From an uncultured Planctomycetia bacterium (lineage in GTDB: Bacteria; Omnitrophota; Gorgyraeia; Duberdicusellales; 4484-171): a stretch of DNA of 64,000 nucleotides. Numbering within the stretch: position 1 is the stretch's first letter; each line of letters begins with the position of its first letter. The stretch lies in NCBI GenBank assembly GCA_964420965.1, contig CAYQUQ010000001.1, positions 31,544 to 95,543 of the forward strand, given 5' to 3'. The notes under the pieces were generated by a model. That model made no database searches. It was not told where the DNA came from and saw nothing but the letters and a program-made list of their open reading frames with translations. A program made the position numbers and the translations under genes. Positions 1 to 64,000 of this stretch are shown piece after piece.

Positions 1-2
1 CT

Positions 3-581
3 ACCTGGTGGATACGTCAGGCCATAACCCGGGCTATCGCCGACCAGGCCCGGACAATAAGGATACCGGTGCATATGACCGAGACGATTAACAAAATAAT
101 CAGAATTTCCCGGCTTTTTATCCAGGAGAAGGGAAGAGAGCCTACCCCCGAAGAATTATCCAAGGAACTCAAGCTCCCGGTTTTTAAAATAAAAGATATT
201 ATTAAAGTGTCCCAGCAACCGATATCGATACATACGCCGATCGGTGATGACGGCGACACTTCTTTTGGCGATTTCATCGAGGACAAAAAGGCCGTTTCTC
301 CGGCTAACGCTACCGTATTTTCGATGCTTAAAGAAGAGCTGGAACAGGTGATGGAAAGCTTAACCGACCGGGAACGAAACATACTTACTTTAAGATTCGG
401 GCTCGAGGACGGCAGTCCCAAAACCTTAGAAGAAGTCGGGACTATTTTTAGGGTCACGCGTGAACGGATCCGGCAGATTGAGGCCAAAGCTTTAAAGAAG
501 CTGCGGCATCCCAGCCGTTCGCGCCGTCTGCAGACTTTTTTAGAGCTTACCCTTTTCCGCGGTAAATTCCGCCCTTCATGA
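3..581 (+). CDS. rpoD: RNA polymerase sigma-70 factor, 3' part only (5' end lies outside the window)
   Basis: Region 3 motif [18 protein letters not shown]; region 4 motif [11 protein letters not shown]...[32 protein letters not shown]; frame open to the window start. Confidence 0.9.
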
Positions 582-582
582 A

Positions 583-612
583 CCCCGTTAGAAAAGCTTT
601 TTTCTAACGGGG
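583..612. repeat. CCCCGTTAGA...TCTAACGGGG hairpin repeat, copy 1 (rpoD terminator position, followed by GGTAAAGGAG RBS)
   Basis: ccccgttagaaaagcttttttctaacgggg. Confidence 0.85.
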
Positions 613-624
613 TAAAGGAGCACT

Positions 625-906
625 ATGGTCGATAAAAAAACCGTTGAACATGTAGCCCAATTAGCCCGGGTAGCCATAAGCGAAGAGGAAAAAGAATCTT
701 TAGGCGATCAGCTTTCCAAGATTATTGACTACATCGATAAGCTTAAAGAGCTAAAAGTCGAAGGAGTAGCGCCCCTGAGAGGATTGCATATTGCCGGAAA
801 CATTTTCCGCGAGGATAAAGCCGTACTTAAGCCCGCAGAGGATATCTTAAACAACGTCCCTTTGCGCCAGGATAATTTCATTAAGATTCCTAAAGTGATC
901 GAATGA
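625..906 (+). CDS. gatC: Glu-tRNA(Gln) amidotransferase subunit C
   Basis: 93 aa; VEHVAQLARVAISEEEKE...; sits directly upstream of gatA/gatB; RBS GGTAAAGGAG. Confidence 0.9.
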   Translation: MVDKKTVEHVAQLARVAISEEEKESLGDQLSKIIDYIDKLKELKVEGVAPLRGLHIAGNIFREDKAVLKPAEDILNNVPLRQDNFIKIPKVIE

Positions 907-919
907 AGAAGCAATACCG

Positions 920-2347
920 ATGGATAAGTTAATTAGTCTTACCGGGCTAGAGATTGCGCAGGGAATTAAGGACCAGAGCCTTTCTAAAGAGGATGTTCAC
1001 ACTTTTTTTAAAAGCCGGATCGAAAAGCTGGACCGTTCTTTACGCAGTTTCGTAGAAGTTTATGCGCAGCCGATACCCGGGCCGGGAAGTTCTTCCTTAG
1101 AGGGTCTGCCCATAGCCATAAAGGACAATATTTGTATCCAGGGTAAAAAGATTACTTGTGCTTCTAAGATTTTATCTTCACACCGGGCGGCCTATGACGC
1201 TGCCGTGATCCGGAAATTAAAGGATGCCGGGTTAAGCATTATCGGGACTACCAATATGGATGAGTTCGCTTTCGGGTCTTCTACGGAAAATTCCTGTTAC
1301 GGGCCTACGAAAAACCCCTGGGATCCATCCCGGGTGGTTGGGGGTTCCAGCGGCGGTTCGGCCGCAGCCGTAGCCGCGCGGCTTGTTCCCTTTGCCCTGG
1401 GGTCAGACACCGGAGGTTCCATCCGCCAACCGGCCGCTCTTTGCGGCGTGGTCGGGTTTAAGCCGACCTACGGGCGGGTTTCCCGCTACGGGCTGGTTGC
1501 TTTTGGTTCGAGCCTGGATCAGATCGGCCCTCTGACTACAAATTTTGGGGATTGCGCTCATCTGCTCAATATAATTTGCGGGGCCGACGCTAAAGATTCT
1601 ACCGCGGTTTCTTTAGCCGTTCCTGATTTTAGAGAGAGTTTGGGCTGTTCCTGTGCCGGGGTAAAAGTGGGTTTGCCGAAACAGTATTTTGGGCCGGGAC
1701 TAGACCCGGCGGTAAAAACGGCGGTGGACGAAGCCATAGCTACCTTTAAGAAAAAGAAAGTAAAGTTTGTTCCCATAGACTTGCCCCATACCGAATACGC
1801 TGTAGCCACCTATTATATTATCGCTTCTTCTGAGGCCAGCTCCAACTTGCAGAGGTTCGACGGGATCAAATACGGCTTAAGGAGTAAAAGCGGTAATTTA
1901 AAAGAGCTTTATGCGAAAACCCGGGCTGAAGGTTTCGGCGACGAGGTGAAACGGCGAGTATTTTTAGGGACCTACAGCCTTTCCAGCGGCTACTACGACG
2001 CTTACTACCTCAAAGCTCTGAAAGCAAGGAGGCTGATTAAGGACGATTTCGACCAGGCTTTTAAAGCCGTCGATTTGATTCTCACCCCCACCTCGCCTAC
2101 GGCAGCCTTTAAAATCGGTGAGAAAGTAAGCGACCCCTTAAGTATGTATTTATCCGATATTTATACCATATCGGTTAATTTAGCCGGGATTCCGGCGGTT
2201 TCTTTCCCCTGCGGCTTTACTCCCGGCAATTTGCCGATCGGAGTCCAGTTGATCGGCAAAGAGTTTGACGAAGCCACGCTTATTAAGTTGGGCTCGCTTT
2301 TCCAGGACTGCACTGATTTTCATAAAAAAATACCCGCAATAAAATGA
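920..2347 (+). CDS. gatA: Glu-tRNA(Gln) amidotransferase subunit A (amidase family)
   Basis: Amidase signature GGSSGGSAAAVAA; KDNI..QG..TCASKIL; 475 aa. Confidence 0.95.
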   Translation: MDKLISLTGLEIAQGIKDQSLSKEDVHTFFKSRIEKLDRSLRSFVEVYAQPIPGPGSSSLEGLPIAIKDNICIQGKKITCASKILSSHRAAYDAAVIRKLKDAGLSIIGTTNMDEFAFGSSTENSCYGPTKNPWDPSRVVGGSSGGSAAAVAARLVPFALGSDTGGSIRQPAALCGVVGFKPTYGRVSRYGLVAFGSSLDQIGPLTTNFGDCAHLLNIICGADAKDSTAVSLAVPDFRESLGCSCAGVKVGLPKQYFGPGLDPAVKTAVDEAIATFKKKKVKFVPIDLPHTEYAVATYYIIASSEASSNLQRFDGIKYGLRSKSGNLKELYAKTRAEGFGDEVKRRVFLGTYSLSSGYYDAYYLKALKARRLIKDDFDQAFKAVDLILTPTSPTAAFKIGEKVSDPLSMYLSDIYTISVNLAGIPAVSFPCGFTPGNLPIGVQLIGKEFDEATLIKLGSLFQDCTDFHKKIPAIK

Positions 2348-3765
2348 GTAATTTCGAAACAGTGATCGGCTTAGAGGTGCATGTGCAGCTTAAGACAGAT
2401 TCCAAGATATTCTGCTCCTGCGCCACTAAATTTGAAAGCCCTCCCAACACCAATATCTGTCCGGTCTGCTGCGGCTATCCCGGGGTACTCCCGGTTTTTA
2501 ATAAAAAAGTTCTGGAATTAGCCCTGCGGGTTTCCCTGGCTTTAAACTGTAAAGTTAATAAGGATATATACTTTGAAAGGAAGAATTACTTTTATCCCGA
2601 TTTACCCAAGAATTATCAGATTTCTCAGTATAAGATGCCCCTGGGAGAAGAGGGTTCTCTTTTGCTGGCGTCGGGTAAAACCATAAAGATCAACAGAGTG
2701 CACATGGAGGAAGACGCCGGGAAATTAGTGCATAAAGAAGATTGTTCACTGGTAGATTTCAATCGTACCGGAATCCCTTTACTGGAAATTGTTTCCTCCC
2801 CGGATATCCGCAGTCCCGAGGAGGCTTACGATTACCTAAATCATCTTAAATTAACCCTTCAGTCTATCGGCGCCTCCGATTGCGATATGGAGAAGGGATA
2901 CTTACGCTGTGACGCTAATATTTCTCTCCGCGAGAAGGGTCAGGAAGAGTTAGGCACAAAAGTGGAATTGAAGAATATGAATTCCTTTAAAGGGGTAAGG
3001 TCGGCTTTACAGTTTGAAGCCGAAAGGCAGGCCAAAGCACTGGTTGAAGGCGAGAGAATCGTGCAGGAGACCCGGCTCTGGGATGTAGAGAAGCAAAAGA
3101 CTTTTGTTATGCGCACTAAAGAAGAGGCTCACGATTACCGCTATTTTCCCGAACCGGACCTCCTTAACTTTTCGGTTTCCGCAGAGCTCATCGAGCAGGA
3201 GAGAGGGTTGATTGGAGAATTACCGCTTAAAAAGAAAGCAAGATTAATGCAGGATTACGGAATCGGAGCTAAAGAGGCCGATATATTTGTGGGTAATTCT
3301 AAACTGGCCCGATTCTTCGAAGAGATACTTAAGGTTTATCCGCAACCCAAAGAGGTGTCTAACTGGCTCCTCGGACCCTTCTTAGAGCAGGTAAACAACT
3401 TAGCGGGTAATTTCGATTCCGTAAAAATATCTGCACAAAACTTCGCGAAGATAGTAAAATACTTCAGTGAAGGCAAAATGAATAATTTAGCCGGAAAGCT
3501 TGCCCTTTCCTTAAGTATAAGCACCAACGAAGATGTGGACAGCATTATCGACAGGGAGGAGCTTTTCCAGGTATCGGATCAGGATTCTTTAACTAACTTT
3601 GTCGAGGAGGTTATTAAGGAAAACCCCAAGCCGGTCAGCGAGTACAAAGAAGGCAAGCTCCCGGCGGTTCAGTTCTTAGTGGGTCAGGTAATGAGGAAGA
3701 GTAAGGGTAAGGCGAATCCTAAGGTCGCCAGAGAAATGCTAGAAAGGAGGCTAAGTGAGGCTTAG
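2344..3765 (+). CDS. gatB: Glu-tRNA(Gln) amidotransferase subunit B
   Basis: N-terminus MSNFETVIGLEVHVQLKTDSKIFC; 473 aa; 4-bp overlap with gatA. Confidence 0.95.
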   Translation: MSNFETVIGLEVHVQLKTDSKIFCSCATKFESPPNTNICPVCCGYPGVLPVFNKKVLELALRVSLALNCKVNKDIYFERKNYFYPDLPKNYQISQYKMPLGEEGSLLLASGKTIKINRVHMEEDAGKLVHKEDCSLVDFNRTGIPLLEIVSSPDIRSPEEAYDYLNHLKLTLQSIGASDCDMEKGYLRCDANISLREKGQEELGTKVELKNMNSFKGVRSALQFEAERQAKALVEGERIVQETRLWDVEKQKTFVMRTKEEAHDYRYFPEPDLLNFSVSAELIEQERGLIGELPLKKKARLMQDYGIGAKEADIFVGNSKLARFFEEILKVYPQPKEVSNWLLGPFLEQVNNLAGNFDSVKISAQNFAKIVKYFSEGKMNNLAGKLALSLSISTNEDVDSIIDREELFQVSDQDSLTNFVEEVIKENPKPVSEYKEGKLPAVQFLVGQVMRKSKGKANPKVAREMLERRLSEA

Positions 3766-3825
3766 ATTTTTGAAGCGTACAAAGGAAAGCTAACAAAAAT
3801 CTGTAGCCGAACTTACCCCCACACC

Positions 3826-3923
3826 AATTTGTACACTTTGTTTAAGGAGCGAAATTGGTGTGGGGGTTAATTCGCCCATACGACTTACGTTCATTCGCTT
3901 CGCTCACTCCGTAAGTCGTGGGC
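3826..3923 (+). other. Two consecutive strong hairpins in the 180-nt gatB-ctpA intergenic region
   Basis: cccccacaccaattt-N28-aaattggtgtggggg (3826-3866); gcccatacgacttacg-N20-cgtaagtcgtgggc (3874-3923). Confidence 0.5.
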
Positions 3924-3945
3924 TCATTAAAAGGAGGCTTAAGAA

Positions 3946-5208
3946 ATGAGAAGGAGAAGTGTTGTTTTTATAGTGATTCTGGCCGTAATCGCACTTTCTT
4001 ACCGGGCCGGTATTTCTTTCGGCCAGGAAGGCGAAAAGAAAAAGGCAGTTAAAAAGGCAGTTAAAAAAGTAATTAAAAAGGATGATTTATATAAAGAGCT
4101 GGAGATCTTCGCCGAAGGATTAGCCGTCATTGAAAAGAAATACGTCGAAGACAAGTCCGCGCAAGACTTAATCTACGGAGCCATGGAAGGGCTGCTGATG
4201 TCCCTGGATTCTTACAGCCAGTTTTTAAGCCCCGATGACTATAAAAACCTTTTAGTGGAAACGGAAGGAAAGTTCGGCGGGTTAGGTATTGAGATTACCA
4301 TCAAGGACGGTTTGCTTACCATCGTCTCGCCTTTAGAAGATACACCGGCATGGAAGGCGGGAGTTAAGGCCAGCGATATAATCGTTAAGATCGAGGGCGA
4401 GTTGACCAAGGGTATTACTTTGAATGAAGCCGTTAAAAAGTTACGGGGCAAACCCGGCACCAAGGTTACCATAACCGTTTTGCGGGAAAAGGGCCGCAAG
4501 CTCGAAGACATAACCATCACCAGAGGAATTATTAAAATAAAAGACATAAAAAGAGCCCTGGTCTTAGAAGACAATATTGGTTACGTGAAAATAGCCGAAT
4601 TTAGAGAGAATACGGCCCGGGATCTGGACAAGGCTTTAGAGAAATTGAATAAAAAAAAGCTCAAAGGTATAATCATTGATTTACGCAATAATCCCGGCGG
4701 GCTGTTGAGCTCAGCCATAGAAGTCAGCAGCCGGTTTATAAAAGACGGGGCCGTGGTCGTATCCACCAAATCCCGCAGTGAAGCGGAGCGGGTGTATAAG
4801 TCCTTGCGGGTCAATAAGAAGTATTTGGATATCCCTTTGGTGGTATTGATAAATAAGGGCAGCGCTTCCGGGAGCGAGATCCTGGCGGCGGCCTTGCGGG
4901 ATAATAAGCAGGCTATTCTGCTGGGGGAGGCAACGTTCGGTAAGGGCTCAGTGCAGACCATAGTACCTTTATCCGACTCTTCGGCGATGCGTCTGACTAC
5001 TTCGAAGTATTATACCCCCACCGGTAAGAGTATTCACGAAAAGGGCATTGAGCCGGATATTCTGGTGACTAAGACCGAAGCCGAAGGCGAGGAAGATGTT
5101 TTTAAAGATCTGGACAAGAAAAAGAAATTCGATTATAAAAAAGATTATCAGATAATCAGAGCCCTGGATTTAATCCGAGGCCTGCTCGTTTTAAAAAACA
5201 GCGAGTAG
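3946..5208 (+). CDS. Carboxyl-terminal processing protease (S41 family) with PDZ domain, signal-anchored
   Basis: N-terminal hydrophobic segment; PDZ-like segment GLGIEITIKDGLLTIVSPLEDTPAWKAGVKASDII; S41 core IIDLRNNPGGLL...GSASGSEILAAAL; RBS AAAGGAGG. Confidence 0.85.
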   Translation: MRRRSVVFIVILAVIALSYRAGISFGQEGEKKKAVKKAVKKVIKKDDLYKELEIFAEGLAVIEKKYVEDKSAQDLIYGAMEGLLMSLDSYSQFLSPDDYKNLLVETEGKFGGLGIEITIKDGLLTIVSPLEDTPAWKAGVKASDIIVKIEGELTKGITLNEAVKKLRGKPGTKVTITVLREKGRKLEDITITRGIIKIKDIKRALVLEDNIGYVKIAEFRENTARDLDKALEKLNKKKLKGIIIDLRNNPGGLLSSAIEVSSRFIKDGAVVVSTKSRSEAERVYKSLRVNKKYLDIPLVVLINKGSASGSEILAAALRDNKQAILLGEATFGKGSVQTIVPLSDSSAMRLTTSKYYTPTGKSIHEKGIEPDILVTKTEAEGEEDVFKDLDKKKKFDYKKDYQIIRALDLIRGLLVLKNSE

Positions 5209-5210
5209 GC

Positions 5211-6203
5211 ATGTACACCCTGGGTATAGAAACTTCTTGCGATGAAACTTCCTGCGCGATTTTAAATAATTTTGAAGTCCTTTCCAACGTTACCCTGTCT
5301 TCTTTAAGAGAGCACAAAAAGTACGGCGGGGTGATTCCCGAAATAGCCACCCGCGCCCACCTTAAGGCTATGGATAGAGTTTTAAAAGAAGCTTCTATTC
5401 AGGCCGATGTGCCCCTAAAGAAAATAGGCCTGATCGGCGCGACCTGCAAACCGGGTTTGATCGGAAGCCTGGTGGTCGGCCTTAACTTTGCCAAAGCCCT
5501 GTCGGTAGCGCTTAAAGTGCCTTTTATAGGAATAAACCATCTCCACGCGCATCTTTTTGCCCCTTTTTTAAATTGTGCGCATAAGTTAAGATTTCCCTTC
5601 TTAGGTTTAGTAATTTCCGGCGGGCATACTGAGATTTACCGCGTCGACGATTTCAATAAGATAAAAACTCTGGGCGAAACTCTCGATGATGCCTGCGGGG
5701 AAGTTTTTGATAAAGTGGCTATGGGCTACGGCTTGGGGTATCCCGGAGGTCCGGTTATTGACCGGCTTTACGACCAGAGATACAGAAAGGATTTTGATTT
5801 TAAATGCGGCCGATCCGGATTTGATTTAAGCTTCAGCGGAATAAAAACCGCCCTTATTTATAAGAGAAACGAACTTAAGGCCAAGGGCCTTTTTGATGCC
5901 AAAACGAAGATAAGGCTTATCTCTTCTTTTCAGTATGCAGTTTGCGAAACGATTATCCGCGCGGCCCGGGAAGCGGCCGCGAAGTTTAAAATAGACCGGA
6001 TAGTCTGCGGCGGCGGAGTCGCCGCCAACAGCTATTTACGCCGCCGCCTGAAAAGTGAAGAAAAAAAGGCCAGATTAGAGATTTTGGTTTCGCCCCGCAA
6101 GTACGCCGGGGATAACGGAGCAATGGTTGCAGGATTAGGGTTTTATCTGTATAATAAAAGGAGAACAAAGAGCCCTCTAAATTTAAGGGCCGAGCCGAAC
6201 TGA
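5211..6203 (+). CDS. tsaD: tRNA N6-adenosine threonylcarbamoyltransferase (Kae1/TsaD family)
   Basis: MYTLGIETSCDETSCAIL; GINHLHAH; VISGGHTEIY; CGGGVAANSYLR. Confidence 0.92.
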   Translation: MYTLGIETSCDETSCAILNNFEVLSNVTLSSLREHKKYGGVIPEIATRAHLKAMDRVLKEASIQADVPLKKIGLIGATCKPGLIGSLVVGLNFAKALSVALKVPFIGINHLHAHLFAPFLNCAHKLRFPFLGLVISGGHTEIYRVDDFNKIKTLGETLDDACGEVFDKVAMGYGLGYPGGPVIDRLYDQRYRKDFDFKCGRSGFDLSFSGIKTALIYKRNELKAKGLFDAKTKIRLISSFQYAVCETIIRAAREAAAKFKIDRIVCGGGVAANSYLRRRLKSEEKKARLEILVSPRKYAGDNGAMVAGLGFYLYNKRRTKSPLNLRAEPN

Positions 6204-6210
6204 CCGCATA

Positions 6211-6651
6211 ATGATTAGCTTTTTTCAAACCATAATCAGGCTGATTTTAGCTTTTATTTTAGGGAGCGTTATTGGTTTAGAACGGGAGAAAAAGGGGGGT
6301 AGCGCGGGACTACGGACCCATATCTTGGTTTGTGTGGGGTCGGCATTAATAATGTTGACTTCCCTTTATATTTATGATATTTATCAGGATAAGGCCGCAA
6401 TTGATCCTTCCCGAATCGCCGCCGGGGTAGTTACCGGTATCGGATTTCTGGGGGCGGGGACGATAATCCGCAGCCGGGAAGGAGTCAAAGGCCTGACTAC
6501 GGCCGCAAGTATCTGGGTGAGCGCAGCCATCGGTCTGGCCGTGGGTTGCGGATATATCAGCGCCGCGCTGGTAGTTACCGGCCTTTCCTACTTATCGCTT
6601 TCTTTTTTGAAAAAAATAGAAAAAAGGAGCTCAGCTAATAAGGCAATTTAA
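6211..6651 (+). CDS. MgtC/SapB family membrane protein
   Basis: RLILAFILGSVIGLEREKKGGSAGLRTHILVCVGSALIM matches the MgtC N-terminal domain; 4 predicted TM helices. Confidence 0.8.
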   Translation: MISFFQTIIRLILAFILGSVIGLEREKKGGSAGLRTHILVCVGSALIMLTSLYIYDIYQDKAAIDPSRIAAGVVTGIGFLGAGTIIRSREGVKGLTTAASIWVSAAIGLAVGCGYISAALVVTGLSYLSLSFLKKIEKRSSANKAI

Positions 6652-6661
6652 TAAGATTTCT

Positions 6662-6730
6662 CGTCCCGACTCATCGTCGGGACTCGAGATCAATTTTCCT
6701 GAGTGAAACGCTATAAAATTGAGGGGGTGA
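6662..6730 (+). terminator. Terminator-like hairpin with conserved tail GGGACTCGAGATCAATTTTCCTGA and downstream AAAATTGAGGGGG RBS module, copy 1
   Basis: cgtcccgactcatcgtcgggactcgagatcaattttcctga...aaaattgagggggtgaaaaaATG. Confidence 0.6.
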
Positions 6731-6734
6731 AAAA

Positions 6735-7223
6735 ATGGCGAGACGTAGAGAAGAAGAGAAAATTTTAGACGTAAGTGCGGCCATGCAGGGAAGCTTAGTT
6801 TTTTCGGACCCCGTAAACTTACGGATTAACGGAAAGTTTGAGGGCACTTTAACCACCAAAGGTAATTTGATTATCGGAGAAAGCGCTGAGGTTAAAGCGG
6901 ACATCATCGGTGAGAGCATAACTATTGCCGGTTATGTCCGGGGAAAGATTAAAGCCAGCGGGATGGTCCGGCTCGTAAGCACGGGGCGGATTGTTGCCGA
7001 CATGGAAGTTCCCCGGCTGTCTATCGAAGAAGGAGCGGTCTTTAACGGTAAATGCGCCATGCTCGAGGGAAGAATTTCCCTGGAAGAGCTATCCGATTAT
7101 CTTTCGATCGAAGAGGATAAGATCATGGAATGGGTCGACGGCGGTAAAATTCCCGTAGAGAAAGAAGGGAGCAGATTATTATTCGACCGCGAAGAGGTAG
7201 AAAGCTTTATAGCCCATAAATAA
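6735..7223 (+). CDS. Bactofilin-domain protein with a C-terminal excisionase-type helix-turn-helix
   Basis: Beta-helical xGxVxGxI repeats (NGKFEGTLTTKGNLIIGESAEVKADIIGESITIAGYVRGKIKASGMVRLVSTGRIVADMEV...GAVFNGKC); C-terminal LSIEEDKIMEWVDGGKIPVEKEGSRLLFDREEVESFI resembles the HTH of the next gene. Confidence 0.7.
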   Translation: MARRREEEKILDVSAAMQGSLVFSDPVNLRINGKFEGTLTTKGNLIIGESAEVKADIIGESITIAGYVRGKIKASGMVRLVSTGRIVADMEVPRLSIEEGAVFNGKCAMLEGRISLEELSDYLSIEEDKIMEWVDGGKIPVEKEGSRLLFDREEVESFIAHK

Positions 7224-7262
7224 ACCTTAGATAGAATAATCCCTGTAATCTAATTAATAATT

Positions 7263-7577
7263 ATGAAAGAAAAACTTCTGGCCACCAGAGAGGTTTCACA
7301 AATCTTAGGCATCCCCGAAAAAGAGATTATCGACCTGGCTAATACCAATATTATCCCCCATTTCAAGGTAGCCGGGGAGTTCTTCCGTTTTAAAAGAGAG
7401 GATGTATTGCGAATTAAACCTGCCATTAAAAAGAAATATAATCTTCCCGAAAAAAAACGCCACCGCTCAGAAAGCATTAGGGAATTTTTTTACTTTAATG
7501 ATTTTTATATTGTGGCGACAGCCTTAATAATTTTTTTGCTCTGGATAATCATTAAGGATATCGCCTTTAGCGCCTGA
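7263..7577 (+). CDS. Small excisionase-family HTH DNA-binding protein with a C-terminal transmembrane helix
   Basis: REVSQILGIPEKEIIDLANTNIIPHFKVAGEFFRFKREDVLRI; C-terminal FYIVATALIIFLLWIII hydrophobic helix. Confidence 0.55.
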   Translation: MKEKLLATREVSQILGIPEKEIIDLANTNIIPHFKVAGEFFRFKREDVLRIKPAIKKKYNLPEKKRHRSESIREFFYFNDFYIVATALIIFLLWIIIKDIAFSA

Positions 7578-7625
7578 TTGCACCGCCCCCCTTAATTTAA
7601 TCTCTATAACCCCGGGAGGAAGAGA

Positions 7626-7946
7626 ATGATAACTTACGATGAGTTTTCTAAGCTGGATTTAAGAATCGGCAGAGTTTTGGAGGTAAATCCTCACCCTGAC
7701 GCCGAAAAGCTCTATTTGTTAAAGGTGAACATCGGCGCAAGCACGATTTCTCTGGTTGCGGGAATAAGAGCTTTTTACGCCGCGCCGGATTTAGTCGGTA
7801 AATTAATAGTCGTTCTGGTTAATCTGGAGCCGAGAAGCTTAAGAGGCATTGTTTCGGAAGGAATGCTCCTTGCGGCTCAATCCGACGGCGACGTCAGCGT
7901 GATAGTTTCTGATCGCGAGGCAACTCCGGGGAGCAAGGTTAAATGA
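7626..7946 (+). CDS. tRNA-binding domain protein (CsaA/Trbp111-like, MetRS C-terminal-like OB fold)
   Basis: FSKLDLRIGRVLEVNPHPDAEKLYLLKVNIGAS....VAGI; 106 aa. Confidence 0.8.
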   Translation: MITYDEFSKLDLRIGRVLEVNPHPDAEKLYLLKVNIGASTISLVAGIRAFYAAPDLVGKLIVVLVNLEPRSLRGIVSEGMLLAAQSDGDVSVIVSDREATPGSKVK

Positions 7947-8356
7947 TGAAAACAGAATATTTAAGGGTCAATACAAAAGGAAACTGCGATATTATCGATA
8001 TTACCCCCGGCATAAGGGAAATAGCCGGGAAAGAAAAGCTTAAGGATGGGATTATCTTTCTCTCGGTCATCGGCTCAACGGCAGCTTTAACCACCATGGA
8101 GTACGAGTCGGGACTTAAGCAGGATTTAAAGAAGATGTTCGAGAAACTTATCCCCTACCGCAGGGATTATTCCCATAACTTTACCTGGGCCGACGACAAT
8201 GGCCACTCTCATCTGCGGAGTTCATTTATTAAAACCTCATTCTTTGTCTCGGTTACCGGCGGCAAACTTGATTTAGGAACCTGGCAGCAAGTGGTCTTAA
8301 TCGATTTTGACACTCGCCCCCGGGAGCGAAAAATCGTAGCCAAAATATGGATTTAA
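7943..8356 (+). CDS. YjbQ/UPF0047 family protein (secondary thiamine-phosphate synthase-like)
   Basis: ITPGIREIAGKEKLKDGIIFLSVIGSTAALTTMEYESGLKQDL...HLRSSFI..S...V..GKLDLGTWQQV; 137 aa. Confidence 0.8.
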   Translation: MMKTEYLRVNTKGNCDIIDITPGIREIAGKEKLKDGIIFLSVIGSTAALTTMEYESGLKQDLKKMFEKLIPYRRDYSHNFTWADDNGHSHLRSSFIKTSFFVSVTGGKLDLGTWQQVVLIDFDTRPRERKIVAKIWI

Positions 8357-9180
8357 GCCGGGATATCGAAGAATATGATTTGATTTTTCTTGACCTGGAA
8401 ACAACCGGTCTGGATGTCGTAACCGGGGATTCTATCTGCGAAATCGGAGCTTTAAAAGTAAGAAAAAGAGAGGTCATCGATGAATTCCACACTCTGGTTA
8501 ATCCGCAAAAAAGTATGCCCCCGGAAGCTTTCCGGATCCATAAAATATCGGATCAGGATTTAAAGGATGCCCCGGCTTTTGAAAAGATAGCGGATAAGCT
8601 TATTTCGTTTCTTAAGGGCAGCGTAATTTTCGCCTACAATGTTGAGTTTGATATGGGATTTGTGGATCAACATTTAAAAAAAATTAATTATCCGCCTTTG
8701 GATACCCCGGCAGTAGATATCCTTTCTATGGCCCGGGACGCTCTTTATTTGCCGAAATACGATCTGGCGACTACATCCCGGTTTTTTAATATTGAAAGCA
8801 GGGGTAATTTCCACCGGGCTTTAGACGATGCTTATGTCGCTTACCGGATATTTTTCCGGCTGCTGGAGATTTTCAAAGAAAAAAGGCTGAACAGGCTTGC
8901 CGAATTCATTTCCCTTTACGGTTTTAACAACGATATTTTCCGCTCCCAGGAAAACAGTAAAGTAGATTTTTTTAAGGCGGCGATCGATGCGAAAATGAAT
9001 ATAAAAATCAAGTGTTTTTTGCCCAAGGGTGGTGCGGAAGAGAAACAGATCCGGCCCCTCAGGATATTTCAGGAAAACCGGCATTTTTATCTTTTATATC
9101 AGGGTGCGGACAATAATCCTTCCCGGGCGAGGCTAAATCGGATTTTTGATATCGCCGGAACCGGGGAGTTTAGCGATTGA
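8347..9180 (+). CDS. DEDDh 3'-5' exonuclease (DnaQ/epsilon-like) with an uncharacterised approximately 100-aa C-terminal domain
   Basis: Exo I FLDLETTGLD; Exo III HRALDDAYVAYRIF; the C-terminal approximately 100 aa have no motif I recognise. Confidence 0.8.
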   Translation: MDLSRDIEEYDLIFLDLETTGLDVVTGDSICEIGALKVRKREVIDEFHTLVNPQKSMPPEAFRIHKISDQDLKDAPAFEKIADKLISFLKGSVIFAYNVEFDMGFVDQHLKKINYPPLDTPAVDILSMARDALYLPKYDLATTSRFFNIESRGNFHRALDDAYVAYRIFFRLLEIFKEKRLNRLAEFISLYGFNNDIFRSQENSKVDFFKAAIDAKMNIKIKCFLPKGGAEEKQIRPLRIFQENRHFYLLYQGADNNPSRARLNRIFDIAGTGEFSD

Positions 9181-9231
9181 ACAGCCCGGACATGTATGGT
9201 ATTATATTTAACATAATAAAGGGGGTATGAG

Positions 9232-9714
9232 ATGGATGATATATTGGAAATTTTAGAGAGTAATGCCCGGATTTCTTTAGATGAGCTTAAGAAGCTGACC
9301 GGCAAAGATAAAAAAACCATCGAAAAGACCATAAAAGGTTATGAGAAAAAAGGGGTAATCGTAAAATACAAGACTGTGATCAACCGGCAGAAGATTAAGG
9401 GCGAAGCCGGGGTGGTGGCCTTAATCGAGGTCCAGGTTACGCCCCAGAAAGATGTCGGCTTTGATCTGGTCGCCGAGAGGATTTACCGTTTTCCGGAAGT
9501 GAAAAGCTGTTACCTTATTTCCGGAACTTATGATTTACTCTTGATCGTTGAAGGAAAGGATATCCATACGGTAGCCAGCTTTGTTTCCGAGAAGCTGGCT
9601 CCTTTGAGTTCGGTTAAGGGGACTGTCAGCCATTTTATGCTTAAGAAGTATAAGGAAGACGGAGTGGTTTTGGTAAAAAAAGAAGAAGGCCAGAGATTGG
9701 CCATAACCTACTGA
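9232..9714 (+). CDS. Lrp/AsnC family transcriptional regulator
   Basis: N-terminal HTH ILEILESNARISLDELKKLTG plus C-terminal RAM domain; extended -10 TGGTATTAT upstream. Confidence 0.85.
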   Translation: MDDILEILESNARISLDELKKLTGKDKKTIEKTIKGYEKKGVIVKYKTVINRQKIKGEAGVVALIEVQVTPQKDVGFDLVAERIYRFPEVKSCYLISGTYDLLLIVEGKDIHTVASFVSEKLAPLSSVKGTVSHFMLKKYKEDGVVLVKKEEGQRLAITY

Positions 9715-9720
9715 AAAAGA

Positions 9721-10869
9721 ATGATTGCTAAACACGTAAAAAAAGTGCCTCCCTCGGGAATCCGGGAGTTTTTTGATCTGGTCTTGGGCATGCCGGAAGT
9801 AATCTCTTTAGGCGTGGGCGAGCCCGACTTTATTGCTCCCTGGCGGATTAGAGAAAAGGCCATTACCGCCTTGGAGAAGGGTTTGACTTCCTACACCTCC
9901 AATAAAGGGCTTTTTGTGCTGCGTTCCGACATCGCCCGGCACTTTAAAAAGAAATACGCTCTGAGCTATAATCCCGATAGCGAGATACTCATAACAGTGG
10001 GGGTAAGCGAAGCTCTGGATTTATCTCTGCGGGCTATCGTTGACCCCGGCGATAAAGTAATCGTGGTCAGCCCTCACTATGTTGCTTATCCGGCACTGGT
10101 AGAGATTTGCGGGGGCCAGGTACTCTATTTAGCCACCAAAGAGAGGGAAAATTTTAAAATCGACTTAAAGCGGCTGAAAGAACTTTTAAAGAAAAACCCC
10201 AAGGCAATAATTTTTAATAACCCGGTTAACCCCACCGGCGTCCATTATTCGGCGCCGGAACTAAAAGAAATCTGGGAAGCTTTAGCGGCGAAAAAAACTA
10301 TCGTGATCAGCGATGAGGTTTACGATGAGTTGACTTACGCAGAGAAGCATACCCCCTTTTCCGCTTTATCCGGACCGGCCCGCAAGAGGACCATAGTCCT
10401 TAACGGATTCTCCAAAGGCTATGCTATGACCGGCTTTAGAATCGGTTTTGCCTGTGCAGATAAGGAGATAATTTCGGCTATGGCTAAAATTCATTCTTTT
10501 TCCATAATGTGCGCGCCGATTATTGCTCAGGTCGCCGGATCCGAGGCCCTTTTAGCCCAAAGGGAAGTCAATTCCATGCGTGCGCAATATCACCGGAGAA
10601 GAGACTTTGTGGTCAAGGAATTAAATCGACTGGGGTTGGTTACGATAAATCCCAAAGGGGCTTTCTATTGCTTTCCCTCTTTGAAAAATTACAAGATAAG
10701 CTCTTTAGATTTTGCTAAAGGGCTTTTGCTCAAGGAGAAAGTGGCTGTGGTTCCCGGGCGCGCTTTCGGAAAAGAATACGATTCCTACGTAAGAATGTCT
10801 TACGCTAATTCTTTAGACAACTTGAGAGAGGCGGTAGTACGGATCGAGAGATTTTTAAGCCGGTTGTAG
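9721..10869 (+). CDS. PLP-dependent aminotransferase, class I/II (aspartate/aromatic type)
   Basis: 382 aa; LNGFSKGYAMTGFRIGF (PLP-lysine region); VPGRAFG near the C-terminus. Confidence 0.85.
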   Translation: MIAKHVKKVPPSGIREFFDLVLGMPEVISLGVGEPDFIAPWRIREKAITALEKGLTSYTSNKGLFVLRSDIARHFKKKYALSYNPDSEILITVGVSEALDLSLRAIVDPGDKVIVVSPHYVAYPALVEICGGQVLYLATKERENFKIDLKRLKELLKKNPKAIIFNNPVNPTGVHYSAPELKEIWEALAAKKTIVISDEVYDELTYAEKHTPFSALSGPARKRTIVLNGFSKGYAMTGFRIGFACADKEIISAMAKIHSFSIMCAPIIAQVAGSEALLAQREVNSMRAQYHRRRDFVVKELNRLGLVTINPKGAFYCFPSLKNYKISSLDFAKGLLLKEKVAVVPGRAFGKEYDSYVRMSYANSLDNLREAVVRIERFLSRL

Positions 10870-10882
10870 CCACGGTAATTTT

Positions 10883-11173
10883 ATGGCCAGGCTGTCCAAA
10901 ATAAAAACGGATAAAAAGAATATCCGGACTCTGGTGATGAAGCTGGGGAATAAAAACCTGATTGTGCTGCGCGGCCAGAAAGGTTATGTTATGTGCGGGT
11001 ATTTAAGCTTAAAGGCGGCCGGTAAATTCAAGGATGCGGCGGCAGTCATTACCGGGGTTTCTACCCTTAAAGAAGCCCTTAAAGCCAAAGTTTATTCAGC
11101 TACGCTTAAGGCGAAAAGGCTGGGAATACATAAGGGTCAGTGCATAAAAGATGTCCTCAAAATTATCGCTTAA
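10883..11173 (+). CDS. DUF1805 (YunC-like) small protein
   Basis: LIVLRGQKGYVMCGYLSLKAA...ITGVSTLKEAL resembles YunC/DUF1805. Confidence 0.55.
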   Translation: MARLSKIKTDKKNIRTLVMKLGNKNLIVLRGQKGYVMCGYLSLKAAGKFKDAAAVITGVSTLKEALKAKVYSATLKAKRLGIHKGQCIKDVLKIIA

Positions 11174-13514
11174 GTTAATAGCCGGACTGGTTGTTTTGTT
11201 TTCTTTTGGCGTGACAGAAGCCTCCGGCAGCAACCCTTCCGCAGAATCTCTAAGTTCATTCACTGCGCGTTACCACGATTTGACCCTCCGGCTTGAAGAA
11301 GCCGTCGCGGCCGATCCCGATAACCTCGATTTAAGAATAAAGCTGTCCGGATTTTACTGTGATTTCCGGGATTATGAAAAGGCGATCGCCATCCTTAAAA
11401 ATATTGACTCCCGGGAAGCCAAAGTGGTACTGGCTAAGGCTTATGCTAAGCTTAAAGAGCATGATTATGCCATCGAAATCTTTGAGCAGCTTAAACCCCT
11501 TCCCGAGGATCCCGAATATCTTTATCTTTACGGCACGGTTTTAGAGGAGAAGAATTTATTCCCTAAGGCCATCAAAATTTACGCCCGGGTCGGCCCTCCG
11601 TTCGAGCTTAAAGCTAAAGAAAGAGTAAAAAGTATCCGGTTTAAGGTGGAGAAGGAAATTCCCGAAGCGATAGCAAAGATTTCCCGGAAAGCAAAAAGTT
11701 TTCTCAAAAGTATTAAAGATGACGCCGCGGTCTACCTGCTCGTTGACGAAGATATGGAAGTCCGGACCGACAACACCTCTTTGTCTACAGTGCATATTAT
11801 CGAGAAAGTTTTGAAGGAAAGGGGAAAAGAGCTGGCGGAGGTGGAGATTGGCTATGACTCTACTTATCAGCGGATAGAGCTGGAATTCGCCCGTACCATT
11901 ACCAAAGACGGTAAAGTAATTTATGCCGGGAAAGAAAACATTCGGGATATCGGCCGTTATCTTAATTATCCCCTCTACAGTAACTCCCGGGCCTTTATAG
12001 TTTCCATGCCTTCCGTGGATGTCGGTTCTTTCATCGAGTATAAAATAAAAATTTATTCCTCAAAACTGATCAATGAGGACGATTTCACTTTTATTTACCG
12101 CTTGCGGGAAAAATACCCGATATTCCGGGCTGCTTTTCGCCTGATCGTTCCCAAGAAAAGAAAGGTTAATTTTAAATTCTTCAATCCCGATTACGCTAAG
12201 GGTATAAAGCTTAAGCCTTCGGCGAAGATAAAGGGGGATAAACGGATATATTCCTGGAGTTTTAAGAAAATAGACCCGATAGTTCCTGAGTACGCCATGC
12301 CGCCCGTCTCCTTCGTTAACCCGGCAGTGTTGGTTTCCAGTTTTTCGACCTGGGAAGAGATTTATAAGTGGTGGCATTCTCTGTACCGGGATAAAATCGA
12401 GGCTACCGCAGAAATAAAAAGCTTTACCCAAAAACTTATCGCCGGTAAATCCAGCGAACGGGATAAAGCCAAAGCCATCCATGAATTCGTCGCCAAGAAT
12501 ATCCGCTATGTGGCCATCGAATACGGGGACAGCGGCTACGAGCCCCATCGGGCCGAAGAGGTATTCATCAACCGCTACGGCGATTGCAAGGACCAGGCGA
12601 TCTTACTGGTAAGCATGCTGCGGGCGGCCGGATTAAAAGCCTATCCGGTGCTCATCCCGACCCGTAAAGCCTATCCGATCGCCGAAGATTTTCCTTCTTC
12701 TAATTTTAACCACGCTATCTGCGCCGTGGAACTGGGAAAAGAGCTGATTTTCATGGATCCGACTGCCGAAGCCACTCCTTTTGCCCAGATTCCCCTTTCC
12801 GATCAGAAAAGGAAGGTGTTGGTATTTTTTGACGAAACCTACAAAATACTTACCGTCCCTCAGATAAAGGAAAATACAGTGCGCTACGTCATGGATATCG
12901 ACATCAACAGGGACGAGAATGCTACGGTTACAAGAAAGGTATATACACAAGGATTCTTTGCTTCCTCTTACCGCTGGTATTTAAAATATACCCATCCGGC
13001 TATAATCGAAGAGGACATCCGTAAAAAAATGGTCGCGCTTTCCTCGCTTTCCCGCCTTTTAGATTACGTAATAAAGGATGTCGATGATTTTGATTCTCCG
13101 CCTTCACTGGTTTATAAATTCAAGGCCGATAAATTTCTTAATCCGGCCGGTGAATTAAGAATTATCCCGGCTTTAGACGAGGTCTCTTTAAATCATGAGA
13201 TAATCAGTAAGGAGAAAAGAGATTTCCCCGTCGATTTTGAAGGGTTTTACACCAAGCAGGCGGTCATAAAGATCAATCTTCCCGGAAACTTAAAAGTTAA
13301 ATATTTACCGGACGACTTAGGTTTAGAAAATCCCTGGTTTAAGCTTTCTGCATCCTACCAGAAGCTGCCCGGGGCCATTGATTTCCGCCAGGAGCTGACG
13401 GTTAAGAAGAAATTGGTAGCCCAAAAAAATTATCCGGAATTTAAGCGTTATTTCGAGGATGCGCTTTACCGCTTAAAAGAGCAGATTATTTTAAAGAGAA
13501 ACAAACCCCGTTAG
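11151..13514 (+). CDS. Secreted TPR plus DUF3857-like plus transglutaminase-like cysteine-protease-fold protein
   Basis: Signal peptide; N-terminal TPR helices; transglutaminase core YGDCKDQAILLVSMLRAAGLKAYPVLI ... NHAICAVELGKELIFMDPT; 787 aa. Confidence 0.8.
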   Translation: MSSKLSLKLIAGLVVLFSFGVTEASGSNPSAESLSSFTARYHDLTLRLEEAVAADPDNLDLRIKLSGFYCDFRDYEKAIAILKNIDSREAKVVLAKAYAKLKEHDYAIEIFEQLKPLPEDPEYLYLYGTVLEEKNLFPKAIKIYARVGPPFELKAKERVKSIRFKVEKEIPEAIAKISRKAKSFLKSIKDDAAVYLLVDEDMEVRTDNTSLSTVHIIEKVLKERGKELAEVEIGYDSTYQRIELEFARTITKDGKVIYAGKENIRDIGRYLNYPLYSNSRAFIVSMPSVDVGSFIEYKIKIYSSKLINEDDFTFIYRLREKYPIFRAAFRLIVPKKRKVNFKFFNPDYAKGIKLKPSAKIKGDKRIYSWSFKKIDPIVPEYAMPPVSFVNPAVLVSSFSTWEEIYKWWHSLYRDKIEATAEIKSFTQKLIAGKSSERDKAKAIHEFVAKNIRYVAIEYGDSGYEPHRAEEVFINRYGDCKDQAILLVSMLRAAGLKAYPVLIPTRKAYPIAEDFPSSNFNHAICAVELGKELIFMDPTAEATPFAQIPLSDQKRKVLVFFDETYKILTVPQIKENTVRYVMDIDINRDENATVTRKVYTQGFFASSYRWYLKYTHPAIIEEDIRKKMVALSSLSRLLDYVIKDVDDFDSPPSLVYKFKADKFLNPAGELRIIPALDEVSLNHEIISKEKRDFPVDFEGFYTKQAVIKINLPGNLKVKYLPDDLGLENPWFKLSASYQKLPGAIDFRQELTVKKKLVAQKNYPEFKRYFEDALYRLKEQIILKRNKPR

Positions 13515-13536
13515 AGAACGAAGTTCTCTAACGGGG
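13506..13536. repeat. CCCCGTTAGA...TCTAACGGGG hairpin repeat, copy 2 (overlaps the stop codon of the transglutaminase-like gene)
   Basis: ccccgttagagaacgaagttctctaacgggg. Confidence 0.85.
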
Positions 13537-13545
13537 TAAATAGCC

Positions 13546-13905
13546 ATGGTTCGGAAAGATTTCGAGATTAAATTTTACGAGGATATTTTAAAAAAACACC
13601 CCGATTTTGTTAATGTGCTTATATCTCTCGGCGATACTTATACCCGTAAAGGGCTCCATCAGGAAGGTCTAGCCGTAGACAAAAAATTAGTCAGTTTAAA
13701 GCCGGATGACCCGATCGTACACTATAATCTGGCCTGTAGCCTTTCTTTAACCGGCCAGGTTAAAGAAGCTTTGTCAGAGCTGAAAAGGGCGGTTTTGCTC
13801 GGCTATGACGACTCCTCGCATATCTTAAGAGACCCCGATTTAGAAAACCTGCGTAAGAGCCCTGAGTTTAAGTCTTTTTACCAAAAGTTAAAAAGGCTTA
13901 AATGA
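13546..13905 (+). CDS. Small TPR-repeat protein
   Basis: TPR-like helices (DTYTRKGLHQEGLAVDKKLVSLKPDDPIVHYNLACSL..GQVKEALSELKRAVLLGYDD). Confidence 0.6.
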   Translation: MVRKDFEIKFYEDILKKHPDFVNVLISLGDTYTRKGLHQEGLAVDKKLVSLKPDDPIVHYNLACSLSLTGQVKEALSELKRAVLLGYDDSSHILRDPDLENLRKSPEFKSFYQKLKRLK

Positions 13906-14810
13906 GCGGCAGGACGAAATTTAAATCCGGTTTTGTAGCCCTTTTAGGCCGGCCCAACGCCGGAAAGTCAACTCTGCTTAACGCCCTGGTGGGGAATAAG
14001 GTCAGTATTATCTCCCCGATTCCTCAGACCACCCGCCATCAAATAAAGGGGATCCTCAACTTAAAACAGGCGCAATTAGTCTTCGTGGATACTCCCGGAA
14101 TGCACTCCTTTAAGGATAAGCTGGCCGAGCACTTAAATACCATTGCTAAGAAATCGCTAAAGGGATGTGATCTGATCATCTATGTCGTGGATGTTTCCCG
14201 GCGGATCGGAAAGGAGGAGGAAAGGCTGCTTTCGCTCCTGGCCGGGCAGAATATTAAGACGATAATGGTTTTAAATAAGATTGACTTAGGTCTAAACTTT
14301 TTCAATGATTACGTTGCTTTCTGGCGAAAAAAGGCTAAAGAAAAAGATCCGCTTTTATGTTATATGCCCCTTTCGGCTAAAACCGGTAAAAATGTTGATC
14401 GGTTAAGGGAGGTTCTAACCGATAATTTACCCCCGGGGGAACCCTATTACGATAAGGGTACGCTTACCGATTTCCCCCTTAAGTTTCGGGTCGCCGACAT
14501 CATCCGGGAAAAGCTGTTTTTAGAGTTAAAAAAGGAATTGCCCCATTCTCTGGCCGTCGAAGTTGAAGAGATCGCGGATAAGGGAAAAAAGATTTACATC
14601 AAAGCCAATATTTATGTAAAGAGCAACTCCCAGAAGAGAATTGTGGTGGGCAAAGGCGGCGGGCTGCTTAAAAGAACCGGCAGTACTTCCCGTCCCGAAA
14701 TCGAGCGGATTTATCGGAAGAAAGTTTTTTTAGATATCTGGGTTAAAGTGCTAAAGGACTGGCAAAGCCGCCCCCGGATCCTTAAAGAATTAGGGTACTG
14801 GTGGGAATAG
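13902..14810 (+). CDS. era: GTPase Era
   Basis: G1 GRPNAGKST; G3 DTPG; G4 NKID; C-terminal KH domain; 302 aa. Confidence 0.93.
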   Translation: MSGRTKFKSGFVALLGRPNAGKSTLLNALVGNKVSIISPIPQTTRHQIKGILNLKQAQLVFVDTPGMHSFKDKLAEHLNTIAKKSLKGCDLIIYVVDVSRRIGKEEERLLSLLAGQNIKTIMVLNKIDLGLNFFNDYVAFWRKKAKEKDPLLCYMPLSAKTGKNVDRLREVLTDNLPPGEPYYDKGTLTDFPLKFRVADIIREKLFLELKKELPHSLAVEVEEIADKGKKIYIKANIYVKSNSQKRIVVGKGGGLLKRTGSTSRPEIERIYRKKVFLDIWVKVLKDWQSRPRILKELGYWWE

Positions 14811-14830
14811 GTTTGTTAAAGGCTATAATT

Positions 14831-15073
14831 TTATGTTGCAATGCGTAATGCAAAATAGGGAACAACATTAAAAACGAATACAACTATTTTAAAGAAAGCT
14901 ATGCCCGCATAATGAATTGCATCGAACGTTTCTACCGGAATTTTGAACCACTTGCTATGCATACGATAAACCCAGTCATGGGCAAACAGGATAATAAAAA
15001 ACCACCACAGTAATAAGCCCATATTAATTACAGCGCACCATCCCAGTACTCCCCGCAATATGTCAACTGTCAT
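14831..15073 (-). CDS. Small hypothetical membrane protein (2-3 TM helices)
   Basis: 80-aa ORF with hydrophobic helices; RBS AAAAGGAGG 7 nt upstream; preceded by a conserved leader (see findings). Confidence 0.45.
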   Translation of the reverse strand: MTVDILRGVLGWCAVINMGLLLWWFFIILFAHDWVYRMHSKWFKIPVETFDAIHYAGIAFFKIVVFVFNVVPYFALRIAT

Positions 15074-15099
15074 TTGCCACCTCCTTTTTTTGTAAATAT

Positions 15100-15240
15100 C
15101 TCACCTAACACAAAAATCAGCCCCGTTGTAGCTTACAGTTGCCTTCGGTAACTTATCTCTAACGGGGTAAACGGCCTGAGCCCAAGTAATGGAAGGGTCA
15201 GGTGCTTGCCCCGTTAGACCGAAGGTCTAATGGGGGATTG
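15100..15240 (-). promoter_or_regulatory. Structured leader / composite repeat region upstream of the small membrane ORF: degenerate CCCCGTTAGA-family hairpins with UUCG/GAAG tetraloops plus boxes shared with the P2 leader
   Basis: Coding-strand ccccattagacc-ttcg-ggtctaacgggg; gttacc-gaag-gcaac; boxes CACCTGACCCTTCC and GATTTTTGTGTTAGGTGA. Confidence 0.55.
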
Positions 15241-15291
15241 ATTTGTTATAGGTTTATTAGATTATCAATATCTTTTCCAAATTCATTCTGT

Positions 15292-16911
15292 CTACTCATT
15301 TTTCTTAACAAAAACTGCAATAGTACCTGCTACGAAAATTACAAGACCGGCAACAATCCATAGATTTGATACAAGTACTCCATAGTAAGTTACTACGATC
15401 CCAACTATCATAAAGACTATTCCTACGATCCCCTTTGCTATATGCCAAATTTTCTTATTCGAATTTAAATAAAGCTTCTTTCTTTTTATCAAACACCTAA
15501 TTGCAAACCCGACAGTAATCAGTGAAGAAATCAGTAAAAATAATAGTACACCCCCCCATTTTTTTATGAGAAAGAGTTCCCTTAAATCAGAATCGATAAA
15601 TGAAACTGCCATATGATTTCCTATACTGAGATAAAATCTTTTTAATTGCCAATAAAGCCCTTTCGCTTCGCGGTATCTTCCAGTGTCACCATAAAGGTCT
15701 GCTAAATCTTCGTACCGCCAAACGTCATCTGCATTGGCAACGTTAGGCTCTATTTGAATGGATTTCTCGTAATAAGATATTGATTTGTCAGGATCTCGCC
15801 AGCGGTAAATTGCACCAATTCTTGCGTATGGTACATGGTGTTCCGGGTTTATCTCGATTGCTTTTTGGTATAGTTCAACTGACTTTTGATAATCCCTTAT
15901 ACCTCCATACGCCTTAGCAAGCAGCATATAGAGATCAAAAGAATCAGGTTTTAACTCTAAGGCTTTCTCGAAATAAGTAATCGCTTCACGGTATTGATCT
16001 TCCGAGGGCACATAATCTCCCTGAAGCGCTTTCTCCCCCTGCATCCGATAATAATCTGCTTTTGTCGATTCATCAATACCCCCAAAAGCTAATTTACGAT
16101 ATTTTTCTAAAACTGGCTTGATATGATTGATTGCTAAGGCAAAATTAATGTTTTGACCTTCTCTATATTGCCAGGTGACTAAGCCGATAACCTCTCCTTT
16201 GGAATTGATGAGAGGGCCGCCGCTATTCCCTGGAGATACGGGAGCGGTCAATTGAAGCCAACGTAAATCCTGATCATGCCGAACACCCGATAATACTCCA
16301 TCACTAAAGGAATATTCCAATCCTAATGATGCTCCTATGCAATAAACAGCTTCTCCGGTTTCTACTGTATCAGAATTACCCAGATTAACGACGGGGAGAC
16401 GATCGGCAGTAATTTTTAGAATCGTCATGTCATATTTAGGGTCTGTATATACTACGCTTTCTATAGGAAATGTTGATTCGTCCTTCAGCACAACCACGAG
16501 TCTCTCCCGATCAAATTGATGGCCAACTACATGATGATTAGTAATAATCAAACCTTTACTATCTACAATAAATCCACTTCCGATATTTTCTCTTCTTTCA
16601 CTCCCATACTCTTTTTTAGAGAAATATACAACAGCCGGGCTTACATCTGCAAAGATGTCTCGAGATGATTTTATTGAAGATGTTCTAGATGAAAATTTAT
16701 TTTGTTCCTCGTTGACTGCCTCACCAATAATCTTCTCGATATCTTCCCGATAATAGGTCATCGGCACACCGTAAACATCTATTTTTATATAATCCTCAGC
16801 TCTTTCGATTATTTCTGCCTCTATGGTTCTGCCGGATTTGAGAATAATTATTTCGGCAAATAGAGGCGATGTTAACACTAGAGATAGCAAGGCAATAATT
16901 AATTTTTTCAT
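15292..16911 (-). CDS. Secreted trypsin-like serine protease (S1C/DegP-type core) plus TPR repeats plus C-terminal transmembrane segment; paralogue P1 of the N-module family
   Basis: Signal peptide then ETIILKSG-type N-module; protease motifs TNHHVV, DMTILK, GNSGGPLIN; TPR block; 2 C-terminal TM helices; RBS AAGGAG. Confidence 0.85.
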   Translation of the reverse strand: MKKLIIALLSLVLTSPLFAEIIILKSGRTIEAEIIERAEDYIKIDVYGVPMTYYREDIEKIIGEAVNEEQNKFSSRTSSIKSSRDIFADVSPAVVYFSKKEYGSERRENIGSGFIVDSKGLIITNHHVVGHQFDRERLVVVLKDESTFPIESVVYTDPKYDMTILKITADRLPVVNLGNSDTVETGEAVYCIGASLGLEYSFSDGVLSGVRHDQDLRWLQLTAPVSPGNSGGPLINSKGEVIGLVTWQYREGQNINFALAINHIKPVLEKYRKLAFGGIDESTKADYYRMQGEKALQGDYVPSEDQYREAITYFEKALELKPDSFDLYMLLAKAYGGIRDYQKSVELYQKAIEINPEHHVPYARIGAIYRWRDPDKSISYYEKSIQIEPNVANADDVWRYEDLADLYGDTGRYREAKGLYWQLKRFYLSIGNHMAVSFIDSDLRELFLIKKWGGVLLFLLISSLITVGFAIRCLIKRKKLYLNSNKKIWHIAKGIVGIVFMIVGIVVTYYGVLVSNLWIVAGLVIFVAGTIAVFVKKNE

Positions 16912-17033
16912 GGCGCTCCTTTTATGTTTTATTTTTTCCTATAGTAATTAACATGCGGATTCCCTGTTTTTTAGCTAAGCACGGGATACCGAAGATAGTA
17001 TAGCATTTTCTTGCCAATTTTTGAAAGAATTTT

Positions 17034-17090
17034 AGCTTAAGATTAACCGATAAAGTATTGTTTGAAATCAGGGTGAATATCGAATAGAAT
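17034..17090 (+). promoter_or_regulatory. Conserved promoter module GCTTAAGATTAACCGATAAAGTATTGTTTGAAA-N17-TAGAAT upstream of the nitroreductase gene
   Basis: TTGAAA (17062-17067), 17-nt spacer, TAGAAT (17085-17090); the upstream 28 nt are near-identical to 48257-48289. Confidence 0.6.
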
Positions 17091-17098
17091 TATACGGT

Positions 17099-17608
17099 AT
17101 GAGTATTTTAGAGGTAATAAAGGCGCGCAGGTCAGTACGGAAGTTTAAGCAGAAGGCCGTTCCTTTGAAGGTTATCGAGGGCATTTTAGAGGCCGGCCGG
17201 TGGGCCCCTTCCGGGCTGAATAACCAGCCCTGGCGGTTTATGGTGTTGGGGAAAGAAAAGAAAGATTCCTTAGCCCAATTTACCCATTATGGCCGTATCG
17301 TAAAGGGAGCAGATAAAGTTATTCTGGTATTTTTGGACAAGAAGGCTTCCTATAATTATGAAAAAGATTTAATGGCAATAGGAGCGTGCATTCAAAACAT
17401 GCTCCTTTATATCCACTCTATAAAATTAGGTGCCTGCTGGCTGGGCGAGATCCTAAACCAACGGGAGAAGGTGCAGGGCTTTTTAAAGATATCGAAAATC
17501 CTGGAGTTAGAGGCTGTCATCGCTTTAGGCTATCCCGCAGCCGGCATTAAGAAGGGACGGCGAAAACAGCCAAAAGATTTATCGATGGCAAAATATGAAA
17601 GTATGTAA
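17099..17608 (+). CDS. Nitroreductase family protein
   Basis: IKARRSVRKF....P......ILEAGRWAPSGLNNQPWRFMV. Confidence 0.85.
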   Translation: MSILEVIKARRSVRKFKQKAVPLKVIEGILEAGRWAPSGLNNQPWRFMVLGKEKKDSLAQFTHYGRIVKGADKVILVFLDKKASYNYEKDLMAIGACIQNMLLYIHSIKLGACWLGEILNQREKVQGFLKISKILELEAVIALGYPAAGIKKGRRKQPKDLSMAKYESM

Positions 17609-18740
17609 ACATTTCTCTGAGTGCGGTGGTTGCCGCCTCCAGGATACTCCCTACCCGGAACAACTGGCCGGCAAAGAAGATAAAATAAGAACTCTCCTTG
17701 GTTCTTTAGGTCTTTGCGCAGAGTTAAAACCCATCAATTATTCCGACCAGTGGTATTACCGCAATAAGATGGAGTTTAGCTTCGGCCGGGATGAAAGGGT
17801 TATTTGCGGTTTGTACAGTAAAAACCGGAAAGGGGAGCTTGTCGATTTAGAGGAGTGCCTGATTTTCTCACCCGTCGCGGCCCCGATTCTAAGAGCAGTT
17901 AAAGATTTCGCCCGGCGCAATGAATACCCGGTTTATAATCGCTACTCTCACCAGGGCTTTTTACGCAATGTAATTGTCCGGGAGGCTAAATTTACCCAGC
18001 AGCTCATGGTGGGAATGGTAACTACCAGCAGCCGGGAGTTTAAAGCTGAAGAGTTTGTGGAGGAATTAAGAAGTTTAAAACTAAATTCAGAAGTTAAATC
18101 TATTTACCGGATTATCAATGACTCCTGGTCAGACGCCGTGGTTTTTCAGAGAAAGGAGTTACTTTGGGGAGAGCCGCTGATAGAGGAACAGCTGGGTGAT
18201 TTTAAATTTAAAATCGGTATGGATACTTTTTTTCAGGTTAACCCCGGCATGATCGCTGGCTTCTATGATAAGCTTGCCGGCTATGCTAACCTGTCCGGCC
18301 AGGAAAGGGTTTTAGACCTTTTTTGCGGAGCCGGGTCCATCGGAATCTGGTTGGCCCGAAAAGCTAAGTTTGTCTGGGGGGTGGAAGCCAGCAAAGAGGT
18401 TGTGGATTTAGCCTGGCAAAACGCCAAGATTAATCATATCGAAAATATTTCCTTTTTTAGCGCGGATGCCCGGCGGTTTCTTAATACCCAGGGGGCCTTT
18501 TATCGCGATATCGACCTTTTGGTTATCAATCCTCCCCGCTCGGGGCTCTCCAAGCGGATAATCCGGTCCATCTTAAGGCTTTCTCCCCGGACGATTATTT
18601 ACTCTTCCTGTAACCCCACCGCCTTAGCTCAGGATTTAGGCCAGCTCATTACCGGCTATAACCTCGATTCTATTGAACCCTTTGACTTCTTCCCCCACAC
18701 TCCGCACTTAGAGGTTCTTTGCCTTTTGCGCCGCAAGTAA
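17595..18740 (+). CDS. 23S rRNA (uracil-C5)-methyltransferase, RlmD/RumA family (Fe-S plus class I SAM methyltransferase)
   Basis: N-terminal Cys cluster CKHFSECGGCRLQ; SAM fold LDLFCGAGSIG; C-terminal SSCNP motif. Confidence 0.85.
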   Translation: MKVCKHFSECGGCRLQDTPYPEQLAGKEDKIRTLLGSLGLCAELKPINYSDQWYYRNKMEFSFGRDERVICGLYSKNRKGELVDLEECLIFSPVAAPILRAVKDFARRNEYPVYNRYSHQGFLRNVIVREAKFTQQLMVGMVTTSSREFKAEEFVEELRSLKLNSEVKSIYRIINDSWSDAVVFQRKELLWGEPLIEEQLGDFKFKIGMDTFFQVNPGMIAGFYDKLAGYANLSGQERVLDLFCGAGSIGIWLARKAKFVWGVEASKEVVDLAWQNAKINHIENISFFSADARRFLNTQGAFYRDIDLLVINPPRSGLSKRIIRSILRLSPRTIIYSSCNPTALAQDLGQLITGYNLDSIEPFDFFPHTPHLEVLCLLRRK

Positions 18741-18830
18741 GCGGTTACAAAAAAGCGGTGATTTTGGCCTCAAAGAGAAGATTTTTAGGTATATAAAATG
18801 GTATATTAGAACGGTTACCTGAATTAAGAT
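18741..18830 (+). promoter_or_regulatory. Promoter-region segment A, copy 1 (extended -10 TGGTATATT at 18799-18807)
   Basis: gcggttacaaaaaagcggtgatttt...aaaatggtatattagaacggttacct is duplicated at 19078-19172. Confidence 0.6.
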
Positions 18831-18904
18831 TACCTTGTTTTCTTAAGAGCTTTTCGGGAGAGGCGATAAAAATATTCCTGTTTTTCCAGAATCAGTGATA
18901 GTAA

Positions 18905-19070
18905 ATACTTAGTCTTCATCACAGCCGACACGGAAGAGCGCCGCCGGGGAGGGTGTCGGCAGACCATTCCCTACAGGTAACCAAAACACCGGCGGCATTG
19001 ACTTTATCCCCGGTAGCCTCAGTTTACAGGTTACCGGGGATCTTCAAAATCGAACCCCGGAACGAACTCT
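18905..19070 (+). pseudogene. Decayed fragment homologous to the 3' end of the giant ORF (25990-26160), lying between two copies of a duplicated promoter segment
   Basis: cagccgacacggaagagcgccgccggggagggtgtcggcagaccattccctacaggtaaccaaaacaccggcggcattgactttatcc versus cagccgacacggaggggcaacaacgccgccggggagggtgtcggcagaccattcctcaaaggtaaccaaacacccggcggcattgattttaacc. Confidence 0.7.
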
Positions 19071-19077
19071 GCTTGTA

Positions 19078-19172
19078 AGCGCTTACAAAAAACCCTTGAT
19101 TTTAAAGGGAAATACGAGATTTTCCCTTATCCAAAATGTTATACTCAAGAGGTTACCTCTTTTTTTGAGCGC
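19078..19172 (+). promoter_or_regulatory. Promoter-region segment A, copy 2 (extended -10 TGTTATACT at 19137-19145), about 50 bp upstream of the giant ORF
   Basis: gcgcttacaaaaaacccttgatttt...aaaatgttatactcaagaggttacct. Confidence 0.6.
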
Positions 19173-19219
19173 TTTTTGGTTACCTATAGTTTGTAAAACT
19201 TAATTTCGGGAGACGAAGA

Positions 19220-22200
19220 ATGCTGTCATTTTTTCAGAGGCAGAAGGCCACTGTCTCTCTCCGCTTATTAGGTGCATTACTCATTTTCTTTCTGTTTATC
19301 TCTCTAGCCGCTACCTACTTACCTAAGAGATCACCGAAGTATGCTGATTTTCTTCCTCCCCCCGGCAAACTAGTAGCTTTAACCCCCGCCTTTATCCCGC
19401 CGCTTTTACGCGGCCTGACCATCTATCCCCAGGATCCTTTTCGCTTCGACTTCTATATCGAAAACGGCGACAAACACCTTAAAGATGAACAGTTTAAACA
19501 AGAATCCCGGCAGCTGATCAAGTACTTTTTAGCGGCCTTAACCATACCCGAGGAAGACTTCTGGGTCAACCTCTCCCCTTACGAACAAGAAAGAATCGCT
19601 CCTGAGGACTTAGGCGTAACCGAGCTGGGAAAAGCCCTCTTAGGCCAGGACTATATCTTAAAACAACTCCTGGCTTCCCTGATGCACCCGGACAGTGAGA
19701 CCGGAAAAGAGTTCTGGAAGCGGGTCTATAGACGCGCCCATGAGCTCTACGGCACGACCAAAATACCCATTAACACCTTCAACAAGATTTGGATTATGCC
19801 GGAGAAGGCCTTAGTTTACGCCCGGGACAATACCGCTTATGTGGTGGAAAGCCGCCTCAAAGTTTTACTGGAAGAAGACTACCTGGCCTTAAAGCAAAAT
19901 CTTAACCACCCGGCTCCCGGTTCGGAAAAGCTCTCGCCGGATAAGACCAAGGTTTTATGCCGGATATCTTCTAATCTGATCAAGGAAGTCATCCTGCCGG
20001 AAATCGAAACAGAAATCAACCAGGGAGAAAACTTCGCCTCTTTGAGGCAGGCCTTTAACGCCATGGTCTTAGCCGCCTGGTTTAAACGCCGCCTTAAAAC
20101 TCACCTCCTCAATCAGGTCTATACCGATAAAGCCAAACTCAAAGGTGTCGATCTTAAAGATAAAGCCACCAAACAAAAAATCTACCAGCAATACTTAGAG
20201 GCCTACCGGCAAGGCGTATACAACTACATCAAGACTGAATATGACCCCAATATGCAGAAAAACATTTCCCGCCAGTACTACAGCGGCGGCTTTGCCTGGG
20301 GAAAGCCCGGGGAATGGTTGGGTGAGACCGGCCAGGCCCCCTTATCCCGCCGGGAAGGAGCCAATGTCCAGGTGGCTTTGCGGGCGGAAATGGGGCAGAC
20401 AAGGAGAGTTTCCTCGCCCAGTGAGAGTAGTGGAGATGAGCTTAAGGTTCTCTATAACGCGGCTTTAGCCGGTGATAGTTCCGCGGTAAACCAGTTAAAG
20501 GCATTTGCTCTCTCTTCCGACCACGCCCTAGCCCAAAGCGCCTACGAATACCTGGATCACCTGGCCTACAAAGAAAGCAACTTAGAGAGCATCCAGGCCG
20601 TAAAGGAGCTGGCCCTTTCTGCGGATATACCCCGGGAAGCCAAACTTAATTCCAATAGCCAGGGTATCATCGATGACTTAGCTTATATCGTCCGGGAAGC
20701 CCAGCACCATATCAGCAGCGAAGCCCGCAAGGCGGCTTTAGACGCTTTAGAGGAAATCATGTTTGCTTATGCTAAGAGCGATACCAAGATAGCCGATTAT
20801 ATCTTAAACCGCATATTCACCCCCTTAAGGAATGGCTACATAAACACTATCCCCGACGGAGCCGAGCTGGCCACCCAGGCCTTAAAAAGAATGGTGGAGT
20901 CTGACCAGATCGGTTCAGGCTTAACTGCCCAGGCTTTAACGGCTAAACCGGAACAACCCTTAGCCGTATTTAATACCGTAACTGACCCGGCGGCCCAAGG
21001 ATATACCCCTGGGCATAAAAAGACAGCCTTGGAAAACTTAAACCTGGCCCAGGCCGCCCAGGTAATCCCCCGGATAAAGGAGCTGGTCTTCTCCCAGGAC
21101 CACGCCCTAGCCCAAAGCGCCTACGAATACCTGGATCACCTGGCCTACAAAGAAAGCAACTTAGACAGCATCCAGGCCGTGAAGGAGCTGGCCCTGTCTG
21201 CGGATATACCCCGGAAGGCTAAACTTGACTCCAATAACCAGGGCATTATCGATGACTTAGCTTATATCGTCCGGGAAATACAACTGAACGTCAGCAGAGA
21301 AGCCCGCAAGGCGGCCCTGGCGGCTTTAGAAGAGATCCTGTTTGCCTACGCTAACGATACCAACATAGCCGATTACATCTTGAACCGCGTATTCATCGCC
21401 CTAAGGGAACAGGTGATAAGCGCTATCCCCGACGGAGCCGAGCTGGCCACCCAGGCTTTAAAAAGAATGGTGGAGTCTGACCAGATCGGCCCAGGTTTAA
21501 CGGCCCGGGCCTTAACGGCTAAACCGGAACAACCCTTAGCCGTATTTAATACCGTAACTGACCCGGCGGCCCAAGGATATACCCCTGGGCATAAAAAGAC
21601 AGCCTTGGAAAACTTAAACCTGGCCCAGGCCGCCCAGGTAATCCCCCGGATAAAGGAGCTGGTCTTCTCCCAGGACCACGCCCTAGCCCAAAGCGCCTAC
21701 GAATACCTGGATCACCTGGCCTACAAAGAAAGCAACTTAGACAGCATCCAGGCCGTGAAGGAGCTGGCCCTGTCTGCGGATATACCCCGGAAGGCTAAAC
21801 TTGACTCCAATAACCAGGGCATCATCGATGACTTAGCTTATATCGTCCGGGAAACCCAGCACCATATCAGCAGCGAAGCCCGCAAAGCGGCCCTGGCGGC
21901 TTTAGGAGAGATTGCTGCCGCTGATTTTGCCGACGATGCTATCATCAGATACTTACAGAATGATAACGGCGTTAAAGCAATAATCCGCAGTACCTCACTA
22001 CCAGCTATCCCCCAAGATTTATGGGAGTTGCTACAAACAGCTAATCAGGATGCTCCTTCCAACAAGCAGATAAATTTAGAATCATTTATGGCTGACTACT
22101 GGCTTACCGTGGCCCGGCTTTACCACCTGGATCCACGCTATTGCCGCCAGATATTTGACGCTATCCTTTCCGGCCTGGGGCCAAAGCGGCTAGCGGCATT

Positions 22201-25200
22201 CTTAAAGGATATACAACCGGCCCTTTGGGATGAAACCATTTACCCAGCATTAAAGTCAATATTTAAACAGGCCCAAGAGCGGGATCATGCTTATGCCCAG
22301 AGAATTATCGAGTTAGCTGCCGCCTATAAGGATTTAGGGATCAGCCAGTTATTTGTGCAGCTGGCCGCGCAGGAAGCCCAAAAACGCCGGGTTACGGTCC
22401 GGCAGGTATATTTAGCTCTAGCCCAGGAGTTAATCAAAGCCTTTGCCCAGAAACTGGGAGTTACCCTGGACCGGGTGACTGCCGAGACCATTGAAAATTG
22501 GTATTTGCCTTATTTATCCAAGCTGTTTGTGGGCCGGCGCATTGTCTATGCTCACGGCAGCAGCCACCGGCCCCTGCAGCAGCTATTCGATTCAGTGATC
22601 AAGGCCACCCTGGAAGGTAAATTCGCTGAGATGATCACTGATACCAGTGATGCCAACGCTTATCCCATGGGTAAAAGAATTGCTGAGCAGAATCAGAAGG
22701 TGAGAAAAGCCTTAGAGTTATTAGGCATTGACTTAGAAGAGTGGTTAGGCTATCAAGAGGAAGCCCGGTTTAGCTTAGAGCAGGCCCAGGGCAGCCGGAT
22801 TGATGTGGCCGCAGAATTACAGGGCTTGGCCGAGCAGTTTTTCGCTCTTCTCGATAAGCTGCAGGAAAAGCACGGGAATATGGTCAGGGGTAGTTTAGGT
22901 AAGATGGGCTTAGAATTAGTGGAAGATGCTCAAGGCAGGCGTCTGGTTCAGAATAATGGTCGGCAGGAAACCAATCAGAAAGTGGCCCTTAAAGCCTTGA
23001 TGGGTTTATTATTTAAAAACCAGGGTAACTTCAGCAAACTCCAGAAAAGCTTGAATTTCCTGGATAGAAATTATCAGGGCCAGGAAGCGGCTACCTTAAT
23101 CTTCCACATCCGGGAAAAACTAGAGATGCTTAACCGCCTGGTCAATAATCCCGCAGAATTTAAAAAAGCCCTGGAAGGCCCGCAGGCATTTTTAATCCGC
23201 AGGTGGGCCCGAAATCCCGGCCGGGATATCTTCCAGGGTAACTTTACCGGATGCTGTGTGGCTATCGATAACGACTTACACCCGGAGGCCATTATCGAAT
23301 ACCTCATTGACCAGGGGATTCAGATTGTGGAGGTTGTTGATGAGGCTACCGGCTTAGCCGTAGCCCAGACATGGGTTTTTGTAGCCGTTAATCAAAACGG
23401 CAAGCCGGTTTTAGTTTTAGACAATATTGAAGTCGAGGAAACTTACCCTAAAACTTCCGGTCAGAATAAAATAATCCGTGATCACCTGGTAGCCTACATG
23501 CAGAAATATGCGCAGGCTATCGACGTCGAGGAGCTTTATTTAGGGGTAACCCAGTACAACGATGTGAACACCAGTGATTACCCCACTGTTTCTGATCAGT
23601 TGGTCAAGCCCGGGGGTTACCTCTGGGATTTTGAAGGCGCAAACTATACCTACTATTTAGAGTCCATGTACGGCGAAACCGTTCAGCAGAGTTCGCACCG
23701 CGCCGACGGAAGTATCCCTTCTACGGCCCGGCAGTTCCACCGCCTTCCTTTGCCTAAGCTTCCGCCTAAACCGGTGGATAATAGCCGGATCGGCGTCGAC
23801 CGCGTTCTACCCGATCAGGCCGAGGGGATTTTAGATCAACTGGTCCAGGTAGAGGCCGGGGCTTATTCTAATCCGGAATTAAGGCTGGGAAGAGAATTTT
23901 TACGCCACTCCGTAAATAATCCCCAGGGGGTCAATATGGTATTGCGCTACAAGGGAAGAATAATCGGCTACGCCCTCTCTGTTCCGGCTGAGGACGAGGA
24001 GGCTGCTCCCCAGATTCCCCACAGCCTTTACCTTGAGGATTTTGCTATTCTGCCCGAGTTCCGCAATAATCCGGCGGCCAATCTTAAGTTTATCCGGGGA
24101 TTTCTCCGGGAGGTAACCAACGGTACCTATCAGACCGTAACCCTGCATACTCATGGTGGGATTGTCAAATTTCTGGTGGATGATTTTGGCTTTGCCATAG
24201 TCGGTAAAGAAGATAATTGGCTTGATTCGGGAGAGACCTTTTATTTATTGCGCTGGGATAAGGCTTCTTCTTCGGTCTCCTCACCATCGTCTTCTCCCCG
24301 CAGAGAGGAGCTAGAGAGGTTACGCGATGCCCTGATGAATGCCGCGGAGAGATTAAAATCGAATCTCGTCCTACACCATAAGGAAGTAGAAGATTTTCAT
24401 AGCACAGTCAGTATATATAATGGACAAGAAATGACCACCGGAGAAATGCTGGATGAACTCAGAAGAGGTATGTATAGGATTAAAACCCGCGAAGAATTAA
24501 TGGATGAGTTGCACCTCTGGATGGATTGGCATATTGAGCATGCATTACATGTAGATAGTGTTGTTTCCCACGCTGCTTCCCGCAGCTCCAAACAAGTGGT
24601 AAGAGAATTGCTGATCAGAGAGTTCGATCTTAAGACTTTAATGTTGATCGATATAGAATATTTAGAGGGGGAAGGAAAAGGCTTTGCCCGGGGCGGATAC
24701 GGAATAGGTAAACACGAGAAATTAGACGAACCGAGACAAAAACAAGTAGCCCAGTGGTATAATCGCCATTTATATGAAGGATTCGAAGTCTTACAGACGG
24801 TTTTAGAAGAGCGGGAACTTCCCTGGGAAGTTGATTTTCAGGAGTATGAACAGTCATTTAAATTTTGGTTTCCTGACAATATTTCTCGGCCTATTGCCCG
24901 CGAGCGGCAGAGAGGGCAGACTTACGAAGATAGCGTGAATGCCAGTCTTGCGGAGGTTAATGCAGCCATTAAGGAGGTTAATGAGGAGTTACGCCAGTAT
25001 GCTGATCCCGATGAAAGTTCATCGTCCCCCAACGCCTCGTCCTCATCCCAGCCGGACGGTACAGGAAAAGATATTACCAGAAGAAGATTTTTGAAGCGTC
25101 TGACCGCGACTGCAACTGTAGCGACGGTAGCGCCTAATGATATCATTCTACCGGGATCCACGTTACCGTCTCCGGCATCTCCAGTCAGAATAAGTTATGC

Positions 25201-26281
25201 TCTTCTGCGCGATATGCTATCAGGAATAGGTGCTGTTCAAATGCCTACTACAGGGAGTCGGGGTAATTTAATTGTATTTGATGATTTTCCTTTTTGGTGG
25301 CATCTGCGGAGAGTATTGCCAGAGGGGCAGAAAGATGAAGCAGAAAAAATTGCAGAAAAATTACTGAGAGCGGCTGTGTTAGAGGCCAGACAGAGGCTGA
25401 GGACAGCAGGGATTATAGAGACAGGAGAGGCCGCAGAACAAGTTATTGGAGATATCGAGAGGGCATTCGATGATTCAGCCCATGAGGTTCGTAGAACGAT
25501 AGAGAAAGGAGGTTATTCAGAAGACCTGGTATACGATGCTATTAAAAAAGCACAAAAAGCAATAGCGCAACAGCAGGATAAAAAAGAGGATGGCCTTGAG
25601 CAACCAGAACCGGAGATCATGTACACCGACTCCGGCTTTCCGGACTTTGATATTACCCAGATGCAGGATATAGAGCTTATTGGACGAATTGAGGTAATCG
25701 AAGCTGACCTGTTCAGGCAGCTGCAGCTAAGGAGTGCTTCTGACCGGGATATCCGCACACTCGCCGGCCGTATCTATCTGGCCCAGCGGGCAGCAGAGGG
25801 AAGGGCTATGGCTGAAGTAACTGATCTTAGTCCGATTGGTAATATCACCCAAGATGATCTAGAGTCAATCGGCGGCCGCGTGTTAGGTCTGATGGGGATG
25901 AGCGGGGTAGGCGAAAGTCCGCCTGAAGGTCAACCCAAGCAGGCAGGACTTACCGTCTTATCAACGACAGATTCGTCTTCTCCCAACGCTTCGTCCTCAT
26001 CCCAGCCGACACGGAGGGGCAACAACGCCGCCGGGGAGGGTGTCGGCAGACCATTCCTCAAAGGTAACCAAACACCCGGCGGCATTGATTTTAACCCTGA
26101 TAACCTGGATTTACAGGTTATCGGGGATAATAGCAGGGAGCGGTCTCGACCGTTCCCTGCTGAATCTCAGCTTCCTTTCGATACCCATAATTTCCAAGGC
26201 TTTACCTTCCAGATTCTCAAAATCGAGCCGGTTACAGACCCAGTCCATATTACCAAAGGACCCCAGCTTTCTCGCCGCTAA
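19220..26281 (+). CDS. Giant modular membrane-anchored protein (2,353 aa) with internal 192-aa tandem repeats and Ser/Pro-rich linkers; function unknown
   Basis: Uninterrupted 7,062-bp ORF; N-terminal TM helix LLGALLIFFLFISLAA; repeat array 20515-21915; possible GNAT-like segment at about 23900-24260; internal Tat-like motif TRRRFLKRL; duplicated linker SSSPNASSSSQP. Confidence 0.8.
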   Translation: MLSFFQRQKATVSLRLLGALLIFFLFISLAATYLPKRSPKYADFLPPPGKLVALTPAFIPPLLRGLTIYPQDPFRFDFYIENGDKHLKDEQFKQESRQLIKYFLAALTIPEEDFWVNLSPYEQERIAPEDLGVTELGKALLGQDYILKQLLASLMHPDSETGKEFWKRVYRRAHELYGTTKIPINTFNKIWIMPEKALVYARDNTAYVVESRLKVLLEEDYLALKQNLNHPAPGSEKLSPDKTKVLCRISSNLIKEVILPEIETEINQGENFASLRQAFNAMVLAAWFKRRLKTHLLNQVYTDKAKLKGVDLKDKATKQKIYQQYLEAYRQGVYNYIKTEYDPNMQKNISRQYYSGGFAWGKPGEWLGETGQAPLSRREGANVQVALRAEMGQTRRVSSPSESSGDELKVLYNAALAGDSSAVNQLKAFALSSDHALAQSAYEYLDHLAYKESNLESIQAVKELALSADIPREAKLNSNSQGIIDDLAYIVREAQHHISSEARKAALDALEEIMFAYAKSDTKIADYILNRIFTPLRNGYINTIPDGAELATQALKRMVESDQIGSGLTAQALTAKPEQPLAVFNTVTDPAAQGYTPGHKKTALENLNLAQAAQVIPRIKELVFSQDHALAQSAYEYLDHLAYKESNLDSIQAVKELALSADIPRKAKLDSNNQGIIDDLAYIVREIQLNVSREARKAALAALEEILFAYANDTNIADYILNRVFIALREQVISAIPDGAELATQALKRMVESDQIGPGLTARALTAKPEQPLAVFNTVTDPAAQGYTPGHKKTALENLNLAQAAQVIPRIKELVFSQDHALAQSAYEYLDHLAYKESNLDSIQAVKELALSADIPRKAKLDSNNQGIIDDLAYIVRETQHHISSEARKAALAALGEIAAADFADDAIIRYLQNDNGVKAIIRSTSLPAIPQDLWELLQTANQDAPSNKQINLESFMADYWLTVARLYHLDPRYCRQIFDAILSGLGPKRLAAFLKDIQPALWDETIYPALKSIFKQAQERDHAYAQRIIELAAAYKDLGISQLFVQLAAQEAQKRRVTVRQVYLALAQELIKAFAQKLGVTLDRVTAETIENWYLPYLSKLFVGRRIVYAHGSSHRPLQQLFDSVIKATLEGKFAEMITDTSDANAYPMGKRIAEQNQKVRKALELLGIDLEEWLGYQEEARFSLEQAQGSRIDVAAELQGLAEQFFALLDKLQEKHGNMVRGSLGKMGLELVEDAQGRRLVQNNGRQETNQKVALKALMGLLFKNQGNFSKLQKSLNFLDRNYQGQEAATLIFHIREKLEMLNRLVNNPAEFKKALEGPQAFLIRRWARNPGRDIFQGNFTGCCVAIDNDLHPEAIIEYLIDQGIQIVEVVDEATGLAVAQTWVFVAVNQNGKPVLVLDNIEVEETYPKTSGQNKIIRDHLVAYMQKYAQAIDVEELYLGVTQYNDVNTSDYPTVSDQLVKPGGYLWDFEGANYTYYLESMYGETVQQSSHRADGSIPSTARQFHRLPLPKLPPKPVDNSRIGVDRVLPDQAEGILDQLVQVEAGAYSNPELRLGREFLRHSVNNPQGVNMVLRYKGRIIGYALSVPAEDEEAAPQIPHSLYLEDFAILPEFRNNPAANLKFIRGFLREVTNGTYQTVTLHTHGGIVKFLVDDFGFAIVGKEDNWLDSGETFYLLRWDKASSSVSSPSSSPRREELERLRDALMNAAERLKSNLVLHHKEVEDFHSTVSIYNGQEMTTGEMLDELRRGMYRIKTREELMDELHLWMDWHIEHALHVDSVVSHAASRSSKQVVRELLIREFDLKTLMLIDIEYLEGEGKGFARGGYGIGKHEKLDEPRQKQVAQWYNRHLYEGFEVLQTVLEERELPWEVDFQEYEQSFKFWFPDNISRPIARERQRGQTYEDSVNASLAEVNAAIKEVNEELRQYADPDESSSSPNASSSSQPDGTGKDITRRRFLKRLTATATVATVAPNDIILPGSTLPSPASPVRISYALLRDMLSGIGAVQMPTTGSRGNLIVFDDFPFWWHLRRVLPEGQKDEAEKIAEKLLRAAVLEARQRLRTAGIIETGEAAEQVIGDIERAFDDSAHEVRRTIEKGGYSEDLVYDAIKKAQKAIAQQQDKKEDGLEQPEPEIMYTDSGFPDFDITQMQDIELIGRIEVIEADLFRQLQLRSASDRDIRTLAGRIYLAQRAAEGRAMAEVTDLSPIGNITQDDLESIGGRVLGLMGMSGVGESPPEGQPKQAGLTVLSTTDSSSPNASSSSQPTRRGNNAAGEGVGRPFLKGNQTPGGIDFNPDNLDLQVIGDNSRERSRPFPAESQLPFDTHNFQGFTFQILKIEPVTDPVHITKGPQLSRR
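20515..21915 (+). repeat. About 2.4 tandem copies of a 576-579-bp coding repeat inside the giant ORF (copy 1 20515-21093, copy 2 21094-21669, partial copy 3 21670-about 21915)
   Basis: Identical string ccacgccctagcccaaagcgcctacgaatacctggatcacctggcctacaaagaaagcaacttag at 20521, 21100 and 21676; the copy ends share more than 150 bp of exact identity. Confidence 0.9.
26132..26161. repeat. Near-palindromic 30-mer related to the korA palindrome, inside the giant ORF 3' region
   Basis: agcagggagcggtctcgaccgttccctgct (2 mismatches from a perfect palindrome). Confidence 0.8.
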
Positions 26282-26285
26282 AGTT

Positions 26286-26445
26286 CCATAAAGCAGCATT
26301 TTCTCACTAAGACACGATTTTGCCTTGCCTACGGCAGGCACACAAAAAATGGCTAAAAATCGGCTCCCAGCCTCCGGGCTCGCCGATTTTCTTAACGCCA
26401 TTTTTTGCTAAAATCGTGAAATGTTCGAAAATACTGCTTTATTCC
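26286..26445. repeat. About 160-bp nested imperfect palindrome downstream of the giant ORF (inner hairpin 26343-26407); terminator or MITE-like
   Basis: Outer arms ccataaagcagcattttc...cacgattttgcc pair with gctaaaatcgtg...gaaaatactgctttattcc; inner arms caaaaaatggctaaaaatcggc pair with gccgattttcttaacgccattttttg. Confidence 0.7.
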
Positions 26446-26483
26446 ACGACTTATCAGGGCAGTAGGCCGTCTTAAAAAAAGGC

Positions 26484-26511
26484 TTGACTAAAACTTGAAA
26501 GATAGTAAAAT
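26484..26511 (+). promoter_or_regulatory. Sigma-70-type promoter candidate for the acyl-CoA ligase gene (TTGACT-N16-TAAAAT)
   Basis: ttgactaaaacttgaaagatagtaaaat lies about 30 bp upstream of the ATG at 26541. Confidence 0.5.
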
Positions 26512-26540
26512 TTTACTAATCAAATTTTACTAGTTTTCCG

Positions 26541-28037
26541 ATGCATATCCAAAATCTGCTTACAAAACATACCCAAATTTGTCCCGGCAAAGCGGCCATA
26601 ATCTTTGAAGGCCGGGCTATTTCTTTCTCCGAGCTCAAAGAGAAGGCCTTGAGAGTCGGTAATTATTTATACCGTAGAGGTATCGGCAAAGAAGAAAAGG
26701 TCGCCCTTTTTCTGGCCAATACCCCCGAGGCCGTATTCAGTTTTCTGGGGGTATATGCGGTGGGGGCCTGTGTAGTCCCTCTGGATTTTATGCTCACCGA
26801 AGAGGAGGTTATAAATCTCCTTAACCACAGCCAGGCCAAAATTTTAATTACGTATCCCCGGAAAGGAGTAGATTTAGCCCAGGTCAAAAGCCGCTGTCCC
26901 CATTTACAGGAAATAGTCGTTTGCGCCGAAGCTGCGGCTGGTTTTACATCCTGGGATACTATGCTTAAGGAGAGCAAAGCCGATGAGATTCCGGTAACCA
27001 TTGATCAGAATGACCTTTCTTCTATATTTTATACTTCGGGGTCAACCGGCCATCCTAAAGGGGTAATGCTTAACTATGCGCATCTGGATAACCCCCCTTA
27101 CGCGGTAGATTATTTTTTAAAACTGTCCGCAGAGGATATATTCCTGTGCGGGGGGGTCCCTTTTTCTCACGTCGGCGGTTTAGTTTATATTCTGTTGACC
27201 CTGCGTTTTAGCACCACCCTGGTCCTGATGCGGCGTTTCCATCCTTTTGAGTTTTTGAAAAATATCCAGGAACACCGGGCTACTATTTTCTGTATTGTGC
27301 CGGCCATGTTTATGGCTATTTTATCCTTAAAAGATTATGAAGGCTTTGATTTTTCCTGCCTGCGCTATGCTGTTGTTTTTGGCGCTCCCTCTTCACCCGA
27401 ACTGCTTAAGCGTTTCCACCAGGCTTATCCTAAGGCTCAGTTAGGAAACGGCTGGGGTATGACTGAAACCGCTGCCCCCAACACTTTGTCCGTAGGCGAT
27501 GCCAACATAAGAAGTATCGGCAAATTCACGCCCAATATAGAGGTAAAGGTAATCAACGATAAAGGTGATAGCTTAGGGCCCAATCAGCGCGGCGAACTCA
27601 TGCTCAAGGGCCAGCCGGTAATGACCGGTTATTTTAAGGAGCCGGAATTGACCAGCCAGGCTTTAACCGGCGACGGCTGGCTTAAGACCGGGGACGTGGC
27701 CTATTTTGATGAGGCGGGTTTTTATTATATTGTGGGCCGTAAAAAAGACATGATTAAGGTCGCCGGAGAGATTGTATTCTCTGCCGAGGTCGAAGAAAAA
27801 ATTCTTAAGAATCCTAAAGTCCAAGAAGCAGCCGTTATCGGCGTCGCCGATAAATTGCGGGGAGAAGTACCCAAAGCCTTTATTGCGGCCAAAGCCGAGC
27901 AGACTTTAGACGAACAGGAGCTAAAAGAATTCTTAAAAGAACACCTGGCCCATTTTAAGATGCCCCATTATTTTGTGTTTGTGGATGAACTGCCTAAAAA
28001 CCGAACCGGGAAGATAGATAAGACCAGGTTAAGTTAA
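26541..28037 (+). CDS. AMP-dependent synthetase/ligase (acyl- or aryl-CoA ligase)
   Basis: AMP-binding motif YTSGSTGHPKGV; GWGMTET; C-terminal GEIVFSAEVEE...KMPHYF..VDELPKNRTGKI. Confidence 0.9.
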   Translation: MHIQNLLTKHTQICPGKAAIIFEGRAISFSELKEKALRVGNYLYRRGIGKEEKVALFLANTPEAVFSFLGVYAVGACVVPLDFMLTEEEVINLLNHSQAKILITYPRKGVDLAQVKSRCPHLQEIVVCAEAAAGFTSWDTMLKESKADEIPVTIDQNDLSSIFYTSGSTGHPKGVMLNYAHLDNPPYAVDYFLKLSAEDIFLCGGVPFSHVGGLVYILLTLRFSTTLVLMRRFHPFEFLKNIQEHRATIFCIVPAMFMAILSLKDYEGFDFSCLRYAVVFGAPSSPELLKRFHQAYPKAQLGNGWGMTETAAPNTLSVGDANIRSIGKFTPNIEVKVINDKGDSLGPNQRGELMLKGQPVMTGYFKEPELTSQALTGDGWLKTGDVAYFDEAGFYYIVGRKKDMIKVAGEIVFSAEVEEKILKNPKVQEAAVIGVADKLRGEVPKAFIAAKAEQTLDEQELKEFLKEHLAHFKMPHYFVFVDELPKNRTGKIDKTRLS

Positions 28038-28045
28038 GATCTCTC

Positions 28046-28127
28046 ATCCCGTCCGCCAATGGCGGACGTCGGGATTCGAGATCAATTTTCCTGACTTAAG
28101 GTCAGGGGAAAATTGAGGAGAATAACC
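28046..28127 (+). terminator. Terminator-like hairpin with conserved tail GGGATTCGAGATCAATTTTCCTGA and AAAATTGAGGAG RBS module, copy 2
   Basis: cgtccgccaatggcggacgtcgggattcgagatcaattttcctgacttaaggtcaggggaaaattgaggagaataaccATG. Confidence 0.6.
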
Positions 28128-28883
28128 ATGATGCAACGCGATATTCATATGACTGCCCAAGAGCTTCTCTATTCACTGCAATTTAAAGACGGCGATTTCG
28201 GGGAAATTGCTTTGGTCAGCGGTCAGCAGCACCGGGCCCAAATGTGCCTTAAGCACCTTGAAAACCACGTTAAGAATTTTACCTTTTTAGGTTATACCTT
28301 CTGGACCGGATTTTATAAGGGCAAAAAGGTAACTGTGGGTAACGGCGGCTTTTACGCCCCGGATTCGGCTTTGGCCACCGAACTTTTATGTGCCGGCGGA
28401 ATCAATACTTTTATCCGCCTGGGTTCCTGCGGGGCCTTGCGCCAAGATATCAATATCGGCGATTATGTCTTGGTTACCGATGTTCTCAGAGGCGACGGGA
28501 CAACCCGCTATTATGTTGCCGACGATTTTGTTCCCCGCATAAGCAGTGACTTAAGCGACAGCTTAGAGGCGGCTTTTAAGGAAGCCGGGCCGGTGCATCG
28601 GGGCGGAATCTGGACCACCGATGCCATATTCCGCGAGACCAAAGAAATAGTCAATCCCTATATCGAGAAGGGGGTCATTGCCGTGGACATGGTAACCTCG
28701 CCTTTTGTTACCGTAGCTAATTTAAACCACAAGAAAGTCGCCGCCATATGCGCAGTTTCCGATAATCTGATTACCGGCCAGATGGGCTTTACCGACTTCC
28801 GCTTTTTTGAAGCCGAAATGAAAATGACCGGTTTAGCCTTTAAGGCCATCGAAAATCTTATCGCGGCCCCGGCCCCGGATTAA
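28128..28883 (+). CDS. Nucleoside phosphorylase, PNP/UDP family 1 (purine, MTA or uridine phosphorylase-like)
   Basis: GSCGAL motif; VDMVTSPF; start chosen at ATG 28128 (RBS GAGGAG 7 nt upstream) rather than the TTG at 28113. Confidence 0.7.
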   Translation: MMQRDIHMTAQELLYSLQFKDGDFGEIALVSGQQHRAQMCLKHLENHVKNFTFLGYTFWTGFYKGKKVTVGNGGFYAPDSALATELLCAGGINTFIRLGSCGALRQDINIGDYVLVTDVLRGDGTTRYYVADDFVPRISSDLSDSLEAAFKEAGPVHRGGIWTTDAIFRETKEIVNPYIEKGVIAVDMVTSPFVTVANLNHKKVAAICAVSDNLITGQMGFTDFRFFEAEMKMTGLAFKAIENLIAAPAPD

Positions 28884-28896
28884 CCAGGAGAAAATC

Positions 28897-29157
28897 ATGG
28901 AAATTAAATGGAACGAAGAAACCCGGAAGCATTTTGACCAGGTGATCGGAAATCTGCCCCAGTTTCACCGGACCATTGCCCAGCAACTGGTCAAGGAGAG
29001 CGCGGAAACTATCGCCCAAGAGCGGAGTTCGCCCTGCGTGGAGGAGAAAGATCTGGTGGTAGCTTTTTTTAAAGAAGTGCCGCCGGCTTTTAAGGATATG
29101 ATGAAGCGGCTGTTTAATCAGCAGGGCATAGATTATAGTAAATATGTAGATGGGTAG
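28897..29157 (+). CDS. Small hypothetical protein (86 aa)
   Basis: ORF with RBS AGGAGAAAA; tightly packed between the phosphorylase and the reductase; no motif I recognise. Confidence 0.45.
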   Translation: MEIKWNEETRKHFDQVIGNLPQFHRTIAQQLVKESAETIAQERSSPCVEEKDLVVAFFKEVPPAFKDMMKRLFNQQGIDYSKYVDG

Positions 29158-29165
29158 AAAATAAA

Positions 29166-30182
29166 ATGAAAGTAGCGGTTTTAGGTTGTGGAGCCATCGG
29201 CGGACTTGTCTTAGGGTATCTGTCCCGGGAGGGGTGCGATGTGATAGGGATTGTGCGGGACTATCAAAAGGAACTCCTGTTGAAAGCCGGTTTAAATATA
29301 GAGGGCGTTCGGGGCAACCAAGCCATTAAGGTAAAAGTCGACACAGCTTTAAGGGAAAGGGTAGACCTGGCCATTTTTGCCACTAAGATAAACAATCTCG
29401 AGGACATTATAAAAGAAAATATCGCGTTTTTAAAAGACTCGACCGCTCTTTCTACTCAAAACGGCATCCAGGCCGATTACCTGCTGAATAAGTTTTTTGT
29501 TCCAGAAAAAATTATCACCGGTATCGTTATGTTCGGGGCCACTTTTTACGCTCCCAGCAAAGTTGTGCATAATTTTGAAGGGGATTTTATATTAGGTAAT
29601 ATATATAATACTAAAGTAAATTCTTTGGATAATGTCCTAAACTTATTAAAGCCGGCTTTCAATGCCGTTAATTTAGAAAATATAAAGGGTGCTAAGTACC
29701 TGAAATTATTTATCAATTTGAATAATTGCCTCCCGGCTATTTTAGGACTCTCCATGCAGGAGACTTATTCCGATATAGATTTAGCTAAGTTAGCCATACA
29801 ACTTAATAAAGAGGCTTACGTAGTTATAAGCAAAGCCAATATTAAATTAGAGAGCCTGCCAAGTTATCCCCAAGAAAGAATACAGGGCTTAATCTCAATG
29901 CCGATTGAAGAAGCGGCCGGCCTTTTTTCCAAAATAATGACCAATTTAAGCAAAGAACCTTTATACGGCTCAATCTTGCAGAGTATAAAACGCGGCAAAA
30001 AATCAGAGATTGATTACATCAACGGAGAAATCAGGCACCAGGCCACAGCTAATAAACAGCAAGCACCTTTAAATACAAAAATAGTTGAATTGGTGCATCA
30101 GGTGGAAGAAAGGGGTAGGTTTTTTTCTAAGGAAGAATTGCTATCGCAGTTAAAAGGAGCAGTGTCCCATGAAAAATTATAA
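29166..30182 (+). CDS. 2-dehydropantoate 2-reductase (ApbA/PanE) family NAD(P)-dependent oxidoreductase
   Basis: N-terminal Rossmann MKVAVLGCGAIGGLVLGYL; ApbA-like length and C-terminal domain. Confidence 0.75.
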   Translation: MKVAVLGCGAIGGLVLGYLSREGCDVIGIVRDYQKELLLKAGLNIEGVRGNQAIKVKVDTALRERVDLAIFATKINNLEDIIKENIAFLKDSTALSTQNGIQADYLLNKFFVPEKIITGIVMFGATFYAPSKVVHNFEGDFILGNIYNTKVNSLDNVLNLLKPAFNAVNLENIKGAKYLKLFINLNNCLPAILGLSMQETYSDIDLAKLAIQLNKEAYVVISKANIKLESLPSYPQERIQGLISMPIEEAAGLFSKIMTNLSKEPLYGSILQSIKRGKKSEIDYINGEIRHQATANKQQAPLNTKIVELVHQVEERGRFFSKEELLSQLKGAVSHEKL

Positions 30183-30792
30183 AGCAGAATATTGCCAGGC
30201 TAATTGCGCGGAAATAAATACCCCTTTTCCCCGGATCAAGCTGACTTGCATCGGTGTTTACGGCGAGTGTTATCACGGGTATGAGGTCGGCGATGAATTT
30301 ATTTTAGGTGATTTTACCCATCCGCCTCAGCACTTTTGTTTAGGCTTAGCCCATGCGGTTTTTCCGGTGGCCTATGCTTTAAGCTTCGGCGCTAAATTCG
30401 GCTTTATGGAGAATCAAAAATCATTAAAGGTAACCTGTCCCGACGGGGGCAAAGCCGAATTTTTAGTGGAATTGCTGGATAAAAATGACCAGGTTAAGTT
30501 TGTGCCCAAAGATCCCCATCACAAAGGGCCTAATCCCAAAGATATGGAGATCGAGGTGGTAAAAGCCCAGGGAAAGTGTTCTTACGGTTATAAGATTGGT
30601 GATAAATGGGAGATAAAGGGTTTAAAGTGCATCGAGGGTTTTTGCGGGGCGGCCTGGCATACGGCTTTTCCGGCCCTGTTCGCCCTTAATTTCGGAGCCA
30701 AGTTTTTCTTTATGAAGGACCACAACTCCATAGACACAGTAACCTGCCCTGACGGAGGCAATATTGTGTTTAGAGTTAGACGGAAGGAATAG
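30169..30792 (+). CDS. Cys-rich protein with an internal tandem duplication of an approximately 100-aa domain (TIGR04076-like)
   Basis: Two homologous halves: CIGVYGECYHGYEVGDEF...FCLGLAHAVFPVAYALSFGAKFGFM...VTCPDGG and CSYGYKIGDKWEI...FCGAAWHTAFPALFALNFGAKFFFM...VTCPDGG; overlaps the upstream gene by 14 nt. Confidence 0.65.
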   Translation: MKNYKAEYCQANCAEINTPFPRIKLTCIGVYGECYHGYEVGDEFILGDFTHPPQHFCLGLAHAVFPVAYALSFGAKFGFMENQKSLKVTCPDGGKAEFLVELLDKNDQVKFVPKDPHHKGPNPKDMEIEVVKAQGKCSYGYKIGDKWEIKGLKCIEGFCGAAWHTAFPALFALNFGAKFFFMKDHNSIDTVTCPDGGNIVFRVRRKE

Positions 30793-30863
30793 ATGCGGAT
30801 TACTGCGGATTTAAACGCAGATAAACGCTAAACATCTATGGCGTAGATCCGCGTGAATCAGCT
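30793..30863. repeat. GCGGAT/ATCCGC iteron-containing palindromic intercistronic element, copy R1
   Basis: gcggattactgcggatttaaacgcagataaacgc...ggcgtagatccgcgtgaatcagc. Confidence 0.7.
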
Positions 30864-30883
30864 TCTAATATGGAGGATAATAA

Positions 30884-32137
30884 ATGAAGAGAGTAGTAGT
30901 CACCGGTATCGGTATTATCTGCGGAGCAGGGGAGACAAAAGAAGAATTTTATAAAAATCTCATCGACGGTAAACCCTGTGTTGAGCGGGTGGATAATTTC
31001 GACGTCAGTTTGTTTAATTCCAAAATTGCTTCCCAGGATTTAGGTTTCGACCCCTTGAAGTTTGGCATCAAAGACCATGAACGCATGGATAGGTACGTTC
31101 AATTCAGTATTGCCGCCGCCAAACAGGCAGTTGAGGACAGCAACATCGACGGCAATTCTATCGATCACTACCGGGCCGGGGTGGTTTTAGCCAACGCTAT
31201 CTGCGGCACGCGCTGGATGGAGGAAGAGTTTCTTTTGGTGACCGATTGGGGCAAAAATCCTATCGATCCCCGCAAGGGGCGCCCTTATCTTTATGATGCC
31301 TCTATGTTTAATACCCCGAGCACAGAGATAGCCGCTATTTACGGTCTTAAAGGGATTAACTGCACTATTTCCACCGGCTGTACCGCCGGGACGGATTCCG
31401 TCGGTTTTGCCTACGAGCTGATCAGAGAGGGCCGGCAGGATATGATCGTAGCCGGAGCCGGCGAAGCACCGATTACCCCGATTACTTTCGGCGCTTTCGA
31501 CGTAATCAACGCGATTTCCAAACGTAATGACGAACCGCATAAAGCATCCCGCCCCTTTGACAAGCAGAGAGACGGATTTGTTCTTTCCGAGGCCAGCGGA
31601 ATTCTAGTGTTAGAGGAATTAGAACATGCCCGAAAAAGAGGTGCGCCGATTTACTGTGAAATAATCGGTTACGGGACTTCCTGTAATGCTTATCATATGA
31701 CTGATTTACCCCAGGACGGCGTGGCTATGGTTCAGTGTTTAGAGGAGACTTTCAAAGACGCTAAGATTGCCAAAGAAAAAATCGATTACATCAACACCCA
31801 CGGTTCATCTACCCCTCAGAATGACGTTTTCGAGACCAACGCCTACAAAACTTATTTTGGCGATTTAGCCTACCAGCTTCCGATCAGTTCAATCAAGTCG
31901 ATGATCGGGCATCCCCTGGCCGCAGCCAATGCCGTAGAGTCAGTTCTTTGTGCCCTGATTTTTAAGAAAAACATTCTTCCTCCCACCATAAATCAGGAAG
32001 AGAAAGATCCCCGGTGCGATTTAGACTATATACCTAATAAGGCCAGAGAAAAAAAAGTAGATTATATTTTGAAGACCAGCAGTGGATTCTCCGGAATTCA
32101 CTCCTCAATGGTTTTTAAACGTTGGGAGGATAAATGA
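30884..32137 (+). CDS. Beta-ketoacyl synthase, KS-alpha type (type II PKS/FAS ketosynthase)
   Basis: Active-site region ISTGCTAGTDSVGFA (Cys present); His motifs INTHGSST and SMIGHPL; 417 aa. Confidence 0.9.
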   Translation: MKRVVVTGIGIICGAGETKEEFYKNLIDGKPCVERVDNFDVSLFNSKIASQDLGFDPLKFGIKDHERMDRYVQFSIAAAKQAVEDSNIDGNSIDHYRAGVVLANAICGTRWMEEEFLLVTDWGKNPIDPRKGRPYLYDASMFNTPSTEIAAIYGLKGINCTISTGCTAGTDSVGFAYELIREGRQDMIVAGAGEAPITPITFGAFDVINAISKRNDEPHKASRPFDKQRDGFVLSEASGILVLEELEHARKRGAPIYCEIIGYGTSCNAYHMTDLPQDGVAMVQCLEETFKDAKIAKEKIDYINTHGSSTPQNDVFETNAYKTYFGDLAYQLPISSIKSMIGHPLAAANAVESVLCALIFKKNILPPTINQEEKDPRCDLDYIPNKAREKKVDYILKTSSGFSGIHSSMVFKRWEDK

Positions 32138-33369
32138 AAGAGCGCGTTGCCGTTACCGGCTTAGGGGTTGTTTCACCGGCAGGATTGAAGAAGGAGACTT
32201 TCTGGGCTAATTTAAAGGCCGGCCGCTCGTTCATTGACGCCATAAAACGTTTTGATGCCGGGCTGTATCCTTCCCGAATTGCCGGACAGGTCCGGGAGTT
32301 AGATATTTATACCCATCTTTCCGGCCGGCTGCTTAAAAAAATAGATGTATTTTCTCATATGGCCCTGGTTGCCAGCGATCAAGCCTTTAAAGATGCCCAG
32401 GCTGATTTAGATAAAATTGATAAAAATAGAGTGGGAGTATTTATGGGTAACGCTTTAGGCGGCTGGCTGTTTGCCGAAACCGAGTTAAGGGATTTATATT
32501 TAGAAGGAAGAGAAGGAATTTCTCCCTATATGGCTTCGGCCTGGTTTCCGGCTGCACCCCAGGGGCAGGTCACCATTTACTACGGGATTAAAGGTTACAG
32601 TAAGACCGTAGTTGCCGATAAAGCCTCCAGCGCTTTAGCGGTCTGGTACGGCTCAAGAGTTTTAAGGGATGAAAAGAGCGATTTTATTTTAGCCGGGGGG
32701 ATGGAAGCTCCGATTACCCCTTACGCCCTTTTATGCGCTAATACCTACGGGAGCCTTTCTAAAAATAATATGATCCCTCATTGCGCCTACCGGCCTTATG
32801 ATTTGTATCGTGACGGATTTGTAATCGGAGAAGGTTCGGGCATGACGCTGCTGGAAAGGGAAAGCCAGGCTTTAAAAAGAGGCGTGCATATTTACGGATT
32901 CATAAAAGGTATTGGCTTCAGTTCCGACGGGATTCACCACATGCGCTATGCGCTGGAAACGGAAGCTTTAGAATACGCAATTGACCAATGCCTTAAGGAT
33001 TGCGGCTGGAATAAAGAAGACGTAGATTACATCTGTCTCGACGGAGAGGCTACTGCCCTGGGCGACGCCCTGGAAGCAAAAGCTCTGCATCATGTTTTTG
33101 GGGACAAACTTAAAAGCATTTCTTTAAGCGCTCCCAAAAGCATGTACGGTAATCTCCTCGGAGCTCAGACTTCCCTGGATTTAATTGCCACTCTGCTTTC
33201 CATGCAAAACAGCCTTGTGCTTCCCACTATCAATTTCACGGAAAAAGACCCTCACTGCGATATCGACTGCACGCCGAATGAACCGGTTTCCCGGGATATA
33301 AATAAGGCTTTGATTCTGGCCCGGGGTCGCGGCGGAATAAACGTAGCTTTAGGAGTAGAAAAGGAATAG
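32134..33369 (+). CDS. Beta-ketoacyl synthase-like partner subunit (KS-beta/chain-length-factor-like; active-site Cys absent)
   Basis: KS fold, but the active-site position reads VADKASSALAV (no Cys; Lys where canonical chain-length factors have Gln); translationally coupled to KS-alpha by a 4-bp overlap. Confidence 0.8.
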   Translation: MKERVAVTGLGVVSPAGLKKETFWANLKAGRSFIDAIKRFDAGLYPSRIAGQVRELDIYTHLSGRLLKKIDVFSHMALVASDQAFKDAQADLDKIDKNRVGVFMGNALGGWLFAETELRDLYLEGREGISPYMASAWFPAAPQGQVTIYYGIKGYSKTVVADKASSALAVWYGSRVLRDEKSDFILAGGMEAPITPYALLCANTYGSLSKNNMIPHCAYRPYDLYRDGFVIGEGSGMTLLERESQALKRGVHIYGFIKGIGFSSDGIHHMRYALETEALEYAIDQCLKDCGWNKEDVDYICLDGEATALGDALEAKALHHVFGDKLKSISLSAPKSMYGNLLGAQTSLDLIATLLSMQNSLVLPTINFTEKDPHCDIDCTPNEPVSRDINKALILARGRGGINVALGVEKE

Positions 33370-33379
33370 GGAGGTTAGT

Positions 33380-33613
33380 ATGACCTTAAAGGAAGAAATT
33401 ATCGATTTGATTTGCCAGGCCTTAGAGGTCAAAAAGGAAGAAATTAAAGAGGACCAGACTTTATATGATTCCGTAGGGGTTGATTCTACCGAGATGGTGG
33501 AGCTGAGGGTAGCCATTAATAAGAATTTGGGCGTTAATTTAGAACAGGGCGATATTACCAATAAACAAACCATAAACCAGATTGTAGACACAGTCCAAAA
33601 CAAAAAACAATAA
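33380..33613 (+). CDS. Acyl carrier protein
   Basis: 77 aa; phosphopantetheine attachment motif DSVGVDSTEMVEL. Confidence 0.85.
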   Translation: MTLKEEIIDLICQALEVKKEEIKEDQTLYDSVGVDSTEMVELRVAINKNLGVNLEQGDITNKQTINQIVDTVQNKKQ

Positions 33614-33620
33614 TTTGTAG

Positions 33621-33640
33621 GGGCCGGACATGTCCGGCCC
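33621..33640 (+). terminator. Perfect 20-bp palindrome gggccggacatgtccggccc directly after the ACP gene (intercistronic stem-loop)
   Basis: Direct reading; a similar TAGGGGCCG...CGGCCC hairpin follows korB at 63361-63383. Confidence 0.5.
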
Positions 33641-33652
33641 GATACTAAATCA

Positions 33653-34450
33653 ATGAAAATAATAGATATAAGTTTACCCATTGACGATACCGCTTTCGAG
33701 GTGCATCCTTTAAGGATTGAGCGCACTTTGCATCAGGAAGGCGTGGAAAAATTGAATAAAGTGCTTATGTCGCGCACCCCGGAGCAAAAAGCGCAATACG
33801 AAAAGGGTGAGCGGATTATCGAAAGAAAAGATTTGCCGGACGAAGAATTCTTATCCCTGGAGATGGTTTACTCCTCGGTTCACAGCGGGACCCACCTCGA
33901 TTATTCATACCACTACGGCAGTGAATCTGAAGGCCGGCCTTCAAAAACTGCCGATGAGATTCCTTTAGACTGGTGTTATCAAAATGGTGTGAAAATTACC
34001 CTGACTCACAAAAAGGCTGATCAGGTGATTACAGCCCAGGATATCGAAGAAGGTCTTAACAGGATTAATTACCAGATAAAGCCGTTAGACATTGTTTTGC
34101 TGCATACCGGTTGCGATAAACTCTTTGGCCGGTCCGAATATTTCAGCGATTATCCCGGCATTGACGCTTCGGCTATAGATTATTTGCTGGATAAAGGGGT
34201 TAAAATATTCGGAGTTGATACCATGGGCATTGACCGTCCTTATAAATTCATGATCAAAGAATTTTTGGAGAAGAAAAACCCTAAGCATTTATGGCCGTCC
34301 CATTTCCACGGCCGTAAGCGAGAATTTATCCATATCGAAAGATTGGCCCATTTAGATAAATTACCTGATTTGGGGTTTAAAGTAATTTGTTTTCCGGTAC
34401 GGATCAGGCAAACCGGCGCAGCCTGGGCCAGAGCGGTAGCGATTTTATAA
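33653..34450 (+). CDS. Putative cyclase family protein (PF04199-like, kynurenine-formamidase fold)
   Basis: MKIIDISLPIDDT; SVHSGTHLDYSYHYG; GVDTMGID; this family was named for its occurrence in polyketide clusters. Confidence 0.75.
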   Translation: MKIIDISLPIDDTAFEVHPLRIERTLHQEGVEKLNKVLMSRTPEQKAQYEKGERIIERKDLPDEEFLSLEMVYSSVHSGTHLDYSYHYGSESEGRPSKTADEIPLDWCYQNGVKITLTHKKADQVITAQDIEEGLNRINYQIKPLDIVLLHTGCDKLFGRSEYFSDYPGIDASAIDYLLDKGVKIFGVDTMGIDRPYKFMIKEFLEKKNPKHLWPSHFHGRKREFIHIERLAHLDKLPDLGFKVICFPVRIRQTGAAWARAVAIL

Positions 34451-34531
34451 AAGCTTTCAGCTATCAGCCATCAGCTCTCAGCATAGAGATAAAAAAGCTG
34501 ACAGCTGAAAGCAGAAAGCTGATAGCTAAAA
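34451..34531. repeat. CAGCT/AGCTG-rich imperfect palindrome between the cyclase and SRPBCC genes
   Basis: aagctttcagctatcagccatcagctctcagc...gctgacagctgaaagcagaaagctgatagct. Confidence 0.5.
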
Positions 34532-34544
34532 AAGGAGGATTAAG

Positions 34545-34988
34545 ATGGCGCACACCCGAAATGCAATCGTGATCAATGCTGCTTATGACAAGGTTTTTGA
34601 TGTCAGTAATGATATTGCCCGCTGGAAGGAATTCTTCAATGAATACACTGAGTCAGAAGTTTTGGAAAAACAAGGCAATAAACTGACTTTTAAGCTTACC
34701 CACGAAAAAGGGATGAATTGGAAATCCTACCGGCTGCTATTTAAAGAAGATAAGTTTGCTTATGCTTCCCGGGTCGAACCGATGTTTCCTTTCGAATACA
34801 TGCGGATTATCTGGCTCTATCGGGAAGTAGAGGGTGGTACGGAGATGATCTGGATTCAGGATTTTAAGATGGATAAAGGGGCTAAGTTTACCGACGAGCA
34901 GGTGGAGAAGATGATGAATGAGCACTCCCAGGAAAACTTAAAGCGGTTTAAGGAGATTATCGAAAGCGAAGCGAAAGTGAATGCCTAA
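34545..34988 (+). CDS. SRPBCC (Bet v1-like) polyketide cyclase/dehydrase family protein
   Basis: 147 aa; N-terminus IVINAAYDKVFDVSNDIARWKEFF typical of SRPBCC/aromatase-cyclase domains. Confidence 0.7.
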   Translation: MAHTRNAIVINAAYDKVFDVSNDIARWKEFFNEYTESEVLEKQGNKLTFKLTHEKGMNWKSYRLLFKEDKFAYASRVEPMFPFEYMRIIWLYREVEGGTEMIWIQDFKMDKGAKFTDEQVEKMMNEHSQENLKRFKEIIESEAKVNA

Positions 34989-36120
34989 AATAAGCTTTCT
35001 CATTTTTTGCCTGATATTCTGCACGGTTTCTTTTGGGGTGGCGGCCATGGCCGCTTTGATCCCCTCGATTGCCGCCCATTTCGGGGTTTCTCCAGACTAC
35101 GCCATCCGGCTCACCTGGCTGTATATGCTTCCTTACGGAGTAGTGGCCCTTTTCTGGGCCCCGTTAACCCGGATTATCAAGATAAAAAAAATACTCCTTT
35201 TTGCCACTGCCGGATTTTTCTTATCGGCGTTGCTGTTTAGCCTTTCGCGCAGTATACACCAGGCCTTTATTTTTCGCTTCCTGATGGGAGCCTTTGCCTG
35301 CAGCTTCGTACCCCTCTCCTTAATTACCGTAGGCAAGGTCATTGATGCCGAGAGTAAGGCAAAGTATGTGGGTACGTTTTTCGGCCTCTCTTATATATCT
35401 ACCCTGGTGAGCGTTTTTTTAAGCGGATTTATCCACTGGAGGATTATTTATCTGATCCCGGCTGTATCCAGCCTGGCTATATTCGCGCTGGTTTTAACCC
35501 ACCTGCATGATTTTGATTTTAGAAAGACCAGCTTTAAGATCAGCTATCTGGAGACACTCAAAGATAAAAATGCCAGCCGCTTTTTTCTGGTAATTATATT
35601 GGGAAGCATGCTTTATCACAGCTTACAACAGAGGCTGGGGGTATATCTCAGCCAGACCTTTTCTTTAACCCAGGTGGTTATCAGCACCATTTTTACCATC
35701 GCCACCCTCGCCGCGATTGCTTTTGAGTTTTCGGGAGGGTTTTTAAGCTCCCGTTTCGGTAACCTTAGAGTAGCCCGCATCGGTTTTATTCTGATGAGCG
35801 TTTTTACCTTAGGCCTTATTTTTACCCGCCAATATCAGCCCTTATTTTTCTTTATCGTTCTCTGGGGTTCGGGCTGGGCCTTGACTCATGTCGGGTTATC
35901 GACTCACCTCACTAATTTTCCGGATCGAATATTACGTGATGCATCGAGCTTAAACAGCTCCCTGCGTTTTAGCGCCGGGGGCCTGGGGGCTTTTTTAGGC
36001 GGAGTGCTGGTTACAATGGCCGGCTTTAAATTTTTGTTCTGGCTGGTGGCAGTAAGTATATTTTTATTGGGGTTTTATCTGGAAAAATTTTTAAACGGAG
36101 GAAAGAAAAGCCATGGCTGA
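34981..36120 (+). CDS. MFS transporter (probable exporter)
   Basis: About 12 predicted TM helices; MFS motif region RFLMGAFACSFVP. Confidence 0.8.
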   Translation: MPKISFLIFCLIFCTVSFGVAAMAALIPSIAAHFGVSPDYAIRLTWLYMLPYGVVALFWAPLTRIIKIKKILLFATAGFFLSALLFSLSRSIHQAFIFRFLMGAFACSFVPLSLITVGKVIDAESKAKYVGTFFGLSYISTLVSVFLSGFIHWRIIYLIPAVSSLAIFALVLTHLHDFDFRKTSFKISYLETLKDKNASRFFLVIILGSMLYHSLQQRLGVYLSQTFSLTQVVISTIFTIATLAAIAFEFSGGFLSSRFGNLRVARIGFILMSVFTLGLIFTRQYQPLFFFIVLWGSGWALTHVGLSTHLTNFPDRILRDASSLNSSLRFSAGGLGAFLGGVLVTMAGFKFLFWLVAVSIFLLGFYLEKFLNGGKKSHG

Positions 36121-36874
36121 TTTAAAGGATAAAGTCTGTATTATTACCGGAGCCAGCGGCGGAATCGGTAAGGTAATCGTGGCCAGATTAGCTCAGCAAG
36201 GGGCAAAACTGATTTTGGCCGCGAGGAGATTAGAAATACTCGAAGAGTTAAAACAATCCTTGCCGCATCCCGATAATATCTTATGCATCAAATGTGACGT
36301 TACCCAGCAGGCGGATTTAGAAGGCCTGGTGAATAAAGCTTTAGAAAAGTTTAAAAGAATCGATATTCTGGTTAACGCGGCCGGTGTTTCCAGCCAGCAC
36401 CCTTTCTTCAGCCAGCCCCTGGAAGATATTGAAAAGATAATGTATACTAATTATTTCAGCTATGTAATGCTTTCCCGGCTGGTGGTAAATCCGATGAAAG
36501 AACAGAGAGGGGGGCATATTATCAATATTACCAGCGGTTCGGTTATGGTTGAACCGCCCCCGCGCAATTTTATCGTTTATACATCACTGAAGGTGGGTTT
36601 ACGGGCCTTTGCCAAAGGTCTTTTCTGGGAAATGCGCGACTTCGGGATTAAAGTCACTTCGATTTTTCCGGGCGTAACCCGCACCCCTTTAACCGGAAAA
36701 TTGAAAAATATCGCTGAAGATAGATTAATCGAGCCGGAGGCTATTGCCGATACGGTTTTATTCGCCTTAGCCCAACCGGCTAATACCTGTCCGCTGGAAT
36801 TAGCCGTAATCAACCAGCAGACTCCCTGGACTAAGCCGGTGATACCGTTTAAGCAGGATCATCCCCAAAAGTGA
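36113..36874 (+). CDS. Short-chain dehydrogenase/reductase (ketoreductase)
   Basis: TGASGGIGK NAD(P)-binding; catalytic Y...K (YTSLK); NAAG motif. Confidence 0.88.
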   Translation: MADLKDKVCIITGASGGIGKVIVARLAQQGAKLILAARRLEILEELKQSLPHPDNILCIKCDVTQQADLEGLVNKALEKFKRIDILVNAAGVSSQHPFFSQPLEDIEKIMYTNYFSYVMLSRLVVNPMKEQRGGHIINITSGSVMVEPPPRNFIVYTSLKVGLRAFAKGLFWEMRDFGIKVTSIFPGVTRTPLTGKLKNIAEDRLIEPEAIADTVLFALAQPANTCPLELAVINQQTPWTKPVIPFKQDHPQK

Positions 36875-37461
36875 GGTGGAATATGGACAAGAAAAGGCGT
36901 TTTTTATGGTTAGGGTTAGTGGCTTTACTGCTCTGGGGTTGTAATATCGAATCCCCGAATCCGTTAGGCGACCCGGCCGCGGCGGTGATTGATCCGGATT
37001 TACCGGGAATATGGTATGCCGTGGAGAACGAAGGCGAGGGTGCCGAGTTTTACGCGGCTATTTTTCAGCGCGACCAAGGCCGCTTGCATATAATTTATTT
37101 TAGCGACGCGCGGGAAGAAGACCTTATTTATCTGGAAGGGTTTATTTCCGAGATTAATGGCCAGCGGTTTTTAAATTTAAAGCTTATCGACCGCTATGCC
37201 GAAGAAGATGACCAAAATTACATATTTTTTCCTTACGATATCGACAAAAAAGGGCAATTAGTAACCCGTACTCTTAAAACCGAGTTTTTTACACAGGCCA
37301 TAGAGGACGGAGCAATCAAAGGAAGCGTTTCCGACAGTGAATTCTTCACTTCGGTAACCTTAGACGACTCTACCCAAAATCTGGTTGCCTTTATCGCCAA
37401 GCACAAAAAGGAAGAGTATTCGGAGAAAGACTCCGGTATTTTCCGCAGGATGAAGAAATAA
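36871..37461 (+). CDS. Hypothetical lipoprotein
   Basis: Signal peptide with lipobox LLLWGC; 196 aa; no motif I recognise. Confidence 0.55.
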   Translation: MRWNMDKKRRFLWLGLVALLLWGCNIESPNPLGDPAAAVIDPDLPGIWYAVENEGEGAEFYAAIFQRDQGRLHIIYFSDAREEDLIYLEGFISEINGQRFLNLKLIDRYAEEDDQNYIFFPYDIDKKGQLVTRTLKTEFFTQAIEDGAIKGSVSDSEFFTSVTLDDSTQNLVAFIAKHKKEEYSEKDSGIFRRMKK

Positions 37462-37496
37462 TTGGGGACAGACCCTAATTCAAAGGGAGGAAAAAG

Positions 37497-38957
37497 ATGA
37501 AGGTTTTGTTTGTGATGCCAAAAATCGGGGCCTGGGCTACCCACGGAGAGCATGTGGCGCCCAACCAGTTGTATGCCCAGTGGGCGGCTTATATTCGCCA
37601 GAAAGGGTATACGGATTTAGAGGTTTTAGATTGCACCATTCTCAATATCCCTCTGGACCAGCTAGCCGGAAAAGTTAAAGAGAAGAATCTGGATTTGGTC
37701 CTGATGGGTGATATGATTCACTGTTCGGTGGGATTCGGTATTATCTGGCATTTTAATGAAGCCGCTTCCCGGATAAGGCAAGCTTTACCTGAGGTTAAGA
37801 TTGTTGTCGGCGGCCTCTGGTATTCAGCTACCCCTATTGAGACTTTAGAGGATAACCCGGCTATTGATCATGTGGTTATGGGCGAAGAGGAAGCTTTTTA
37901 TGATTTAGTCAAAACCATTGACAGCGGGACATCGACTAAAGATGTGGCCGGAACCGCCAGTCGCATTGACGGTAAGCCTCAAATGGGGCCGCACCGGCCG
38001 TTGATGACCGATTTAGACAACTTACCTTTACCGGCTTATGACTTGTTTCCCATGGATAAATATGTGGGTCATACTCACTGGAAGCCGTTTGTAGAGATGA
38101 TAACTTCCCGGGGGTGTCCATCAGCCTGTACCTTTTGTTATGAGTGGAACCAGTATGATCCCCGTTCACCCAATGATTTTTTAACCTGGCGGGCCAAGTC
38201 TCCGGAACGGGTGATCGAAGAGCTGGAGCTGCTGCACCATAAGTTCGGTGTTAAAGTAGTAGTGATCCAGGACGATAACTTTAACGTTGACGCTGAAAGG
38301 GTGGAGAAGTTTTGTAATTTAAAGAAAGAAAAAGGTAATCCCATTAAATGGGTTTCTTTGGGCCGGGCTATTGACTGGGTAAATTGCGAGAAGATATTGC
38401 CCCTGATGAAAGAAACCGGTTTATTTATGGGGGTATTTGGAATCGAGGTAACCACTCCCGAGGAACTCAAGAAAATCGCTAAAGGAATAACCGTTGAGCA
38501 CATTAAAAAGACCATTGATATTTTACGGGCCAATGACGTGGCCATTGTGGCTGATATTATGATCGGCTTTGACTATGATAACGAGCAGATTGTAAAACAG
38601 CGGCATGAGTTTACCGATCAGGTTGATCCGGATATTTTATGGGTCGGCTATGTTACCCCGGCGCCCAATTCGCCGATGTGGAGAATTAGCTTAAAGAAGG
38701 GGTGGTTTGACCCCCGGAAAATCGATTTTCTTAAATGGGATTTTCTGCACCCGGTAATACCTACTGACCATCTCTCCATCGAGGATTTAGGCCGGCTGGG
38801 GGCCTGGTCGATGCGGGAGTTTTTCTCCAAGCCGGGCAGAATTCAGCGGATTATGACCAGTAACTTCGATCCCCTGGCCAAACTTTGCTTCCAGGATGTT
38901 ATGCGTGGAGTGCAGAAGTGGGAGGAAGGCGCGGTCAAAGGCGAAAAACACATATAA
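37497..38957 (+). CDS. B12-binding domain radical SAM protein (class B radical SAM, probable C-methyltransferase or related)
   Basis: N-terminal cobalamin-binding-like Rossmann region; radical SAM motif SRGCPSACTFCYEW; 486 aa. Confidence 0.85.
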   Translation: MKVLFVMPKIGAWATHGEHVAPNQLYAQWAAYIRQKGYTDLEVLDCTILNIPLDQLAGKVKEKNLDLVLMGDMIHCSVGFGIIWHFNEAASRIRQALPEVKIVVGGLWYSATPIETLEDNPAIDHVVMGEEEAFYDLVKTIDSGTSTKDVAGTASRIDGKPQMGPHRPLMTDLDNLPLPAYDLFPMDKYVGHTHWKPFVEMITSRGCPSACTFCYEWNQYDPRSPNDFLTWRAKSPERVIEELELLHHKFGVKVVVIQDDNFNVDAERVEKFCNLKKEKGNPIKWVSLGRAIDWVNCEKILPLMKETGLFMGVFGIEVTTPEELKKIAKGITVEHIKKTIDILRANDVAIVADIMIGFDYDNEQIVKQRHEFTDQVDPDILWVGYVTPAPNSPMWRISLKKGWFDPRKIDFLKWDFLHPVIPTDHLSIEDLGRLGAWSMREFFSKPGRIQRIMTSNFDPLAKLCFQDVMRGVQKWEEGAVKGEKHI

Positions 38958-39844
38958 TGCTTTGCGATAGCCATATTCACTTCATTCCTAAAGAATTGTC
39001 GGCCTATACTGCCTTCTACAAGGGCATATGGACGGATAAGGATAAGCTTTACGGGTTTTTGGAGCACCATAAAATAGAAAAGGCCCTTTTGGCTTATCCT
39101 TCTACCGATGCCCATCTAAAGCTGGAAGTCTTTTCCCGGGTCTGTGAGATTTACAATTCGGCTTTGGCAGAGGTTATTAAAGAAAATCCCCAGATTATCG
39201 GGGCGGGAATTGTGGATATGGATAATCTTTCCGGGGTGGCGGCGCAAGCCGAGGAGCTAAAGCAAAAGGGCTTTGGGGCCGTCAGTATCGCTTCCAGCCA
39301 TAACGGAAAATTCTGGGTTAAAGAGCTAGAACCTCTGTTTGCGGCGGCCCAGAATCAGAATTTACCTGTTTTTGTCCACCCCCAGACCATAAACCCCATT
39401 GGCTTTGAGCGGGTAAAAGACCCGTTGCTTATGCCGGTATTAGAATACAGCCTTGACTCTTCAATGTTTATGGGGCTGTTGATGATGGAAGGGATTCTGG
39501 AAAAGTACCAGGTAAAGTTTATCTTTTCTTCTTTAGGCGGAATCACTCCTTTTCTAAAAGACCGGTTCGACCGGGTTTATACCATGCTCCGGAAACGGCA
39601 GATTGTGAAAGACTTAGGCAAGCTGCCCACGCAAATTTTAAAGAACGTCTATGTGGATACTTCCGGGGCCTCCTTGAAGAATATTCAGCTGGCTATGGAG
39701 TTATTCGGAGCGGATAAGCTTTTGTGGGGCTCGGACTATCCGGTCTGCGGTGACATCCCGGGTAATTTGAAGATGCTGGATGAATTAGGGCCTGAAACCA
39801 AAGAAAAAATTAGTTATCAAAATTTCCAGGCTATTTTCGGATGA
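38957..39844 (+). CDS. Amidohydrolase-2 family metal-dependent TIM-barrel hydrolase
   Basis: MLCDSHIHF metal-binding start; WGSDYP; start at 38957 (TAATG overlap with the upstream stop) rather than 38885. Confidence 0.75.
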   Translation: MLCDSHIHFIPKELSAYTAFYKGIWTDKDKLYGFLEHHKIEKALLAYPSTDAHLKLEVFSRVCEIYNSALAEVIKENPQIIGAGIVDMDNLSGVAAQAEELKQKGFGAVSIASSHNGKFWVKELEPLFAAAQNQNLPVFVHPQTINPIGFERVKDPLLMPVLEYSLDSSMFMGLLMMEGILEKYQVKFIFSSLGGITPFLKDRFDRVYTMLRKRQIVKDLGKLPTQILKNVYVDTSGASLKNIQLAMELFGADKLLWGSDYPVCGDIPGNLKMLDELGPETKEKISYQNFQAIFG

Positions 39845-40659
39845 AGATTTATTGTAACGGTGATTTAATCGAGAAGGAGCAGGTAACCGAACTCTTTGAG
39901 CCGGGGTTTCTCTTTGGCTGGGGGGTGTTTGAGGCTTTACGGACCTACGCCGGCAACATTCCCTTTCTGGATGCGCATATCGCCAGGTTGAATGAAAGCC
40001 TCGAACTTTTAGGGATTGGAAAAATAGAACTGGATTGGTCTAAGACTATAACAGATTTGCTGCAGGAAAATCGCTTAGAGGACGCCTACGTGCGCATCAC
40101 CGCTTACAAAAAGAGAAAAGGTACCGGCTTGTTAATTTATGCCGACACCTTCGGTTATTATACCGCCGATATCTATAAAGAAGGGTTTTCGGCCATCATT
40201 TCGCCCCATAGAAGATGCGGGAAAAACATCTGTTCTAAGAGCAAGTCTCTTAGCTACTTACAGAACAGAATTTCCTGGCTCGCGGCTCAAAAGGTAAAAA
40301 AAGACGAGGCCCTGGTTTTAAATCCGGAAGGGTTCTTAGCCGGCGGGTCGCGCAGCAATCTCTTTCTGGTTAAAAATAAGGAAATTTTTACCCCGGCTAT
40401 TGAGTGCGGGGCTTTTGCCGGTATTACCCGCAAGGCAGTTATGGAAATAGCTGCGGAATTGGGCTTAGCCGTAAAAGAAGGCAAACTTACTGTTGACGAT
40501 ATCGATGATTGCAAGGAAGCATTTATAACCAGCGCTTTGCTGGAAGTTATGCCTTTAGTCGAGTGCGCGGGTAAACTATTGAGTAAGGGTAAGCCCGGAG
40601 AAATGACTGGTAAGATTTTAGGGCATTATCGAGAGAGACTGAAAGTAAAGGCCGCTTAA
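39841..40659 (+). CDS. Class IV aminotransferase (branched-chain amino acid aminotransferase / aminodeoxychorismate lyase fold)
   Basis: LFEPGFLFGWGVFEALRTY...; fold type IV pattern with E..R..G; 272 aa. Confidence 0.8.
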   Translation: MKIYCNGDLIEKEQVTELFEPGFLFGWGVFEALRTYAGNIPFLDAHIARLNESLELLGIGKIELDWSKTITDLLQENRLEDAYVRITAYKKRKGTGLLIYADTFGYYTADIYKEGFSAIISPHRRCGKNICSKSKSLSYLQNRISWLAAQKVKKDEALVLNPEGFLAGGSRSNLFLVKNKEIFTPAIECGAFAGITRKAVMEIAAELGLAVKEGKLTVDDIDDCKEAFITSALLEVMPLVECAGKLLSKGKPGEMTGKILGHYRERLKVKAA

Positions 40660-40674
40660 CCAAAAGAGAAAATC

Positions 40675-41301
40675 TTGGCAGTTCAAAATAAGCACTATGA
40701 TAAACTGTACTATCGGGGCCGGGGATCGAATTACATCTTTGGCTACCGGAACCTGCGTTCACGCCTATTCTGGCGGCGCCGGCTGAAAGTTTTAGCCAAG
40801 ATTTCTCCTTCGGGAAGATTGTTAGATATCGGCTGTGCTTTCGGATTTTTTATAAAAATTCTGGAAAAGAAATACCAGGTTTACGGAATAGATATCTCGG
40901 AATACGCTATAAAGCAGGCTCGGAATTTAGTTTCTCATCCCGAATATTTAAAATGCTGTGATGTCACCCAGGGGATACCTTTTCGTGATAAGTTCAATGT
41001 GATTACGGCCTTCGATATCATTGAACACATCGCCGAGCCCCTGACTGTTTTTAAAATTATCAGGCCGTCTTTAGCCGAAGCAGGGTCTCTTTATTTGGAA
41101 TTACCTTTATCCAAAACCCTGATTGACTTTGACCGGGGCCATCATTACCGGCCTTTAGAAGAGTGGCTTAACCTTTTGTCTTCGGCCGGCTTTAAGCCGA
41201 ATTTTATGCAAACTTACTATACGGTCGGCTTAAGAGGCGTGATGATTCCGGCCAAACGCCGAATGAATTATGCCAGTATTGTGGTTAAAGCTATACCTTA
41301 A
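40675..41301 (+). CDS. Class I SAM-dependent methyltransferase
   Basis: Motif I LDIGCAFGFF; motif II VITAFDIIEHI. Confidence 0.8.
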   Translation: MAVQNKHYDKLYYRGRGSNYIFGYRNLRSRLFWRRRLKVLAKISPSGRLLDIGCAFGFFIKILEKKYQVYGIDISEYAIKQARNLVSHPEYLKCCDVTQGIPFRDKFNVITAFDIIEHIAEPLTVFKIIRPSLAEAGSLYLELPLSKTLIDFDRGHHYRPLEEWLNLLSSAGFKPNFMQTYYTVGLRGVMIPAKRRMNYASIVVKAIP

Positions 41302-41312
41302 GGATTAAAAAA

Positions 41313-42251
41313 ATGAAACTTTCACCTTTATTCTGGCCGATTCAGCTCAAAGGGAATACTATTTACATTCTAGACGAGACTCTTCTTCCCGGCCAGGTTA
41401 AGTATATAAAAGCTACTGATTATCAGCAAGCCTGCCGGGCCATAAGAGAGATGAAGACCCGGGCCGTGGGGCAGGTGATTTTGGTGCTATATGTTTTCCT
41501 TGAGGTGGTCCGCAAAAACAGGAAGAAGAAAAACCTGTCCTTAGCTTTAAAAAGGGTCGCCCGGGCCATAAATTCCACCCGCCCGACATTATCTTTTAAA
41601 TATTTAACCAATATGATTCTGGGCTGGCATGAGTCCGGGGTGCCTCTGGAAAGAAATATCCTCGGCTTTTTGAAGCGGCTAAAGAATAAACGCATTCAGC
41701 AGGCAGAAGAAGCCTCTAAGTTAGTTAAAAACGGGGATACAGTTCTTACTCACTGCAACGTCAGCGGGTTGATGCCGTTAATCGGCCGGTTTGCCCGCCG
41801 GCACCATAAAAAGATTAAGTTCCTGGTTACCGAAACCCGGCCCTATCTGCAGGGGGTGAGACTGACTGCCTGGGAGCTTAGCCAGGCTGGATTCGATGTT
41901 ACCGTAATCGCCGATAACATGGTAGCCCAGGTGATGAAAGAAAAAAGAGTCAATAAAGTTATTGTCGGTTCAGATAATTTAGCTCAGAACGGCGATATCG
42001 CCAATAAGATTGGCACCTATCAGATTGCCGTTTTAGCCAGGTATTTTAAAATTCCGTTTTATGTCTTATGCCCGCCGCCATCCCGGGCCAATACCGGAAG
42101 GGAGATTAAAATCGAAGTCCGGCCGGATAAAGAATTGTTTATGTTTGCCCATAAATCCATCAGGCCCCGGGGGGTAAAGGGGTATTATCCGGCATTCGAT
42201 ATAACCCCCCATAACTTGATTACTAAGCATATACCTTTAAAATTAAAGTAA
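41313..42251 (+). CDS. eIF-2B alpha/beta/delta-related sugar-phosphate isomerase (MtnA / ribose-1,5-bisphosphate isomerase family)
   Basis: VLTHCNVSGLM; VGSDNLAQNGDIANKIGTYQIAVLA (MtnA signature). Confidence 0.8.
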   Translation: MKLSPLFWPIQLKGNTIYILDETLLPGQVKYIKATDYQQACRAIREMKTRAVGQVILVLYVFLEVVRKNRKKKNLSLALKRVARAINSTRPTLSFKYLTNMILGWHESGVPLERNILGFLKRLKNKRIQQAEEASKLVKNGDTVLTHCNVSGLMPLIGRFARRHHKKIKFLVTETRPYLQGVRLTAWELSQAGFDVTVIADNMVAQVMKEKRVNKVIVGSDNLAQNGDIANKIGTYQIAVLARYFKIPFYVLCPPPSRANTGREIKIEVRPDKELFMFAHKSIRPRGVKGYYPAFDITPHNLITKHIPLKLK

Positions 42252-42253
42252 TT

Positions 42254-43252
42254 ATGTTCGGTAAAGAGAAACAACTCAAAGAAAGAATAATCATGGTGGG
42301 CCGGAAACTCTATGCGGCCCGGTTAGTAGCGGCAACTGCAGGTAATTTAAGCGCGCGTCTCGATGAAAACAATATTCTGATAACCACAACCGGAGCCGCC
42401 TTGGGCGATTTAAATAACCAGGATATTATCAAAATTAATCTTGCCCAAAAGGAGAGCGTCGATAAGCGCCTGACTACAGAATTTCCTTTGCACCGGCTCA
42501 TCTATGAAACTCTAGGCGTAAAGACCGTAATCCACTGCCATCCGCCCCTGGTGAATGGTTATTTTGCGGTCTGTTCTGGTTTAAAGAATTTGACTTTTGA
42601 GTCCGAATTCTATCTGGGCCAGGTGCCGGTTGTGCCCCAGGATACCCCGAGCATAACTAAGCCGGAATTGGTGACCGCAGCTTTAAAAACCAATAATTTG
42701 GTGGTAATTAAGAATCACGGAGTGGTGGGTGTGGGCGAGGATTTTAAGGACAGTTTTAATTTGATTGAGACTTTAGAAGAAGCGGTAAAAGTTGCCGCTA
42801 CGGCCCGATTGTTTGACCAGAAGGTTTTAGACGATTTGGATAAGGCCCTTAAACAGGATTTAACCCAAAAAACTGATATTTACCCCATGTTCTCCCCAGA
42901 ACACATTCAGGCTATTGTCGATTTGGTGAATCAAGATGAATTTATGGCCCAAAAGGGCCGGGAACTGGATTTGACCGTGGAGCTGGCCATAAAGCTTGCT
43001 GAGGATAAAAAAGCCTATAAATTTACTTTTGAGAAAGGAAAAGTCACCCAGTTAGAGTTAAATGATAATGCCCCTTTTGTAATTTCGGCTCCGGCTCCGG
43101 TTTGGGAGCTGGTTTTTTTGGGGAAGTTAGATTCGTTTGTGGCCGTTACCCAGGGGAAGATGAAGCTAAAGGGCCAGCTCGGCCAGCTTTCCCGCTGGTA
43201 CGTCCCGTTTAAGCGCCTGTTTGAATTATTTAAGCAGGTTAAGATAAAATGA
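42254..43252 (+). CDS. Class II aldolase/adducin-domain protein fused to a C-terminal SCP2-like domain
   Basis: N-terminal AATAGNLSAR...FPLHRLIYETLGVKTVIHCHPP (class II aldolase); C-terminal FEKGKVTQLELNDNAPFVISAPAPVWELVFLGKLD...MKLKGQL (SCP2-like). Confidence 0.75.
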   Translation: MFGKEKQLKERIIMVGRKLYAARLVAATAGNLSARLDENNILITTTGAALGDLNNQDIIKINLAQKESVDKRLTTEFPLHRLIYETLGVKTVIHCHPPLVNGYFAVCSGLKNLTFESEFYLGQVPVVPQDTPSITKPELVTAALKTNNLVVIKNHGVVGVGEDFKDSFNLIETLEEAVKVAATARLFDQKVLDDLDKALKQDLTQKTDIYPMFSPEHIQAIVDLVNQDEFMAQKGRELDLTVELAIKLAEDKKAYKFTFEKGKVTQLELNDNAPFVISAPAPVWELVFLGKLDSFVAVTQGKMKLKGQLGQLSRWYVPFKRLFELFKQVKIK

Positions 43253-44742
43253 AGAATTATTCCTTATTTATTAATGGCGAGTTTAAAGATTCCGGTTTAA
43301 AGCAGGAGATAATTAATCCGGCTACCGGCGCGCCCATAGCTTCCGTGGGCTTCGCCGATGCAGAGAGTGCTGAGTCCGCCATAGATGCGGCCCGTAAAGC
43401 TTATGATAACGGGCCCTGGAGGAGCCTTCCTTTAGCTGAACGTAAAGAGTATATTTTAAAGATAGCGCAGGCAATTTTAGAGCAGGCCGCAGAGTTAGCT
43501 AATTTAGAAACTTTAAATACCGGCAAGCCGATAAAAGAATCTACTTTCATGGATATTCCTTCAGCGGCGCAAACCTTTGAATATTTTGCCCGTAATCTGG
43601 AGAAATTTCTGGCTTCGGAGAATATCGATATCCAATCTCCGATTGCGGCGGTGCAGAGCCGGCTTAAGCGCGAACCGTTAGGGGTTTCGGTTTTGATTGT
43701 TCCTTTCAATTACCCCCTGCTTATAGCCTCCTGGAAGATGGCCCAGAGCTTAGCCGCCGGCAATACGGTTATTTTAAAGCCGTCGAGTTTAACCCCTTTA
43801 ACTGTTTTAAAGTTAGGAGAAATTATCCATGCGGCCGGTTTCCCCCCGGGAGTAGTCAATATTTTAGCCGGATCTGGAAGCCGAATCGGGGATATTCTAT
43901 GTTCGGATAAGCGGGTGGACCTGATTTCCTTCACCGGCTCAAACAAGGTGGGTAAAAAAATCATCACCTCTTCTTCCGCAAACGTAAAAAAATTAATCAT
44001 GGAGCTAGGGGGCAAGTCCGCCGGCATCGTTTTGGCGGACGCCGATTTAGAAGCAGCAGTGAACGGTTCTTTGTGTTCGATATTTTTAAATCAAGGCCAG
44101 ATGTGCACCGCAATGTCGCGGATTTTTGTGGCCGAGGGAATATACGACCGATTTTTATCTCAGTTCCTGGATAAAGTAAAGCGCATAAGATTGGGCGACG
44201 GGCTAAATTACGAAACTCAGATGGGACCTTTAATTTCCCAAGAACAGCGGGCTAAAGTAATTGGCTTTGTGGAGAAGGCCAAGGAACAGGGGGCCAATTT
44301 AGTTTATGGAGGCAAAATCCCCGAAAAACCGGAATTGCAAACAGGATTTTTCTTTGAGCCCGCGGTGTTTATAGACGTAAGCCCGCAAGCGGCTATTTTC
44401 CGGGAAGAAGTTTTTGGACCGGTAGTGTGTATCAATAAATTTTCGCATATCGACGAGGCAGTTAAGTTAGCTAATGCCAGTGATTTTGGTTTAGCCAGCT
44501 GTATTTGGAGTAAGGATAATACAAAAGCCGAGAACCTGGCTAAAAGAATTAACGCCGGAACAATCTGGATTAATACCTACGGCATGTTTTTTAATGAAAT
44601 TCCCTACGGAGGCTTTAAGCAAAGCGGTTTTGGCAAGGAATTGGGGAGAGAGGGTTTCTTAGAATACACCCGGCTCAAGAATGTTATCGTTGATGAAACC
44701 AAGGAATCAAAGCCTTTGGTTAATTACTGGTATGGGCTATAG
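43249..44742 (+). CDS. NAD(P)-dependent aldehyde dehydrogenase
   Basis: ELGGKS; catalytic Cys in NQGQMCTA; 497 aa. Confidence 0.9.
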   Translation: MKNYSLFINGEFKDSGLKQEIINPATGAPIASVGFADAESAESAIDAARKAYDNGPWRSLPLAERKEYILKIAQAILEQAAELANLETLNTGKPIKESTFMDIPSAAQTFEYFARNLEKFLASENIDIQSPIAAVQSRLKREPLGVSVLIVPFNYPLLIASWKMAQSLAAGNTVILKPSSLTPLTVLKLGEIIHAAGFPPGVVNILAGSGSRIGDILCSDKRVDLISFTGSNKVGKKIITSSSANVKKLIMELGGKSAGIVLADADLEAAVNGSLCSIFLNQGQMCTAMSRIFVAEGIYDRFLSQFLDKVKRIRLGDGLNYETQMGPLISQEQRAKVIGFVEKAKEQGANLVYGGKIPEKPELQTGFFFEPAVFIDVSPQAAIFREEVFGPVVCINKFSHIDEAVKLANASDFGLASCIWSKDNTKAENLAKRINAGTIWINTYGMFFNEIPYGGFKQSGFGKELGREGFLEYTRLKNVIVDETKESKPLVNYWYGL

Positions 44743-44749
44743 AGATAGA

Positions 44750-44832
44750 AGCAGATTCACGCGGATATTTACGCGGATTCACGCCATGCATGTTTGGCGT
44801 CTATCCGCGTTTAGATCCGCGTATATCCGCCT
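44750..44832. repeat. GCGGAT/ATCCGC iteron-containing palindromic intercistronic element, copy R2
   Basis: agcagattcacgcggatatttacgcggattcacgcc...ggcgtctatccgcgtttagatccgcgtatatccgcc. Confidence 0.75.
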
Positions 44833-44852
44833 CTAAAAAGGGAGGTTTGAAA

Positions 44853-45641
44853 ATGGATTGGGGGATGAGGAATCGATTGAGTAAAGTAATTCCTGATGGA
44901 CGTTGTTTCTTTTTACCCATAGACCACGGCTATTTCCAGGGTCCGACCCGGTGCCTGGAGCAGCCCGGCGAAACCATTAAGCCGCTTCTAGCTTACTGTG
45001 ACGCCCTTTTTGTAACCAGAGGAGTGCTGCGTTCAGCGGTGGATCCCGAAAACAGTAAGCCGGTTATTTTAAGGGTCTCCGGCGGAACGAGCATGGTGGG
45101 TAAAGATCTGGCCAACGAAGTAATTACTACCTCGATTGAAGAAATTATCCGCCTCAATGTCGATGCGGTGGGAGTTTCGGTTTTTATCGGCAGCGATTAC
45201 GAAAAGCAGACTCTGACTAATCTGGCCCAGCTGGTTAATCAGTGTGAAGGCTACGGCATTCCGGTTATGGCTGTTACCGCGGTGGGTAAAGAGCTGGAAA
45301 AACGCGATGCCCGCTATCTGGGTTTGTGTTGCCGTATTTGTGCCGAGCTGGGAGCGCGAATAGTAAAGACCTACTGGTGTGAAGATTTTGATAAGGTCGT
45401 AGGAGGCTGTCCGGTCCCCGTGGTTATGGCCGGAGGGCCGAAATGCAACACCGAACGGGAAGTTTTTGAATTTGTTTACGACGGCATGCAGAAAGGCGCT
45501 ATTGGCGTTAATTTAGGCCGAAATGTCTGGCAGAATCCTCAACCGGTAGCCATGGCCAGGGCTCTGCGGGCCATTATTCACGAAAGCGCTGATGTTAAGC
45601 AAGCCGAAGCGATATTCAACGAGACCAAAAAATGCGCGTAG
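44853..45641 (+). CDS. DhnA-type class I aldolase (DeoC/LacD family; FBP aldolase or 2-amino-3,7-dideoxy-D-threo-hept-6-ulosonate synthase-like)
   Basis: FFLPIDHGYFQGP; Schiff-base region IVKTYW; start moved to 44853 (RBS GGGAGG) because a repeat element occupies 44750-44832. Confidence 0.75.
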   Translation: MDWGMRNRLSKVIPDGRCFFLPIDHGYFQGPTRCLEQPGETIKPLLAYCDALFVTRGVLRSAVDPENSKPVILRVSGGTSMVGKDLANEVITTSIEEIIRLNVDAVGVSVFIGSDYEKQTLTNLAQLVNQCEGYGIPVMAVTAVGKELEKRDARYLGLCCRICAELGARIVKTYWCEDFDKVVGGCPVPVVMAGGPKCNTEREVFEFVYDGMQKGAIGVNLGRNVWQNPQPVAMARALRAIIHESADVKQAEAIFNETKKCA

Positions 45642-46648
45642 CAGTATACTACAGCAATAATGATGTCCGGTTAGAGGAGAGACCTAAGCCGCAAATCGGC
45701 CCCGGAGAAATACTGGTGAAGATGCGGGCTTGCGGTATCTGCGGCAGCGATGTGATGGAGTGGTACCGCTTAAAGAAAGCTCCGCTGGTTTTAGGCCACG
45801 AAGCTGCCGGTGAGGTTATTAACACAGGTGAAGGAGTTAAAAATTTTAAGGAGGGGGATAGAGTTTTTGTTTCCCATCACGTTCCCTGCAACCAGTGCCG
45901 GTATTGCCGGGCTGGCCATCACACCGTTTGTCCCACTCTGCAGACCACCAACTTTGACCCCGGCGGGTTTGCCGAATATATCCGGGTACCGGCGATTAAC
46001 GTAGAGCGGGGAACGTTTCTTCTGCCGCCGGAGATTTCTTTTGAGGAGGCGACCTTCATTGAACCCCTGGCCTGTGTAGTTCGGGGTCAAAGAATGGCTA
46101 ATTTAGAGTTCGGCCAACACCTGCTGATTCTGGGGGGAGGGGTATCCGGTTTACTTCATCTTTTACTGGCCCGCTCCCGGGGCGCGGAGCGGATTGTAGT
46201 TACCGACATCAATGAATACCGTCTGAAGGCGGCTAAGGAGCTCGGCGCCGATTTAGTAATACCGGCAAAAGAAGATGTCCCCGGTTATCTAAAGGACCGG
46301 CCGGCCGATTTGGTAATTATCTGTACCAGTGCTACTGCGGCCTTTGAGCAGGCCCTAACATCCGTGGACCGGGCCGGGACTATCCTCTGTTTTGCCCCCA
46401 CGGAGCCGGGAGTTACTTTACCCCTTCCGGTCAATGATTTTTGGCGTAACAGCATAAAGATCATGCATTCTTACGGCGGCAGCCCTCAGGATATAACCGC
46501 GGCTATAGAATTACTGGCCCGCAAAGAAGTTGTGGTCAGCAGCATGATTACCCATCGCCTGAATTTAAGCCGGGCCGGCGAAGGGTTTGGTCTGGTTGCC
46601 GAAGGAAAAAATTCCCTCAAAGTAATTATTAAACCGGATGCCTCTTGA
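45632..46648 (+). CDS. Zn-dependent medium-chain alcohol dehydrogenase
   Basis: CGICGSD; GHEAAGEV; structural-Zn CxxCxxC (CNQCRYCRAGHHTVC); GGGVSGLL. Confidence 0.9.
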   Translation: MRVAVYYSNNDVRLEERPKPQIGPGEILVKMRACGICGSDVMEWYRLKKAPLVLGHEAAGEVINTGEGVKNFKEGDRVFVSHHVPCNQCRYCRAGHHTVCPTLQTTNFDPGGFAEYIRVPAINVERGTFLLPPEISFEEATFIEPLACVVRGQRMANLEFGQHLLILGGGVSGLLHLLLARSRGAERIVVTDINEYRLKAAKELGADLVIPAKEDVPGYLKDRPADLVIICTSATAAFEQALTSVDRAGTILCFAPTEPGVTLPLPVNDFWRNSIKIMHSYGGSPQDITAAIELLARKEVVVSSMITHRLNLSRAGEGFGLVAEGKNSLKVIIKPDAS

Positions 46649-46774
46649 TGAGTCAACGAAGCAACTTCCTATAACCCAAAAATCAACTTCCGAGCAAGCT
46701 GCCAGACCTGTTTAGTGACGAGTCAGGAGCGGTGGGATGAGTTGTTAGATGTTTCTATTTTTAACTTTTATAAT

Positions 46775-47596
46775 TCAATTCTGTTGTTCCTTTCCATTTG
46801 TTATTCGTTTTATTTCCTGATAAATTTCAGAACGATATTGGTCACCACCTATTTTGGAAAGAATATAATCTATTCTCAGTCGAGGAAATTGCCATTCGGG
46901 AGCAAGGCGAATTGCTTCTAAATGTGCGTCGATCGCCTCCTTATAATTACCAAGATATTCATAAGCCCAGCCCATGCTACAGTATGCTCTTGCAAAATCA
47001 GGAAAAAGAGAAATAGTTATTTTGCAGGCATCTATCGAGTCTTGAAAACGGCCCATAAGTCTGTAAGTAACGGCTTTATTTTGATAAGCGTCATACAGCA
47101 TGGGATTATGTATGATTGCCTTGTTGAATTCAACAAGAGCCTTATCATATTCTTTTAACGTCATATAGCAGGAGCCAATGCCGTAACGAGCCATACCAGC
47201 TTCTTTCCTGGCTATTCCTAAGGCACCCTGAAATTCTTTCAGGGCTTCCTTGGGTTTGCCTGATTTTTGCAAAGAGACACCCCTCTCATTGTATAAAGCG
47301 AATTCGGCTATATTAACGAGTTGGCCATAGTATTTTTCTGGCGACGAAATGGCGAGGGGCTCACGAGAATAACTGTTTTTTTCTACAGGGAGGCTGATTT
47401 TTTCATTCCCGATACATTCAATCTCATCAAAATAACAAGTGAACGGTATTCCCTGAAAATTAATTCTTATGTAATTTTCGGTACGTTCAATTATTTTTGC
47501 ATCGATTATCTCTCCCGATTTCAATTTAATGGTTTCAGCAAAGACAAAACTTAAAAAGGTTAAACTTATCAGAACTAATCCGATTACCTTCTTCAT
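46775..47596 (-). CDS. Secreted TPR-repeat protein; paralogue P2 of the N-module family
   Basis: Signal peptide plus ETIKLKSGEIIDAKIIERTENYIRINFQGIPFTCYFDEIECI; TPR block; start at the ATG rc at 47594-47596 with RBS GGGGAG. Confidence 0.8.
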   Translation of the reverse strand: MKKVIGLVLISLTFLSFVFAETIKLKSGEIIDAKIIERTENYIRINFQGIPFTCYFDEIECIGNEKISLPVEKNSYSREPLAISSPEKYYGQLVNIAEFALYNERGVSLQKSGKPKEALKEFQGALGIARKEAGMARYGIGSCYMTLKEYDKALVEFNKAIIHNPMLYDAYQNKAVTYRLMGRFQDSIDACKITISLFPDFARAYCSMGWAYEYLGNYKEAIDAHLEAIRLAPEWQFPRLRIDYILSKIGGDQYRSEIYQEIKRITNGKEQQN

Positions 47597-47705
47597 TTCA
47601 CTCCCCTTTTTTATTTTCATCCAACACAAAAATCACCTGCCTGACGAGCCCGCGACTCTAGGGAGCGGCGAGGAAGGTCAGGTGGATTGACTTGTATCAG
47701 TTATT
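47597..47705 (-). promoter_or_regulatory. 5' leader of P2 sharing boxes CACCTGACCTTCC and GATTTTTGTGTTGGATGA with the 15100-15240 leader
   Basis: rc reads caatcCACCTGACCTTCCtcgccgctccctagagtcgcgggctcgtcaggcaGGTGATTTTTGTGTTGGATGAaaataAAAAAAGGGGAGtgaaATG. Confidence 0.5.
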
Positions 47706-47712
47706 CATTTGA

Positions 47713-48102
47713 TTACTTTTCAAAATAGTTTTTAAGGCAAATGACATAACCGAGAATAATTAAACAAATGAAAAAAATAATGGATATGGCAATTTTTATC
47801 GAGATATCTGCAGAGTCGATTCGAGAAAAATTATTTAATAAAAAAATTACGATACGTACAATCGGGATAGAGTATAAGATGATACCTATTTTCCATGCAC
47901 TTTTTTGTAGAGATAGAAACGCATATCCCCACCATATCTGGAATACACAAAATAAGAAAGGAAAGGCCTGCGATATAAAATCCTTTTTCTGAATAAGGTG
48001 GTATGGGTCCCAAATAATAATAGATATGCCGATAATTCCGCTAAAGATAGAAAGCCCACTAATTAGTTTTAATCCAAACGGTTTGGCATCTTCGTACTTC
48101 AT
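47713..48102 (-). CDS. Hypothetical membrane protein (AT-rich gene)
   Basis: 129-aa ORF with 4 hydrophobic helices; directly upstream of P2 in the direction of transcription. Confidence 0.5.
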   Translation of the reverse strand: MKYEDAKPFGLKLISGLSIFSGIIGISIIIWDPYHLIQKKDFISQAFPFLFCVFQIWWGYAFLSLQKSAWKIGIILYSIPIVRIVIFLLNNFSRIDSADISIKIAISIIFFICLIILGYVICLKNYFEK

Positions 48103-48256
48103 GTTCCTCCTTTCTTATGTCCTGACAATTAATATCCGGCTGTTTTAATTTATAGTTTTTGGTTACTAGATGCCACCCCTTAAATACTAGTATAGTCTTA
48201 AATATATACGAATTCAAGCTCGGCAAACTTTTTTTAAAAAAAGTAAAAGGATTTTG

Positions 48257-48312
48257 GCTTAAGATTAGCCGATAAAGTATTATTTGAAAAGCCCTTAATT
48301 ATAGAATAGAAT
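48257..48312 (+). promoter_or_regulatory. Same promoter module GCTTAAGATTAGCCGATAAAGTATTATTTGAAA-N17-TAGAAT upstream of rlmN
   Basis: TTGAAA (48284-48289), 17-nt spacer, TAGAAT (48307-48312). Confidence 0.6.
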
Positions 48313-48322
48313 ATTAAGGCTT

Positions 48323-49351
48323 ATGAAGAATATAAAAAATTACCTCCTTGGAGAATTGGAAGGATTCTTATCTAAAAAAGGTCACCCTAAGTTCTGCGGC
48401 CGCCAGATTTTTAACTGGCTGTACCAGAAAAGGATAGAGGACTTTACGGCCATGACCGATATTTCCCGAGAGGGCCGGGACTTTTTAAAGAAGAATTTTT
48501 ACTTTTCGCGGTTAGATTTGCGGAAACGGGAAATTTCTTCCGACGACACGCAGAAACTATTATTCGGCTTGGGGGATAAAAATTCTATCGAAACGGTGTT
48601 TATACCGGAAAAGAAAAGAAACACCTTATGCGTCTCTACCCAGGTAGGATGTAAATTCAAGTGCGCCTTTTGCTTAAGCGGACAAAACGGGTTTAGGCGC
48701 AACTTAGAAACCGCTGAAATTATCAATCAGTACCTGGCGGTGGCCGACTTGATCGCTCCTTTGAAAATAACCAATATTGTCTTTATGGGCATCGGAGAGC
48801 CACTGGATAATTTTTTAAATACCGTAAAAACAATAAGGATATTGATGGATTCGGCAGGAATTGGTCTGGGAAGAAGACGGATTTGTATTTCTACCTGCGG
48901 GCTCATTCCTTCGCTTAAGAAACTGGCGGATTTAAGAATGGGGGTCAAGCTTTCCCTGTCCCTGAACACCCCGGATAATGCCCGGCGCAGTGAAATAATG
49001 CCGGTCAATAAAAAGCACCCTTTGCCGGAAGTGATAAAAGCGGCCCGGTTTCTTTCCCGGCAGGAGCGGTATCCGATTACCTTTGAATATGCCTTGCTTC
49101 GAGGGTATAATACCCGTGAGAAGGACGCAGAGGGTTTAGCCCGGCTGTTAAGGGGTATGCGCTATAAGCTGAACCTTATTCCGCTTAATTGCGCCTTTGG
49201 CCGTTTCCGGCCCCCCCAGCCGGAGGAAATCGCCGCTTTTACCCGGGCCCTCCGAGAGAAAGGGGTATTTTTCACCATACGTAAACCTCGGGGCAGCGAT
49301 ATCAGCGCTGCCTGCGGGCAGTTAAGAGCTGATTTCGGCAATGAGCATTAA
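48323..49351 (+). CDS. rlmN: Dual-specificity RNA methyltransferase RlmN (radical SAM)
   Basis: FCGRQIFNWLYQK; radical SAM CxxxCxxC (CKFKCAFC); C-terminal CGQL. Confidence 0.92.
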   Translation: MKNIKNYLLGELEGFLSKKGHPKFCGRQIFNWLYQKRIEDFTAMTDISREGRDFLKKNFYFSRLDLRKREISSDDTQKLLFGLGDKNSIETVFIPEKKRNTLCVSTQVGCKFKCAFCLSGQNGFRRNLETAEIINQYLAVADLIAPLKITNIVFMGIGEPLDNFLNTVKTIRILMDSAGIGLGRRRICISTCGLIPSLKKLADLRMGVKLSLSLNTPDNARRSEIMPVNKKHPLPEVIKAARFLSRQERYPITFEYALLRGYNTREKDAEGLARLLRGMRYKLNLIPLNCAFGRFRPPQPEEIAAFTRALREKGVFFTIRKPRGSDISAACGQLRADFGNEH

Positions 49352-50006
49352 AGTTAATATCCGCTTTTTAATTTTTATCGGCCTGATCCTACTGTTTATT
49401 TTCGGCGGAAAGCTCTTTGCCGTTGATGCCGAAAAAATCGATACTTTTCTTAAAAAAATACCCCTTCTTTACTCCGCGTTAGCCTTTGTGCTTCTGTATG
49501 TAATCGGCACCTTTTTCATCTGGTATTTAAAAGACCCCTTAAAGATTGTGGGCGCGGTAATCTTCGGCGCTTATATCAGCACCCTGCTCATTTATATTGC
49601 CGAGATAATCAATGCTTATATCTTTTTTAATATCAGCAGTATTTTAGGCCGCGATTTTGTGGATAAGCATCTGCGCGGAAAATTTAAGAATTTTTATGAA
49701 AAAGTGGGGCAGATGAGCATGGGCTGGGTGTTCTTGATGCGCCTGGTCCCGCTGATCCCTTACCGGATCCTGGACTTAAGTTTCGGTTTAAGTAAATTTT
49801 CTTTTAGAAAGTATTTGTTGATTATACTCTTAGCCTCCCCGCCGCGAATATTCTGGATTCAATTTATCCTGGCTGCGGTGAGGGAATTCTCAGTGCAGAA
49901 GATGATGGTCTATTTTCTGGAAAACCGGATAATCTATTTCTGGTCGCTTCTCTATTGTATCTTCGCCATCGTAATCGCCTTCCGGCTTAAAAAGAAGCTA
50001 AAGTAG
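49341..50006 (+). CDS. TVP38/TMEM64 (DedA-like, SNARE-associated) family membrane protein
   Basis: MRLVPLIPYRILDLSFGLS motif; multiple TM helices. Confidence 0.7.
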   Translation: MSIKVNIRFLIFIGLILLFIFGGKLFAVDAEKIDTFLKKIPLLYSALAFVLLYVIGTFFIWYLKDPLKIVGAVIFGAYISTLLIYIAEIINAYIFFNISSILGRDFVDKHLRGKFKNFYEKVGQMSMGWVFLMRLVPLIPYRILDLSFGLSKFSFRKYLLIILLASPPRIFWIQFILAAVREFSVQKMMVYFLENRIIYFWSLLYCIFAIVIAFRLKKKLK

Positions 50007-51161
50007 TTAATTTACCCTCTTCGTTTTTAAGAGGGTAATCTCTATCTGGGCGCTTTTGCCTATCGGGGTAGAGGCTATTTTTTCCCTGGCCGTAACCTCG
50101 ATACTGGCCCCGCGAAACAGAGTCCCGAAATCTTTAGAATTGGTCTGCCCGTAATACTCCCGGATGTGGTGTTCATACCGGAAACAATAATAATTTTTTC
50201 CTTTAGAGATGCCGAAAGTGGGGTCGACCGGGACCCAGCCGTATCGCGGTAGATAAATTTCCACCCAGGCATGGCCGACATCGGTTACGCATTTATTCCG
50301 GGAGACGTTAGGCATAAACACGATACCGTCTACTTCCCGCGCCGGAATGCCGCTGGTCCGGGCCAGGGCAATGAACAGCCTGGACAGATCAGCGCAATTT
50401 CCCTTTTTTATCCGGAGGGTTTGATCCGGGTTTTGAAATCCCGAAATTTCCGGCCGGTGTTCATAGGTAAAATTGCGGGTTATAAAGTTATACAGGGCTC
50501 TGCCTTTGCGATAAGGATTTTTTATATTTTTAGTTATGGATCGCGCCGTATTCTTAAGCAGCTTATTATTGATTTTTGCGTCTTTATAGCTTTTTAAATA
50601 AGCGCGGACTTTGGAATTCAGCTTGCCGTAACGGTCGGGAATAGCTTCCGGTTTCAGGCGTAAATCCGTCTGTTGTACCTGGATGGAATAGGAAATATTT
50701 ATATTAATATTTTTCCCGGTTCGGGGCCGGGGAAAGTCGAAAACAGCCACCTTATTATTATTCGGATCGTCGATAAGGGCATCGTGTTTAGGAAGAGTGC
50801 GAATAGTGGATATGGCCTGGTAGGATAAATTCCTGAGTCCTACCGGATAGCGGAAGCGCAAAGTATGCAAGTCCATAAGAGGTCTAATCGTAAAAGTTTT
50901 TTTCACCTTATAGGAAATGAGGTTTTTTATTACCGGCCTTTTGCGTTTTGAGGGGTAGTCTTTGATTTTGGCGATATCATCCCGGGGGTATTTTAAGGTA
51001 AGGTCGTCAATTTCAATTACGATATACCGGTCAGTTTTTTTTACGATTTCACCCCTTATTTTCCGGCCGGACTTAAAAGTAATCGTGTCGGCAAAAAGCA
51101 ATTGGCCAAAACAGCAGATTACTAGGGGGAGAAGTAATATTGTTTTATCGAGTTTCATCAA
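50007..51161 (-). CDS. Secreted transglutaminase-like cysteine-protease-fold protein; paralogue P3 of the N-module family
   Basis: Signal peptide plus DTITFKSGRKIRGEIVKKTDRYIVIEIDDLTLKYPRDDIAKI; core GNCADLSRLFIALARTSGIPAREV...GHAWVEIYLPRYGWVPVDPT. Confidence 0.8.
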   Translation of the reverse strand: MMKLDKTILLLPLVICCFGQLLFADTITFKSGRKIRGEIVKKTDRYIVIEIDDLTLKYPRDDIAKIKDYPSKRKRPVIKNLISYKVKKTFTIRPLMDLHTLRFRYPVGLRNLSYQAISTIRTLPKHDALIDDPNNNKVAVFDFPRPRTGKNININISYSIQVQQTDLRLKPEAIPDRYGKLNSKVRAYLKSYKDAKINNKLLKNTARSITKNIKNPYRKGRALYNFITRNFTYEHRPEISGFQNPDQTLRIKKGNCADLSRLFIALARTSGIPAREVDGIVFMPNVSRNKCVTDVGHAWVEIYLPRYGWVPVDPTFGISKGKNYYCFRYEHHIREYYGQTNSKDFGTLFRGASIEVTAREKIASTPIGKSAQIEITLLKTKRVN

Positions 51162-51710
51162 TCAAAAAAATACTGTTTTGAGCGTTAGTACAATGTAGCC
51201 GGCGGGAAAGCAAAAGGCAGCTATTCCTAATGGGTATAAAGCCGGCATGCGCTTATTGGTTTTTACATCCCGGGCTACCAGAAAGACAACGCCTAGGAAT
51301 ACGGCCCCGATGGAGCCGATTAAACCGGCCAGGCCGATAAATATATTTTGGCCGACACCTCTGGCAATAACCAGCGAGAGGATGGTCCCGATAATAAAGT
51401 TAAGGGCACAAAATATAAATCCACTCAGGATAATCTTTTCTCTCCCCACCCGGTAGGTTAATTCTTCCGGGGTGAGTTTAAGCTTCGGGTATCGGGGGTT
51501 ATATTTCCGGGCCATAATTTTTTCAATCGTCAATAAGCAGAAGATACTGTAGGCCCCGATCAGGATATCGAAGATAAAAGGCTTGGTTCCGGAAGCAGCC
51601 AGAGTGCCGCGGGCGGCATTAAAAAAATGGTAATCAGAAGCATAGCAGGCCAGCCGCAGGGTCCAGACCATAGACTCCGACCAGAAATAATCCCATTTAT
51701 TGACGGTCAT
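51162..51710 (-). CDS. Hypothetical polytopic membrane protein, co-operonic with P4 and P3
   Basis: 182 aa, about 5 TM helices; overlaps P4 by 14 nt and abuts P3. Confidence 0.55.
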   Translation of the reverse strand: MTVNKWDYFWSESMVWTLRLACYASDYHFFNAARGTLAASGTKPFIFDILIGAYSIFCLLTIEKIMARKYNPRYPKLKLTPEELTYRVGREKIILSGFIFCALNFIIGTILSLVIARGVGQNIFIGLAGLIGSIGAVFLGVVFLVARDVKTNKRMPALYPLGIAAFCFPAGYIVLTLKTVFF

Positions 51711-52461
51711 ATTGTTCTTCCATTTGCTGCCGGATGTTCTCCATCACCTGCTTGGCATAGGAAATGGCCAGATCTACTTGGCCCAGGAATTCCGGGGGCG
51801 CGCCCTGTTCGATATATACCCGCCGGAGTTCTTCCATTTCCTCGATAGTGATAGTTTGCATTTTTTGCATCGCTTCCTTAGGCCGGCCGGCCGGATTATT
51901 TCTAATTTCTTTATGCAGGGTTAAAGAGAGCCCTAAAAGCTGGAGCCGCTTTTGGTGGTAGCGGGATAACTCTACCGGCGGGGATATGCTTTCGGTCTGT
52001 TTTATGAGTGTTTCGATTCCCTGAATAGCTTCAGCGAATATGCGCAGTTTTGTTTCCTGGTCCTGGCCCTGCATTTGCTTTCGGGCTATGGCGCCGATTT
52101 GTCCGGCTTTGTGGCCGATAATCCCCATTTGATTTAAGTAGCCCGAGACCCCGGCATGCCAATTCTGCCATTTTTTTAATTCAGCGCTGTCTTTTTCTAA
52201 CAGTTTTATATAATCCGAGGTATTTTTATCCGGACCGGCATATTCCGGGCCTAAAAAAGCGGAAGCGCTCTGGCCGTTAATGCTGTCAATATCTTCGGTA
52301 TAATAAGTTATGGGGATACCGCCGATATCCACCTTTATTTTTCCCTTGGCCTTCTCGATTATTTTACCTTCTACGGTTTTACCCGATTTCAAAATAATGG
52401 TTTCGGCAAAAAGGGAGAAGGAAATTGAGGCCCAGACGAGAAATAAAATTAACTTTTTCAT
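51697..52461 (-). CDS. Secreted alpha-helical protein; paralogue P4 of the N-module family
   Basis: Signal peptide plus ETIILKSGKTVEGKIIEKAKGKIKVDIGGIPITYYTEDIDSI; RBS GAGGAAAGG. Confidence 0.75.
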   Translation of the reverse strand: MKKLILFLVWASISFSLFAETIILKSGKTVEGKIIEKAKGKIKVDIGGIPITYYTEDIDSINGQSASAFLGPEYAGPDKNTSDYIKLLEKDSAELKKWQNWHAGVSGYLNQMGIIGHKAGQIGAIARKQMQGQDQETKLRIFAEAIQGIETLIKQTESISPPVELSRYHQKRLQLLGLSLTLHKEIRNNPAGRPKEAMQKMQTITIEEMEELRRVYIEQGAPPEFLGQVDLAISYAKQVMENIRQQMEEQYDRQ

Positions 52462-52594
52462 TTTTTATCCTTTCCTCACGGCCAGTATAGCATATTTAAG
52501 GCCATTTTTAAAGCTGCGGCCGGTATTGGTTTTGCCTCTATCCAGTTTTTGTTTTTCGAGTATAATAAGTTTAAAACAAAAGGGGTTTTAAAAA

Positions 52595-53485
52595 ATGTCG
52601 TATCTGCTGCTTCACCGGGAGGGGAAACTCAAAGGCTTAAGCGCTGAATTGCTTAAGCGGCTGGCTTGCTGCACTCTTTGCCCGCGCAATTGCCGGGTTA
52701 ACCGGCTTGAAGCTCAGAAGGGGTTCTGTCAGACTCTGGATAAGGCAATAGTTTCCAGTGCTTTTCTGCATTTCGGAGAAGAACCGGAGCTGGTCGGCCG
52801 GGGCGGTTCGGGAACGATTTTTTTTGCCTACTGCAACCTGGGTTGTCTTTATTGCCAGAATCACAGTATTTCTCATTCCGGCGAAGGCCGGACGGTGAGC
52901 GCCGAGGAGCTGGCCACCTTAATGGTGCATTTACAGGAGCAGGGAGCCGAGAACATCAATTTGGTCACCCCCAGCCACGTAGTGGCCCAAATCGTGGCCG
53001 CTTTAGTCATCGCGGCAGATATGGGGCTTAAACTCCCTTTAGTGTATAATTGCGGGGGGTATGAGAGCTTAGAGACCTTAAGATTGATCGAAGGGGTTTT
53101 CGATATTTATATGCCCGACTTTAAGTATTCCCAGAGCGCTCCGGCCCAGCGCTTTTCTTCCGCTCCCGATTATTGGGAAATTGCCCAGGCGGCAGTACAA
53201 GAAATGCACCGCCAGGTAGGAGATTTAGTAGTCGAGGAAGGCCGGGCCCGGAAAGGCTTGCTGATCCGGCACCTGGTTTTACCCCATAAACTGGCCGGCT
53301 CATTTAAAATCCTGGATTTCATAAAGGACGAACTTTCTTTAAATACCTACGTTAATATCATGCGGCAATATTACCCTTGTTACCGGGCTTCCGAGTTTAA
53401 GGAGCTGGGGCGAAGAATTAATACCGCCGAATACCGGGAAGTGGTAGAATATGCTCAGCATATTGGGTTGAATAGAGAATTTTAG
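52595..53485 (+). CDS. Radical SAM protein (PflA/PflX-like activase family)
   Basis: CNLGCLYCQN CxxxCxxC; 296 aa. Confidence 0.8.
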   Translation: MSYLLLHREGKLKGLSAELLKRLACCTLCPRNCRVNRLEAQKGFCQTLDKAIVSSAFLHFGEEPELVGRGGSGTIFFAYCNLGCLYCQNHSISHSGEGRTVSAEELATLMVHLQEQGAENINLVTPSHVVAQIVAALVIAADMGLKLPLVYNCGGYESLETLRLIEGVFDIYMPDFKYSQSAPAQRFSSAPDYWEIAQAAVQEMHRQVGDLVVEEGRARKGLLIRHLVLPHKLAGSFKILDFIKDELSLNTYVNIMRQYYPCYRASEFKELGRRINTAEYREVVEYAQHIGLNREF

Positions 53486-53493
53486 GAGGAGCG

Positions 53494-54045
53494 ATGAAGA
53501 AAGAGATAGCCGTAAGTCAGGCCAGCCGGCTGATTAATTGCGGAATGGTGATCTTGGTTACCGCCGGCCATAAAGACCAGGCTACCATCACACCCTGTGC
53601 CTGGCACCTGCCGCTTTCTAAAAACCCCCCTTTGCTGGGGGTAGCTTTAGCTAAAGGACACTTTTCTGCGCAATTAATAAAGGAAAGCCGGGAGTTTATC
53701 GTGAATATTCCTCCGTGGCCTTTACGCAAGAAAGTGATTGCCTGCGGCAAATGCAGCGGCAGAGACGTAGATAAATTTGCGCAGGCCGAACTTACCCGGC
53801 TAAAGGCACATACCTTACAGGCTGTCCCGGCAATTGCCCAATGCCTGGGCCATATCGAATGCCGGCTCCGGGAAGCTAAAGAAACCGGCGACCATTTTCT
53901 GTTTATCGGCGATATAGTCTATGCCCAGGCCGAGGCCGACTGCTTTAAACAAGGGTTTTGGGATACAAAAACAACGGAGGTAATTTTTCATCTCGGCGCA
54001 AAATGCTTCTTTAAATCTGCGCCGCACATTGAGGTTCAGCCATGA
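53494..54045 (+). CDS. Flavin reductase-like (FMN-binding split-barrel) protein
   Basis: MVILVTAGHKDQATITPCAWHLPLS...LGVAL typical of flavin reductase domain proteins. Confidence 0.75.
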   Translation: MKKEIAVSQASRLINCGMVILVTAGHKDQATITPCAWHLPLSKNPPLLGVALAKGHFSAQLIKESREFIVNIPPWPLRKKVIACGKCSGRDVDKFAQAELTRLKAHTLQAVPAIAQCLGHIECRLREAKETGDHFLFIGDIVYAQAEADCFKQGFWDTKTTEVIFHLGAKCFFKSAPHIEVQP

Positions 54046-54989
54046 AGGAGAGTATCCATAAGTTGCCTCAGCATTTTTTGCATAAGTTGAAAAAAATATA
54101 CCCTAACCGCCATGTGCAGATAGCCAATACCTTCCTGCACAAAAAAACCCCGGCCTTCAGGATAAATTACCTTAAGACCGACCTGGTTAACTTGCGCCGG
54201 GCCCTTATCCACCAGCGGGTTAAGTCTAAAGAGTTGAGCTATCCGGCAGGTTCATTCCGGCTCAAATCGCCGTTAAGAGTCCTGCAGAACGCCCCGGTCT
54301 ATCAGGAAGGACGTGTTTTCGTCCAGAATATTTCCAGTATGGTCCCGGTAATCAACCTTAAACCCCAGAATGGGGATAAGATTCTGGATTTATGTGCGGC
54401 CCCGGGAGCAAAAACCACCCAGATTGCTTCTCTGGCGCCTCAGGCCGAGGTGGTAGCGGTGGAAAAAATCCGCACCCGCTACTATAAACTTATGGCGAAT
54501 TTAAAACTTCAGGGGGCGGATAAGGTTGAGGTTCTTCTTTTAGACGGAATCTGGGTGCGCAAGAAATTCCCGGAACATTTCGATAAGGTCCTGGCGGATG
54601 TACCCTGTTCGGCCGAGGGCCGGTTTCTGGTTTCGAACCCTAAGACTTTTAAGTACTGGGGAGAGAGAAAGATCAATGAAATGGCCCATAAACAAAGGAA
54701 ACTCCTTCAGGCCGCGTTCTACGCCTTAAAAGAAGAAGGAGTATTAGTCTATTCTACCTGTACCTTCGCGCCGGAAGAGAACGAAGCGGTTGTGGATTGG
54801 TTTTTAAATAAGTTTAGGGAAAAAGTAGAGATTATGCCTTTGGATATAACGCTCGGCAATGCGGCGGAAGGCTTAACCCGCTGGCAGGATAAAAGATTCA
54901 GCCCTTCTTTGCGTTTTACCCGCAGAATCATTCCCACCGATACCTGGGAAGGTTTTTTTGTGGCTAAGTTTAAAAAGGTCGCTTTTTAA
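54042..54989 (+). CDS. RsmB/NOP2/Sun family RNA (cytosine-C5)-methyltransferase
   Basis: SAM motif KILDLCAAPGAKT; catalytic DVPCSAEG and STCTF motifs. Confidence 0.88.
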   Translation: MKESIHKLPQHFLHKLKKIYPNRHVQIANTFLHKKTPAFRINYLKTDLVNLRRALIHQRVKSKELSYPAGSFRLKSPLRVLQNAPVYQEGRVFVQNISSMVPVINLKPQNGDKILDLCAAPGAKTTQIASLAPQAEVVAVEKIRTRYYKLMANLKLQGADKVEVLLLDGIWVRKKFPEHFDKVLADVPCSAEGRFLVSNPKTFKYWGERKINEMAHKQRKLLQAAFYALKEEGVLVYSTCTFAPEENEAVVDWFLNKFREKVEIMPLDITLGNAAEGLTRWQDKRFSPSLRFTRRIIPTDTWEGFFVAKFKKVAF

Positions 54990-55051
54990 GCGAGATTAGG
55001 AATAAAAAAGGCATACTTGTTATTCAGTATGCCTTTTTTTATGGCTAATCC

Positions 55052-55321
55052 TTAATTAAGAATTGATTTCAATTCTTTGGATGCTCTAAAAGCAATCTTT
55101 TTCTTGGCCGGAACGTTGACCGGTTCGCCAGTCTTAGGATTGCGGGCCACTCTTGCTTTTGTCTGTTTTACTTTGAAAGTTCCAAAACCAGAAATAGCTA
55201 CCGGCTCCTTTTTCTTAAGACTACTCTTGATTGAGTCCCAGAGCATCTCCACGATTTCCTGAGCTTGTTTTTTCGTAGCTGTCTTAGCCGCGATTACTTC
55301 AACCAGTTGCGCTTTGTTCAT
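55052..55321 (-). CDS. hup: DNA-binding protein HU
   Basis: MNKAQLVEVIA.KT...K.A...V........SL..GE.V.I.GFGTF.V....AR.ARNP.TGE; 89 aa. Confidence 0.93.
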   Translation of the reverse strand: MNKAQLVEVIAAKTATKKQAQEIVEMLWDSIKSSLKKKEPVAISGFGTFKVKQTKARVARNPKTGEPVNVPAKKKIAFRASKELKSILN

Positions 55322-55454
55322 GTAAACACCCCCTTCGTTTATTTAGCTCCCACACCGCACAGGTGTGAGGCGAAAAACCTTCAATGTTTTCAACCACTTT
55401 TACTATTGTATAGCTGTAGCTTTTCTTGTCAAGAAATTTAAATACAATTTTTTA

Positions 55455-55503
55455 CCCCGTTAGAAAAGGTTTCTTCTTGAAAAATTAGGCTTTTCTAACG
55501 GGG
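55455..55503. repeat. CCCCGTTAGAAAAG...CTTTTCTAACGGGG hairpin repeat (14-bp stems) in the hup/5-FCL divergent region
   Basis: ccccgttagaaaag gtttcttcttgaaaaattaggc ttttctaacgggg. Confidence 0.85.
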
Positions 55504-55809
55504 CTTATTGTAAAATCTACGTTTTTTCCTATAATTGCTCTGGTGATTATCGTCTCCAAAGAAGGCCCGAAGGATTAATCTTGCTATCTCATTGACAATA
55601 AAGAGGTTAAGTAAATAAGTCTTTTCTCCGGGAGGATATGGCTTTGGGGATGAGCCCGCGGGAAAGTGAGGCCTTGATTAAATTGTCCCCGATTCGGCCG
55701 GAAGTTTAGTCTGTGGCAAAAAGCATTTATTTTTCAAGGCTTTTTAGAGCTAAAACCGGCCCGGGACCGGGATGCCGGGGAAAATTTTCATAGCTTTTTT
55801 CATTTAAAG

Positions 55810-55879
55810 TGGTATAATTTTCTCACTTCCCCCAGAACCCCGGATTTAGTCTTGGGGGCGAGCAGAAGTATGGTATAAT
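55810..55879 (+). promoter_or_regulatory. Two identical extended -10 elements TGGTATAAT (55810-55818 and 55871-55879); the second overlaps the first ATG, which would make the mRNA leaderless
   Basis: aaagtggtataattttc and agtatggtataatgagtgtcatggaaatgg. Confidence 0.5.
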
Positions 55880-55886
55880 GAGTGTC

Positions 55887-56468
55887 ATGGAAATGGTTGC
55901 CAGTAGAGAAAAAAAGGAAATACGCACAGAGTTGTTAAAACGCCTTTTATCTTTGACCCAAGAAGAGTTAAAAAGGAGGAGCAGGAATGTTGAGCATAGA
56001 TTATCGGATTTACCTATATACAGTCAAGCAAAAACAGTTATGGCCTACTACCCCTTAAAGGGGGAAGTGGATATTTTGACGCTGATCAGGAAGGATGTCG
56101 AAAGTAAACAATTTTGTTTTCCGGTGATGGATTTAAAGGCAAAAAGCTTGCGGGCTTTTGCGGTTAGAGATTTAGACCGCGATTTTGTTCCCGGCCCCTT
56201 TGGGGTTATGGAACCGGATACCCGCAAGGCCAAAGAAGTAGATCTTCGAGAAATAGATCTGGTGTTAGTTCCCGGCCTGGGTTTTGATCGACAAAGAAAT
56301 CGGCTGGGAAGAGGCGGCGGATTCTACGACCGCTTCCTTAAGGTAATACCATCTTCGGTAAAGAAAGCCGGAGTAGCCTTTGAATTTCAAGTCCGGGAAG
56401 ACCTTCCGATTCATCCTCCCCTAGATCAAAAAGTCGACGTTGTCGTTAGCGAGAATTTCATAATCTAA
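55887..56468 (+). CDS. 5-formyltetrahydrofolate cyclo-ligase
   Basis: YYPLKGEVDI; DLVLVPGLGFDRQRNRLGRGGGFYDRFL; the start may be 55878, 55887 or 55893. Confidence 0.85.
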   Translation: MEMVASREKKEIRTELLKRLLSLTQEELKRRSRNVEHRLSDLPIYSQAKTVMAYYPLKGEVDILTLIRKDVESKQFCFPVMDLKAKSLRAFAVRDLDRDFVPGPFGVMEPDTRKAKEVDLREIDLVLVPGLGFDRQRNRLGRGGGFYDRFLKVIPSSVKKAGVAFEFQVREDLPIHPPLDQKVDVVVSENFII

Positions 56469-56549
56469 AACCACAAACCACCGCAGATTAAGAGCAGACA
56501 GGGGTATATTCTGCCTGTGATTACCTGCGTTTAAATAAAAGGAGGAGAA

Positions 56550-58100
56550 ATGGCTACTCTTTACATAGCAATAGGAGTGCTCGGCGGCGCAGCTTTGGGA
56601 TGGTGGCTCGGTGAAATTTTTAAAAAGAATAAACTGAAAAAATCAAAAGAAGATGCGGAGAAGATAGTAAAAGAGGCCCAGTTTAAGGCCGAGGAAATTA
56701 TCCGCAAGGCGGATTTAGACGGTAAAGAGCTGCTTTATAAGTTAAGGGTGGATTTTGAAAAGCAGAATTCGTCTAAAAGGAATGAGCTGTCGCAATTAGA
56801 AAAGCGGCTCATGCAACGGGAGGAAAATTTAGAGAAGCGGCTTGGTTTTATCGAGAACAAAGAGGGCGAGTTTAATAAGCGTGAGGCAATTTTGAATCGG
56901 AGCCGGGAGGAAGTGGAGGCCAAAAAGCAAACTCTCGAGAGGTTGATTGAAGACGAGAAGGAAAAGCTGAAAAGGATATCTTCCCTGACCCCTCAAGAAG
57001 CAAGGGAGCTTTTGCTTAGAAGGTATGAAGAAGAGCTGCGCGGCGAAAAAGCCAGAATGATCCGGGAAATGGAGGAAGGTGTGCGGGAGGAAGCGGACGA
57101 GAAGGCAAAAGAGATAATCTCCCAGGCTATCCAGCGCTGCGCCGTAGAGCACACTACCGAAACTACGGTAAGCGTGGTGGCCCTGCCCAATGATGAGATA
57201 AAGGGAAGAATTATCGGTAGAGAGGGCCGCAATATCCGGATGTTCGAAATGGCTACGGGCGTGGATTTGATAATCGATGACACTCCGGAGGCAGTAAGCT
57301 TATCGGGATTCGATCCGGTACGCCGAGAGATAGCCCGTATTTCTTTAGGAAAACTGGTTCAAGACGGACGAATTCATCCGGCGCGGATAGAAGAAATCGT
57401 CGATAAAACTAAACAAGAGTTCGATAAGAAATTGATTGAGGAAGGAAAATCAGCCGCCTTTGAGGTGGGCATTCATAATCTCCACCCGGAATTAATTAAG
57501 TTACTGGGCAAATTAAGATATCGCACCAGTTTTGGCCAGAATGCCCTTCAACACTCAAAGGAAGTAGCCATTATTATGGGCATATTAGCTTCCGAACTGG
57601 ATTTGGATGCGCGGATGGCCAAAAGGGCAGGCTTGCTTCACGATATCGGCAAGGCCATCGATCATCAGGTAGAAGGAACACACGCTCAGATCGGGGCGGA
57701 TCTATTGAGAAGATACGGAGAACACGACCTGGTTATAAATGCCGCTGAAGCACACCATGAGGAAGCAGAATTTAGCTCCATTTATTCTCTGCTGGCTTTA
57801 GTTTCCGATGCTATTTCCGCATCCCGACCCGGTGCCCGGCGCGAAACCTTGGAAACATATATAAAACGCCTGCGCCAGATCGAGACCATAGCCAGCTCAT
57901 TTGAGGGGGTCGATAAGAGTTTTGCCATCCAGGCCGGACGCGAAATTAGGGTAATTGTCCAGCCGAACAGAGTGAAGGACAACGAAATCAGCATGCTGGC
58001 TCACGAGATAAAGAAGAAATTGGAACAGGAAATGGACTATCCCGGTAATATTAAGATTACGGTGATCAGAGAAACCCGGGCTGTAGATTACGCTAAATAA
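56550..58100 (+). CDS. rny: Ribonuclease Y
   Basis: N-terminal TM helix, coiled coil, KH domain ([10 protein letters not shown]), HD domain (HSKEVA...LLHDIGKA). Confidence 0.93.
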
Positions 58101-58141
58101 CTAAAATAGACAATAGGTTGAGAAGGAGTTAGAATAGGACA

Positions 58142-58924
58142 ATGAGGATATTATTTATCGGCGACATTGTGGGGAAACCGGCCCGGTTATATCTTAAGGA
58201 AAAGCTACCTTCTTTAAGAGAAGATTTAAACTTAGGGTTTGTTATCGCCAACGGCGAAAATTGTGCCGGAGGTTCCAGTGTCACCCCGGATACCGCTGAC
58301 GACCTTTTTAACTGCGGTATAGACGTAGTTACCTCCGGCGATCACATTTTTAAAAAGAAAGAATCTAAAGATGTGCTCGGCGTAAGGGACATTATCCGCC
58401 CTTTGAATTACGGAGAGCTAGCCGCCGGGGTCGGGTATCTGATAAAGGAAGTCGAGGGAGTAAGAGTGGGGGTGGTAAATCTTTTAGGCCGGGTTTTTAT
58501 GCAGCCGGTGGATTGCCCCTTTAAAGCCATGAAGGAAGTTTTAGAGGATATCCGTAAAGAAGCGAAGGTAATCGTCGTGGATATGCATGCCGAGGCCACC
58601 AGCGAGAAGCTGGCTTTAGCTTATTTTCTGGCCGGAAAAGTAAGCGCGGTGATCGGTACCCACACCCATATCCCTACGGCCGATGAGCGGATAATCGATA
58701 ACTTTACCGCTTATATTACCGATGCCGGCATGACCGGAAGCTTTGATTCTATTTTAGGAAGGGAGAAACATCAAATTATCGAGCGTTTTATTACTAATAT
58801 GCCGGTCCGGTTTAATTTAGCCCAGAAGGATGTTCGGATTCAGGGGGTAGTCATTGACGTTAATGCCGAAACCGGAGCCGCTGTCTCGATCGAGAGGGTG
58901 GAATACAGAAGAAATAGTGAATAG
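58142..58924 (+). CDS. ymdB: YmdB-family metallophosphoesterase (2',3'-cyclic-nucleotide phosphodiesterase, TIGR00282-like)
   Basis: MRILFIGDIVGKPAR; GENCAGG; conserved rny-ymdB pairing. Confidence 0.88.
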   Translation: MRILFIGDIVGKPARLYLKEKLPSLREDLNLGFVIANGENCAGGSSVTPDTADDLFNCGIDVVTSGDHIFKKKESKDVLGVRDIIRPLNYGELAAGVGYLIKEVEGVRVGVVNLLGRVFMQPVDCPFKAMKEVLEDIRKEAKVIVVDMHAEATSEKLALAYFLAGKVSAVIGTHTHIPTADERIIDNFTAYITDAGMTGSFDSILGREKHQIIERFITNMPVRFNLAQKDVRIQGVVIDVNAETGAAVSIERVEYRRNSE

Positions 58925-58950
58925 AATGTCGCTAGTCAACGGGAGATATT

Positions 58951-59304
58951 ATGGATTGGGGCGGTAGAGAAAAAAGACGTTTTGTAAGAGCTCATTTTCC
59001 CTGCAGGGTAACGGTGCATACCCCCGAAGAGCACGTAATCAATACGCATACCGAAAATATCGGCGCCGGAGGGCTCAAGCTGGTTATTGCCGAAAAACTG
59101 GAAGTCGGAGTGCTGGTCGGCCTGGAGATTTATTTAGATAGTGAAACTATAACCTGTCAGGGGAGAATAGTCTGGGTGGTAGAAGGTAAGCCCATTCCGG
59201 ATAAACCCGTTTTTTATGATTCCGGCATCGAATTTTATCAAATCGACGAGAATGACCAGAAAGTGATTGCTGCTTTCGTCGGATCTATCGTCGAATCTTC
59301 CTAA
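58951..59304 (+). CDS. PilZ-domain protein
   Basis: RRFVRAHF.CRV....P........TENIGAGGLKL. Confidence 0.7.
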   Translation: MDWGGREKRRFVRAHFPCRVTVHTPEEHVINTHTENIGAGGLKLVIAEKLEVGVLVGLEIYLDSETITCQGRIVWVVEGKPIPDKPVFYDSGIEFYQIDENDQKVIAAFVGSIVESS

Positions 59305-59307
59305 AAA

Positions 59308-61182
59308 ATGATTTTAGAAAGAGTTAACTCCCCCCAGGATTTAAAGAACCTTAGTCACGAAGAACTAAAAGCGCTCAGTAGCGAAATAAGAGATTTAATC
59401 ATCGCGGTTATCTCTAAAAAGGGCGGCCATCTGGCTTCTTCCCTGGGTTCGGTGGAGCTCTGTTTAAGCTTACATCACTGCCTTAATACCCCCTGGGATT
59501 CTCTTATTTTCGACGTCGGGCACCAGACTTATGCCCACAAGATTATTACCGGAAGAAGGGAAGCTTTTAATACGGTGCGGGAATATCGAGGAATCAGCGG
59601 ATTTCCCAATTCTAAAGAGTCTGTTTATGATATCTACATTTCCGGCCACGCCTCTACGGCTATCTCCTGGGCCCAGGGTATATCCGAGGCGAAAAAGTTA
59701 AAGAAAGCCGAAACAAAAACAGTGGCGGTAGTCGGAGACGGCTCTTTAACCGGAGGGATGTGCTTTGAGGCTTTGAATTCCTGCGGGCATTCCCAAAATG
59801 ATATTTTAATCGTAGTCAACCATAACGAGATGAGTATTTCGCCCTCGGTAGGGGCTTTAAGTAGTTATCTGACCAAAATAATCTCCGCGCCGATATACAA
59901 CAGAATAAGAAACGAGCTGGAAAGCTTTCTTAAACATTTTTCTTTGATGAAACGGCTGGTTCAGAGAGCCAGAAAGTTCGAAGAAACCATAAAGGGCCTG
60001 GTCGTGCCGGGAATATTCTTTGAAGAGTTGGGTTTTCGTTATTTCGGGCCGATTGACGGGCATGATTTTTCTACCCTGATTCCGACTTTAAAAAACGTTA
60101 TTTCTTTAAAGGGCCCGCGAGTTTTGCACGTCATTACCAAGAAGGGCAAGGGTTATAAGTTTTCCGAGGAGAATCCCGAAGATTTCCACAGTGCTTCCTT
60201 GTTTGATGTCGCCAACGGCGGCTCCTTAAAGGAAAGCCGGGAGAGCTTCAGCGAAGTTTTTGCCCGCAAGCTCATTTCTCTGGCTGAGGATGACCAAAGA
60301 ATTGCGGCCATAACCGCCGCTATGCCCAAGGGTACCGGACTTTATTTATTCGCCCGGAAATTTCCGGATAAGTTTTTTGATGTAGGTATTGCCGAGGCCC
60401 ATGCCGTCGGTTTTGCCAGCGGACTGTCCCGAGGGGGCTTTAAGCCGGTGGTGGCTATATATTCTACATTTTTGCAGCGCTCATTCGACCAGATAATTCA
60501 CGATGTTGCCCTGCAGAATCTGGGAGTTGTGTTCGCCGTTGACCGGGCCGGAGTAGTGGGCGAAGACGGCCCGACTCACCAGGGAGTTTTTGATATCGGC
60601 TACTTGCGGATGATTCCGAACATGGTCTGTATGGCCCCTAAAGATAAAGAGGAGCTTCAGGATATGCTGGAGTTTGCCTGCCGGCTGGATTTACCGGCCA
60701 GTATCCGCTACCCTAGAGGCCAGGCCTATTCTCTGGGCCAGAAGCAGCCTATTGAGCTGGGAAAGGCCCAGGTTATTAAGGAAGGCGATTGTCTCTGCCT
60801 GATTGCCCTGGGTTCAATGGTAAAGACAGGTTTAGAATGCATTTCTTTGCTGGGTCAAGAGGGAATAGACGCCGCATTGATAAACGCCCGTTTCATCAAA
60901 CCTCTGGATGAAGAGCTATTCAGGGGCTTAGCTGAAAAGTTTAAGTTTATCGTCACCCTTGAGGAAGGAAGTTTAGCCGCCGGATTCGGAGGAGCGGTTC
61001 TAGAGTTTTATGAAAGAGAGGGGCTGCTGGAAAAAACAAATTTAGTGCGCGCCGGCCTTCCCGATGAATTTATCCCGGCAGCGACCCGAGAAAAATTACT
61101 GAGCATTTACGGTTTAGATCCTTCCGCTCTCGCCGAGAGGATAAAAAGGTTATTGTCGAATAGAATTGCATGGCAGAAGTAA
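59308..61182 (+). CDS. dxs: 1-deoxy-D-xylulose-5-phosphate synthase
   Basis: 624 aa; TPP motif GDGSLTGGMCFEALN; transketolase-like domains; DVGIAEAHAV. Confidence 0.95.
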   Translation: MILERVNSPQDLKNLSHEELKALSSEIRDLIIAVISKKGGHLASSLGSVELCLSLHHCLNTPWDSLIFDVGHQTYAHKIITGRREAFNTVREYRGISGFPNSKESVYDIYISGHASTAISWAQGISEAKKLKKAETKTVAVVGDGSLTGGMCFEALNSCGHSQNDILIVVNHNEMSISPSVGALSSYLTKIISAPIYNRIRNELESFLKHFSLMKRLVQRARKFEETIKGLVVPGIFFEELGFRYFGPIDGHDFSTLIPTLKNVISLKGPRVLHVITKKGKGYKFSEENPEDFHSASLFDVANGGSLKESRESFSEVFARKLISLAEDDQRIAAITAAMPKGTGLYLFARKFPDKFFDVGIAEAHAVGFASGLSRGGFKPVVAIYSTFLQRSFDQIIHDVALQNLGVVFAVDRAGVVGEDGPTHQGVFDIGYLRMIPNMVCMAPKDKEELQDMLEFACRLDLPASIRYPRGQAYSLGQKQPIELGKAQVIKEGDCLCLIALGSMVKTGLECISLLGQEGIDAALINARFIKPLDEELFRGLAEKFKFIVTLEEGSLAAGFGGAVLEFYEREGLLEKTNLVRAGLPDEFIPAATREKLLSIYGLDPSALAERIKRLLSNRIAWQK

Positions 61183-61409
61183 GGATAAAAAATAAATTAG
61201 GCTGCGCAGTAGCAATCGATAAAGATAGATGCAAGGGGTGCCAGCTTTGCATTTTTTACTGTCCCACCAAACATTTAAAACTTTCCTCAAAGTTAAACAA
61301 AAGGGGAGTTAAGTTTGCTCAGATTAAAAGCGAAGATTCCTGCACCGGCTGTGGATTTTGTTTCCTCATCTGCCCCGAAAGCTGCATAGAAGTTTATGAA
61401 AATAAATAG
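61170..61409 (+). CDS. 2x[4Fe-4S] ferredoxin, delta subunit of a 2-oxoacid:ferredoxin oxidoreductase
   Basis: CKGCQLCIFYCP and CTGCGFCFLICP. Confidence 0.88.
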   Translation: MAEVRIKNKLGCAVAIDKDRCKGCQLCIFYCPTKHLKLSSKLNKRGVKFAQIKSEDSCTGCGFCFLICPESCIEVYENK

Positions 61410-61410
61410 A

Positions 61411-61496
61411 AGCGGAACAAAGCGGAACAAAACGCGGATAAACGCCCAGAACGCTTCGGGCGTTAATCCGCGTAAATATCCGCATATATCCGCTTC
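61411..61496. repeat. GCGGAT/ATCCGC iteron-containing palindromic intercistronic element, copy R3 (between the ferredoxin and korA genes)
   Basis: agcggaacaaagcggaacaaaacgcggataaacgcccagaacgcttcgggcgttaatccgcgtaaatatccgcatatatccgc. Confidence 0.75.
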
Positions 61497-61512
61497 TACT
61501 AATAAAGTATTG

Positions 61513-62625
61513 ATGGTGGGTAATGAAGCCATAGCCGAGGCGGCGATCAGGGCGGGCTGCCAGTTTTATGCCGGTTATCCGATAACCCCCCAGAACGAAT
61601 TAATAGCTTATATGGCCCGGAGGATGAGAGAGGAGAAACGGGTATTCATCCAGGCAGAGAGCGAAATAGCCGCGATCAATATGGTTCTTGGGGCGGCCGC
61701 TACCGGAGCAAGGGCCATGACTACTTCTTCTTCCCCGGGAATTTCTTTAAAGCAAGAAGGTATTTCCTATCTAGCCGGGGCCCAGCTTCCGGCCGTAATA
61801 GTCAACGTGATGCGGGGCGGCCCGGGCCTGGGCAATATCGCTTCCAGCCAATCCGATTACTTTCAAGCTACCCGCGGCGGCGGCCACGGAGATTACTTCA
61901 CTTTAACCCTTTCTCCCTGGAGCGTAGAGGAGGCCGTTCGGCTTACCTCTCTGGCTTTTGATTTAGCTGATCGCTATAGAAACCCGGTGTTGGTTCTGGC
62001 TGATGCCATAATCGGGCAGATGATGGAACCGGTTTCCTTCCGCCTATGCAGGGAACGGTCGCGACCGTTCCCTGCAAAAACAAAGAAACCCTGGGCCTTG
62101 ACCGGAGCAGAAAAAAGGCCGCCCAATGTCGTAAAGTCTTTTTTCTTAAGAGAAGGCGGCCTCGAAGTTCACAATGCGCGCTTGAAAAACAAGTGGGCCC
62201 GGATTAAGGTCCGGGAGCAGAGATTTTCGGTTTACCCCGTTAGAAAAGAATTTTCTAACGGGGCACGTAAAGCCAGCAAAGTCCGATTCCTAGCGGTTGC
62301 CTACGGTTCCCAGGCCCGAATAGTCAAAGAAGCAGTAGACAGTTTAAGAAATGAGGGGGTAAATATCGGGTTGTTTAGACCCGTAACTCTCTGGCCTTAT
62401 CCCAAGAAAGGCTTAGTCAGAGCGGCGAAAGAAGTAGAGAAGATTCTTGTCATCGAGCAATCATTGGGGCAGATGCTGGAAGATGTACAGCTGACTTTGC
62501 CGGGGAAAGAAATCCTTTTTTTAGGCAAAGCCGGCGGAGGGGTCCCCTCCGTTACCGAAATTGTCAAATTTGTAAAAAAGAATGTAGGGGCCGCAGATCT
62601 GCGGCCCGTACAAAATAAATTATGA
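61513..62625 (+). CDS. 2-oxoacid:ferredoxin oxidoreductase alpha subunit (KorA/PorA family) carrying two in-frame palindromic repeat elements
   Basis: MVGNEAIAEAAIRAGCQFYAGYPITPQNEL; start moved to 61513 because 61411-61496 is a repeat element; in-frame elements at 62047-62076 and 62235-62263. Confidence 0.85.
   Translation: MVGNEAIAEAAIRAGCQFYAGYPITPQNELIAYMARRMREEKRVFIQAESEIAAINMVLGAAATGARAMTTSSSPGISLKQEGISYLAGAQLPAVIVNVMRGGPGLGNIASSQSDYFQATRGGGHGDYFTLTLSPWSVEEAVRLTSLAFDLADRYRNPVLVLADAIIGQMMEPVSFRLCRERSRPFPAKTKKPWALTGAEKRPPNVVKSFFLREGGLEVHNARLKNKWARIKVREQRFSVYPVRKEFSNGARKASKVRFLAVAYGSQARIVKEAVDSLRNEGVNIGLFRPVTLWPYPKKGLVRAAKEVEKILVIEQSLGQMLEDVQLTLPGKEILFLGKAGGGVPSVTEIVKFVKKNVGAADLRPVQNKL
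62047..62076. repeat. Perfect 30-bp palindrome tgcagggaacggtcgcgaccgttccctgca inside korA (encodes RERSRPFPA)
   Basis: Direct reading; near-copy agcagggagcggtctcgaccgttccctgct at 26132-26161 in the giant ORF also encodes ERSRPFPA. Confidence 0.9.
62235..62263. repeat. CCCCGTTAGA...TCTAACGGGG hairpin repeat, copy inside the korA coding sequence (in frame, encodes YPVRKEFSNGA)
   Basis: ccccgttagaaaagaattttctaacgggg. Confidence 0.85.
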
Positions 62626-63356
62626 AAAAGAAGTTCAGCCGTCCCCAATCCTTAAAAGACGTAAGCACCCACTATTGTGCCGGCTGCGGCCACGGTATTC
62701 TGCACCGCTTGGTGGCCCGGGCCGTTGATGAGTTAGGGGTGCGCGAAAAAACAATCGGAGTCGCTCCTGTGGGCTGCGCGGTTGTGGCCTATGATTACTG
62801 GAATTTTGATCTGGCCGAGGCTGCTCACGGAAGAGCTTTAGCCGTAGCCACGGGGATAAAGCGCTGCCGGCCGCAAAATATGGTATTCACTTATCAAGGT
62901 GACGGCGATTTAGCCTCTATCGGAACGGCCGAAACCCTGCATGCGGCTAATCGCGGCGAGAATTTAACCTGCATTTTTGTCAATAACGCCTGTTATGGTA
63001 TGACCGGCGGGCAAATGGCTCCTACTACGCTTATCGGACAGAAAACTACCACTACCCCCTGGGGTAGAGACCCTTCTGCCGGCGATGGCTGGCCGTTGAA
63101 ACTAAGCGAGATCTTGTCGGTCCTTCAAGGGGTTAACTTTATTGTCCGGACGGCAATAAGTAATCCTGCCGGGGTTAAAAAAACTTACCAGTATATCCAG
63201 AAGGCATTCCGTAACCAGATCGAGAAAAAAGGATTTTCTCTGGTCGAGGTTTTAAGCCCCTGTCCGACCATCTGGCGGATGAATCCGGTTGAATCAGTTC
63301 AATGGATAGAAAAAGAAATGACCAAAGAGTTCCCCTTAGGTGTCATTAAGGAATAA
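62622..63356 (+). CDS. 2-oxoacid:ferredoxin oxidoreductase beta subunit (TPP-binding)
   Basis: YCAGCGHGILHR; GDGD TPP motif; 244 aa. Confidence 0.9.
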   Translation: MKKKFSRPQSLKDVSTHYCAGCGHGILHRLVARAVDELGVREKTIGVAPVGCAVVAYDYWNFDLAEAAHGRALAVATGIKRCRPQNMVFTYQGDGDLASIGTAETLHAANRGENLTCIFVNNACYGMTGGQMAPTTLIGQKTTTTPWGRDPSAGDGWPLKLSEILSVLQGVNFIVRTAISNPAGVKKTYQYIQKAFRNQIEKKGFSLVEVLSPCPTIWRMNPVESVQWIEKEMTKEFPLGVIKE

Positions 63357-63360
63357 TGTA

Positions 63361-63383
63361 GGGGCCGATCCCTGTATCGGCCC
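63361..63383 (+). terminator. Intercistronic stem-loop ggggccgatccctgtatcggccc between korB and korC
   Basis: Inverted repeat gggccgat / atcggccc read directly; same TAAT-GTAGGGGCCG context as 33621-33640. Confidence 0.45.
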
Positions 63384-63389
63384 AAGAAG

Positions 63390-63941
63390 ATGGCAATGAA
63401 AACCGAAATCTTAATTTCCGGGTTTGGCGGCCAGGGTTTGATGCGCTTGGGGAAGATTATGGCTCAGGTTGCTCTGGATGAAAACAAACATACCAGCTGG
63501 TTTCCCTCTTACGGCGCAGAGATGCGGGGAGGAACCGCCCATTGTTTTGTCAAGATTTCTTCGGCGCCGATAGCCTCACCCCTGGTGGAATTTCCCGATA
63601 TATCCCTCATTTTTAATCAACCCTCTCTGGATAAGTTCGCCCCCAGGCTAAAAAATAAAAGTTTGCTAATCATAAATACGGATTTAGTCAACGGTTTCTT
63701 GAGCCGCGGGGATGTTCAAGAAATCGGCTTACCCTTAAACAAATTAGCTTTAGAGTGCGCCAGTTTACGGGTAGCTAATATTGTCGCGTTAGGATTTTTA
63801 ACCGCCTTTAAAAACAATCTGTTCAAGGAAGAAACCGTAGTTAAGGTTCTTAAGAAGGTTTTTGATAAAAAGGAGAATTCAGAAGTTAATCTTAAAGGAT
63901 TCTATAAAGGCAGGGATTTTTTTCGCCAGTTTAGCAAGTAG
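63390..63941 (+). CDS. 2-oxoacid:ferredoxin oxidoreductase gamma subunit
   Basis: ILISGFGGQGLMRLGKI; 183 aa. Confidence 0.88.
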   Translation: MAMKTEILISGFGGQGLMRLGKIMAQVALDENKHTSWFPSYGAEMRGGTAHCFVKISSAPIASPLVEFPDISLIFNQPSLDKFAPRLKNKSLLIINTDLVNGFLSRGDVQEIGLPLNKLALECASLRVANIVALGFLTAFKNNLFKEETVVKVLKKVFDKKENSEVNLKGFYKGRDFFRQFSK

Positions 63942-64000
63942 GTGTTATGCGGGCTAAGGCTATCGATAAAATTATTAAGTTGTTAAAAATTCCGGCTTTT

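Follow-up and report, generated by a model that had tools for sequence, protein, structure and literature searches.

Conserved N- and C-terminal domains bracket exchangeable cargo in a large, apparently undescribed family of probably exported Omnitrophota proteins

Introduction

The Omnitrophota are widespread, uncultured, ultra-small bacteria that are thought to live in dependence on other cells or as their predators. The large genes of the phylum have repeatedly been flagged as likely interaction machinery, with few annotated domains and unknown function (PMC10066038). In the available portions of two studies of very long proteins from this phylum (10.1101/2023.11.21.568195; 10.64898/2026.06.07.730766), these proteins combine many unrelated Pfam modules with internal repeats, and most are predicted to have a signal peptide and/or transmembrane (TM) segments, as is the case in the family described here. 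The giant proteins in the same portions have at least 10,000 aa and tens of TM helices, with SecA-DEAD or C39 domains, or dockerin/TSP3 arrays.

Outside the phylum, the cargo proteins of the Bacteroidota Type IX secretion system (T9SS) follow the same plan as this family: a cleavable Sec signal precedes cargo of great diversity, and otherwise unrelated proteins have in common a conserved C-terminal domain that is small and beta-rich. The two-partner secretion exoproteins and polymorphic toxins (TpsA/CdiA, Rhs) resemble it in having a signal peptide, a conserved N-terminal domain of ~300 aa and a long polypeptide with distal parts exchanged among paralogues and strains, and in the occurrence of orphan 3' remnants beside full genes. 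Here we analyze a 2,353-codon gene located in a 64,000-nucleotide stretch of DNA (the window) deposited under the name of an uncultured Planctomycetia bacterium, and the family to which its product belongs.

Results

An intact gene at an ancestral locus

An ATG-initiated ORF occupies positions 19220..26281 of the plus strand, on which all features mentioned below are located, and encodes 2,353 aa followed by a stop codon. No internal stop interrupts its 7,062 bp, in agreement with the original prediction. As 2,353 stop-free codons at 46% GC are accompanied by an N-terminal region of 350 aa that is kept in thousands of proteins, the ORF is not a product of chance, and it is a real gene. The same 2,353-aa ORF was found on 8 contigs, as an identical protein (P0001) and as a near-identical one (P0214), the latter encoded by 7 JGI contigs whose flanks match the window. 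Over 13 kb, the identity between the window and one of these contigs, L020, is 99.88%.

Two observations could be taken to mean that the ORF is an assembly artefact, a chimera across its 576-nt repeats or a decaying pseudogene seen as one ORF: one ENA assembly breaks within the repeats, its protein (P0002) beginning at aa 737, and all 7 amino-acid differences between assemblies fall in the repeat region, at aa 800-828, the start of repeat copy 3. Such an origin is nonetheless highly improbable, as the 7 JGI contigs and the NCBI record carry the same ORF with the same flanks, the family domains are matched in register at both ends of the protein, and 7 kb are read without a stop codon. A second alternative, that of a horizontally acquired and compositionally foreign island gene, is related to the earlier impression that the gene is visibly GC-richer than its neighbors. 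Its GC content of 0.497 is 3.5 points over the mean of the 39 other ORFs in the window (0.462 +/- 0.031; ~1.1 sd), its GC3 is 0.541 against 0.508 +/- 0.051 (~0.7 sd), and GC3 varies within the gene, the N-domain and the repeats having 0.60 and the last two modules of the cargo 0.43-0.45. However, several other 1-kb bins of the window, housekeeping stretches among them, are equally GC-rich, and with an overall deviation of about one sd the claim of a distinct composition did not hold. Moreover, the equivalent position in a related genome, bordered by the same flanking genes, is likewise occupied by a member of the family, which makes the locus ancestral and not an island. The foreign-island reading is thus largely refuted by synteny, and we consider it very unlikely; the cargo alone may be mosaic.

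The related locus lies on the metagenome contig L026, where synteny with the window extends over 13 flanking genes with 60-88% aa identity, and its family gene, encoding a protein of 1,479 aa (P0003), is the positional orthologue between the same flanking genes. P0003 and the query protein share 62% identity in the N-domain and 49% in the C-domain, and for the 1,870-aa cargo of the query tblastn found no match in this locus. Partial synteny of the window with Ca. Aceula meridiana, of the phylum Omnitrophota, was also observed. The next gene downstream is a syntenic AMP-binding enzyme; at the few loci examined, no conserved partner gene (transporter, processing enzyme) was seen beside the family genes. 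Promoter and terminator scans around the gene gave nothing beyond chance level, and neither tRNAs nor Rfam families were detected in the window.

Upstream of the gene, a direct repeat at 18908..19060 constitutes the pseudogenised 3' remnant of a paralogue, with the end of a Ser-rich linker and the first half of the C-domain. It reads ..QPTRKSAAGEGVGRPF..GGIDFIPGSLSLQVTGD, followed by a frame-breaking deletion of 86 bp and then ..FKIEP. Its DNA is ~82-90% identical to positions 25985-26235, with gaps of 86 bp and 6 bp, and the C-domain HMM matches it at positions 1-21 only (E 4e-4). The independent contig L020 carries this remnant as well, and tandem family genes are frequent in other genomes.

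Conserved domains at both ends of the protein

The family N-domain spans aa ~40-395 (19337..20404), with the family HMM matching aa 55-368 at an E value of 1.3e-153. It begins with LPPPG, ends with an invariant YYSGG and one further strand (ANVQVALRAE), and contains ~50 invariant residues. AF2 models predict a mixed alpha/beta structure with long helices and beta-hairpins, at a pLDDT of 65 in the query and of ~90 for the core in P0187, a full-length minimal member. The N-domain matched neither a fold nor a sequence in the PDB: Foldseek returned nothing at E<0.1, and sequence searches with three tiles and with the family profile gave nothing for the N-domain or the cargo. ClyA-family pore-forming toxins (MakE, MakA, NheA) were returned as fold relatives at non-significant probabilities (<=0.04) and were not counted as evidence, and the PDB matches of the family profile were coiled-coil noise from unaligned cargo columns.

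At the opposite end, the C-domain is present in its 'GFTF' variant at aa 2283-2340 (26066..26239; GGIDFNPDNLDLQV...FQGFTFQILKIEP). The HMM matches ~55 aa (aa ~2286-2340, E 1.2e-18), and the C-terminal GGIDF...FQGFTFQILKIEP block of the original prediction was confirmed at aa 2287-2337. Across the family, the pattern is GGIDxNP...LxL...GFxPVIxxIxP, or the GFTF variant. The C-domain was found in 114 of 120 members, and in 175 of 213 sampled after a second search; a search with its profile returned only ORFs of 54-105 aa, most of them contig-end fragments or frameshift products. In the AF2 model of P0187, three beta-strands are predicted for this domain with pLDDT up to ~90, and such strong values in a full-length minimal member are at most suggestive of a contact between the N- and C-domains. 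Neither domain has a Pfam or NCBIfam match.

Family size and exchange of cargo

An exhaustive phmmer search with the N-domain yielded 7,966 representative clusters, 6,173 of them at E<=1e-30, and in all members the domain is single-copy and N-terminal, starting near residue 40. The query is therefore not the isolated oddity that it had been taken for, but a member of a family with ~8,000 representative clusters. Searching with the whole protein gave 1,611 matches in 8,000 candidates scored, and 118 of the 120 matches listed share only aa ~1-370, at ~50% identity. Members range from ~600 to >5,000 aa. Among those 120 matches, the sources that name an organism are all Omnitrophota/Omnitrophica, one further source being an unclassified hydrothermal-vent metagenome; of the loci, 15/19 are labelled as Omnitrophota/Omnitrophica MAGs and 4/19 as uncultured Planctomycetia/Planctomycetales. 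The suspected origin in an uncultivated lineage with giant surface or effector genes thus agrees with the listed named homologues and with the synteny to Omnitrophota MAGs. The earlier failure to recognize a characterised family was also upheld, as none of the families in Pfam, NCBIfam, PADLOC, PHROGs and the PDB sequences explains the protein. Judging from these searches, the family is very large, restricted to the phylum, absent from curated databases and apparently undescribed.

The cargo of the homologues, according to precomputed Pfam annotations, is extremely diverse and includes PGM, PGI, PGK, GAPDH, ICL, malate synthase, PPDK and UbiB+M48, together with receiver domains, HEAT, methyltransferases, GNAT, DEAD helicase, dockerin, acyl-CoA dehydrogenase and HATPase. 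Distances in the N-domain and in the C-domain correlate (r 0.41 for 171 full-length members, a value reached in 0/500 Mantel permutations), and similarity in the cargo was detected in only 259 of 14,535 member pairs (1.8%), a dissimilarity that is inflated by the clustering of the representative set at 50% identity. Furthermore, a variant of the N-terminal signal co-occurs with the 'GFTF' variant of the C-domain in 7/7 cases (Fisher p 2.7e-9), the proteins concerned having 1,348-5,094 aa. An architecture of constant N- and C-domains around near-completely different middles is firmly established by these data, and cargo has been exchanged between the conserved ends.

Cargo modules of the query protein

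Behind the N-domain and a first Ser-rich linker (VSSPSESS, 20408..20431) lie the putative helical repeats, of which three near-identical copies of 192 aa had been predicted. Copies 1 (aa 411-603, 20450..21028) and 2 (aa 604-795, 21029..21604) are complete and 82% identical in amino acids, while copy 3 (aa 796-~1031, 21605..22312) is near-identical over its first ~100 aa and diverged in the rest, with an overall identity of 55%. At the DNA level, the repeats are spaced 579/576 nt with 84-97% identity; they were found by a direct-repeat search, the 576-nt period being above the limit of TRF, which reported no tandem repeats. Matches to HEAT/ARM-type profiles were weak and sub-threshold (DUF7934, E 0.0028; MOR2-PAG1_C, E 0.045). 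Many relatives carry PF13646 HEAT_2.

The following module (aa 987-1507, 22178..23740, with the motif FTGCCVAID) has no Pfam or PDB match, and BLASTP detected counterparts with 21-35% identity in four other members (P0007, P0026, P0073, P0141), again within the cargo. Next to it, a GNAT-like module (aa 1541-1662, 23840..24205) amounts to ~5% of the protein. PF00583 matches aa 1541-1617 with 16.0 bits, below the gathering threshold of 20.7 (E 0.015), and the alignment to the bona fide GNAT of P0003 gives a Smith-Waterman z of 4.8, with 1/300 shuffles reaching the score. The acetyl-CoA loop R/Q-x-x-G-x-G/A reads RQQGIG in P0003 and RNNPAA in the query, a degeneration that makes GNAT activity doubtful. 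Consequently, the possible GNAT-like segment retains its weak match and the alignment to P0003, but it stays below the Pfam threshold and has a degenerate loop.

The predicted Ser/Pro linkers are all present in the distal part: SSSVSSPSSSP at aa 1683-1693 (24266..24298), and SSSPNASSSSQP twice, as a direct repeat, at aa 1934-1945 (25019..25054) and, just ahead of the C-domain, at aa 2252-2263 (25973..26008). Between them lie two modules for which no homologue was found, at aa 1694-1933 (24299..25018, GC3 ~0.45) and aa 1987-2251 (25178..25972, GC3 ~0.43). The second is preceded by a Tat-type signal, TRRRFLKRL and then a hydrophobic stretch (25073..25177), which TIGR01409 recognizes at aa 1952-1986 with 19.5 bits against a curated cutoff of 16.7, so that the Tat-like motif noticed earlier is confirmed, including its internal position. 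Being located ~1,950 residues into the protein, it cannot serve for N-terminal targeting of the intact protein. Similar internal Tat-type signals, several of them with a preceding Met, occur in 10 other family members, and the one in the query is probably a vestige of the own signal peptide of a captured gene. With this motif as the exception, Pfam, NCBIfam, PADLOC and PHROGs gave sub-threshold or irrelevant matches on the whole protein, and when only the cargo (aa 396-2265) was used as the search sequence, no word-level homologue besides the protein itself came up.

N-terminal signal and topology

The only strongly hydrophobic segment of the protein, where 19-aa Kyte-Doolittle windows exceed 1.6, is at aa 9-36, and it contains the hydrophobic h-region of a predicted Sec-type signal (aa 14-34, 19259..19321). 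In the homologues, K/R residues average 3.4 before this segment and 0.47 after it, with an excess on the N-terminal side in 99/106, and x-A-Q precedes the LPxPG start of the N-domain in 122/169 (72%). At -3, 108 of the 126 homologues with an x-x-A-Q context read have A, S, V, G or T, which fits the -3/-1 rule of signal peptidase I, and the frequent Gln at +1 after the cleavage site gives the family a resemblance to the 'Q-rule' of Bacteroidetes (PMC5837995). Export of the family via a Sec-type signal is therefore well supported, on the basis of simple charge and cleavage-site rules, and the Ser/Pro linkers, the Tat signals inside the proteins and the dockerin cargo point to export too.

The query itself is ambiguous in its topology, as its charge is even around the helix (3 K/R on either side) and its would-be cleavage site, PKYA|D, has a Lys at -3. 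The latter suggests that its signal is probably an uncleaved signal anchor. In P0003, 4 K/R precede the segment and 1 follows it, and the site is S-Y-A|D. From the original proposal of a membrane-anchored protein with one N-terminal TM helix, the single hydrophobic segment stands; as this segment is homologous to an apparently cleavable Sec signal peptide in most members, membrane anchoring may hold for this subfamily only.

Discussion

Our slightly favored explanation is that these proteins form an exported Omnitrophota family in which modules that can be exchanged are exported and displayed at the cell envelope by a constant N- and C-terminal frame. The members are built of a Sec-type signal, the ~350-aa N-domain, Ser/Pro-linked variable cargo, the beta-rich ~55-aa C-domain and, at the end, a short tail. 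Both conserved domains are inherited jointly and stay at the locus, while cargo is duplicated, captured from other genes and replaced, captured genes sometimes bringing along their own start Met and Tat signal. In the query, the cargo comprises 2.5 tandem 192-aa repeats, a ~500-aa module, a GNAT-like domain and two further modules, one with a probably vestigial Tat signal. Judging from the charge bias and the cleavage-like motifs in the homologues, the N-terminal signal would direct passage through Sec and leave the bulk of the protein outside the cytoplasm, and in the query's subfamily the uncleaved signal would probably act as a membrane anchor. The conserved ends, their correlated divergence and the analogy with other systems suggest that the N- and C-domains may serve as a frame for export, anchoring or presentation at the envelope or surface, or for hand-over to a dedicated pathway. 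Since exchangeable modules are carried on a constant frame, one genome could deploy many different modules, possibly for contact with host or prey cells, as would match the host-dependent lifestyle proposed for the Omnitrophota.

A difficulty for export is that much of the cargo in the family belongs to types, such as PGK, GAPDH, acyl-CoA dehydrogenase, receivers, helicases and HATPase, that usually act in the cytoplasm and need ATP, NAD or CoA, so that an extracytoplasmic location is hard to rationalise. The predominance of cytoplasmic, cofactor-dependent enzymes and signaling domains among the cargo Pfam families speaks for a different arrangement, in which the N-terminal helix is an inner-membrane anchor and the N-domain, cargo and C-domain are cytoplasmic, with enzymes organised at the membrane. 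The helix of the query, long (~21 aa) and with equal positive charge on both sides, would be compatible with it, and this is how the available portion of the 2026 preprint (10.64898/2026.06.07.730766) reads long, TM-only proteins of the Omnitrophota that have the same domain repertoire. Nevertheless, we regard a cytoplasmic location as rather unlikely in view of the strong positive-charge bias on the N side across the family, the A-x-A-like x-A-Q right behind the h-region in most members, the charge distribution and cleavage-like site of P0003, and traits typical of exported proteins, namely the Ser/Pro linkers, the internal Tat-type signals and the dockerin modules. Less probable still would be a polyprotein cut at its Ser/Pro linkers, with parts re-targeted by their own Tat signals and with the N- and C-domains used for processing or initial targeting only. 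It would account for the near-identical SSSPNASSSSQP linker ahead of two different modules and for the internal Tat-type signals, some with a preceding Met, in the query and 10 other members, and proteolytic cleavage of giant Omnitrophota proteins is raised as possible in the available portion of West-Roberts et al. (10.1101/2023.11.21.568195). However, the query protein showed neither a protease domain nor a conserved motif for cleavage, a Tat signal exposed on the outside would be beyond the reach of the Tat translocase, and relics of gene capture explain the internal signals equally well.

A bolder extension of the frame-and-cargo explanation, which we put forward only tentatively, is that the N/C pair might be the signature of an undescribed, phylum-wide export/display or effector-delivery system for hundreds of cytoplasm-type enzymes, built by whole-gene capture between constant ends, and that the same principle might lie behind the giant proteins. 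If so, the delivered enzymes (glycolytic, glyoxylate-cycle and nucleotide-sugar enzymes, kinases, receivers and helicases) would reach the periplasm, the surface, or host or prey cells.

The comparison with described systems leaves the family with a combination of its own. It has in common with the very long Omnitrophota proteins the phylum and, in the available text on them, the modules GNAT, methyltransferase, HATPase, PGM, receiver, HEAT, starch synthase and dockerin. In contrast to the 'Archaeovorin'/dockerin-type giants (West-Roberts 2023, as far as its available portion describes them; >10-30 kaa), the query has 2,353 aa, one hydrophobic segment and none of their domains, and the available portions of 10.1101/2023.11.21.568195 and 10.64898/2026.06.07.730766 do not describe the N-domain/C-domain frame. 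Regarding T9SS cargo, no Pfam/NCBIfam match to its C-terminal domain (Por_Secre_tail) was obtained for the last 100 aa of the protein at E<=1. Moreover, the C-domain of the family comprises ~55 aa plus a variable tail and is paired with an obligatory N-domain of ~350 aa that T9SS cargo lacks, the Omnitrophota belong to the PVC group and not to the FCB group, and T9SS genes were not seen nearby. As for TpsA/CdiA and Rhs, the TPS domain PF05860 has no Pfam match in the query, the N-domain is predicted to be mixed alpha/beta with long helices and not a beta-helix, and the variable part is internal, the extreme C-terminus being conserved in the family. Polymorphic toxins differ also in their context and content, since here the gene downstream encodes the AMP-binding enzyme and is not immunity-like, and the cargo consists mostly of housekeeping-type enzymes and not of toxins.

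The pairing of two conserved domains that bracket cargo after a Sec-type signal provides a searchable rule behind thousands of large Omnitrophota proteins, two new domain families that can be modelled and curated, and a handle for cataloguing the presumably exported repertoire of a genome. It also turns the export of metabolic enzymes into a concrete hypothesis, and the syntenic locus is a natural case of cargo that was replaced rapidly and in place. Finally, the query ends in a short tail behind the C-domain (..PQLSRR, 26240..26278), and in about a third of the members the C-terminal end is [LIVM]-S followed by 2-3 residues.

The ORF and its composition

The ORF at 19220..26281 (+) opens with an ATG and runs through 2,353 codons in one frame, uninterrupted as the original prediction had it. 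An assembly artefact is very unlikely, given the presence of the 2,353-aa protein, with 7 residue differences, on 7 JGI contigs. One JGI contig was 99.88% identical to the window across 13 kb, with the neighbours unchanged. All of the amino acid differences between the window and the JGI assemblies (7/7) fell within the repeats of the protein, at aa 800-828 (window 21617-21703). These 29 residues open repeat copy 3, and the clustering of variants points to gene conversion among the repeats, to heterogeneity among strains or to consensus errors induced by the repeats.

Much of the anatomy that had been read from the sequence was recovered. The sole strongly hydrophobic segment is an N-terminal helix at aa 9-36, and Ser/Pro-rich linkers lie at aa 397-404, 1683-1693, 1934-1945 and 2252-2263, the last two being nearly identical at the DNA level. 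The internal Tat-like motif corresponds to a twin-arginine match above the NCBIfam cutoff (aa 1952-1986), and the C-terminal block GGIDF...FQGFTFQILKIEP occupies aa 2287-2337. A GNAT-like match was detected at aa 1541-1617, but it falls below the Pfam cutoff and the call is weak. Two further claims had been overstated. Instead of three near-identical repeats, with a period of 576-579 nt, there are two full copies with 82% amino acid identity and a third that is near-identical only over its first ~100 aa. The gene is indeed richer in GC than the 39 other ORFs of the window (0.497 versus 0.462 ± 0.031), but only by ~1 sd, and its GC3 is 0.541 compared to 0.508 ± 0.051; it is no compositional outlier. 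When GC3 was calculated by module, values of 0.60 for the N-domain and repeats, 0.55 for the middle modules and 0.43-0.45 for the last two cargo modules were obtained (average of the other ORFs, 0.51 ± 0.05), a spread that a cargo of mosaic origin could explain.

A large family with two conserved domains

A whole-protein search with this protein (the query) gave 1,611 matches among 8,000 candidates scored. The 118 non-self proteins among the matches listed, of 1,320-4,085 aa, cover ~15% of the query, corresponding to its first ~370 residues, with ~50% identity; the organism names among the matches listed are all Candidatus Omnitrophota/Omnitrophica, plus one unclassified hydrothermal-vent metagenome. 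An exhaustive phmmer search over 1.84 billion cluster representatives with the conserved N-domain detected 7,966 clusters, 6,173 of them at E<=1e-30, and in the best 150 of the 7,966 matches the domain is single-copy and starts near residue 40. In a pattern-limited scan of species-representative genomes, 19 family loci were found, up to four per MAG, with titles naming 15 Omnitrophota/Omnitrophica MAGs and 4 uncultured Planctomycetia/Planctomycetales. Tandem adjacency of family genes is frequent, and the window itself contains one full member and one remnant.

A second shared element of ~55 aa, the C-domain (consensus GGIDLNPxxLDLQ...IxGFxPVIINIxPxxNLPxLLG), was discovered from the C-termini and an HMM built on them. 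It was found in 114 of 120 proteins, and in 175/213 after a second search; most of the proteins lacking it look truncated. After it comes a tail of 7-73 aa, which ends in [LIVM]-S-x(2-3) in about a third of the members and in PQLSRR in the query. Neither domain was covered by a Pfam or NCBIfam model when the query and six relatives were scanned, and PDB sequence and profile searches with the N-domain gave no match. AF2 models of the query N-domain (pLDDT 65) and of P0187, a minimal member of 602 aa (pLDDT 72.7, near 90 in the N-domain core), exhibited three long beta-hairpins interleaved with helices of 15-30 residues. The C-domain of P0187 was modelled as three strands, with a block pLDDT up to ~92. 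Another minimal member, P0146, is 633 aa long. The N-domain has ~50 invariant positions, many of them polar (including S119, E122, D144, K148, Q149, N188, K189, E218, D220, E265, N267, R276 and Q277), which suggests that it may house a binding or catalytic site and would be no mere spacer.

The gene is real, its product combines a signal, the N-domain, cargo and the C-domain in the arrangement of the family, and its assignment to the family with this architecture is made with high confidence. The finding is real and of greater interest than a lone odd ORF: Omnitrophota appear to have a large protein family, absent from curated resources, in which two novel domains are conserved and the cargo is rapidly exchanged. 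Literature searches turned up no description of this family, which is no proof that none exists.

Two other members, P0023 (2,770 aa) and P0017 (1,553 aa), are arranged head-to-tail on a 3.36-Mb contig (L024:10001-23012), with 38 bp between them. Faint precomputed HEAT_2 matches are present in both, and an alpha-2-macroglobulin-like gene comes after the pair.

Exchange of the cargo

According to precomputed Pfam matches, the cargo of the relatives includes metabolic enzymes (PGM/PMM, PGI, PGK, GAPDH together with acyl-CoA dehydrogenase, ICL, malate synthase, PPDK and UDP-glucose pyrophosphorylase), UbiB+M48, receiver domains, HATPase, HEAT, methyltransferases and GNAT, as well as DEAD helicases, AAA, HD, PP2C, DnaJ/FHA and dockerin. 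Modules of the query cargo lie at aa 411-603, 987-1507, 1537-1665, 1694-1933 and 1987-2251. This cargo has no detectable homologue except for a ~500-aa module (aa 987-1507) common to P0007, P0026, P0073 and P0141 at 21-35% identity.

The frame is conserved and the cargo exchanged, even at an orthologous locus. Among 171 full-length members, mean distances were 0.39 for the N-domain and 0.58 for the C-domain, and the two were correlated (r 0.41, a value reached by 0/500 permutations). An N-terminal variant and a 'GFTF' C-domain variant co-occurred in 7/7 cases (Fisher p 2.7e-9), in proteins of 1,348-5,094 aa. Any cargo similarity was limited to 259 of 14,535 member pairs, and more than half of the cargo was shared in only 5 of the 29 pairs with N-domains >80% identical, with the caveat that the sequences compared include many 50%-identity cluster representatives.

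The most direct evidence for cargo turnover comes from a syntenic metagenome contig (L026). There, as in the window, the family gene is preceded by DUF3857/transglutaminase, TPR, Era, nitroreductase and tRNA U5-methyltransferase genes and followed by those for an AMP-binding enzyme, PNP_UDP, an 86-aa ORF, ApbA, a 207-aa ORF and two ketoacyl synthases, with 60-88% identity between flanking proteins. The positional orthologue, P0003 (1,479 aa), shares 62% identity with the query in the N-domain and 49% in the C-domain, and the 1,870-aa query cargo found no match in it. Only a Smith-Waterman alignment (z 4.8) ties the GNAT-like segment of the query to the bona fide GNAT of P0003, whose cofactor loop RQQGIG reads RNNPAA in the query.

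Complete Tat-type signals (RRxFLK plus h-region) were also detected hundreds to thousands of residues inside 10 other members (P0022, P0036, P0075, P0090, P0140, P0156, P0166, P0193, P0196 and P0205), several with the Met still in front. P0036 and P0090 have two each, and one signal carries a lipobox-like AGGC. These internal signals look like the residue of whole-gene capture, signal peptide included, into the cargo.

Remnants and solo domains

The DNA just upstream of the query's start codon, after the methyltransferase gene, holds what is left of the 3' part of a family paralogue (18908-19060), 82-90% identical in DNA to the 3' end of the query gene itself (25985-26235). An 86-bp deletion breaks its frame; it retains the last part of the Ser linker and the C-domain's first half, and an independent JGI contig (L020) carries it too. 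Either a paralogue was lost here and left this stub, or the stub comes from a previous version of the 3' end. This fits the tandem family genes found elsewhere. In L026 an AAA_14/DUF4143 ATPase gene is inserted at this position on the opposite strand (L026:8658-9785 (-)), so the spacer upstream of the family gene is a variable spot.

In Candidatus Aceula meridiana (JAVCDE010000033.1, L021:10001-10240), a 79-aa ORF consists only of a family C-domain and a typical ..LSMLAN tail. It follows Era in a stretch of partial synteny with the window, and no N-domain was found up to 10 kb away; the ORF may be a relic, or it may encode a functional mini-protein.

Probable export and possible function

The N-terminus of the homologues looks like a Sec signal peptide. 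K/R residues average 3.4 before the hydrophobic stretch and 0.47 after it (N>C in 99/106), and x-A-Q occurs a few residues before the domain-opening LPxPG motif in 122 of 169 members (about 72%). The x-x-A-Q context was read in 126 members, 108 of which have A, S, V, G or T at -3; this fits the -3/-1 rule of signal peptidase I, with Gln at +1 of the predicted x-A|Q site. This Gln recalls the Bacteroidetes Q-rule (PMC5837995). It is not shown by the other secreted proteins of the window. The query subfamily has a longer h-region, K/R after it and a K-Y-A|D site; as Lys at -3 is unfavourable for cleavage, the query may retain its signal as an anchor. In P0003 the hydrophobic stretch is flanked by 4 K/R on its N-side and 1 on its C-side, and the site reads S-Y-A|D. 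Since the N-domain is homologous throughout, all members would probably share one extracytoplasmic compartment.

Ser/Pro linkers are typical of exported multi-domain enzymes, and the dockerin cargo and internal Tat signals point the same way. There is a serious counter-argument: across the family, a large share of the cargo belongs to a cytoplasmic, cofactor-dependent type, and similar TM-only long proteins are taken as cytoplasm-facing in a 2026 preprint (10.64898/2026.06.07.730766). On balance, we consider Sec-dependent export of the family frame indirectly supported and probable. The N- and C-domains could then cooperate, perhaps via co-folding, and the pair might anchor the cargo or display it at the envelope or on the cell surface, or hand it over to a further pathway; the family would thereby diversify an outward-facing enzymatic and binding repertoire for host or prey interaction. 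The proposal that the frame is a presentation device is tentative, and the combination of family architecture, export and presentation frame is favoured by a narrow measure.

Exported modular proteins whose conserved ends serve sorting or anchoring are a known kind, as are the long multi-enzyme proteins of Omnitrophota. The query resembles T9SS cargo in its Sec signal, diverse cargo and small C-terminal domain, and TpsA/CdiA/Rhs-type polymorphic proteins in the conserved N-terminal domain, swapped distal parts and orphan remnants; every membership test for these systems was negative. It also has its phylum, modular style and domain repertoire in common with the giant proteins (at least 10 kaa) of Omnitrophota described in 2023-2026 (10.1101/2023.11.21.568195, 10.64898/2026.06.07.730766). 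It does not reach their size and has neither multiple TM helices nor SecA, C39 or dockerin hallmarks, and the passages searched in these papers contain no mention of the N/C frame.

Other features of the window

The palindrome-like heptamer GGTWACC occurs in 5 copies in the 372 bp upstream of the gene (18813-19184) and in 21 copies in the whole window (6.6 ± 2.6 expected). Three of the upstream copies read GGTTACCT and are non-coding, and one forms a hairpin stem followed by a T-run (19147-19171). The cluster might serve as an array of regulatory sites or be left over from a terminator. Four paralogous secreted proteins, all on the (-) strand (15292-16911, 46775-47629, 50007-51161 and 51697-52461), share a signal peptide ending in ..LFAE/D and then the conserved motif TIxLKSGxxIxGxIIExxxxYIxI. 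One of them also has trypsin-like and TPR domains, and one lies within a low-GC patch at 47-49 kb (GC 0.37-0.40).

Follow-up and report, generated by a model that had tools for sequence, protein, structure and literature searches.

Results

A giant gene with an internal tandem repeat

The window, by which we mean the whole 64-kb stretch of DNA that was analyzed, is a segment of a bacterial chromosome with a GC content of ~46%. It contains a gene of ~7 kb, which encodes a protein of 2353 aa and is flanked on both sides by housekeeping genes (for an Era-type GTPase, a nitroreductase, a RumA-like methyltransferase, and an acyl-CoA ligase). As shown in Table 1, the gene product consists, from its N-terminus onwards, of a hydrophobic anchor, a head, a middle, and a tail, of which the head and the tail are conserved and the middle is variable. 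The N-terminal segment was the only strongly hydrophobic one detected when all 2353 aa were scanned. We searched Pfam and NCBIfam with the whole host protein and with each of its four quarters. The sole family match in the host protein above its cut-off was a short internal Tat-signal (TIGR01409, 21.1 bits versus a cut-off of 16.7); Pfam also gave a sub-threshold match to GNAT at aa 1541-1617. In the search with the whole protein, Pfam gave no HEAT/ARM match at E values up to 1, and NCBIfam gave no HEAT/ARM match on the host protein either. The sequence of the host protein is found exactly in the NCBI-derived protein collection (P0001).

Table 1. Features of the repeat-containing gene and its 5' flank (window coordinates)
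Feature	Coordinates	Strand	Description
Intergenic tail-domain relic	18904..19041	+	48 codons, 5' of the ORF; 69% identity to the host gene's own tail
Host gene	19220..26281	+	ORF of 2353 aa
Hydrophobic segment (aa ~10-35)	19247..19324	+	signal anchor or signal peptide; Kyte-Doolittle scan; model helix 12-32
Head domain (aa 1-~387)	19220..20380	+	45-60% identity to the best 118 of 1611 matched proteins
U1	20519..21097	+	full unit, 579 bp, 193 codons
311-bp exact tract, upstream copy	20936..21246	+	end of U1 and start of U2
U2	21098..21673	+	full unit, 576 bp, 192 codons; the unit absent from contig L003
U2-specific hyper-diverged patch	21279..21298	+	9 differences/20 bp; QLNVSR (U2) versus QHHISS (U1, U3)
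311-bp exact tract, downstream copy	21512..21822	+	end of U2 and start of U3
106-bp patch	21598..21703	+	contains all 16 substitutions that distinguish the window from contig L002; conversion tract or popped bulge
U3	21674..~21912	+	partial unit, ~80 codons (40%); homology to U1/U2 stops near offset 239
Tail (aa ~2257-2353)	25988..26278	+	GGIDFNP..LDLQ motif; tail motif in 108/119 family members

Offset profiles and a codon-aware alignment revealed about 2.4 in-frame copies of the repeat unit in the host gene, and a direct-repeat search returned three copies at spacings of 579 and 576 bp. Tandem Repeats Finder gave no match in the repeat region because the longest period that it reports (500) is shorter than the 576-bp unit. 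The longest exact match in the repeat is 311 bp and spans a unit boundary, with 162 bp from the ends of U1 and U2 and 149 bp from the starts of U2 and U3; further, 68 exact bases (20519-20586) are common to all three copies. The repeat region is rich in alanine (17%) and has a GC content of 0.53, compared with 0.49 for the rest of the gene and 0.46 for the window. We found no ORFs of 50 aa or more in the other frames on either strand of the repeat and no Rfam families within it.

The repeat units are mosaics of one another

At an offset of 576, we counted 49 differences over 566 aligned bases (91.3% identity). The identity of the units is patchy, with 30-bp bins ranging from 100% down to 63-83%. 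Segments adjoining the exact tracts are 70-88% identical between copies, and the first 255 bases of U1 are 88% identical to the corresponding bases of U2 or U3. At the protein level, U1 and U2 share 164 of 193 residues (85%), the remainder comprising 28 residue differences and one codon indel. We also noted three short patches that diverge by 30-45%, mostly with changes of amino acid, inside DNA that is otherwise identical. An earlier note on this DNA had described three near-identical 576-bp copies inside a giant ORF, which shared exact stretches of more than 150 bp and whose protein-level divergence was confined to a few residues. The position and the period of the repeat were right, the 311-bp run bears out the exact stretches, and the peptides REAQHHISSE, REIQLNVSRE, and RETQHHISSE are all present. 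Near-identity holds for the exact tracts (up to 311 bp) and not for the segments of 70-88% identity; in place of three copies, there are two full units and 40% of another; and U1 and U2 diverge at 29 of 193 positions, which is more than a few residues.

In the diverged segments, dS between units was 0.13-0.41 and dN/dS, a comparison that the earlier note had proposed, was 0.17-0.53, which indicates that the units are translated and under purifying selection. None of 20,000 permutations of the differences gave an identical run as long as the longest one observed (p < 5e-5), and this was true of both the window and a JGI contig of the same clone (L002, described below). The 311-bp tract has ~72 synonymous sites and no synonymous difference, whereas the dS of the other parts of the units would predict 9-30 (probability of 1e-4 to 1e-13 at that dS); for the 119-bp tract found in the JGI form, the corresponding probability is 0.03 to 2e-5. 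Further, the copies are grouped in conflicting ways along the unit: U2 and U3 agree against U1 at offsets 68-146 (10 informative sites), U1 and U3 agree against U2 at offset 149 and offsets 181-200 (10 informative sites, including the QHHISS/QLNVSR patch), and U2 and U3 agree against U1 once more at offsets 218-236. These conflicting blocks imply exchange between copies rather than one duplication followed by point mutation.

Long exact stretches would also be present after a very recent duplication, the copies of which are still diverging by new mutations and have undergone no gene conversion. We consider this explanation very improbable: dS is 0.13-0.41 elsewhere in these units, the differences are strongly clustered (p < 5e-5), and the grouping of the copies changes along the unit. 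Because such a dS is found beside exact tracts, the duplication is not very recent, and the tracts of identity are secondary. Past gene conversion among the units is supported by these observations. The proposal of the earlier note, recent duplication or conversion, therefore stands for conversion, on the conflicting blocks of sites, and not for a very recent duplication, given the dS.

Public assemblies of one clone differ in the repeat

We compared the window with contigs that encode members of the same 90% protein cluster or were found by exact-protein look-ups, and for which the DNA was retrieved. The contigs covered JGI samples 3300009431, 3300009326, 3300009374, 3300009373, and 3300009128 and ENA assemblies of SAMN10231903/04 and SAMN11854493/94. 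A search for related loci among metagenome contigs gave no relative, and a 35-mer common to all three units had no match in the collections of metagenome and genome contigs, which lack this organism. Outside the repeat, these assemblies, which come from at least eight samples, are >99.99% identical to the window (0-1 mismatches per 13-21 kb); the ENA scaffolds depart from this by a few small differences, and a 7.8-kb JGI contig (L004) has three mismatches.

Within the repeat, three kinds of difference were seen. First, JGI contig L002 differs from the window by exactly 16 substitutions over 13,062 bp, all of them inside the 106-bp patch listed in Table 1 (the chance of such clustering is approximately 7e-31). 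At all 16 sites, the base in the window is the one found 576 bp upstream in both assemblies, and the window, judged by its sequence, looks like L002 after the U1/U2 junction has been copied over the U2/U3 junction. The protein encoded by L002 was found on seven JGI contigs. Second, JGI contig L003, with a product of 2161 aa, is the window minus exactly one 576-bp unit and is otherwise identical over 12.5 kb. Third, ENA scaffolds L001 and L005, from two BioSamples, contain 100 N in place of window positions 20574-21191. The piece to the left of the gap stops 55 bp into the stretch common to all copies, and the piece to the right begins 55 bp 5' of the first U2-specific base; the 55-bp edges on both sides fit a de Bruijn graph with k=55. 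Both scaffolds have the window-type junction. Because the window-type junction is limited to NCBI/ENA assemblies and the diverged one to JGI assemblies, the type of allele is confounded with the assembly pipeline. With respect to the proneness to copy-number variation and to short-read collapse that the earlier note had proposed, L003 does have one unit fewer, though biology and an assembler artefact both fit, and the gaps of 100 N in L001 and L005 are in line with collapse.

The 16 differences in the patch involve all four bases, in both directions, and are not adenine-specific, and mutagenesis of the kind directed by diversity-generating retroelements (DGRs) was ruled out on these grounds. 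An ectopic donor for the JGI-type patches or for the U2-specific patch was not found within the 64-kb window.

The differences between assemblies were produced either by genuine recombination or by the assembler (through bulge popping and loop collapse). In the latter case, the true form everywhere would be that of L002, and the 311-bp tract and the shorter contig would have been made by the assembler: a bulge would be popped at small k, which would homogenize the copies, and the resulting loop would be traversed once, gapped, or skipped. We regard this as a real possibility, with chances somewhat short of even. Assemblers that use a small k treat patches between exact flanks as bulges, and popping is usual at equal coverage. 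The patches in L002 (9 differences/28 bp and 7 differences/23 bp), which are bordered by exact flanks of 86, 55, and 119 bp, have the geometry of bulges at k=55-77, and the break points of the ENA scaffolds match k=55 exactly. Further, the homogenized junction occurs in non-JGI assemblies only and the diverged one on seven JGI contigs, and the flanks of the window are identical to the JGI contigs, so the assemblies may represent the same population. It counts against an artefact that the homogenized junction recurs, in the same direction each time, in three assemblies that represent two or more BioSamples and differ slightly in background (deletions in the neighboring methyltransferase gene), and that the shorter contig L003 shares its source with the seven contigs that have three units. 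Moreover, the JGI form is a mosaic as well and requires earlier conversion. If the artefact explanation were true, the longest exact tract would shrink from 311 to 119 bp, and the repeat, its mosaic structure, and the hazard for assembly would be unaffected.

The repeat region is predicted to be helical

When the 192-aa unit was used as a phmmer query against 1.84 billion representative proteins, it matched only its own protein; aa 430-910 received no alignment from any of the 118 family members examined, and Pfam and NCBIfam had no match on the repeat region. Because the unit has no homologues, no alignment supports the fold model, for which AlphaFold2 was given the single sequence of aa 400-1000. 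The 601 residues are modeled as entirely helical, with 34 helices, at moderate confidence (mean pLDDT of 70 and pTM of 0.46). In a Foldseek search of the PDB with this model, the top 50 matches were all HEAT/ARM solenoids (E values of 1e-6 to 6e-5), including SF3b155, CAND1, importin alpha and beta, and PP2A-A. The global TM-scores to the PDB solenoids were low (0.15-0.29), as would be expected of solenoids that flex. The unit is thus predicted to consist of ~10-11 helices in a HEAT/ARM-like alpha-solenoid, and we infer from the model that each unit would lengthen the solenoid by a block of ~5 hairpins.

The host protein belongs to an Omnitrophota family

The head matched 1611 proteins with lengths of 1.3-4 kaa, and every one of them with a named lineage belongs to Omnitrophota. 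The family is defined by an N-terminal hydrophobic segment, a head of ~350 aa (with WVNLSPYE), and a C-terminal tail of ~70 aa (GGID(L/F)NP..LDLQ). The tail, with its motif, is at the end of 108 of 119 members. The host protein has all of these elements, and its tail can be aligned with several members. No family in Pfam or NCBIfam corresponds to the head; a model of it built from a 40-sequence alignment (pLDDT of 71 and pTM of 0.64) had no match in the PDB better than E=0.05. We found no description of the head-tail family in the literature.

The middles of the members differ widely in their Pfam domains. Some carry metabolic enzymes (phosphoglycerate kinase, glucose-6-phosphate isomerase, phosphoglucomutase, malate synthase/isocitrate lyase, GAPDH, and acyl-CoA dehydrogenase), and others contain a UbiB kinase with an M48 peptidase, GNAT, methyltransferases, receiver domains, or HEAT_2. 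Internal repeats were counted by windowed self-queries, which replaced a whole-protein self-BLASTP in which contained HSPs are culled. Such repeats were present in 39 of 120 members, and eight members other than the host protein have repeats with at least 90% identity over 80 residues. This indicates that recent internal duplication is a habit of the family and not a peculiarity of the host gene.

Discussion

We consider it likely that the repeat arose by in-frame tandem duplication of a lineage-specific helical-solenoid block and was then reshaped by recombination between the units. A block of 192 codons (~10-11 predicted helices) would have been duplicated in frame directly after the conserved head. 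Non-reciprocal gene conversion would then repeatedly have replaced stretches of one unit with those of another, leaving exact tracts of up to 119-311 bp, depending on the form, beside diverged patches. These tracts may in turn serve as substrates for unequal crossover or slippage, by which whole 576-bp units would be gained or lost; any such event would keep the frame, so the solenoid would become one block longer or shorter. Because the exact tracts are longer than the k-mers of short-read assembly, assemblies break, gap, or collapse at the repeat. Of this account, the repeat, its mosaic structure, the purifying selection on its units, and the restriction of differences within one clone to this place were observed directly, whereas the fold, the mechanism of recombination, and any effect of length on function are inferred.

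A further explanation holds that copy number itself has been selected, with the repeat as an adjustable stalk or scaffold, like that of the Periscope Proteins discussed below, that sets the distance of distal modules from the membrane and the hyper-diverged patches as specificity residues. Several observations point this way: the unit size is in frame and two assemblies differ in length by one unit; the N-terminal anchor is followed by an elongated predicted helical repeat; the three short patches of 30-45% divergence are mostly amino-acid-changing and lie in otherwise identical DNA; and near-identical internal repeats recur in the family. In addition, according to a preprint by West-Roberts et al. 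on the giant "Archaeovorin" proteins of Omnitrophota, HEAT repeats are the commonest domain in their predicted extracellular regions (bioRxiv 10.1101/2023.11.21.568195). However, the array comprises just 2.4 units, and of its two lengths one is perhaps an artefact; the predicted fold, a curved solenoid, differs from a rod of globular domains; and the overall dN/dS is less than 1. We therefore think selection on copy number quite unlikely, and given 2.4 copies, any functional role for the change in length is conjecture.

The reading that we prefer, duplication followed by recombination between units, invokes the familiar behavior of gene-internal tandem repeats, i.e. concerted evolution by conversion, with gain and loss of units by unequal recombination. 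In group B streptococci, the alpha C/Rib repeats are intragenic tandem repeats that undergo concerted evolution by gene conversion. The repeat described here resembles them in the mosaic identity of its units, its exact tracts, and the possible deletion of a whole unit between close relatives. In contrast, the alpha C/Rib repeats are set in a context of immune evasion, whereas the repeat in the host gene is not and has only three units.

The closest named class is that of the Periscope Proteins, which includes the SasG/Aap, Rib, and Sgo_0707 SHIRT arrays and for which intragenic recombination has been proposed to add or remove units (PMC8201768). The resemblance is genetic, and membership in the class is not established: in both cases, long in-frame DNA repeats with stretches of high identity lie in the gene of an anchored bacterial protein, and short-read assembly is unreliable at the repeats (PMC8201768). 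The Periscope Proteins have many globular, mostly beta-rich domains arranged in a straight rod, which carries a functional domain at its far end, and a proven location at the cell surface, whereas the host protein has 2.4 predicted solenoid blocks. Their repeats are of high identity, whereas identity in the host repeat is patchy, at 70-100% (85% between the proteins of U1 and U2 and 88-91% in DNA). Further, Periscope Proteins vary in repeat number between strains; here, the product of L003 (2161 aa) is one unit shorter than that of the window or L002 (2353 aa), which may reflect collapse.

According to the preprint, the Archaeovorin-type proteins are like the host protein in coming from the same phylum, in being membrane-associated and multi-module with enzyme-like domains along the polypeptide, and in having assemblies fragmented by repeats. 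They differ in their size of at least 30,000 aa and their many transmembrane helices (compared with 2353 aa and one hydrophobic segment) and in their SecA-like, glycosyltransferase, methyltransferase, glycosyl hydrolase, peptidase, and NUDIX domains, none of which were matched by Pfam in the host protein. The passages of the preprint that were consulted do not describe the head or tail domains (bioRxiv 10.1101/2023.11.21.568195). With the HEAT/ARM proteins (importins, CAND1, PP2A-A, and SF3b155), the host protein would share stacks of antiparallel helix hairpins, as far as its model goes. However, these proteins repeat a single hairpin, whereas the host repeat would be a super-repeat of ~5 hairpins and has no Pfam profile match.

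On a broader reading, the repeat could be an adjustable spacer in an undescribed Omnitrophota system, in which an anchored head and a tail bracket freely exchangeable cargo (in paralogues, this would include entire enzymes of glycolysis and others that are normally cytoplasmic) and which is remodeled by internal duplication, conversion, and loss of units. Since the head lacks a family in Pfam or NCBIfam and a fold match in the PDB, the family might then be a novel means by which these host-dependent nanobacteria anchor, export, or display proteins. We think this unlikely, if still worth stating. On the spacer reading, the tail relic 5' of the gene would count as a sign that the family is remodeled on very short time scales.

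As for the practical meaning of these results, the length and the sequence of the host gene are unreliable in any short-read assembly, since the public versions differ by 16 bases, by a 576-bp unit, and by a gap. Populations from at least eight samples, identical elsewhere, differ only at the repeat, and if the differences are real, they would illustrate clearly, in nature, how gene conversion occurs and units are lost inside one clone of an uncultured phylum. As a recombining repeat inside a gene, the repeat is of an ordinary kind, whereas the protein that contains it is unusual. It is this protein that gives the findings their wider value, as it represents a very large unannotated family of Omnitrophota with a conserved head and tail and a swappable, enzyme-bearing middle.

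Head and tail of the giant ORF

The head and tail of the giant ORF define a very large family confined to Omnitrophota, for which we obtained 1611 matches at E<=1e-3 (8000 candidates scored). The middles of its members contain unrelated enzyme domains, such as PGK, PGI, PGM, malate synthase, GAPDH, UbiB+M48, GNAT, methyltransferases, and receiver domains. The head corresponded to no family in Pfam or NCBIfam, and a fold search of the PDB with it returned no match.

Features of the window
Feature	Position in window	Size or sequence	Remark
Tandem array	4039-4081	12-bp unit x 3.6 copies, AAAAAGGCAGTT	Tandem Repeats Finder
RumA-like methyltransferase gene	17595-18740		deletions at 18064-18129 in ENA scaffolds
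Tail-domain relic	18904-19041	48 codons	intergenic, 5' of giant ORF
Head of giant ORF	19220-20380	~387 aa	
Ser-rich linker, two copies	25018-25054 and 25972-26008	SSSPNASSSSQP	DNA 89% identical
Internal twin-arginine signal match (TIGR01409)	25073-25177 (aa ~1952-1986)	RRRFLKRLTATATVATVAP	
Tail of giant ORF	25988-26278	~70 aa	motif GGID(L/F)NP..LDLQ
Compact cluster resembling type II polyketide or fatty-acid system	30884-36874		gene table and ORFs

We also observed internal repeats in seven other members of this head-tail family (P0053, P0091, P0010, P0036, P0009, P0041, and P0055), with protein identities of 90-100% (in 80-aa windows) and spacings ranging from 42 to >2000 aa. The genes encoding these proteins are probably also mis-assembled or variable.

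A tail relic upstream of the giant ORF

The intergenic tail relic is 69% identical to the giant ORF's own tail and lacks a start codon. Two promoter-like segments that resemble each other (18741-18830 and ~19080-19160) lie on either side of it and have in common the sequence TTACAAAAAA..TGATTTT..AAAATG.TATA..GGTTACCT. The relic and its flanks look like what is left of a neighbouring paralogue that was deleted.

Differences between assemblies outside the repeat

The deletions in the RumA-like methyltransferase gene differ between the two ENA scaffolds: one lacks 20 bp at 18064-18083, with AATTAAGAAGTT/AATTCAGAAGTT on either side, and the other lacks 48 bp at 18082-18129, and each deletion splits the gene call. 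The JGI contigs, which are other assemblies of the same clone, agree with the window here. Further, L001, an ENA scaffold with a 100-N gap in the repeat, has two tight groups of substitutions relative to the window, with 3 within 12 bp (17027-17038) and 4 within 31 bp (24034-24064). These may reflect strain variation or errors in local assembly.

Other features of the window

The polyketide- or fatty-acid-like cluster, here in the genome of an Omnitrophota bacterium, comprises two tandem ketoacyl-synthase genes and genes for an acyl carrier protein, a cyclase (PF04199), a polyketide cyclase (PF10604/PF03364), an MFS transporter, and a short-chain reductase, and is followed by a B12-binding radical SAM gene. 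The 12-bp array, the sole one found in the window by Tandem Repeats Finder, lies close to the start of an ORF at 3946-5208.

Composition and internal modules of the giant ORF

The GC content of the giant ORF (19220-26281) is 0.49-0.53, compared with a window mean of 0.46, its GC3 is 0.58-0.63, and the region 20001-22000 displays a strong AT skew (0.195). Ser/Pro stretches resembling the Ser-rich linker are also found at aa ~396-405 and ~1684-1693, and such stretches stand between modules. Deep within the ORF, directly 3' of a Ser/Pro-rich linker, lies the TIGR01409 match, which scored 21.1 bits (cut-off, 16.7) and at which the ENA gene call P0124 starts. The giant ORF may have arisen by fusion of modules that were once separate, or its product may be processed.

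Follow-up and report, generated by a model that had tools for sequence, protein, structure and literature searches.

An ancestral-type type II polyketide synthase locus with a linked, proposed nucleoside module in an uncultured Omnitrophota bacterium

The stretch of DNA analysed here, referred to as the window, comprises 64,000 nucleotides and was assigned to Candidatus Omnitrophota. It contains a genuine gene cluster for an aromatic (type II) polyketide synthase (PKS), and the host is an uncultured, ultra-small Omnitrophota bacterium. The locus is best explained as a type II PKS of the 'ancestral' non-actinomycete kind, and it is a lineage-wide conserved trait of Omnitrophota that is vertically inherited, not a sporadic cluster. 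It is moderately probable that it serves the oxygen-free synthesis and tailoring of an aromatic polyketide, together with a linked module by which a 5'-deoxynucleoside would be turned into an acyl-CoA, for salvage or to supply a starter.

Extent and distribution of the locus

The conserved locus covers about 18 kb (26541-44742), with all genes on the + strand and tightly spaced or overlapping. An earlier note on this DNA had listed the genes from 26541 to 41301, and all of them were found again on the + strand, at the same positions and with the same close spacing. The end at 41301 was set too early, since conserved genes for an isomerase, an aldolase and an aldehyde dehydrogenase (ALDH) run on to about 44742. 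The G+C content of the locus, 0.45-0.46, is the same as that of its flanks, and no broken ORFs were identified. Genes for a malonyl transferase or a phosphopantetheinyl transferase were not found within the locus. At the periphery, a class I aldolase-thiolase of the LsrF/DhnA type (44790-45641; LsrF equivalog score 359.5, cut-off 297) and a Zn alcohol dehydrogenase (45632-46648) are encoded on the + strand. The former adjoins the locus, on either side, in L015, L017, L069, L084 and L092, and is joined by the alcohol dehydrogenase in L069, L084 and L092.

From the GTDB species genomes with the locus, at least 92 in number, 80 related loci were examined, and the gene counts given below refer to these 80 or to a subset of 35 long loci. 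Each core gene occurs in 30-35 of the 35 long loci, and three distinct gene orders are seen with an unchanged gene set. More than 120 KS-alpha sequence clusters were obtained at 72-100% identity, and all named ones are from Omnitrophota. Three closed chromosomes of 1.28-1.82 Mb carry the locus; in the closed genome CP070807.1 (L005/L009), only the PKS core, the cyclases and the MFS transporter lie within 10 kb. The host is non-actinobacterial, as the earlier note had proposed. Such clusters are described there as uncommon outside Actinobacteria; the present one is a trait of a whole lineage and no isolated occurrence. An anaerobic host is predicted from the mapped relatives: class assignments were obtained for three related carriers only, all of them in Velamenicoccia, a class predicted to be anaerobic.

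Three genes of the locus lie outside the conserved set. The lipoprotein-like protein (36883..37461, alternative start 36871; signal peptide with LLWGC) has no Pfam or NCBIfam match and was identified in 0 of the 80 related loci, and its gene is a lineage-specific insert. The class IV aminotransferase or lyase (39841..40659; PF01063), which scores under every NCBIfam cut-off, is a variable accessory present in 16 of the 80 loci, all from one sub-lineage, and the SAM-dependent methyltransferase (40675..41301; several methyltransferase Pfam families) is a rare accessory present in one of them.

The PKS core and its tailoring enzymes

KS-alpha, the condensing subunit (30884..32137; PF00109, PF02801), contains the Cys-His-His triad with the motif ISTGCTAGTD (STGCTxGxD), and where the gene is complete its identity is 63-87% across loci from 80 species. 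The best PDB matches were AntD (365 bits) and Act KS-alpha (357 bits), with FabF at 340 bits or less. A 5-residue insertion is common to KS-alpha, AntD and Act KS-alpha, whereas it is lacking in B. subtilis FabF. By neighbour-joining of 110 ketosynthases, a simple distance method applied with few labelled references, KS-alpha was grouped with Photorhabdus AntD in 95 and with actinorhodin KS-alpha in 100 of 100 bootstraps, and FabF of B. subtilis and of E. coli fell outside this group.

KS-beta, the chain-length factor (CLF; 32134..33369), is catalytically dead, with Lys for Cys in the motif VVADKASSAL and Asn for the second His; in other Omnitrophota sub-lineages the Cys position is occupied by Arg. 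The earlier description of a KS pair with the Cys intact in one partner and lost in the other was thereby confirmed. KS-beta was placed, at 97-100/100, in a clade of CLFs only, with the KS-alpha partners from four other non-actinobacterial type II PKS loci, and it shares 41% identity with the L090 CLF. In these trees, the pair falls outside FabF. The two genes overlap by 4 nt, at the end of KS-alpha and the start of KS-beta, by which they are translationally coupled. A discrete ACP follows (33380..33613; PF00550, E 2.6e-12), with the DS motif seen in GVDSTE. The missing CLF glutamine was considered as a sign of a special starter and rejected, since related CLFs from outside Omnitrophota have Arg, Met, Ser or Asp at this position.

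Both cyclases were identified in 35 of 35 long loci. The SRPBCC protein (34545..34988) is a mono-domain aromatase/cyclase of the TcmN type, matching TcmN ARO/CYC (2rez) at E 1.2e-30 and WhiE (3tvr) at 2e-21. Tyr35, Arg69, Trp28, Trp65 and Ser67 of TcmN are aligned and conserved, the first two being the catalytic residues, essential according to published work. The PF04199 protein (33653..34450; E 5e-30) is a metal-dependent cyclase of the OxyN/DpsY type with the motif HSGTHLDYSYH (HxGTHxDxxxH), and PF04199 genes within the type II PKS loci L089 and L090 share 36-37% identity with it (E 1e-62 to 1e-64), in favour of its identity as a PKS cyclase. Also conserved are the SDR ketoreductase (36113..36874; adh_short, KR domain; 33 of 35 long loci), which is 35% identical to the SDR of the type II PKS locus L091, and the MFS transporter (34981..36120; PF07690, E 1.5e-28; 32 of 35), which probably exports the product.

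The B12-binding radical SAM enzyme (37497..38957; PF02310, PF04055; motif CPSACTFC) scores highest with BchE (171 bits) and HpnJ (137 bits), both under the cut-offs, and lower with C-methyltransferase families. BchE and HpnJ are oxidative-cyclisation or rearrangement enzymes. The gene is present in 33 of 35 long loci, with 48-87% identity among related loci, and in one sub-lineage it is located between the KS-beta and ACP genes. C-methylation and amination of the product had been suggested before; the aminotransferase and methyltransferase, on which an aminated and methylated product would depend, are variable accessories. The Amidohydro_2 protein (38957..39844, alternative start 38885; PF04909; 31 of 35 long loci) is of the ACMSD/LigW type of non-oxidative decarboxylases: among its 31 PDB matches, 22 were named decarboxylases (ACMSD and 5-carboxyvanillate, iso-orotate and 2,3-dihydroxybenzoate decarboxylases) and none was a named enzyme of other function. 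It is 29% identical to its homologue in L091.

Upstream of the KS genes, an 86-aa helical protein (28897..29157) matches DUF2621 (E 4.5e-6) and, below threshold, PCP_red (E 0.1; orthologues 6e-5 and 0.0015). Its gene was identified in 33 of 35 long loci, always adjoining the gene for the ApbA/PanE-family NAD(P)H-dependent reductase (29166..30182; PF02558, PF08546; TIGR00745 at 143.8, cut-off 141.35; 34 of 35). This reductase and the tandem-duplicated, Cys-rich TIGR04076 protein (30169..30792) are a further conserved redox pair; the two are fused in L006, and in L025 the fusion also includes an aldehyde:ferredoxin oxidoreductase (AOR).

A proposed nucleoside module and biosynthesis

The nucleoside phosphorylase (28128..28883; PF01048) is of the hexameric NP-I type (PNP_UDP_1), with S. 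solfataricus 5'-methylthioadenosine phosphorylase (1jds, 89 bits) as its best solved relative, and it is present in 31 of 35 long loci. The gene caller placed its start at the ATG at 28128; a TTG at 28113 is a further start of this ORF. The MtnA-family (IF-2B) protein (41313..42251; PF01008, E 1e-57; TIGR00524 at 197, cut-off 185.85; 30 of 35) is predicted to be an aldose-1-phosphate to ketose-1-phosphate isomerase, and its gene follows that of the phosphorylase whenever the block is contiguous. The class II (Zn) aldolase (42254..43252; PF00596, PF02036) has fuculose-1-phosphate aldolases as its best solved relatives and keeps the metal and catalytic residues (Glu, HxH, His); its C-terminal SCP2 domain also scored in most homologues. 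The NAD(P)+ ALDH (43249..44742; PF00171, E 2e-167) was not found in the locus sequence examined for L013, L014 and L025, in which AOR is present, suggesting non-orthologous displacement of one step. The AMP-dependent acyl-CoA/ACP ligase of the FadD/MenE type (26541..28037; PF00501, PF13193) has PRK06187 as its best NCBIfam family (431 bits, cut-off 476); in each of the two major gene orders it adjoins the phosphorylase, and it occurs in 23 of 35 long loci.

The phosphorylase-isomerase-aldolase-ALDH block is kept together in all gene orders, and in L093 these genes and the AMP-ligase are consecutive, in the order of the proposed pathway. The two loci picked via the aldolase rather than KS, L092 and L093, were again PKS loci. 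The module is absent from all four outgroup PKS loci (L088-L091), and we infer that it is special to Omnitrophota and always linked to the PKS.

In the proposed biosynthesis, the PKS would assemble malonyl units to a poly-beta-keto chain on the ACP, which the two cyclases and the ketoreductase would fold and aromatise. The decarboxylase may then remove a terminal carboxylate, and the B12-radical-SAM enzyme may perform an oxygen-independent radical step, for example an oxidative cyclisation, rearrangement or methylation, probably assisted by the PCP_red/DUF2621-like protein, before export by the MFS protein would follow. From a 5'-deoxynucleoside, most simply 5'-deoxyadenosine from the radical SAM enzyme, or methylthioadenosine, the phosphorylase, the isomerase and the class II aldolase would release the free base, a two-carbon aldehyde and DHAP. 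This aldehyde would be oxidised to the acid by ALDH, or by AOR in a few genomes, and the acid activated by the AMP-ligase. If so, the module would both remove an inhibitory by-product and provide an acyl thioester able to prime the PKS. Every substrate assignment across the locus is putative. Curated equivalog cut-offs are not reached by the phosphorylase (all in NCBIfam), the isomerase (those of MtnA), the aldolase, the B12-radical-SAM enzyme or the ligase, so that their specificities are only predicted. The ligase (498 aa) belongs to a group of medium/long-chain and aryl acid ligases, not acetate-CoA ligases, and acetate as such, derived from 5'-deoxyadenosine, fits it poorly. The SCP2 domain of the aldolase also hints at a hydrophobic ligand, beyond a simple salvage scheme.

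The near gene-for-gene retention in at least 92 species and the linkage to the nucleoside module imply that the product probably matters to the way of life of this lineage. That genomes of only 1.2-1.8 Mb retain the locus speaks for a role in core physiology over an occasional antibiotic; candidates include a polyphenol or quinone with redox activity and a host-interaction factor.

Comparison to other type II PKS loci

The loci L088-L091 are type II PKS loci from anaerobes and metagenomes. They contain recognisable counterparts of the PF04199, SRPBCC, SDR and Amidohydro_2 genes, whereas their B12-radical-SAM genes are only about 24% identical to the Omnitrophota enzyme, and the AMP-ligase shares only 22% identity with its AntG-like counterpart in L089. 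For the PCP_red-like protein, the counterpart is at the domain level only: in the C. botulinum locus L088, the domain occurs in fusions with a U32 'peptidase' and with a HemN-like radical SAM enzyme, and in L091 a free PCP_red protein adjoins the SRPBCC gene. A role of the DUF2621/PCP_red-like protein as an adaptor or substrate carrier for radical enzymes is proposed.

The earlier reading of the locus as an aromatic polyketide cluster was supported, with both the KS phylogeny and the cyclase identity in its favour. A KS-CLF-ACP-TcmN-OxyN architecture has been described for ancestral type II systems (PMC7693217), and the gene order in Omnitrophota fits this architecture.

Extent of the locus and its nucleoside module

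The earlier note had described a co-directional, tightly packed cluster ending at 41301. The arrangement was borne out, with an unbroken run of plus-strand genes, closely spaced or overlapping, at 26541-46648, and every gene assignment of that note was reproduced by Pfam and NCBIfam scans. The end point was not, and the conserved locus was found to reach to about 44742. The observation as such is confirmed and its interpretation is supported. The main interest lies outside its coordinates and framing, namely in a core, vertically conserved locus and in an unusual precursor or salvage module. A scan for promoters and terminators at 26000-45999 gave counts equal to the shuffled expectation and was uninformative; the one exception is a promoter-like site (10/12) that precedes the ligase gene at 26484-26511.

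The module consists of genes for a nucleoside phosphorylase, an MtnA-type isomerase, a class II aldolase-SCP2 protein and an aldehyde dehydrogenase, together with an AMP-ligase. Among the related polyketide synthase (PKS) loci from other genomes, three gene orders were identified. In the order present in the window, the genes for the ligase, the phosphorylase, the DUF2621-like protein, ApbA and the TIGR04076 protein precede the ketosynthase (KS) genes, and further on the radical SAM enzyme, the decarboxylase, (the aminotransferase), the isomerase, the aldolase and the aldehyde dehydrogenase are encoded. The second order is (ligase), phosphorylase, isomerase, aldolase, aldehyde dehydrogenase, radical SAM enzyme, DUF2621-like protein, ApbA and KS. 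The third starts with the DUF2621-like protein, ApbA, the TIGR04076 protein, KS-alpha, KS-beta, the radical SAM enzyme and the acyl carrier protein (ACP), and further on contains the decarboxylase, phosphorylase, isomerase, aldolase and aldehyde dehydrogenase. The four nucleoside genes are linked to the PKS in all three orders; they directly adjoin each other in the second and third, and in the window type the phosphorylase is located upstream beside the ligase. Two further loci, L092 and L093, were picked via the aldolase instead of the KS, and both turned out to be PKS loci again. In L093, phosphorylase, isomerase, aldolase, aldehyde dehydrogenase and AMP-ligase follow each other unbroken, which is the order of the proposed reactions.

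In three loci, the aldehyde dehydrogenase was not found in the available sequence, and a tungsten-type aldehyde:ferredoxin oxidoreductase (AOR) is present instead. The AOR gene is located directly upstream of apbA in L013 and L025, in the latter as a 1165-aa fusion of AOR, ApbA and TIGR04076; ApbA is also fused to TIGR04076 in some genomes. The AOR in place of the dehydrogenase suggests that one step was taken over by a non-orthologous enzyme, which would speak for aldehyde oxidation as a required reaction.

For the phosphorylase, the best solved relative is the hexameric methylthioadenosine (MTA) phosphorylase from S. solfataricus (89 bits), and the scores for all NCBIfam models are far below their cut-offs. 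The isomerase exceeds the subfamily model TIGR00524 (197 against a cut-off of 185.85) and stays below the MtnA equivalogs (219.8 against 279 and 241 against 271). Where the MtnA-like gene is shorter, a conserved protein of about 158 aa is encoded between isomerase and aldolase (L043 18832-19308 and relatives); its similarity to part of MtnA is faint (E 2.6e-4), and it may be a split-off isomerase domain. The aldolase matches PF00596 (E 2e-34), with fuculose-1-phosphate aldolases as nearest solved relatives, and has retained the class II Glu, HxH and His residues (TTEFPLH, IHCH, NHG), which comprise the zinc ligands and the catalytic Glu. An SCP2 domain scored in most of the aldolase homologues, suggesting a hydrophobic ligand which would not be needed by plain salvage. 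The ligase belongs to the group acting on medium-chain or aryl acids and not to the acetate ligases. Its assignment as an AntG orthologue was rejected, with an identity of 22% to the ligase of the outgroup PKS locus L089 (ant/den-like) and with the Omnitrophota ligase always adjoining nucleoside genes.

The DHAP shunt, which salvages 5'-deoxyadenosine and methylthioadenosine, employs MtnP or Pfs/MtnK, MtnA and Ald2, and the route from 5'-fluorodeoxyadenosine to fluoroacetate employs FlB, an isomerase, an aldolase and an aldehyde dehydrogenase. For the Omnitrophota module, the chemistry from phosphorylase to aldolase would be that of the DHAP shunt, and with the dehydrogenase it would correspond to the conversion of 5'-fluorodeoxyadenosine to fluoroacetate. 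The full mechanistic scheme for the locus, as predicted from the sequences, is considered moderately probable. The nucleoside genes, ApbA and TIGR04076 are absent from all four outgroup PKS loci (L088-L091), and are thus regarded as additions specific to Omnitrophota.

The constant linkage of a module leading from a nucleoside to an acyl-thioester with a PKS suggests either a new supply of PKS starters or a built-in recycling of radical SAM by-products. In the first case, a SAM-derived 5'-substituted 5'-deoxyadenosine (e.g. methylthioadenosine) would be converted via X-CH2-CHO and X-CH2-COOH to an X-CH2-CO-thioester, which would prime the PKS. By analogy, the logic would be that of the formation of fluoroacetate from 5'-fluorodeoxyadenosine and of chloroethylmalonyl-CoA from 5'-chlorodeoxyadenosine. 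The strict linkage in three gene orders, the absence of the module from the outgroup PKS loci, the unbroken arrangement in L093, the position of the ligase next to the phosphorylase in other gene orders and its medium-chain/aryl type are consistent with this, as is the agreement of the enzyme order with established fluoroacetate biosynthesis. However, when all open reading frames of 81 loci were clustered in a search for SAM-cleaving enzymes, no conserved fluorinase, chlorinase or other SAM-cleaving enzyme was identified among them. No halogenase, and no other enzyme that would make an adenosine with an unusual 5'-substituent, is a conserved part of the loci. The recurrent families were mostly antisense shadow open reading frames; the real ones were two small proteins without Pfam match (149 and 158 aa), a coiled-coil protein and flanking housekeeping genes. 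Further, a KSIII or an acyltransferase for starter loading is not present, the active-site residue of the chain-length factor (CLF, the KS-beta subunit) is uninformative on priming, and salvage of radical SAM by-products accounts for the same genes. A dedicated role of the module in starter supply is rather unlikely.

Adjoining the locus at 44790-46648 (+), an LsrF-type class I aldolase-thiolase (equivalog score 359.5 against 297) is encoded, followed by a zinc alcohol dehydrogenase. The LsrF-type aldolase is 79-86% identical in related genomes and adjoins the PKS locus on either side in L015, L017, L069, L084 and L092, in the last three together with the alcohol dehydrogenase. LsrF converts a diketone phosphate and CoA to DHAP and acyl-CoA, and by analogy this enzyme could provide a second route from sugar phosphate to acyl-CoA.

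Host lineage and conservation of the locus

In public data, more than 120 KS-alpha sequence clusters at 72-100% identity were identified, and all named ones originate from Candidatus Omnitrophota metagenome-assembled genomes (MAGs). The window sequence is an exact match to a 193-kb JGI metagenome contig. A KS-beta profile was run against GTDB, with each species represented by one genome. It recovered at least 92 species with the locus, and 80 of their loci were examined. The genomes carrying these 80 loci are mostly labelled as Omnitrophota. Other labels are those of generic TPA bins deposited as Planctomycetia, Planctomycetales or Thermodesulfobacteriota; two genomes are named 'bacterium' only and one is a Methanosarcinales bin. 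Since the syntenic gene set is equal to that of the labelled Omnitrophota loci, the deviating labels look like binning or labelling errors and were taken as such. Full Omnitrophota synteny was seen in the 'Methanosarcinales archaeon' deposit (L042, JAIWAR010000044.1) as well as in deposits labelled 'Thermodesulfobacteriota' and 'uncultured Planctomycetia/Planctomycetales' (L082 and many CAZ* and CAY* loci). Velamenicoccus reportedly attacks methanogens, which makes the Methanosarcinales-labelled case notable.

Three carrier genomes could be looked up in the supplement of Seymour et al. 2023. All three are members of the class Velamenicoccia (GTDB Koll11), where they are spread over two orders, and their genomes are estimated at 1.25-2.5 Mb. 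Three closed chromosomes containing the locus have sizes of 1.28, 1.52 and 1.82 Mb. The locus occupies 1.0-1.4% in genomes of this range, and thus at least 1% of the genome.

For the determination of gene conservation, every protein of the window was compared by tblastn to the 80 species loci, and presence was counted in those 35 loci for which 20 kb or more of sequence is available. KS-alpha, KS-beta, the PF04199 cyclase and the SRPBCC protein are each present in all 35 of these long loci, ApbA and ACP in 34, and the DUF2621-like protein, the SDR and the B12-radical-SAM enzyme in 33. The MFS exporter was identified in 32, the phosphorylase and the Amidohydro_2 protein each in 31, and the MtnA-like isomerase and the TIGR04076 protein each in 30. 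Lower counts were obtained for the aldolase (25/35), the AMP-ligase (23/35) and the aldehyde dehydrogenase (16/35), which in part reflect loci whose sequence stops short. The aminotransferase (14/35) is restricted to one sub-lineage, the methyltransferase was found once, and the lipoprotein and the 2353-aa open reading frame upstream of the locus were found in none of the 35. A reduced locus is present in the closed 1.82-Mb genome CP070807.1 (L005/L009), consisting of a C-terminal fragment of ApbA (219 aa), TIGR04076, KS-alpha, KS-beta, ACP, both cyclases and MFS; the radical SAM enzyme, the SDR, the decarboxylase and the nucleoside module were not found within 10 kb.

The flanks of the locus show both conserved and variable features. 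The 2353-aa open reading frame (19220-26281, +) is without Pfam domain and is located between a TrmA-like gene (17595-18740) and the AMP-ligase. As the genes for a nitroreductase, TrmA and the ligase are directly adjacent in related loci, it represents a lineage-specific insertion. The region 20001-22000 has a raised G+C content (0.52) and a strong AT skew (0.195). Giant open reading frames of unknown function are known in Omnitrophota (PMC10066038). Two transglutaminase-core proteins are encoded at 11151-13514 (+), here also with DUF3857, DUF3858 and TPR domains, and at 50007-51161 (-), and a TPR-trypsin-like protease at 15292-16911 (-); these may have surface or predation-related functions. 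At 48323-49351 (+), an RlmN-like radical SAM methyltransferase is encoded, which is likewise found downstream of the locus in L092 and L093, showing that the downstream flank is syntenic too.

The view implicit in the earlier note was that of an ordinary, horizontally acquired antibiotic cluster, in which the nucleoside genes would be unrelated housekeeping neighbours. Clostrubin and the dendrubins are indeed antibiotics formed by type II PKSs of other anaerobes (PMC7693217), an MFS exporter is present in the locus, and synteny extends downstream to the housekeeping RlmN gene. This view is nevertheless quite unlikely, as the locus occurs in at least 92 species, with the identities of all its genes in the same tiers, and the G+C content is identical inside and outside the locus. 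In addition, the linkage of the nucleoside block to the PKS has survived three rearrangements, the AOR in place of the aldehyde dehydrogenase in three loci suggests that the aldehyde-oxidising step was replaced, and 1.0-1.4% of genomes of 1.28-1.82 Mb is spent on the locus. The retention of such a locus in at least 92 species, with more than 1% of a genome of about 1.2-1.8 Mb devoted to it, points to a function that is needed and not to an optional antibiotic.

Ketosynthases, cyclases and tailoring genes

The core genes KS-alpha, KS-beta, ACP, PF04199 (OxyN-type) and a mono-domain TcmN are contiguous at 30884-34988. KS-alpha (30884-32137) contains the intact Cys that the earlier note had pointed out (ISTGCTAGTD) within a complete Cys-His-His triad, which was likewise identified in eight of eight Omnitrophota KS-alpha sequences examined. 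KS-beta (32134-33369), the start of which overlaps the KS-alpha stop codon by 4 nt, lacks this Cys, again as described before, and carries Lys in its place (VVADKASSAL) and Asn instead of the second His.

Among solved structures, KS-alpha is closest to AntD (PDB 6SMO, 365 bits) and to Act KS-alpha (357 bits), while every FabF scored at most 340 bits. A 5-residue insertion is common to KS-alpha, AntD and Act KS-alpha and missing in B. subtilis FabF. With the FabF equivalog TIGR03150, KS-alpha (454.3) and KS-beta (344.8) both remained below the cut-off of 493.75. In a neighbour-joining tree of 110 ketosynthases with 100 bootstraps, the Omnitrophota KS-alpha sequences grouped with AntD in 95 of 100 replicates, and this group was joined by Act KS-alpha, with both FabF references outside, in all 100. 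In a search of 1.8 billion representative proteins, apparently the whole Omnitrophota family was collapsed into one or two representatives, which are KS-KS fusions. The next relatives of KS-alpha, at 47-52% identity, include a C. botulinum protein and proteins named 'minimal PKS ketosynthase (KS/KS alpha)' by JGI.

On its own, KS-beta resembles FabF (255 bits, against 222 bits to Act CLF), and its best solved relatives are FabF proteins. When the CLFs that accompany KS-alpha in the four outgroup PKS loci were added, KS-beta fell into a pure CLF clade in 97-100 of 100 bootstraps. The residue at the Cys position is conserved in the Omnitrophota CLFs as Lys, or as Arg in other sub-lineages. In actinobacterial CLFs, this position is occupied by Gln, the residue of decarboxylative priming. 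Gln is absent here, and the related non-actinobacterial CLFs contain Arg, Met, Ser or Asp, showing that Gln is not defining for the early-branching clade and that Lys or Arg in Omnitrophota says nothing certain on priming. The use of the missing Gln as proof of a non-acetate starter was dropped for this reason. A discrete ACP (PF00550, E 2.6e-12) contains the phosphopantetheine-attachment Ser in GVDSTE.

The SRPBCC protein is related to TcmN (E 1.2e-30) and WhiE (2e-21). In an alignment to TcmN, Tyr35, Arg69, Trp28, Trp65 and Ser67 are conserved, and on this basis it is classified as a TcmN-type aromatase/cyclase. The PF04199 protein contains the metal-binding motif HxGTHxDxxxH. Its solved relatives are weak matches to isatin hydrolase and kynurenine formamidase, with no polyketide cyclase among its PDB matches. 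PF04199 genes within two other type II PKS loci matched it at 36-37% identity (E 1e-62 to 1e-64). The doubts raised in advance, namely a KS pair placed within FabF or cyclases that would be unrelated hydrolases, did not materialise, as the pair groups in PKS clades and both cyclases resemble genes of PKS systems.

By these tests, the locus is placed among the early-branching type II PKSs from outside the actinomycetes (ant, den, clr), and as judged from sequence its identity as an aromatic type II PKS is highly probable. That the pair is part of a specialised fatty-acid or lipid synthase, either as a FabF duplicate or of the antiSMASH 'ladderane' type (KS near a B12-radical-SAM gene), is very improbable: KS-alpha does reach 445 with NF005589, a broad FabF subfamily model (cut-off 387), the best solved relatives of KS-beta are FabF, and 'ladderane' clusters were reported in Omnitrophota MAGs in a Cariaco Basin study (PMC9902471), but this reading was rejected on the basis of the trees, the common insertion, the equivalog score, a TcmN-type aromatase with intact catalytic residues next to an OxyN-type cyclase, the lack of a dehydratase and an enoyl reductase in the locus (no fabZ, fabI, fabD or fabH among the open reading frames scanned at 11151-58100 or read at 58142-63941) and a score of 65.4 bits for the radical SAM model TIGR04072 with its cut-off of 360.

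Among the tailoring genes, the B12-radical-SAM enzyme contains the motif CPSACTFC; its highest scores were obtained with BchE (171 bits, over nearly the full length) and HpnJ (137 bits), and methyltransferase families scored lower. The 31 solved relatives of the Amidohydro_2 protein comprise 22 that are named as decarboxylases acting on aromatic or vinylogous acids; the others are unnamed amidohydrolases and PtmU3. The DUF2621-like protein of 86 aa (28897-29157) matches DUF2621, with PCP_red below threshold. In about 20 other loci and in L025 (4793-5242), belonging to both sub-lineages, a conserved protein of about 149 aa is encoded between the DUF2621-like and apbA genes; it is absent from the window, has no Pfam or NCBIfam match, and could be a second small cyclase or carrier.

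Similar accessory genes are present in the outgroup loci. In L088 from C. botulinum, a B12-radical-SAM gene is located directly upstream of KS-alpha, and a U32 'peptidase' and a HemN-like radical SAM protein (2196-5292 of SGKU01000039.1) each end in a C-terminal DUF2621/PCP_red-like domain resembling the 86-aa protein (E about 1e-9). UbiU and UbiV, which hydroxylate independently of oxygen, are members of the U32 family. L088 further contains genes for a malonyl transferase, DAHP synthase and SAM synthetase. In L091, a free 64-aa PCP_red protein adjoins the SRPBCC gene, and Amidohydro_2 and B12-radical-SAM genes are also present. From the outgroup accessories, the BchE and HpnJ scores and the relatives of the decarboxylase, we infer an oxygen-free tailoring, in which the B12-radical-SAM enzyme, with the small helical protein as a helper, would carry out a radical reaction (oxidative cyclisation, rearrangement or methylation), and the Amidohydro_2 decarboxylase would remove the chain-terminal carboxylate. 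The earlier note had predicted a product modified by the B12-radical-SAM enzyme and the aminotransferase. The former is part of the conserved set (33/35), with methylation as one of three options; the aminotransferase, like the methyltransferase, lies outside this set.

In a more far-reaching proposal, all Velamenicoccia, as ultra-small Omnitrophota with a putatively predatory or parasitic way of life, might produce one lineage-defining aromatic polyketide, by a PKS primed with a two-carbon acyl group from the ribose of a SAM-derived 5'-deoxynucleoside (via phosphorylase, isomerase, aldolase-SCP2, aldehyde dehydrogenase or AOR, and AMP-ligase) and with oxygen-free tailoring by a BchE-like B12-radical-SAM enzyme and a PCP_red-like carrier. 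In this combination, the proposal is rather unlikely. If true, it would describe the first nucleoside-primed type II PKS and a polyketide that serves as a core physiological molecule (e.g. electron carrier or predation factor) in a genome-reduced bacterium. Type II PKSs have mostly been studied in actinomycetes, and the few examples from anaerobes each introduced new chemistry. Comparison of the locus with its clostridial and metagenomic relatives brings out recurrent components of oxygen-free aromatic polyketide formation, namely B12- or HemN-type radical SAM enzymes, PCP_red/DUF2621 modules and ACMSD-type decarboxylases.

Comparison with known systems

In the Omnitrophota and Velamenicoccus literature searched, no published account of the locus was found. 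A census from 2023 named Candidatus Omnitrophica as one of 14 phyla with KS-CLF pairs, not analysed further (PMC10132072), and the word 'polyketide' is missing from the main text of the main genomic study of the phylum (PMC10066038).

The closest characterised system for KS-alpha is the AQ-256 PKS of Photorhabdus luminescens (AntA-I), with AntD as best solved relative. Both hosts are Gram-negative, and the ant cluster likewise contains KS-alpha, CLF, ACP, a ketoreductase, SRPBCC and PF04199-type cyclases and an adenylate-forming ligase. In comparison to ant, the Omnitrophota locus contains neither an AntI-type chain-shortening hydrolase nor a phosphopantetheinyl transferase, and its aromatase is a mono-domain protein instead of a TcmN-TcmN fusion. 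In turn, a B12-radical-SAM enzyme, a decarboxylase, the ApbA-TIGR04076 pair and the nucleoside module are added.

Among strict anaerobes, the clusters for clostrubin (clr) and wexrubicin in Clostridium and for dendrubin (den) in Dendrosporobacter, as well as the uncharacterised L088, are of the KS-CLF-ACP-TcmN-OxyN style, an architecture called ancestral for non-actinomycete systems (PMC7693217). The Omnitrophota locus has the same core set and order, with the two cyclases swapped. To L088, the identities are 46% for KS-alpha, 35% for CLF and 37% for SRPBCC. The two loci share DUF2621-like domains, a CLF without Gln (ADMASS in L088) and the presence of a B12-radical-SAM gene, which in L088 directly adjoins KS-alpha. 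However, the two B12-radical-SAM enzymes are 24% identical and not orthologous, and the DUF2621 domain is fused to the U32 and HemN-like enzymes in Clostridium, whereas it is a free protein in Omnitrophota. The clostridial locus also lacks the nucleoside module, ApbA, TIGR04076 and Amidohydro_2, all of which are present in Omnitrophota. To our knowledge, the clostridial clusters are sporadic, whereas the Omnitrophota locus is lineage-wide.

With the actinorhodin and tetracenomycin PKSs from Streptomyces, the locus shares the minimal PKS logic, including the relationship to Act KS-alpha and to the TcmN ARO/CYC. In contrast, the Omnitrophota CLF is without the conserved Gln (Lys/Arg), KS-beta scored higher with FabF than with Act CLF, radical SAM enzymes are present in a locus containing no oxygenases, and the host is uncultured, its genome measuring about 1.2-1.8 Mb.

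For the DHAP shunt and the fluoroacetate route, the same families are present in the same order, with a phosphorylase, an MtnA-family isomerase and a class II aldolase, and for fluoroacetate also an aldehyde dehydrogenase. The Omnitrophota members are all below the equivalog cut-offs, however, and here the aldolase carries an SCP2 domain, an AMP-ligase is appended, and the block is located inside a PKS locus without a fluorinase or chlorinase. The features without counterpart in the known relatives are the lineage-wide conservation in genome-reduced uncultured bacteria, the nucleoside-to-acyl-thioester module and the ApbA-TIGR04076 pair.
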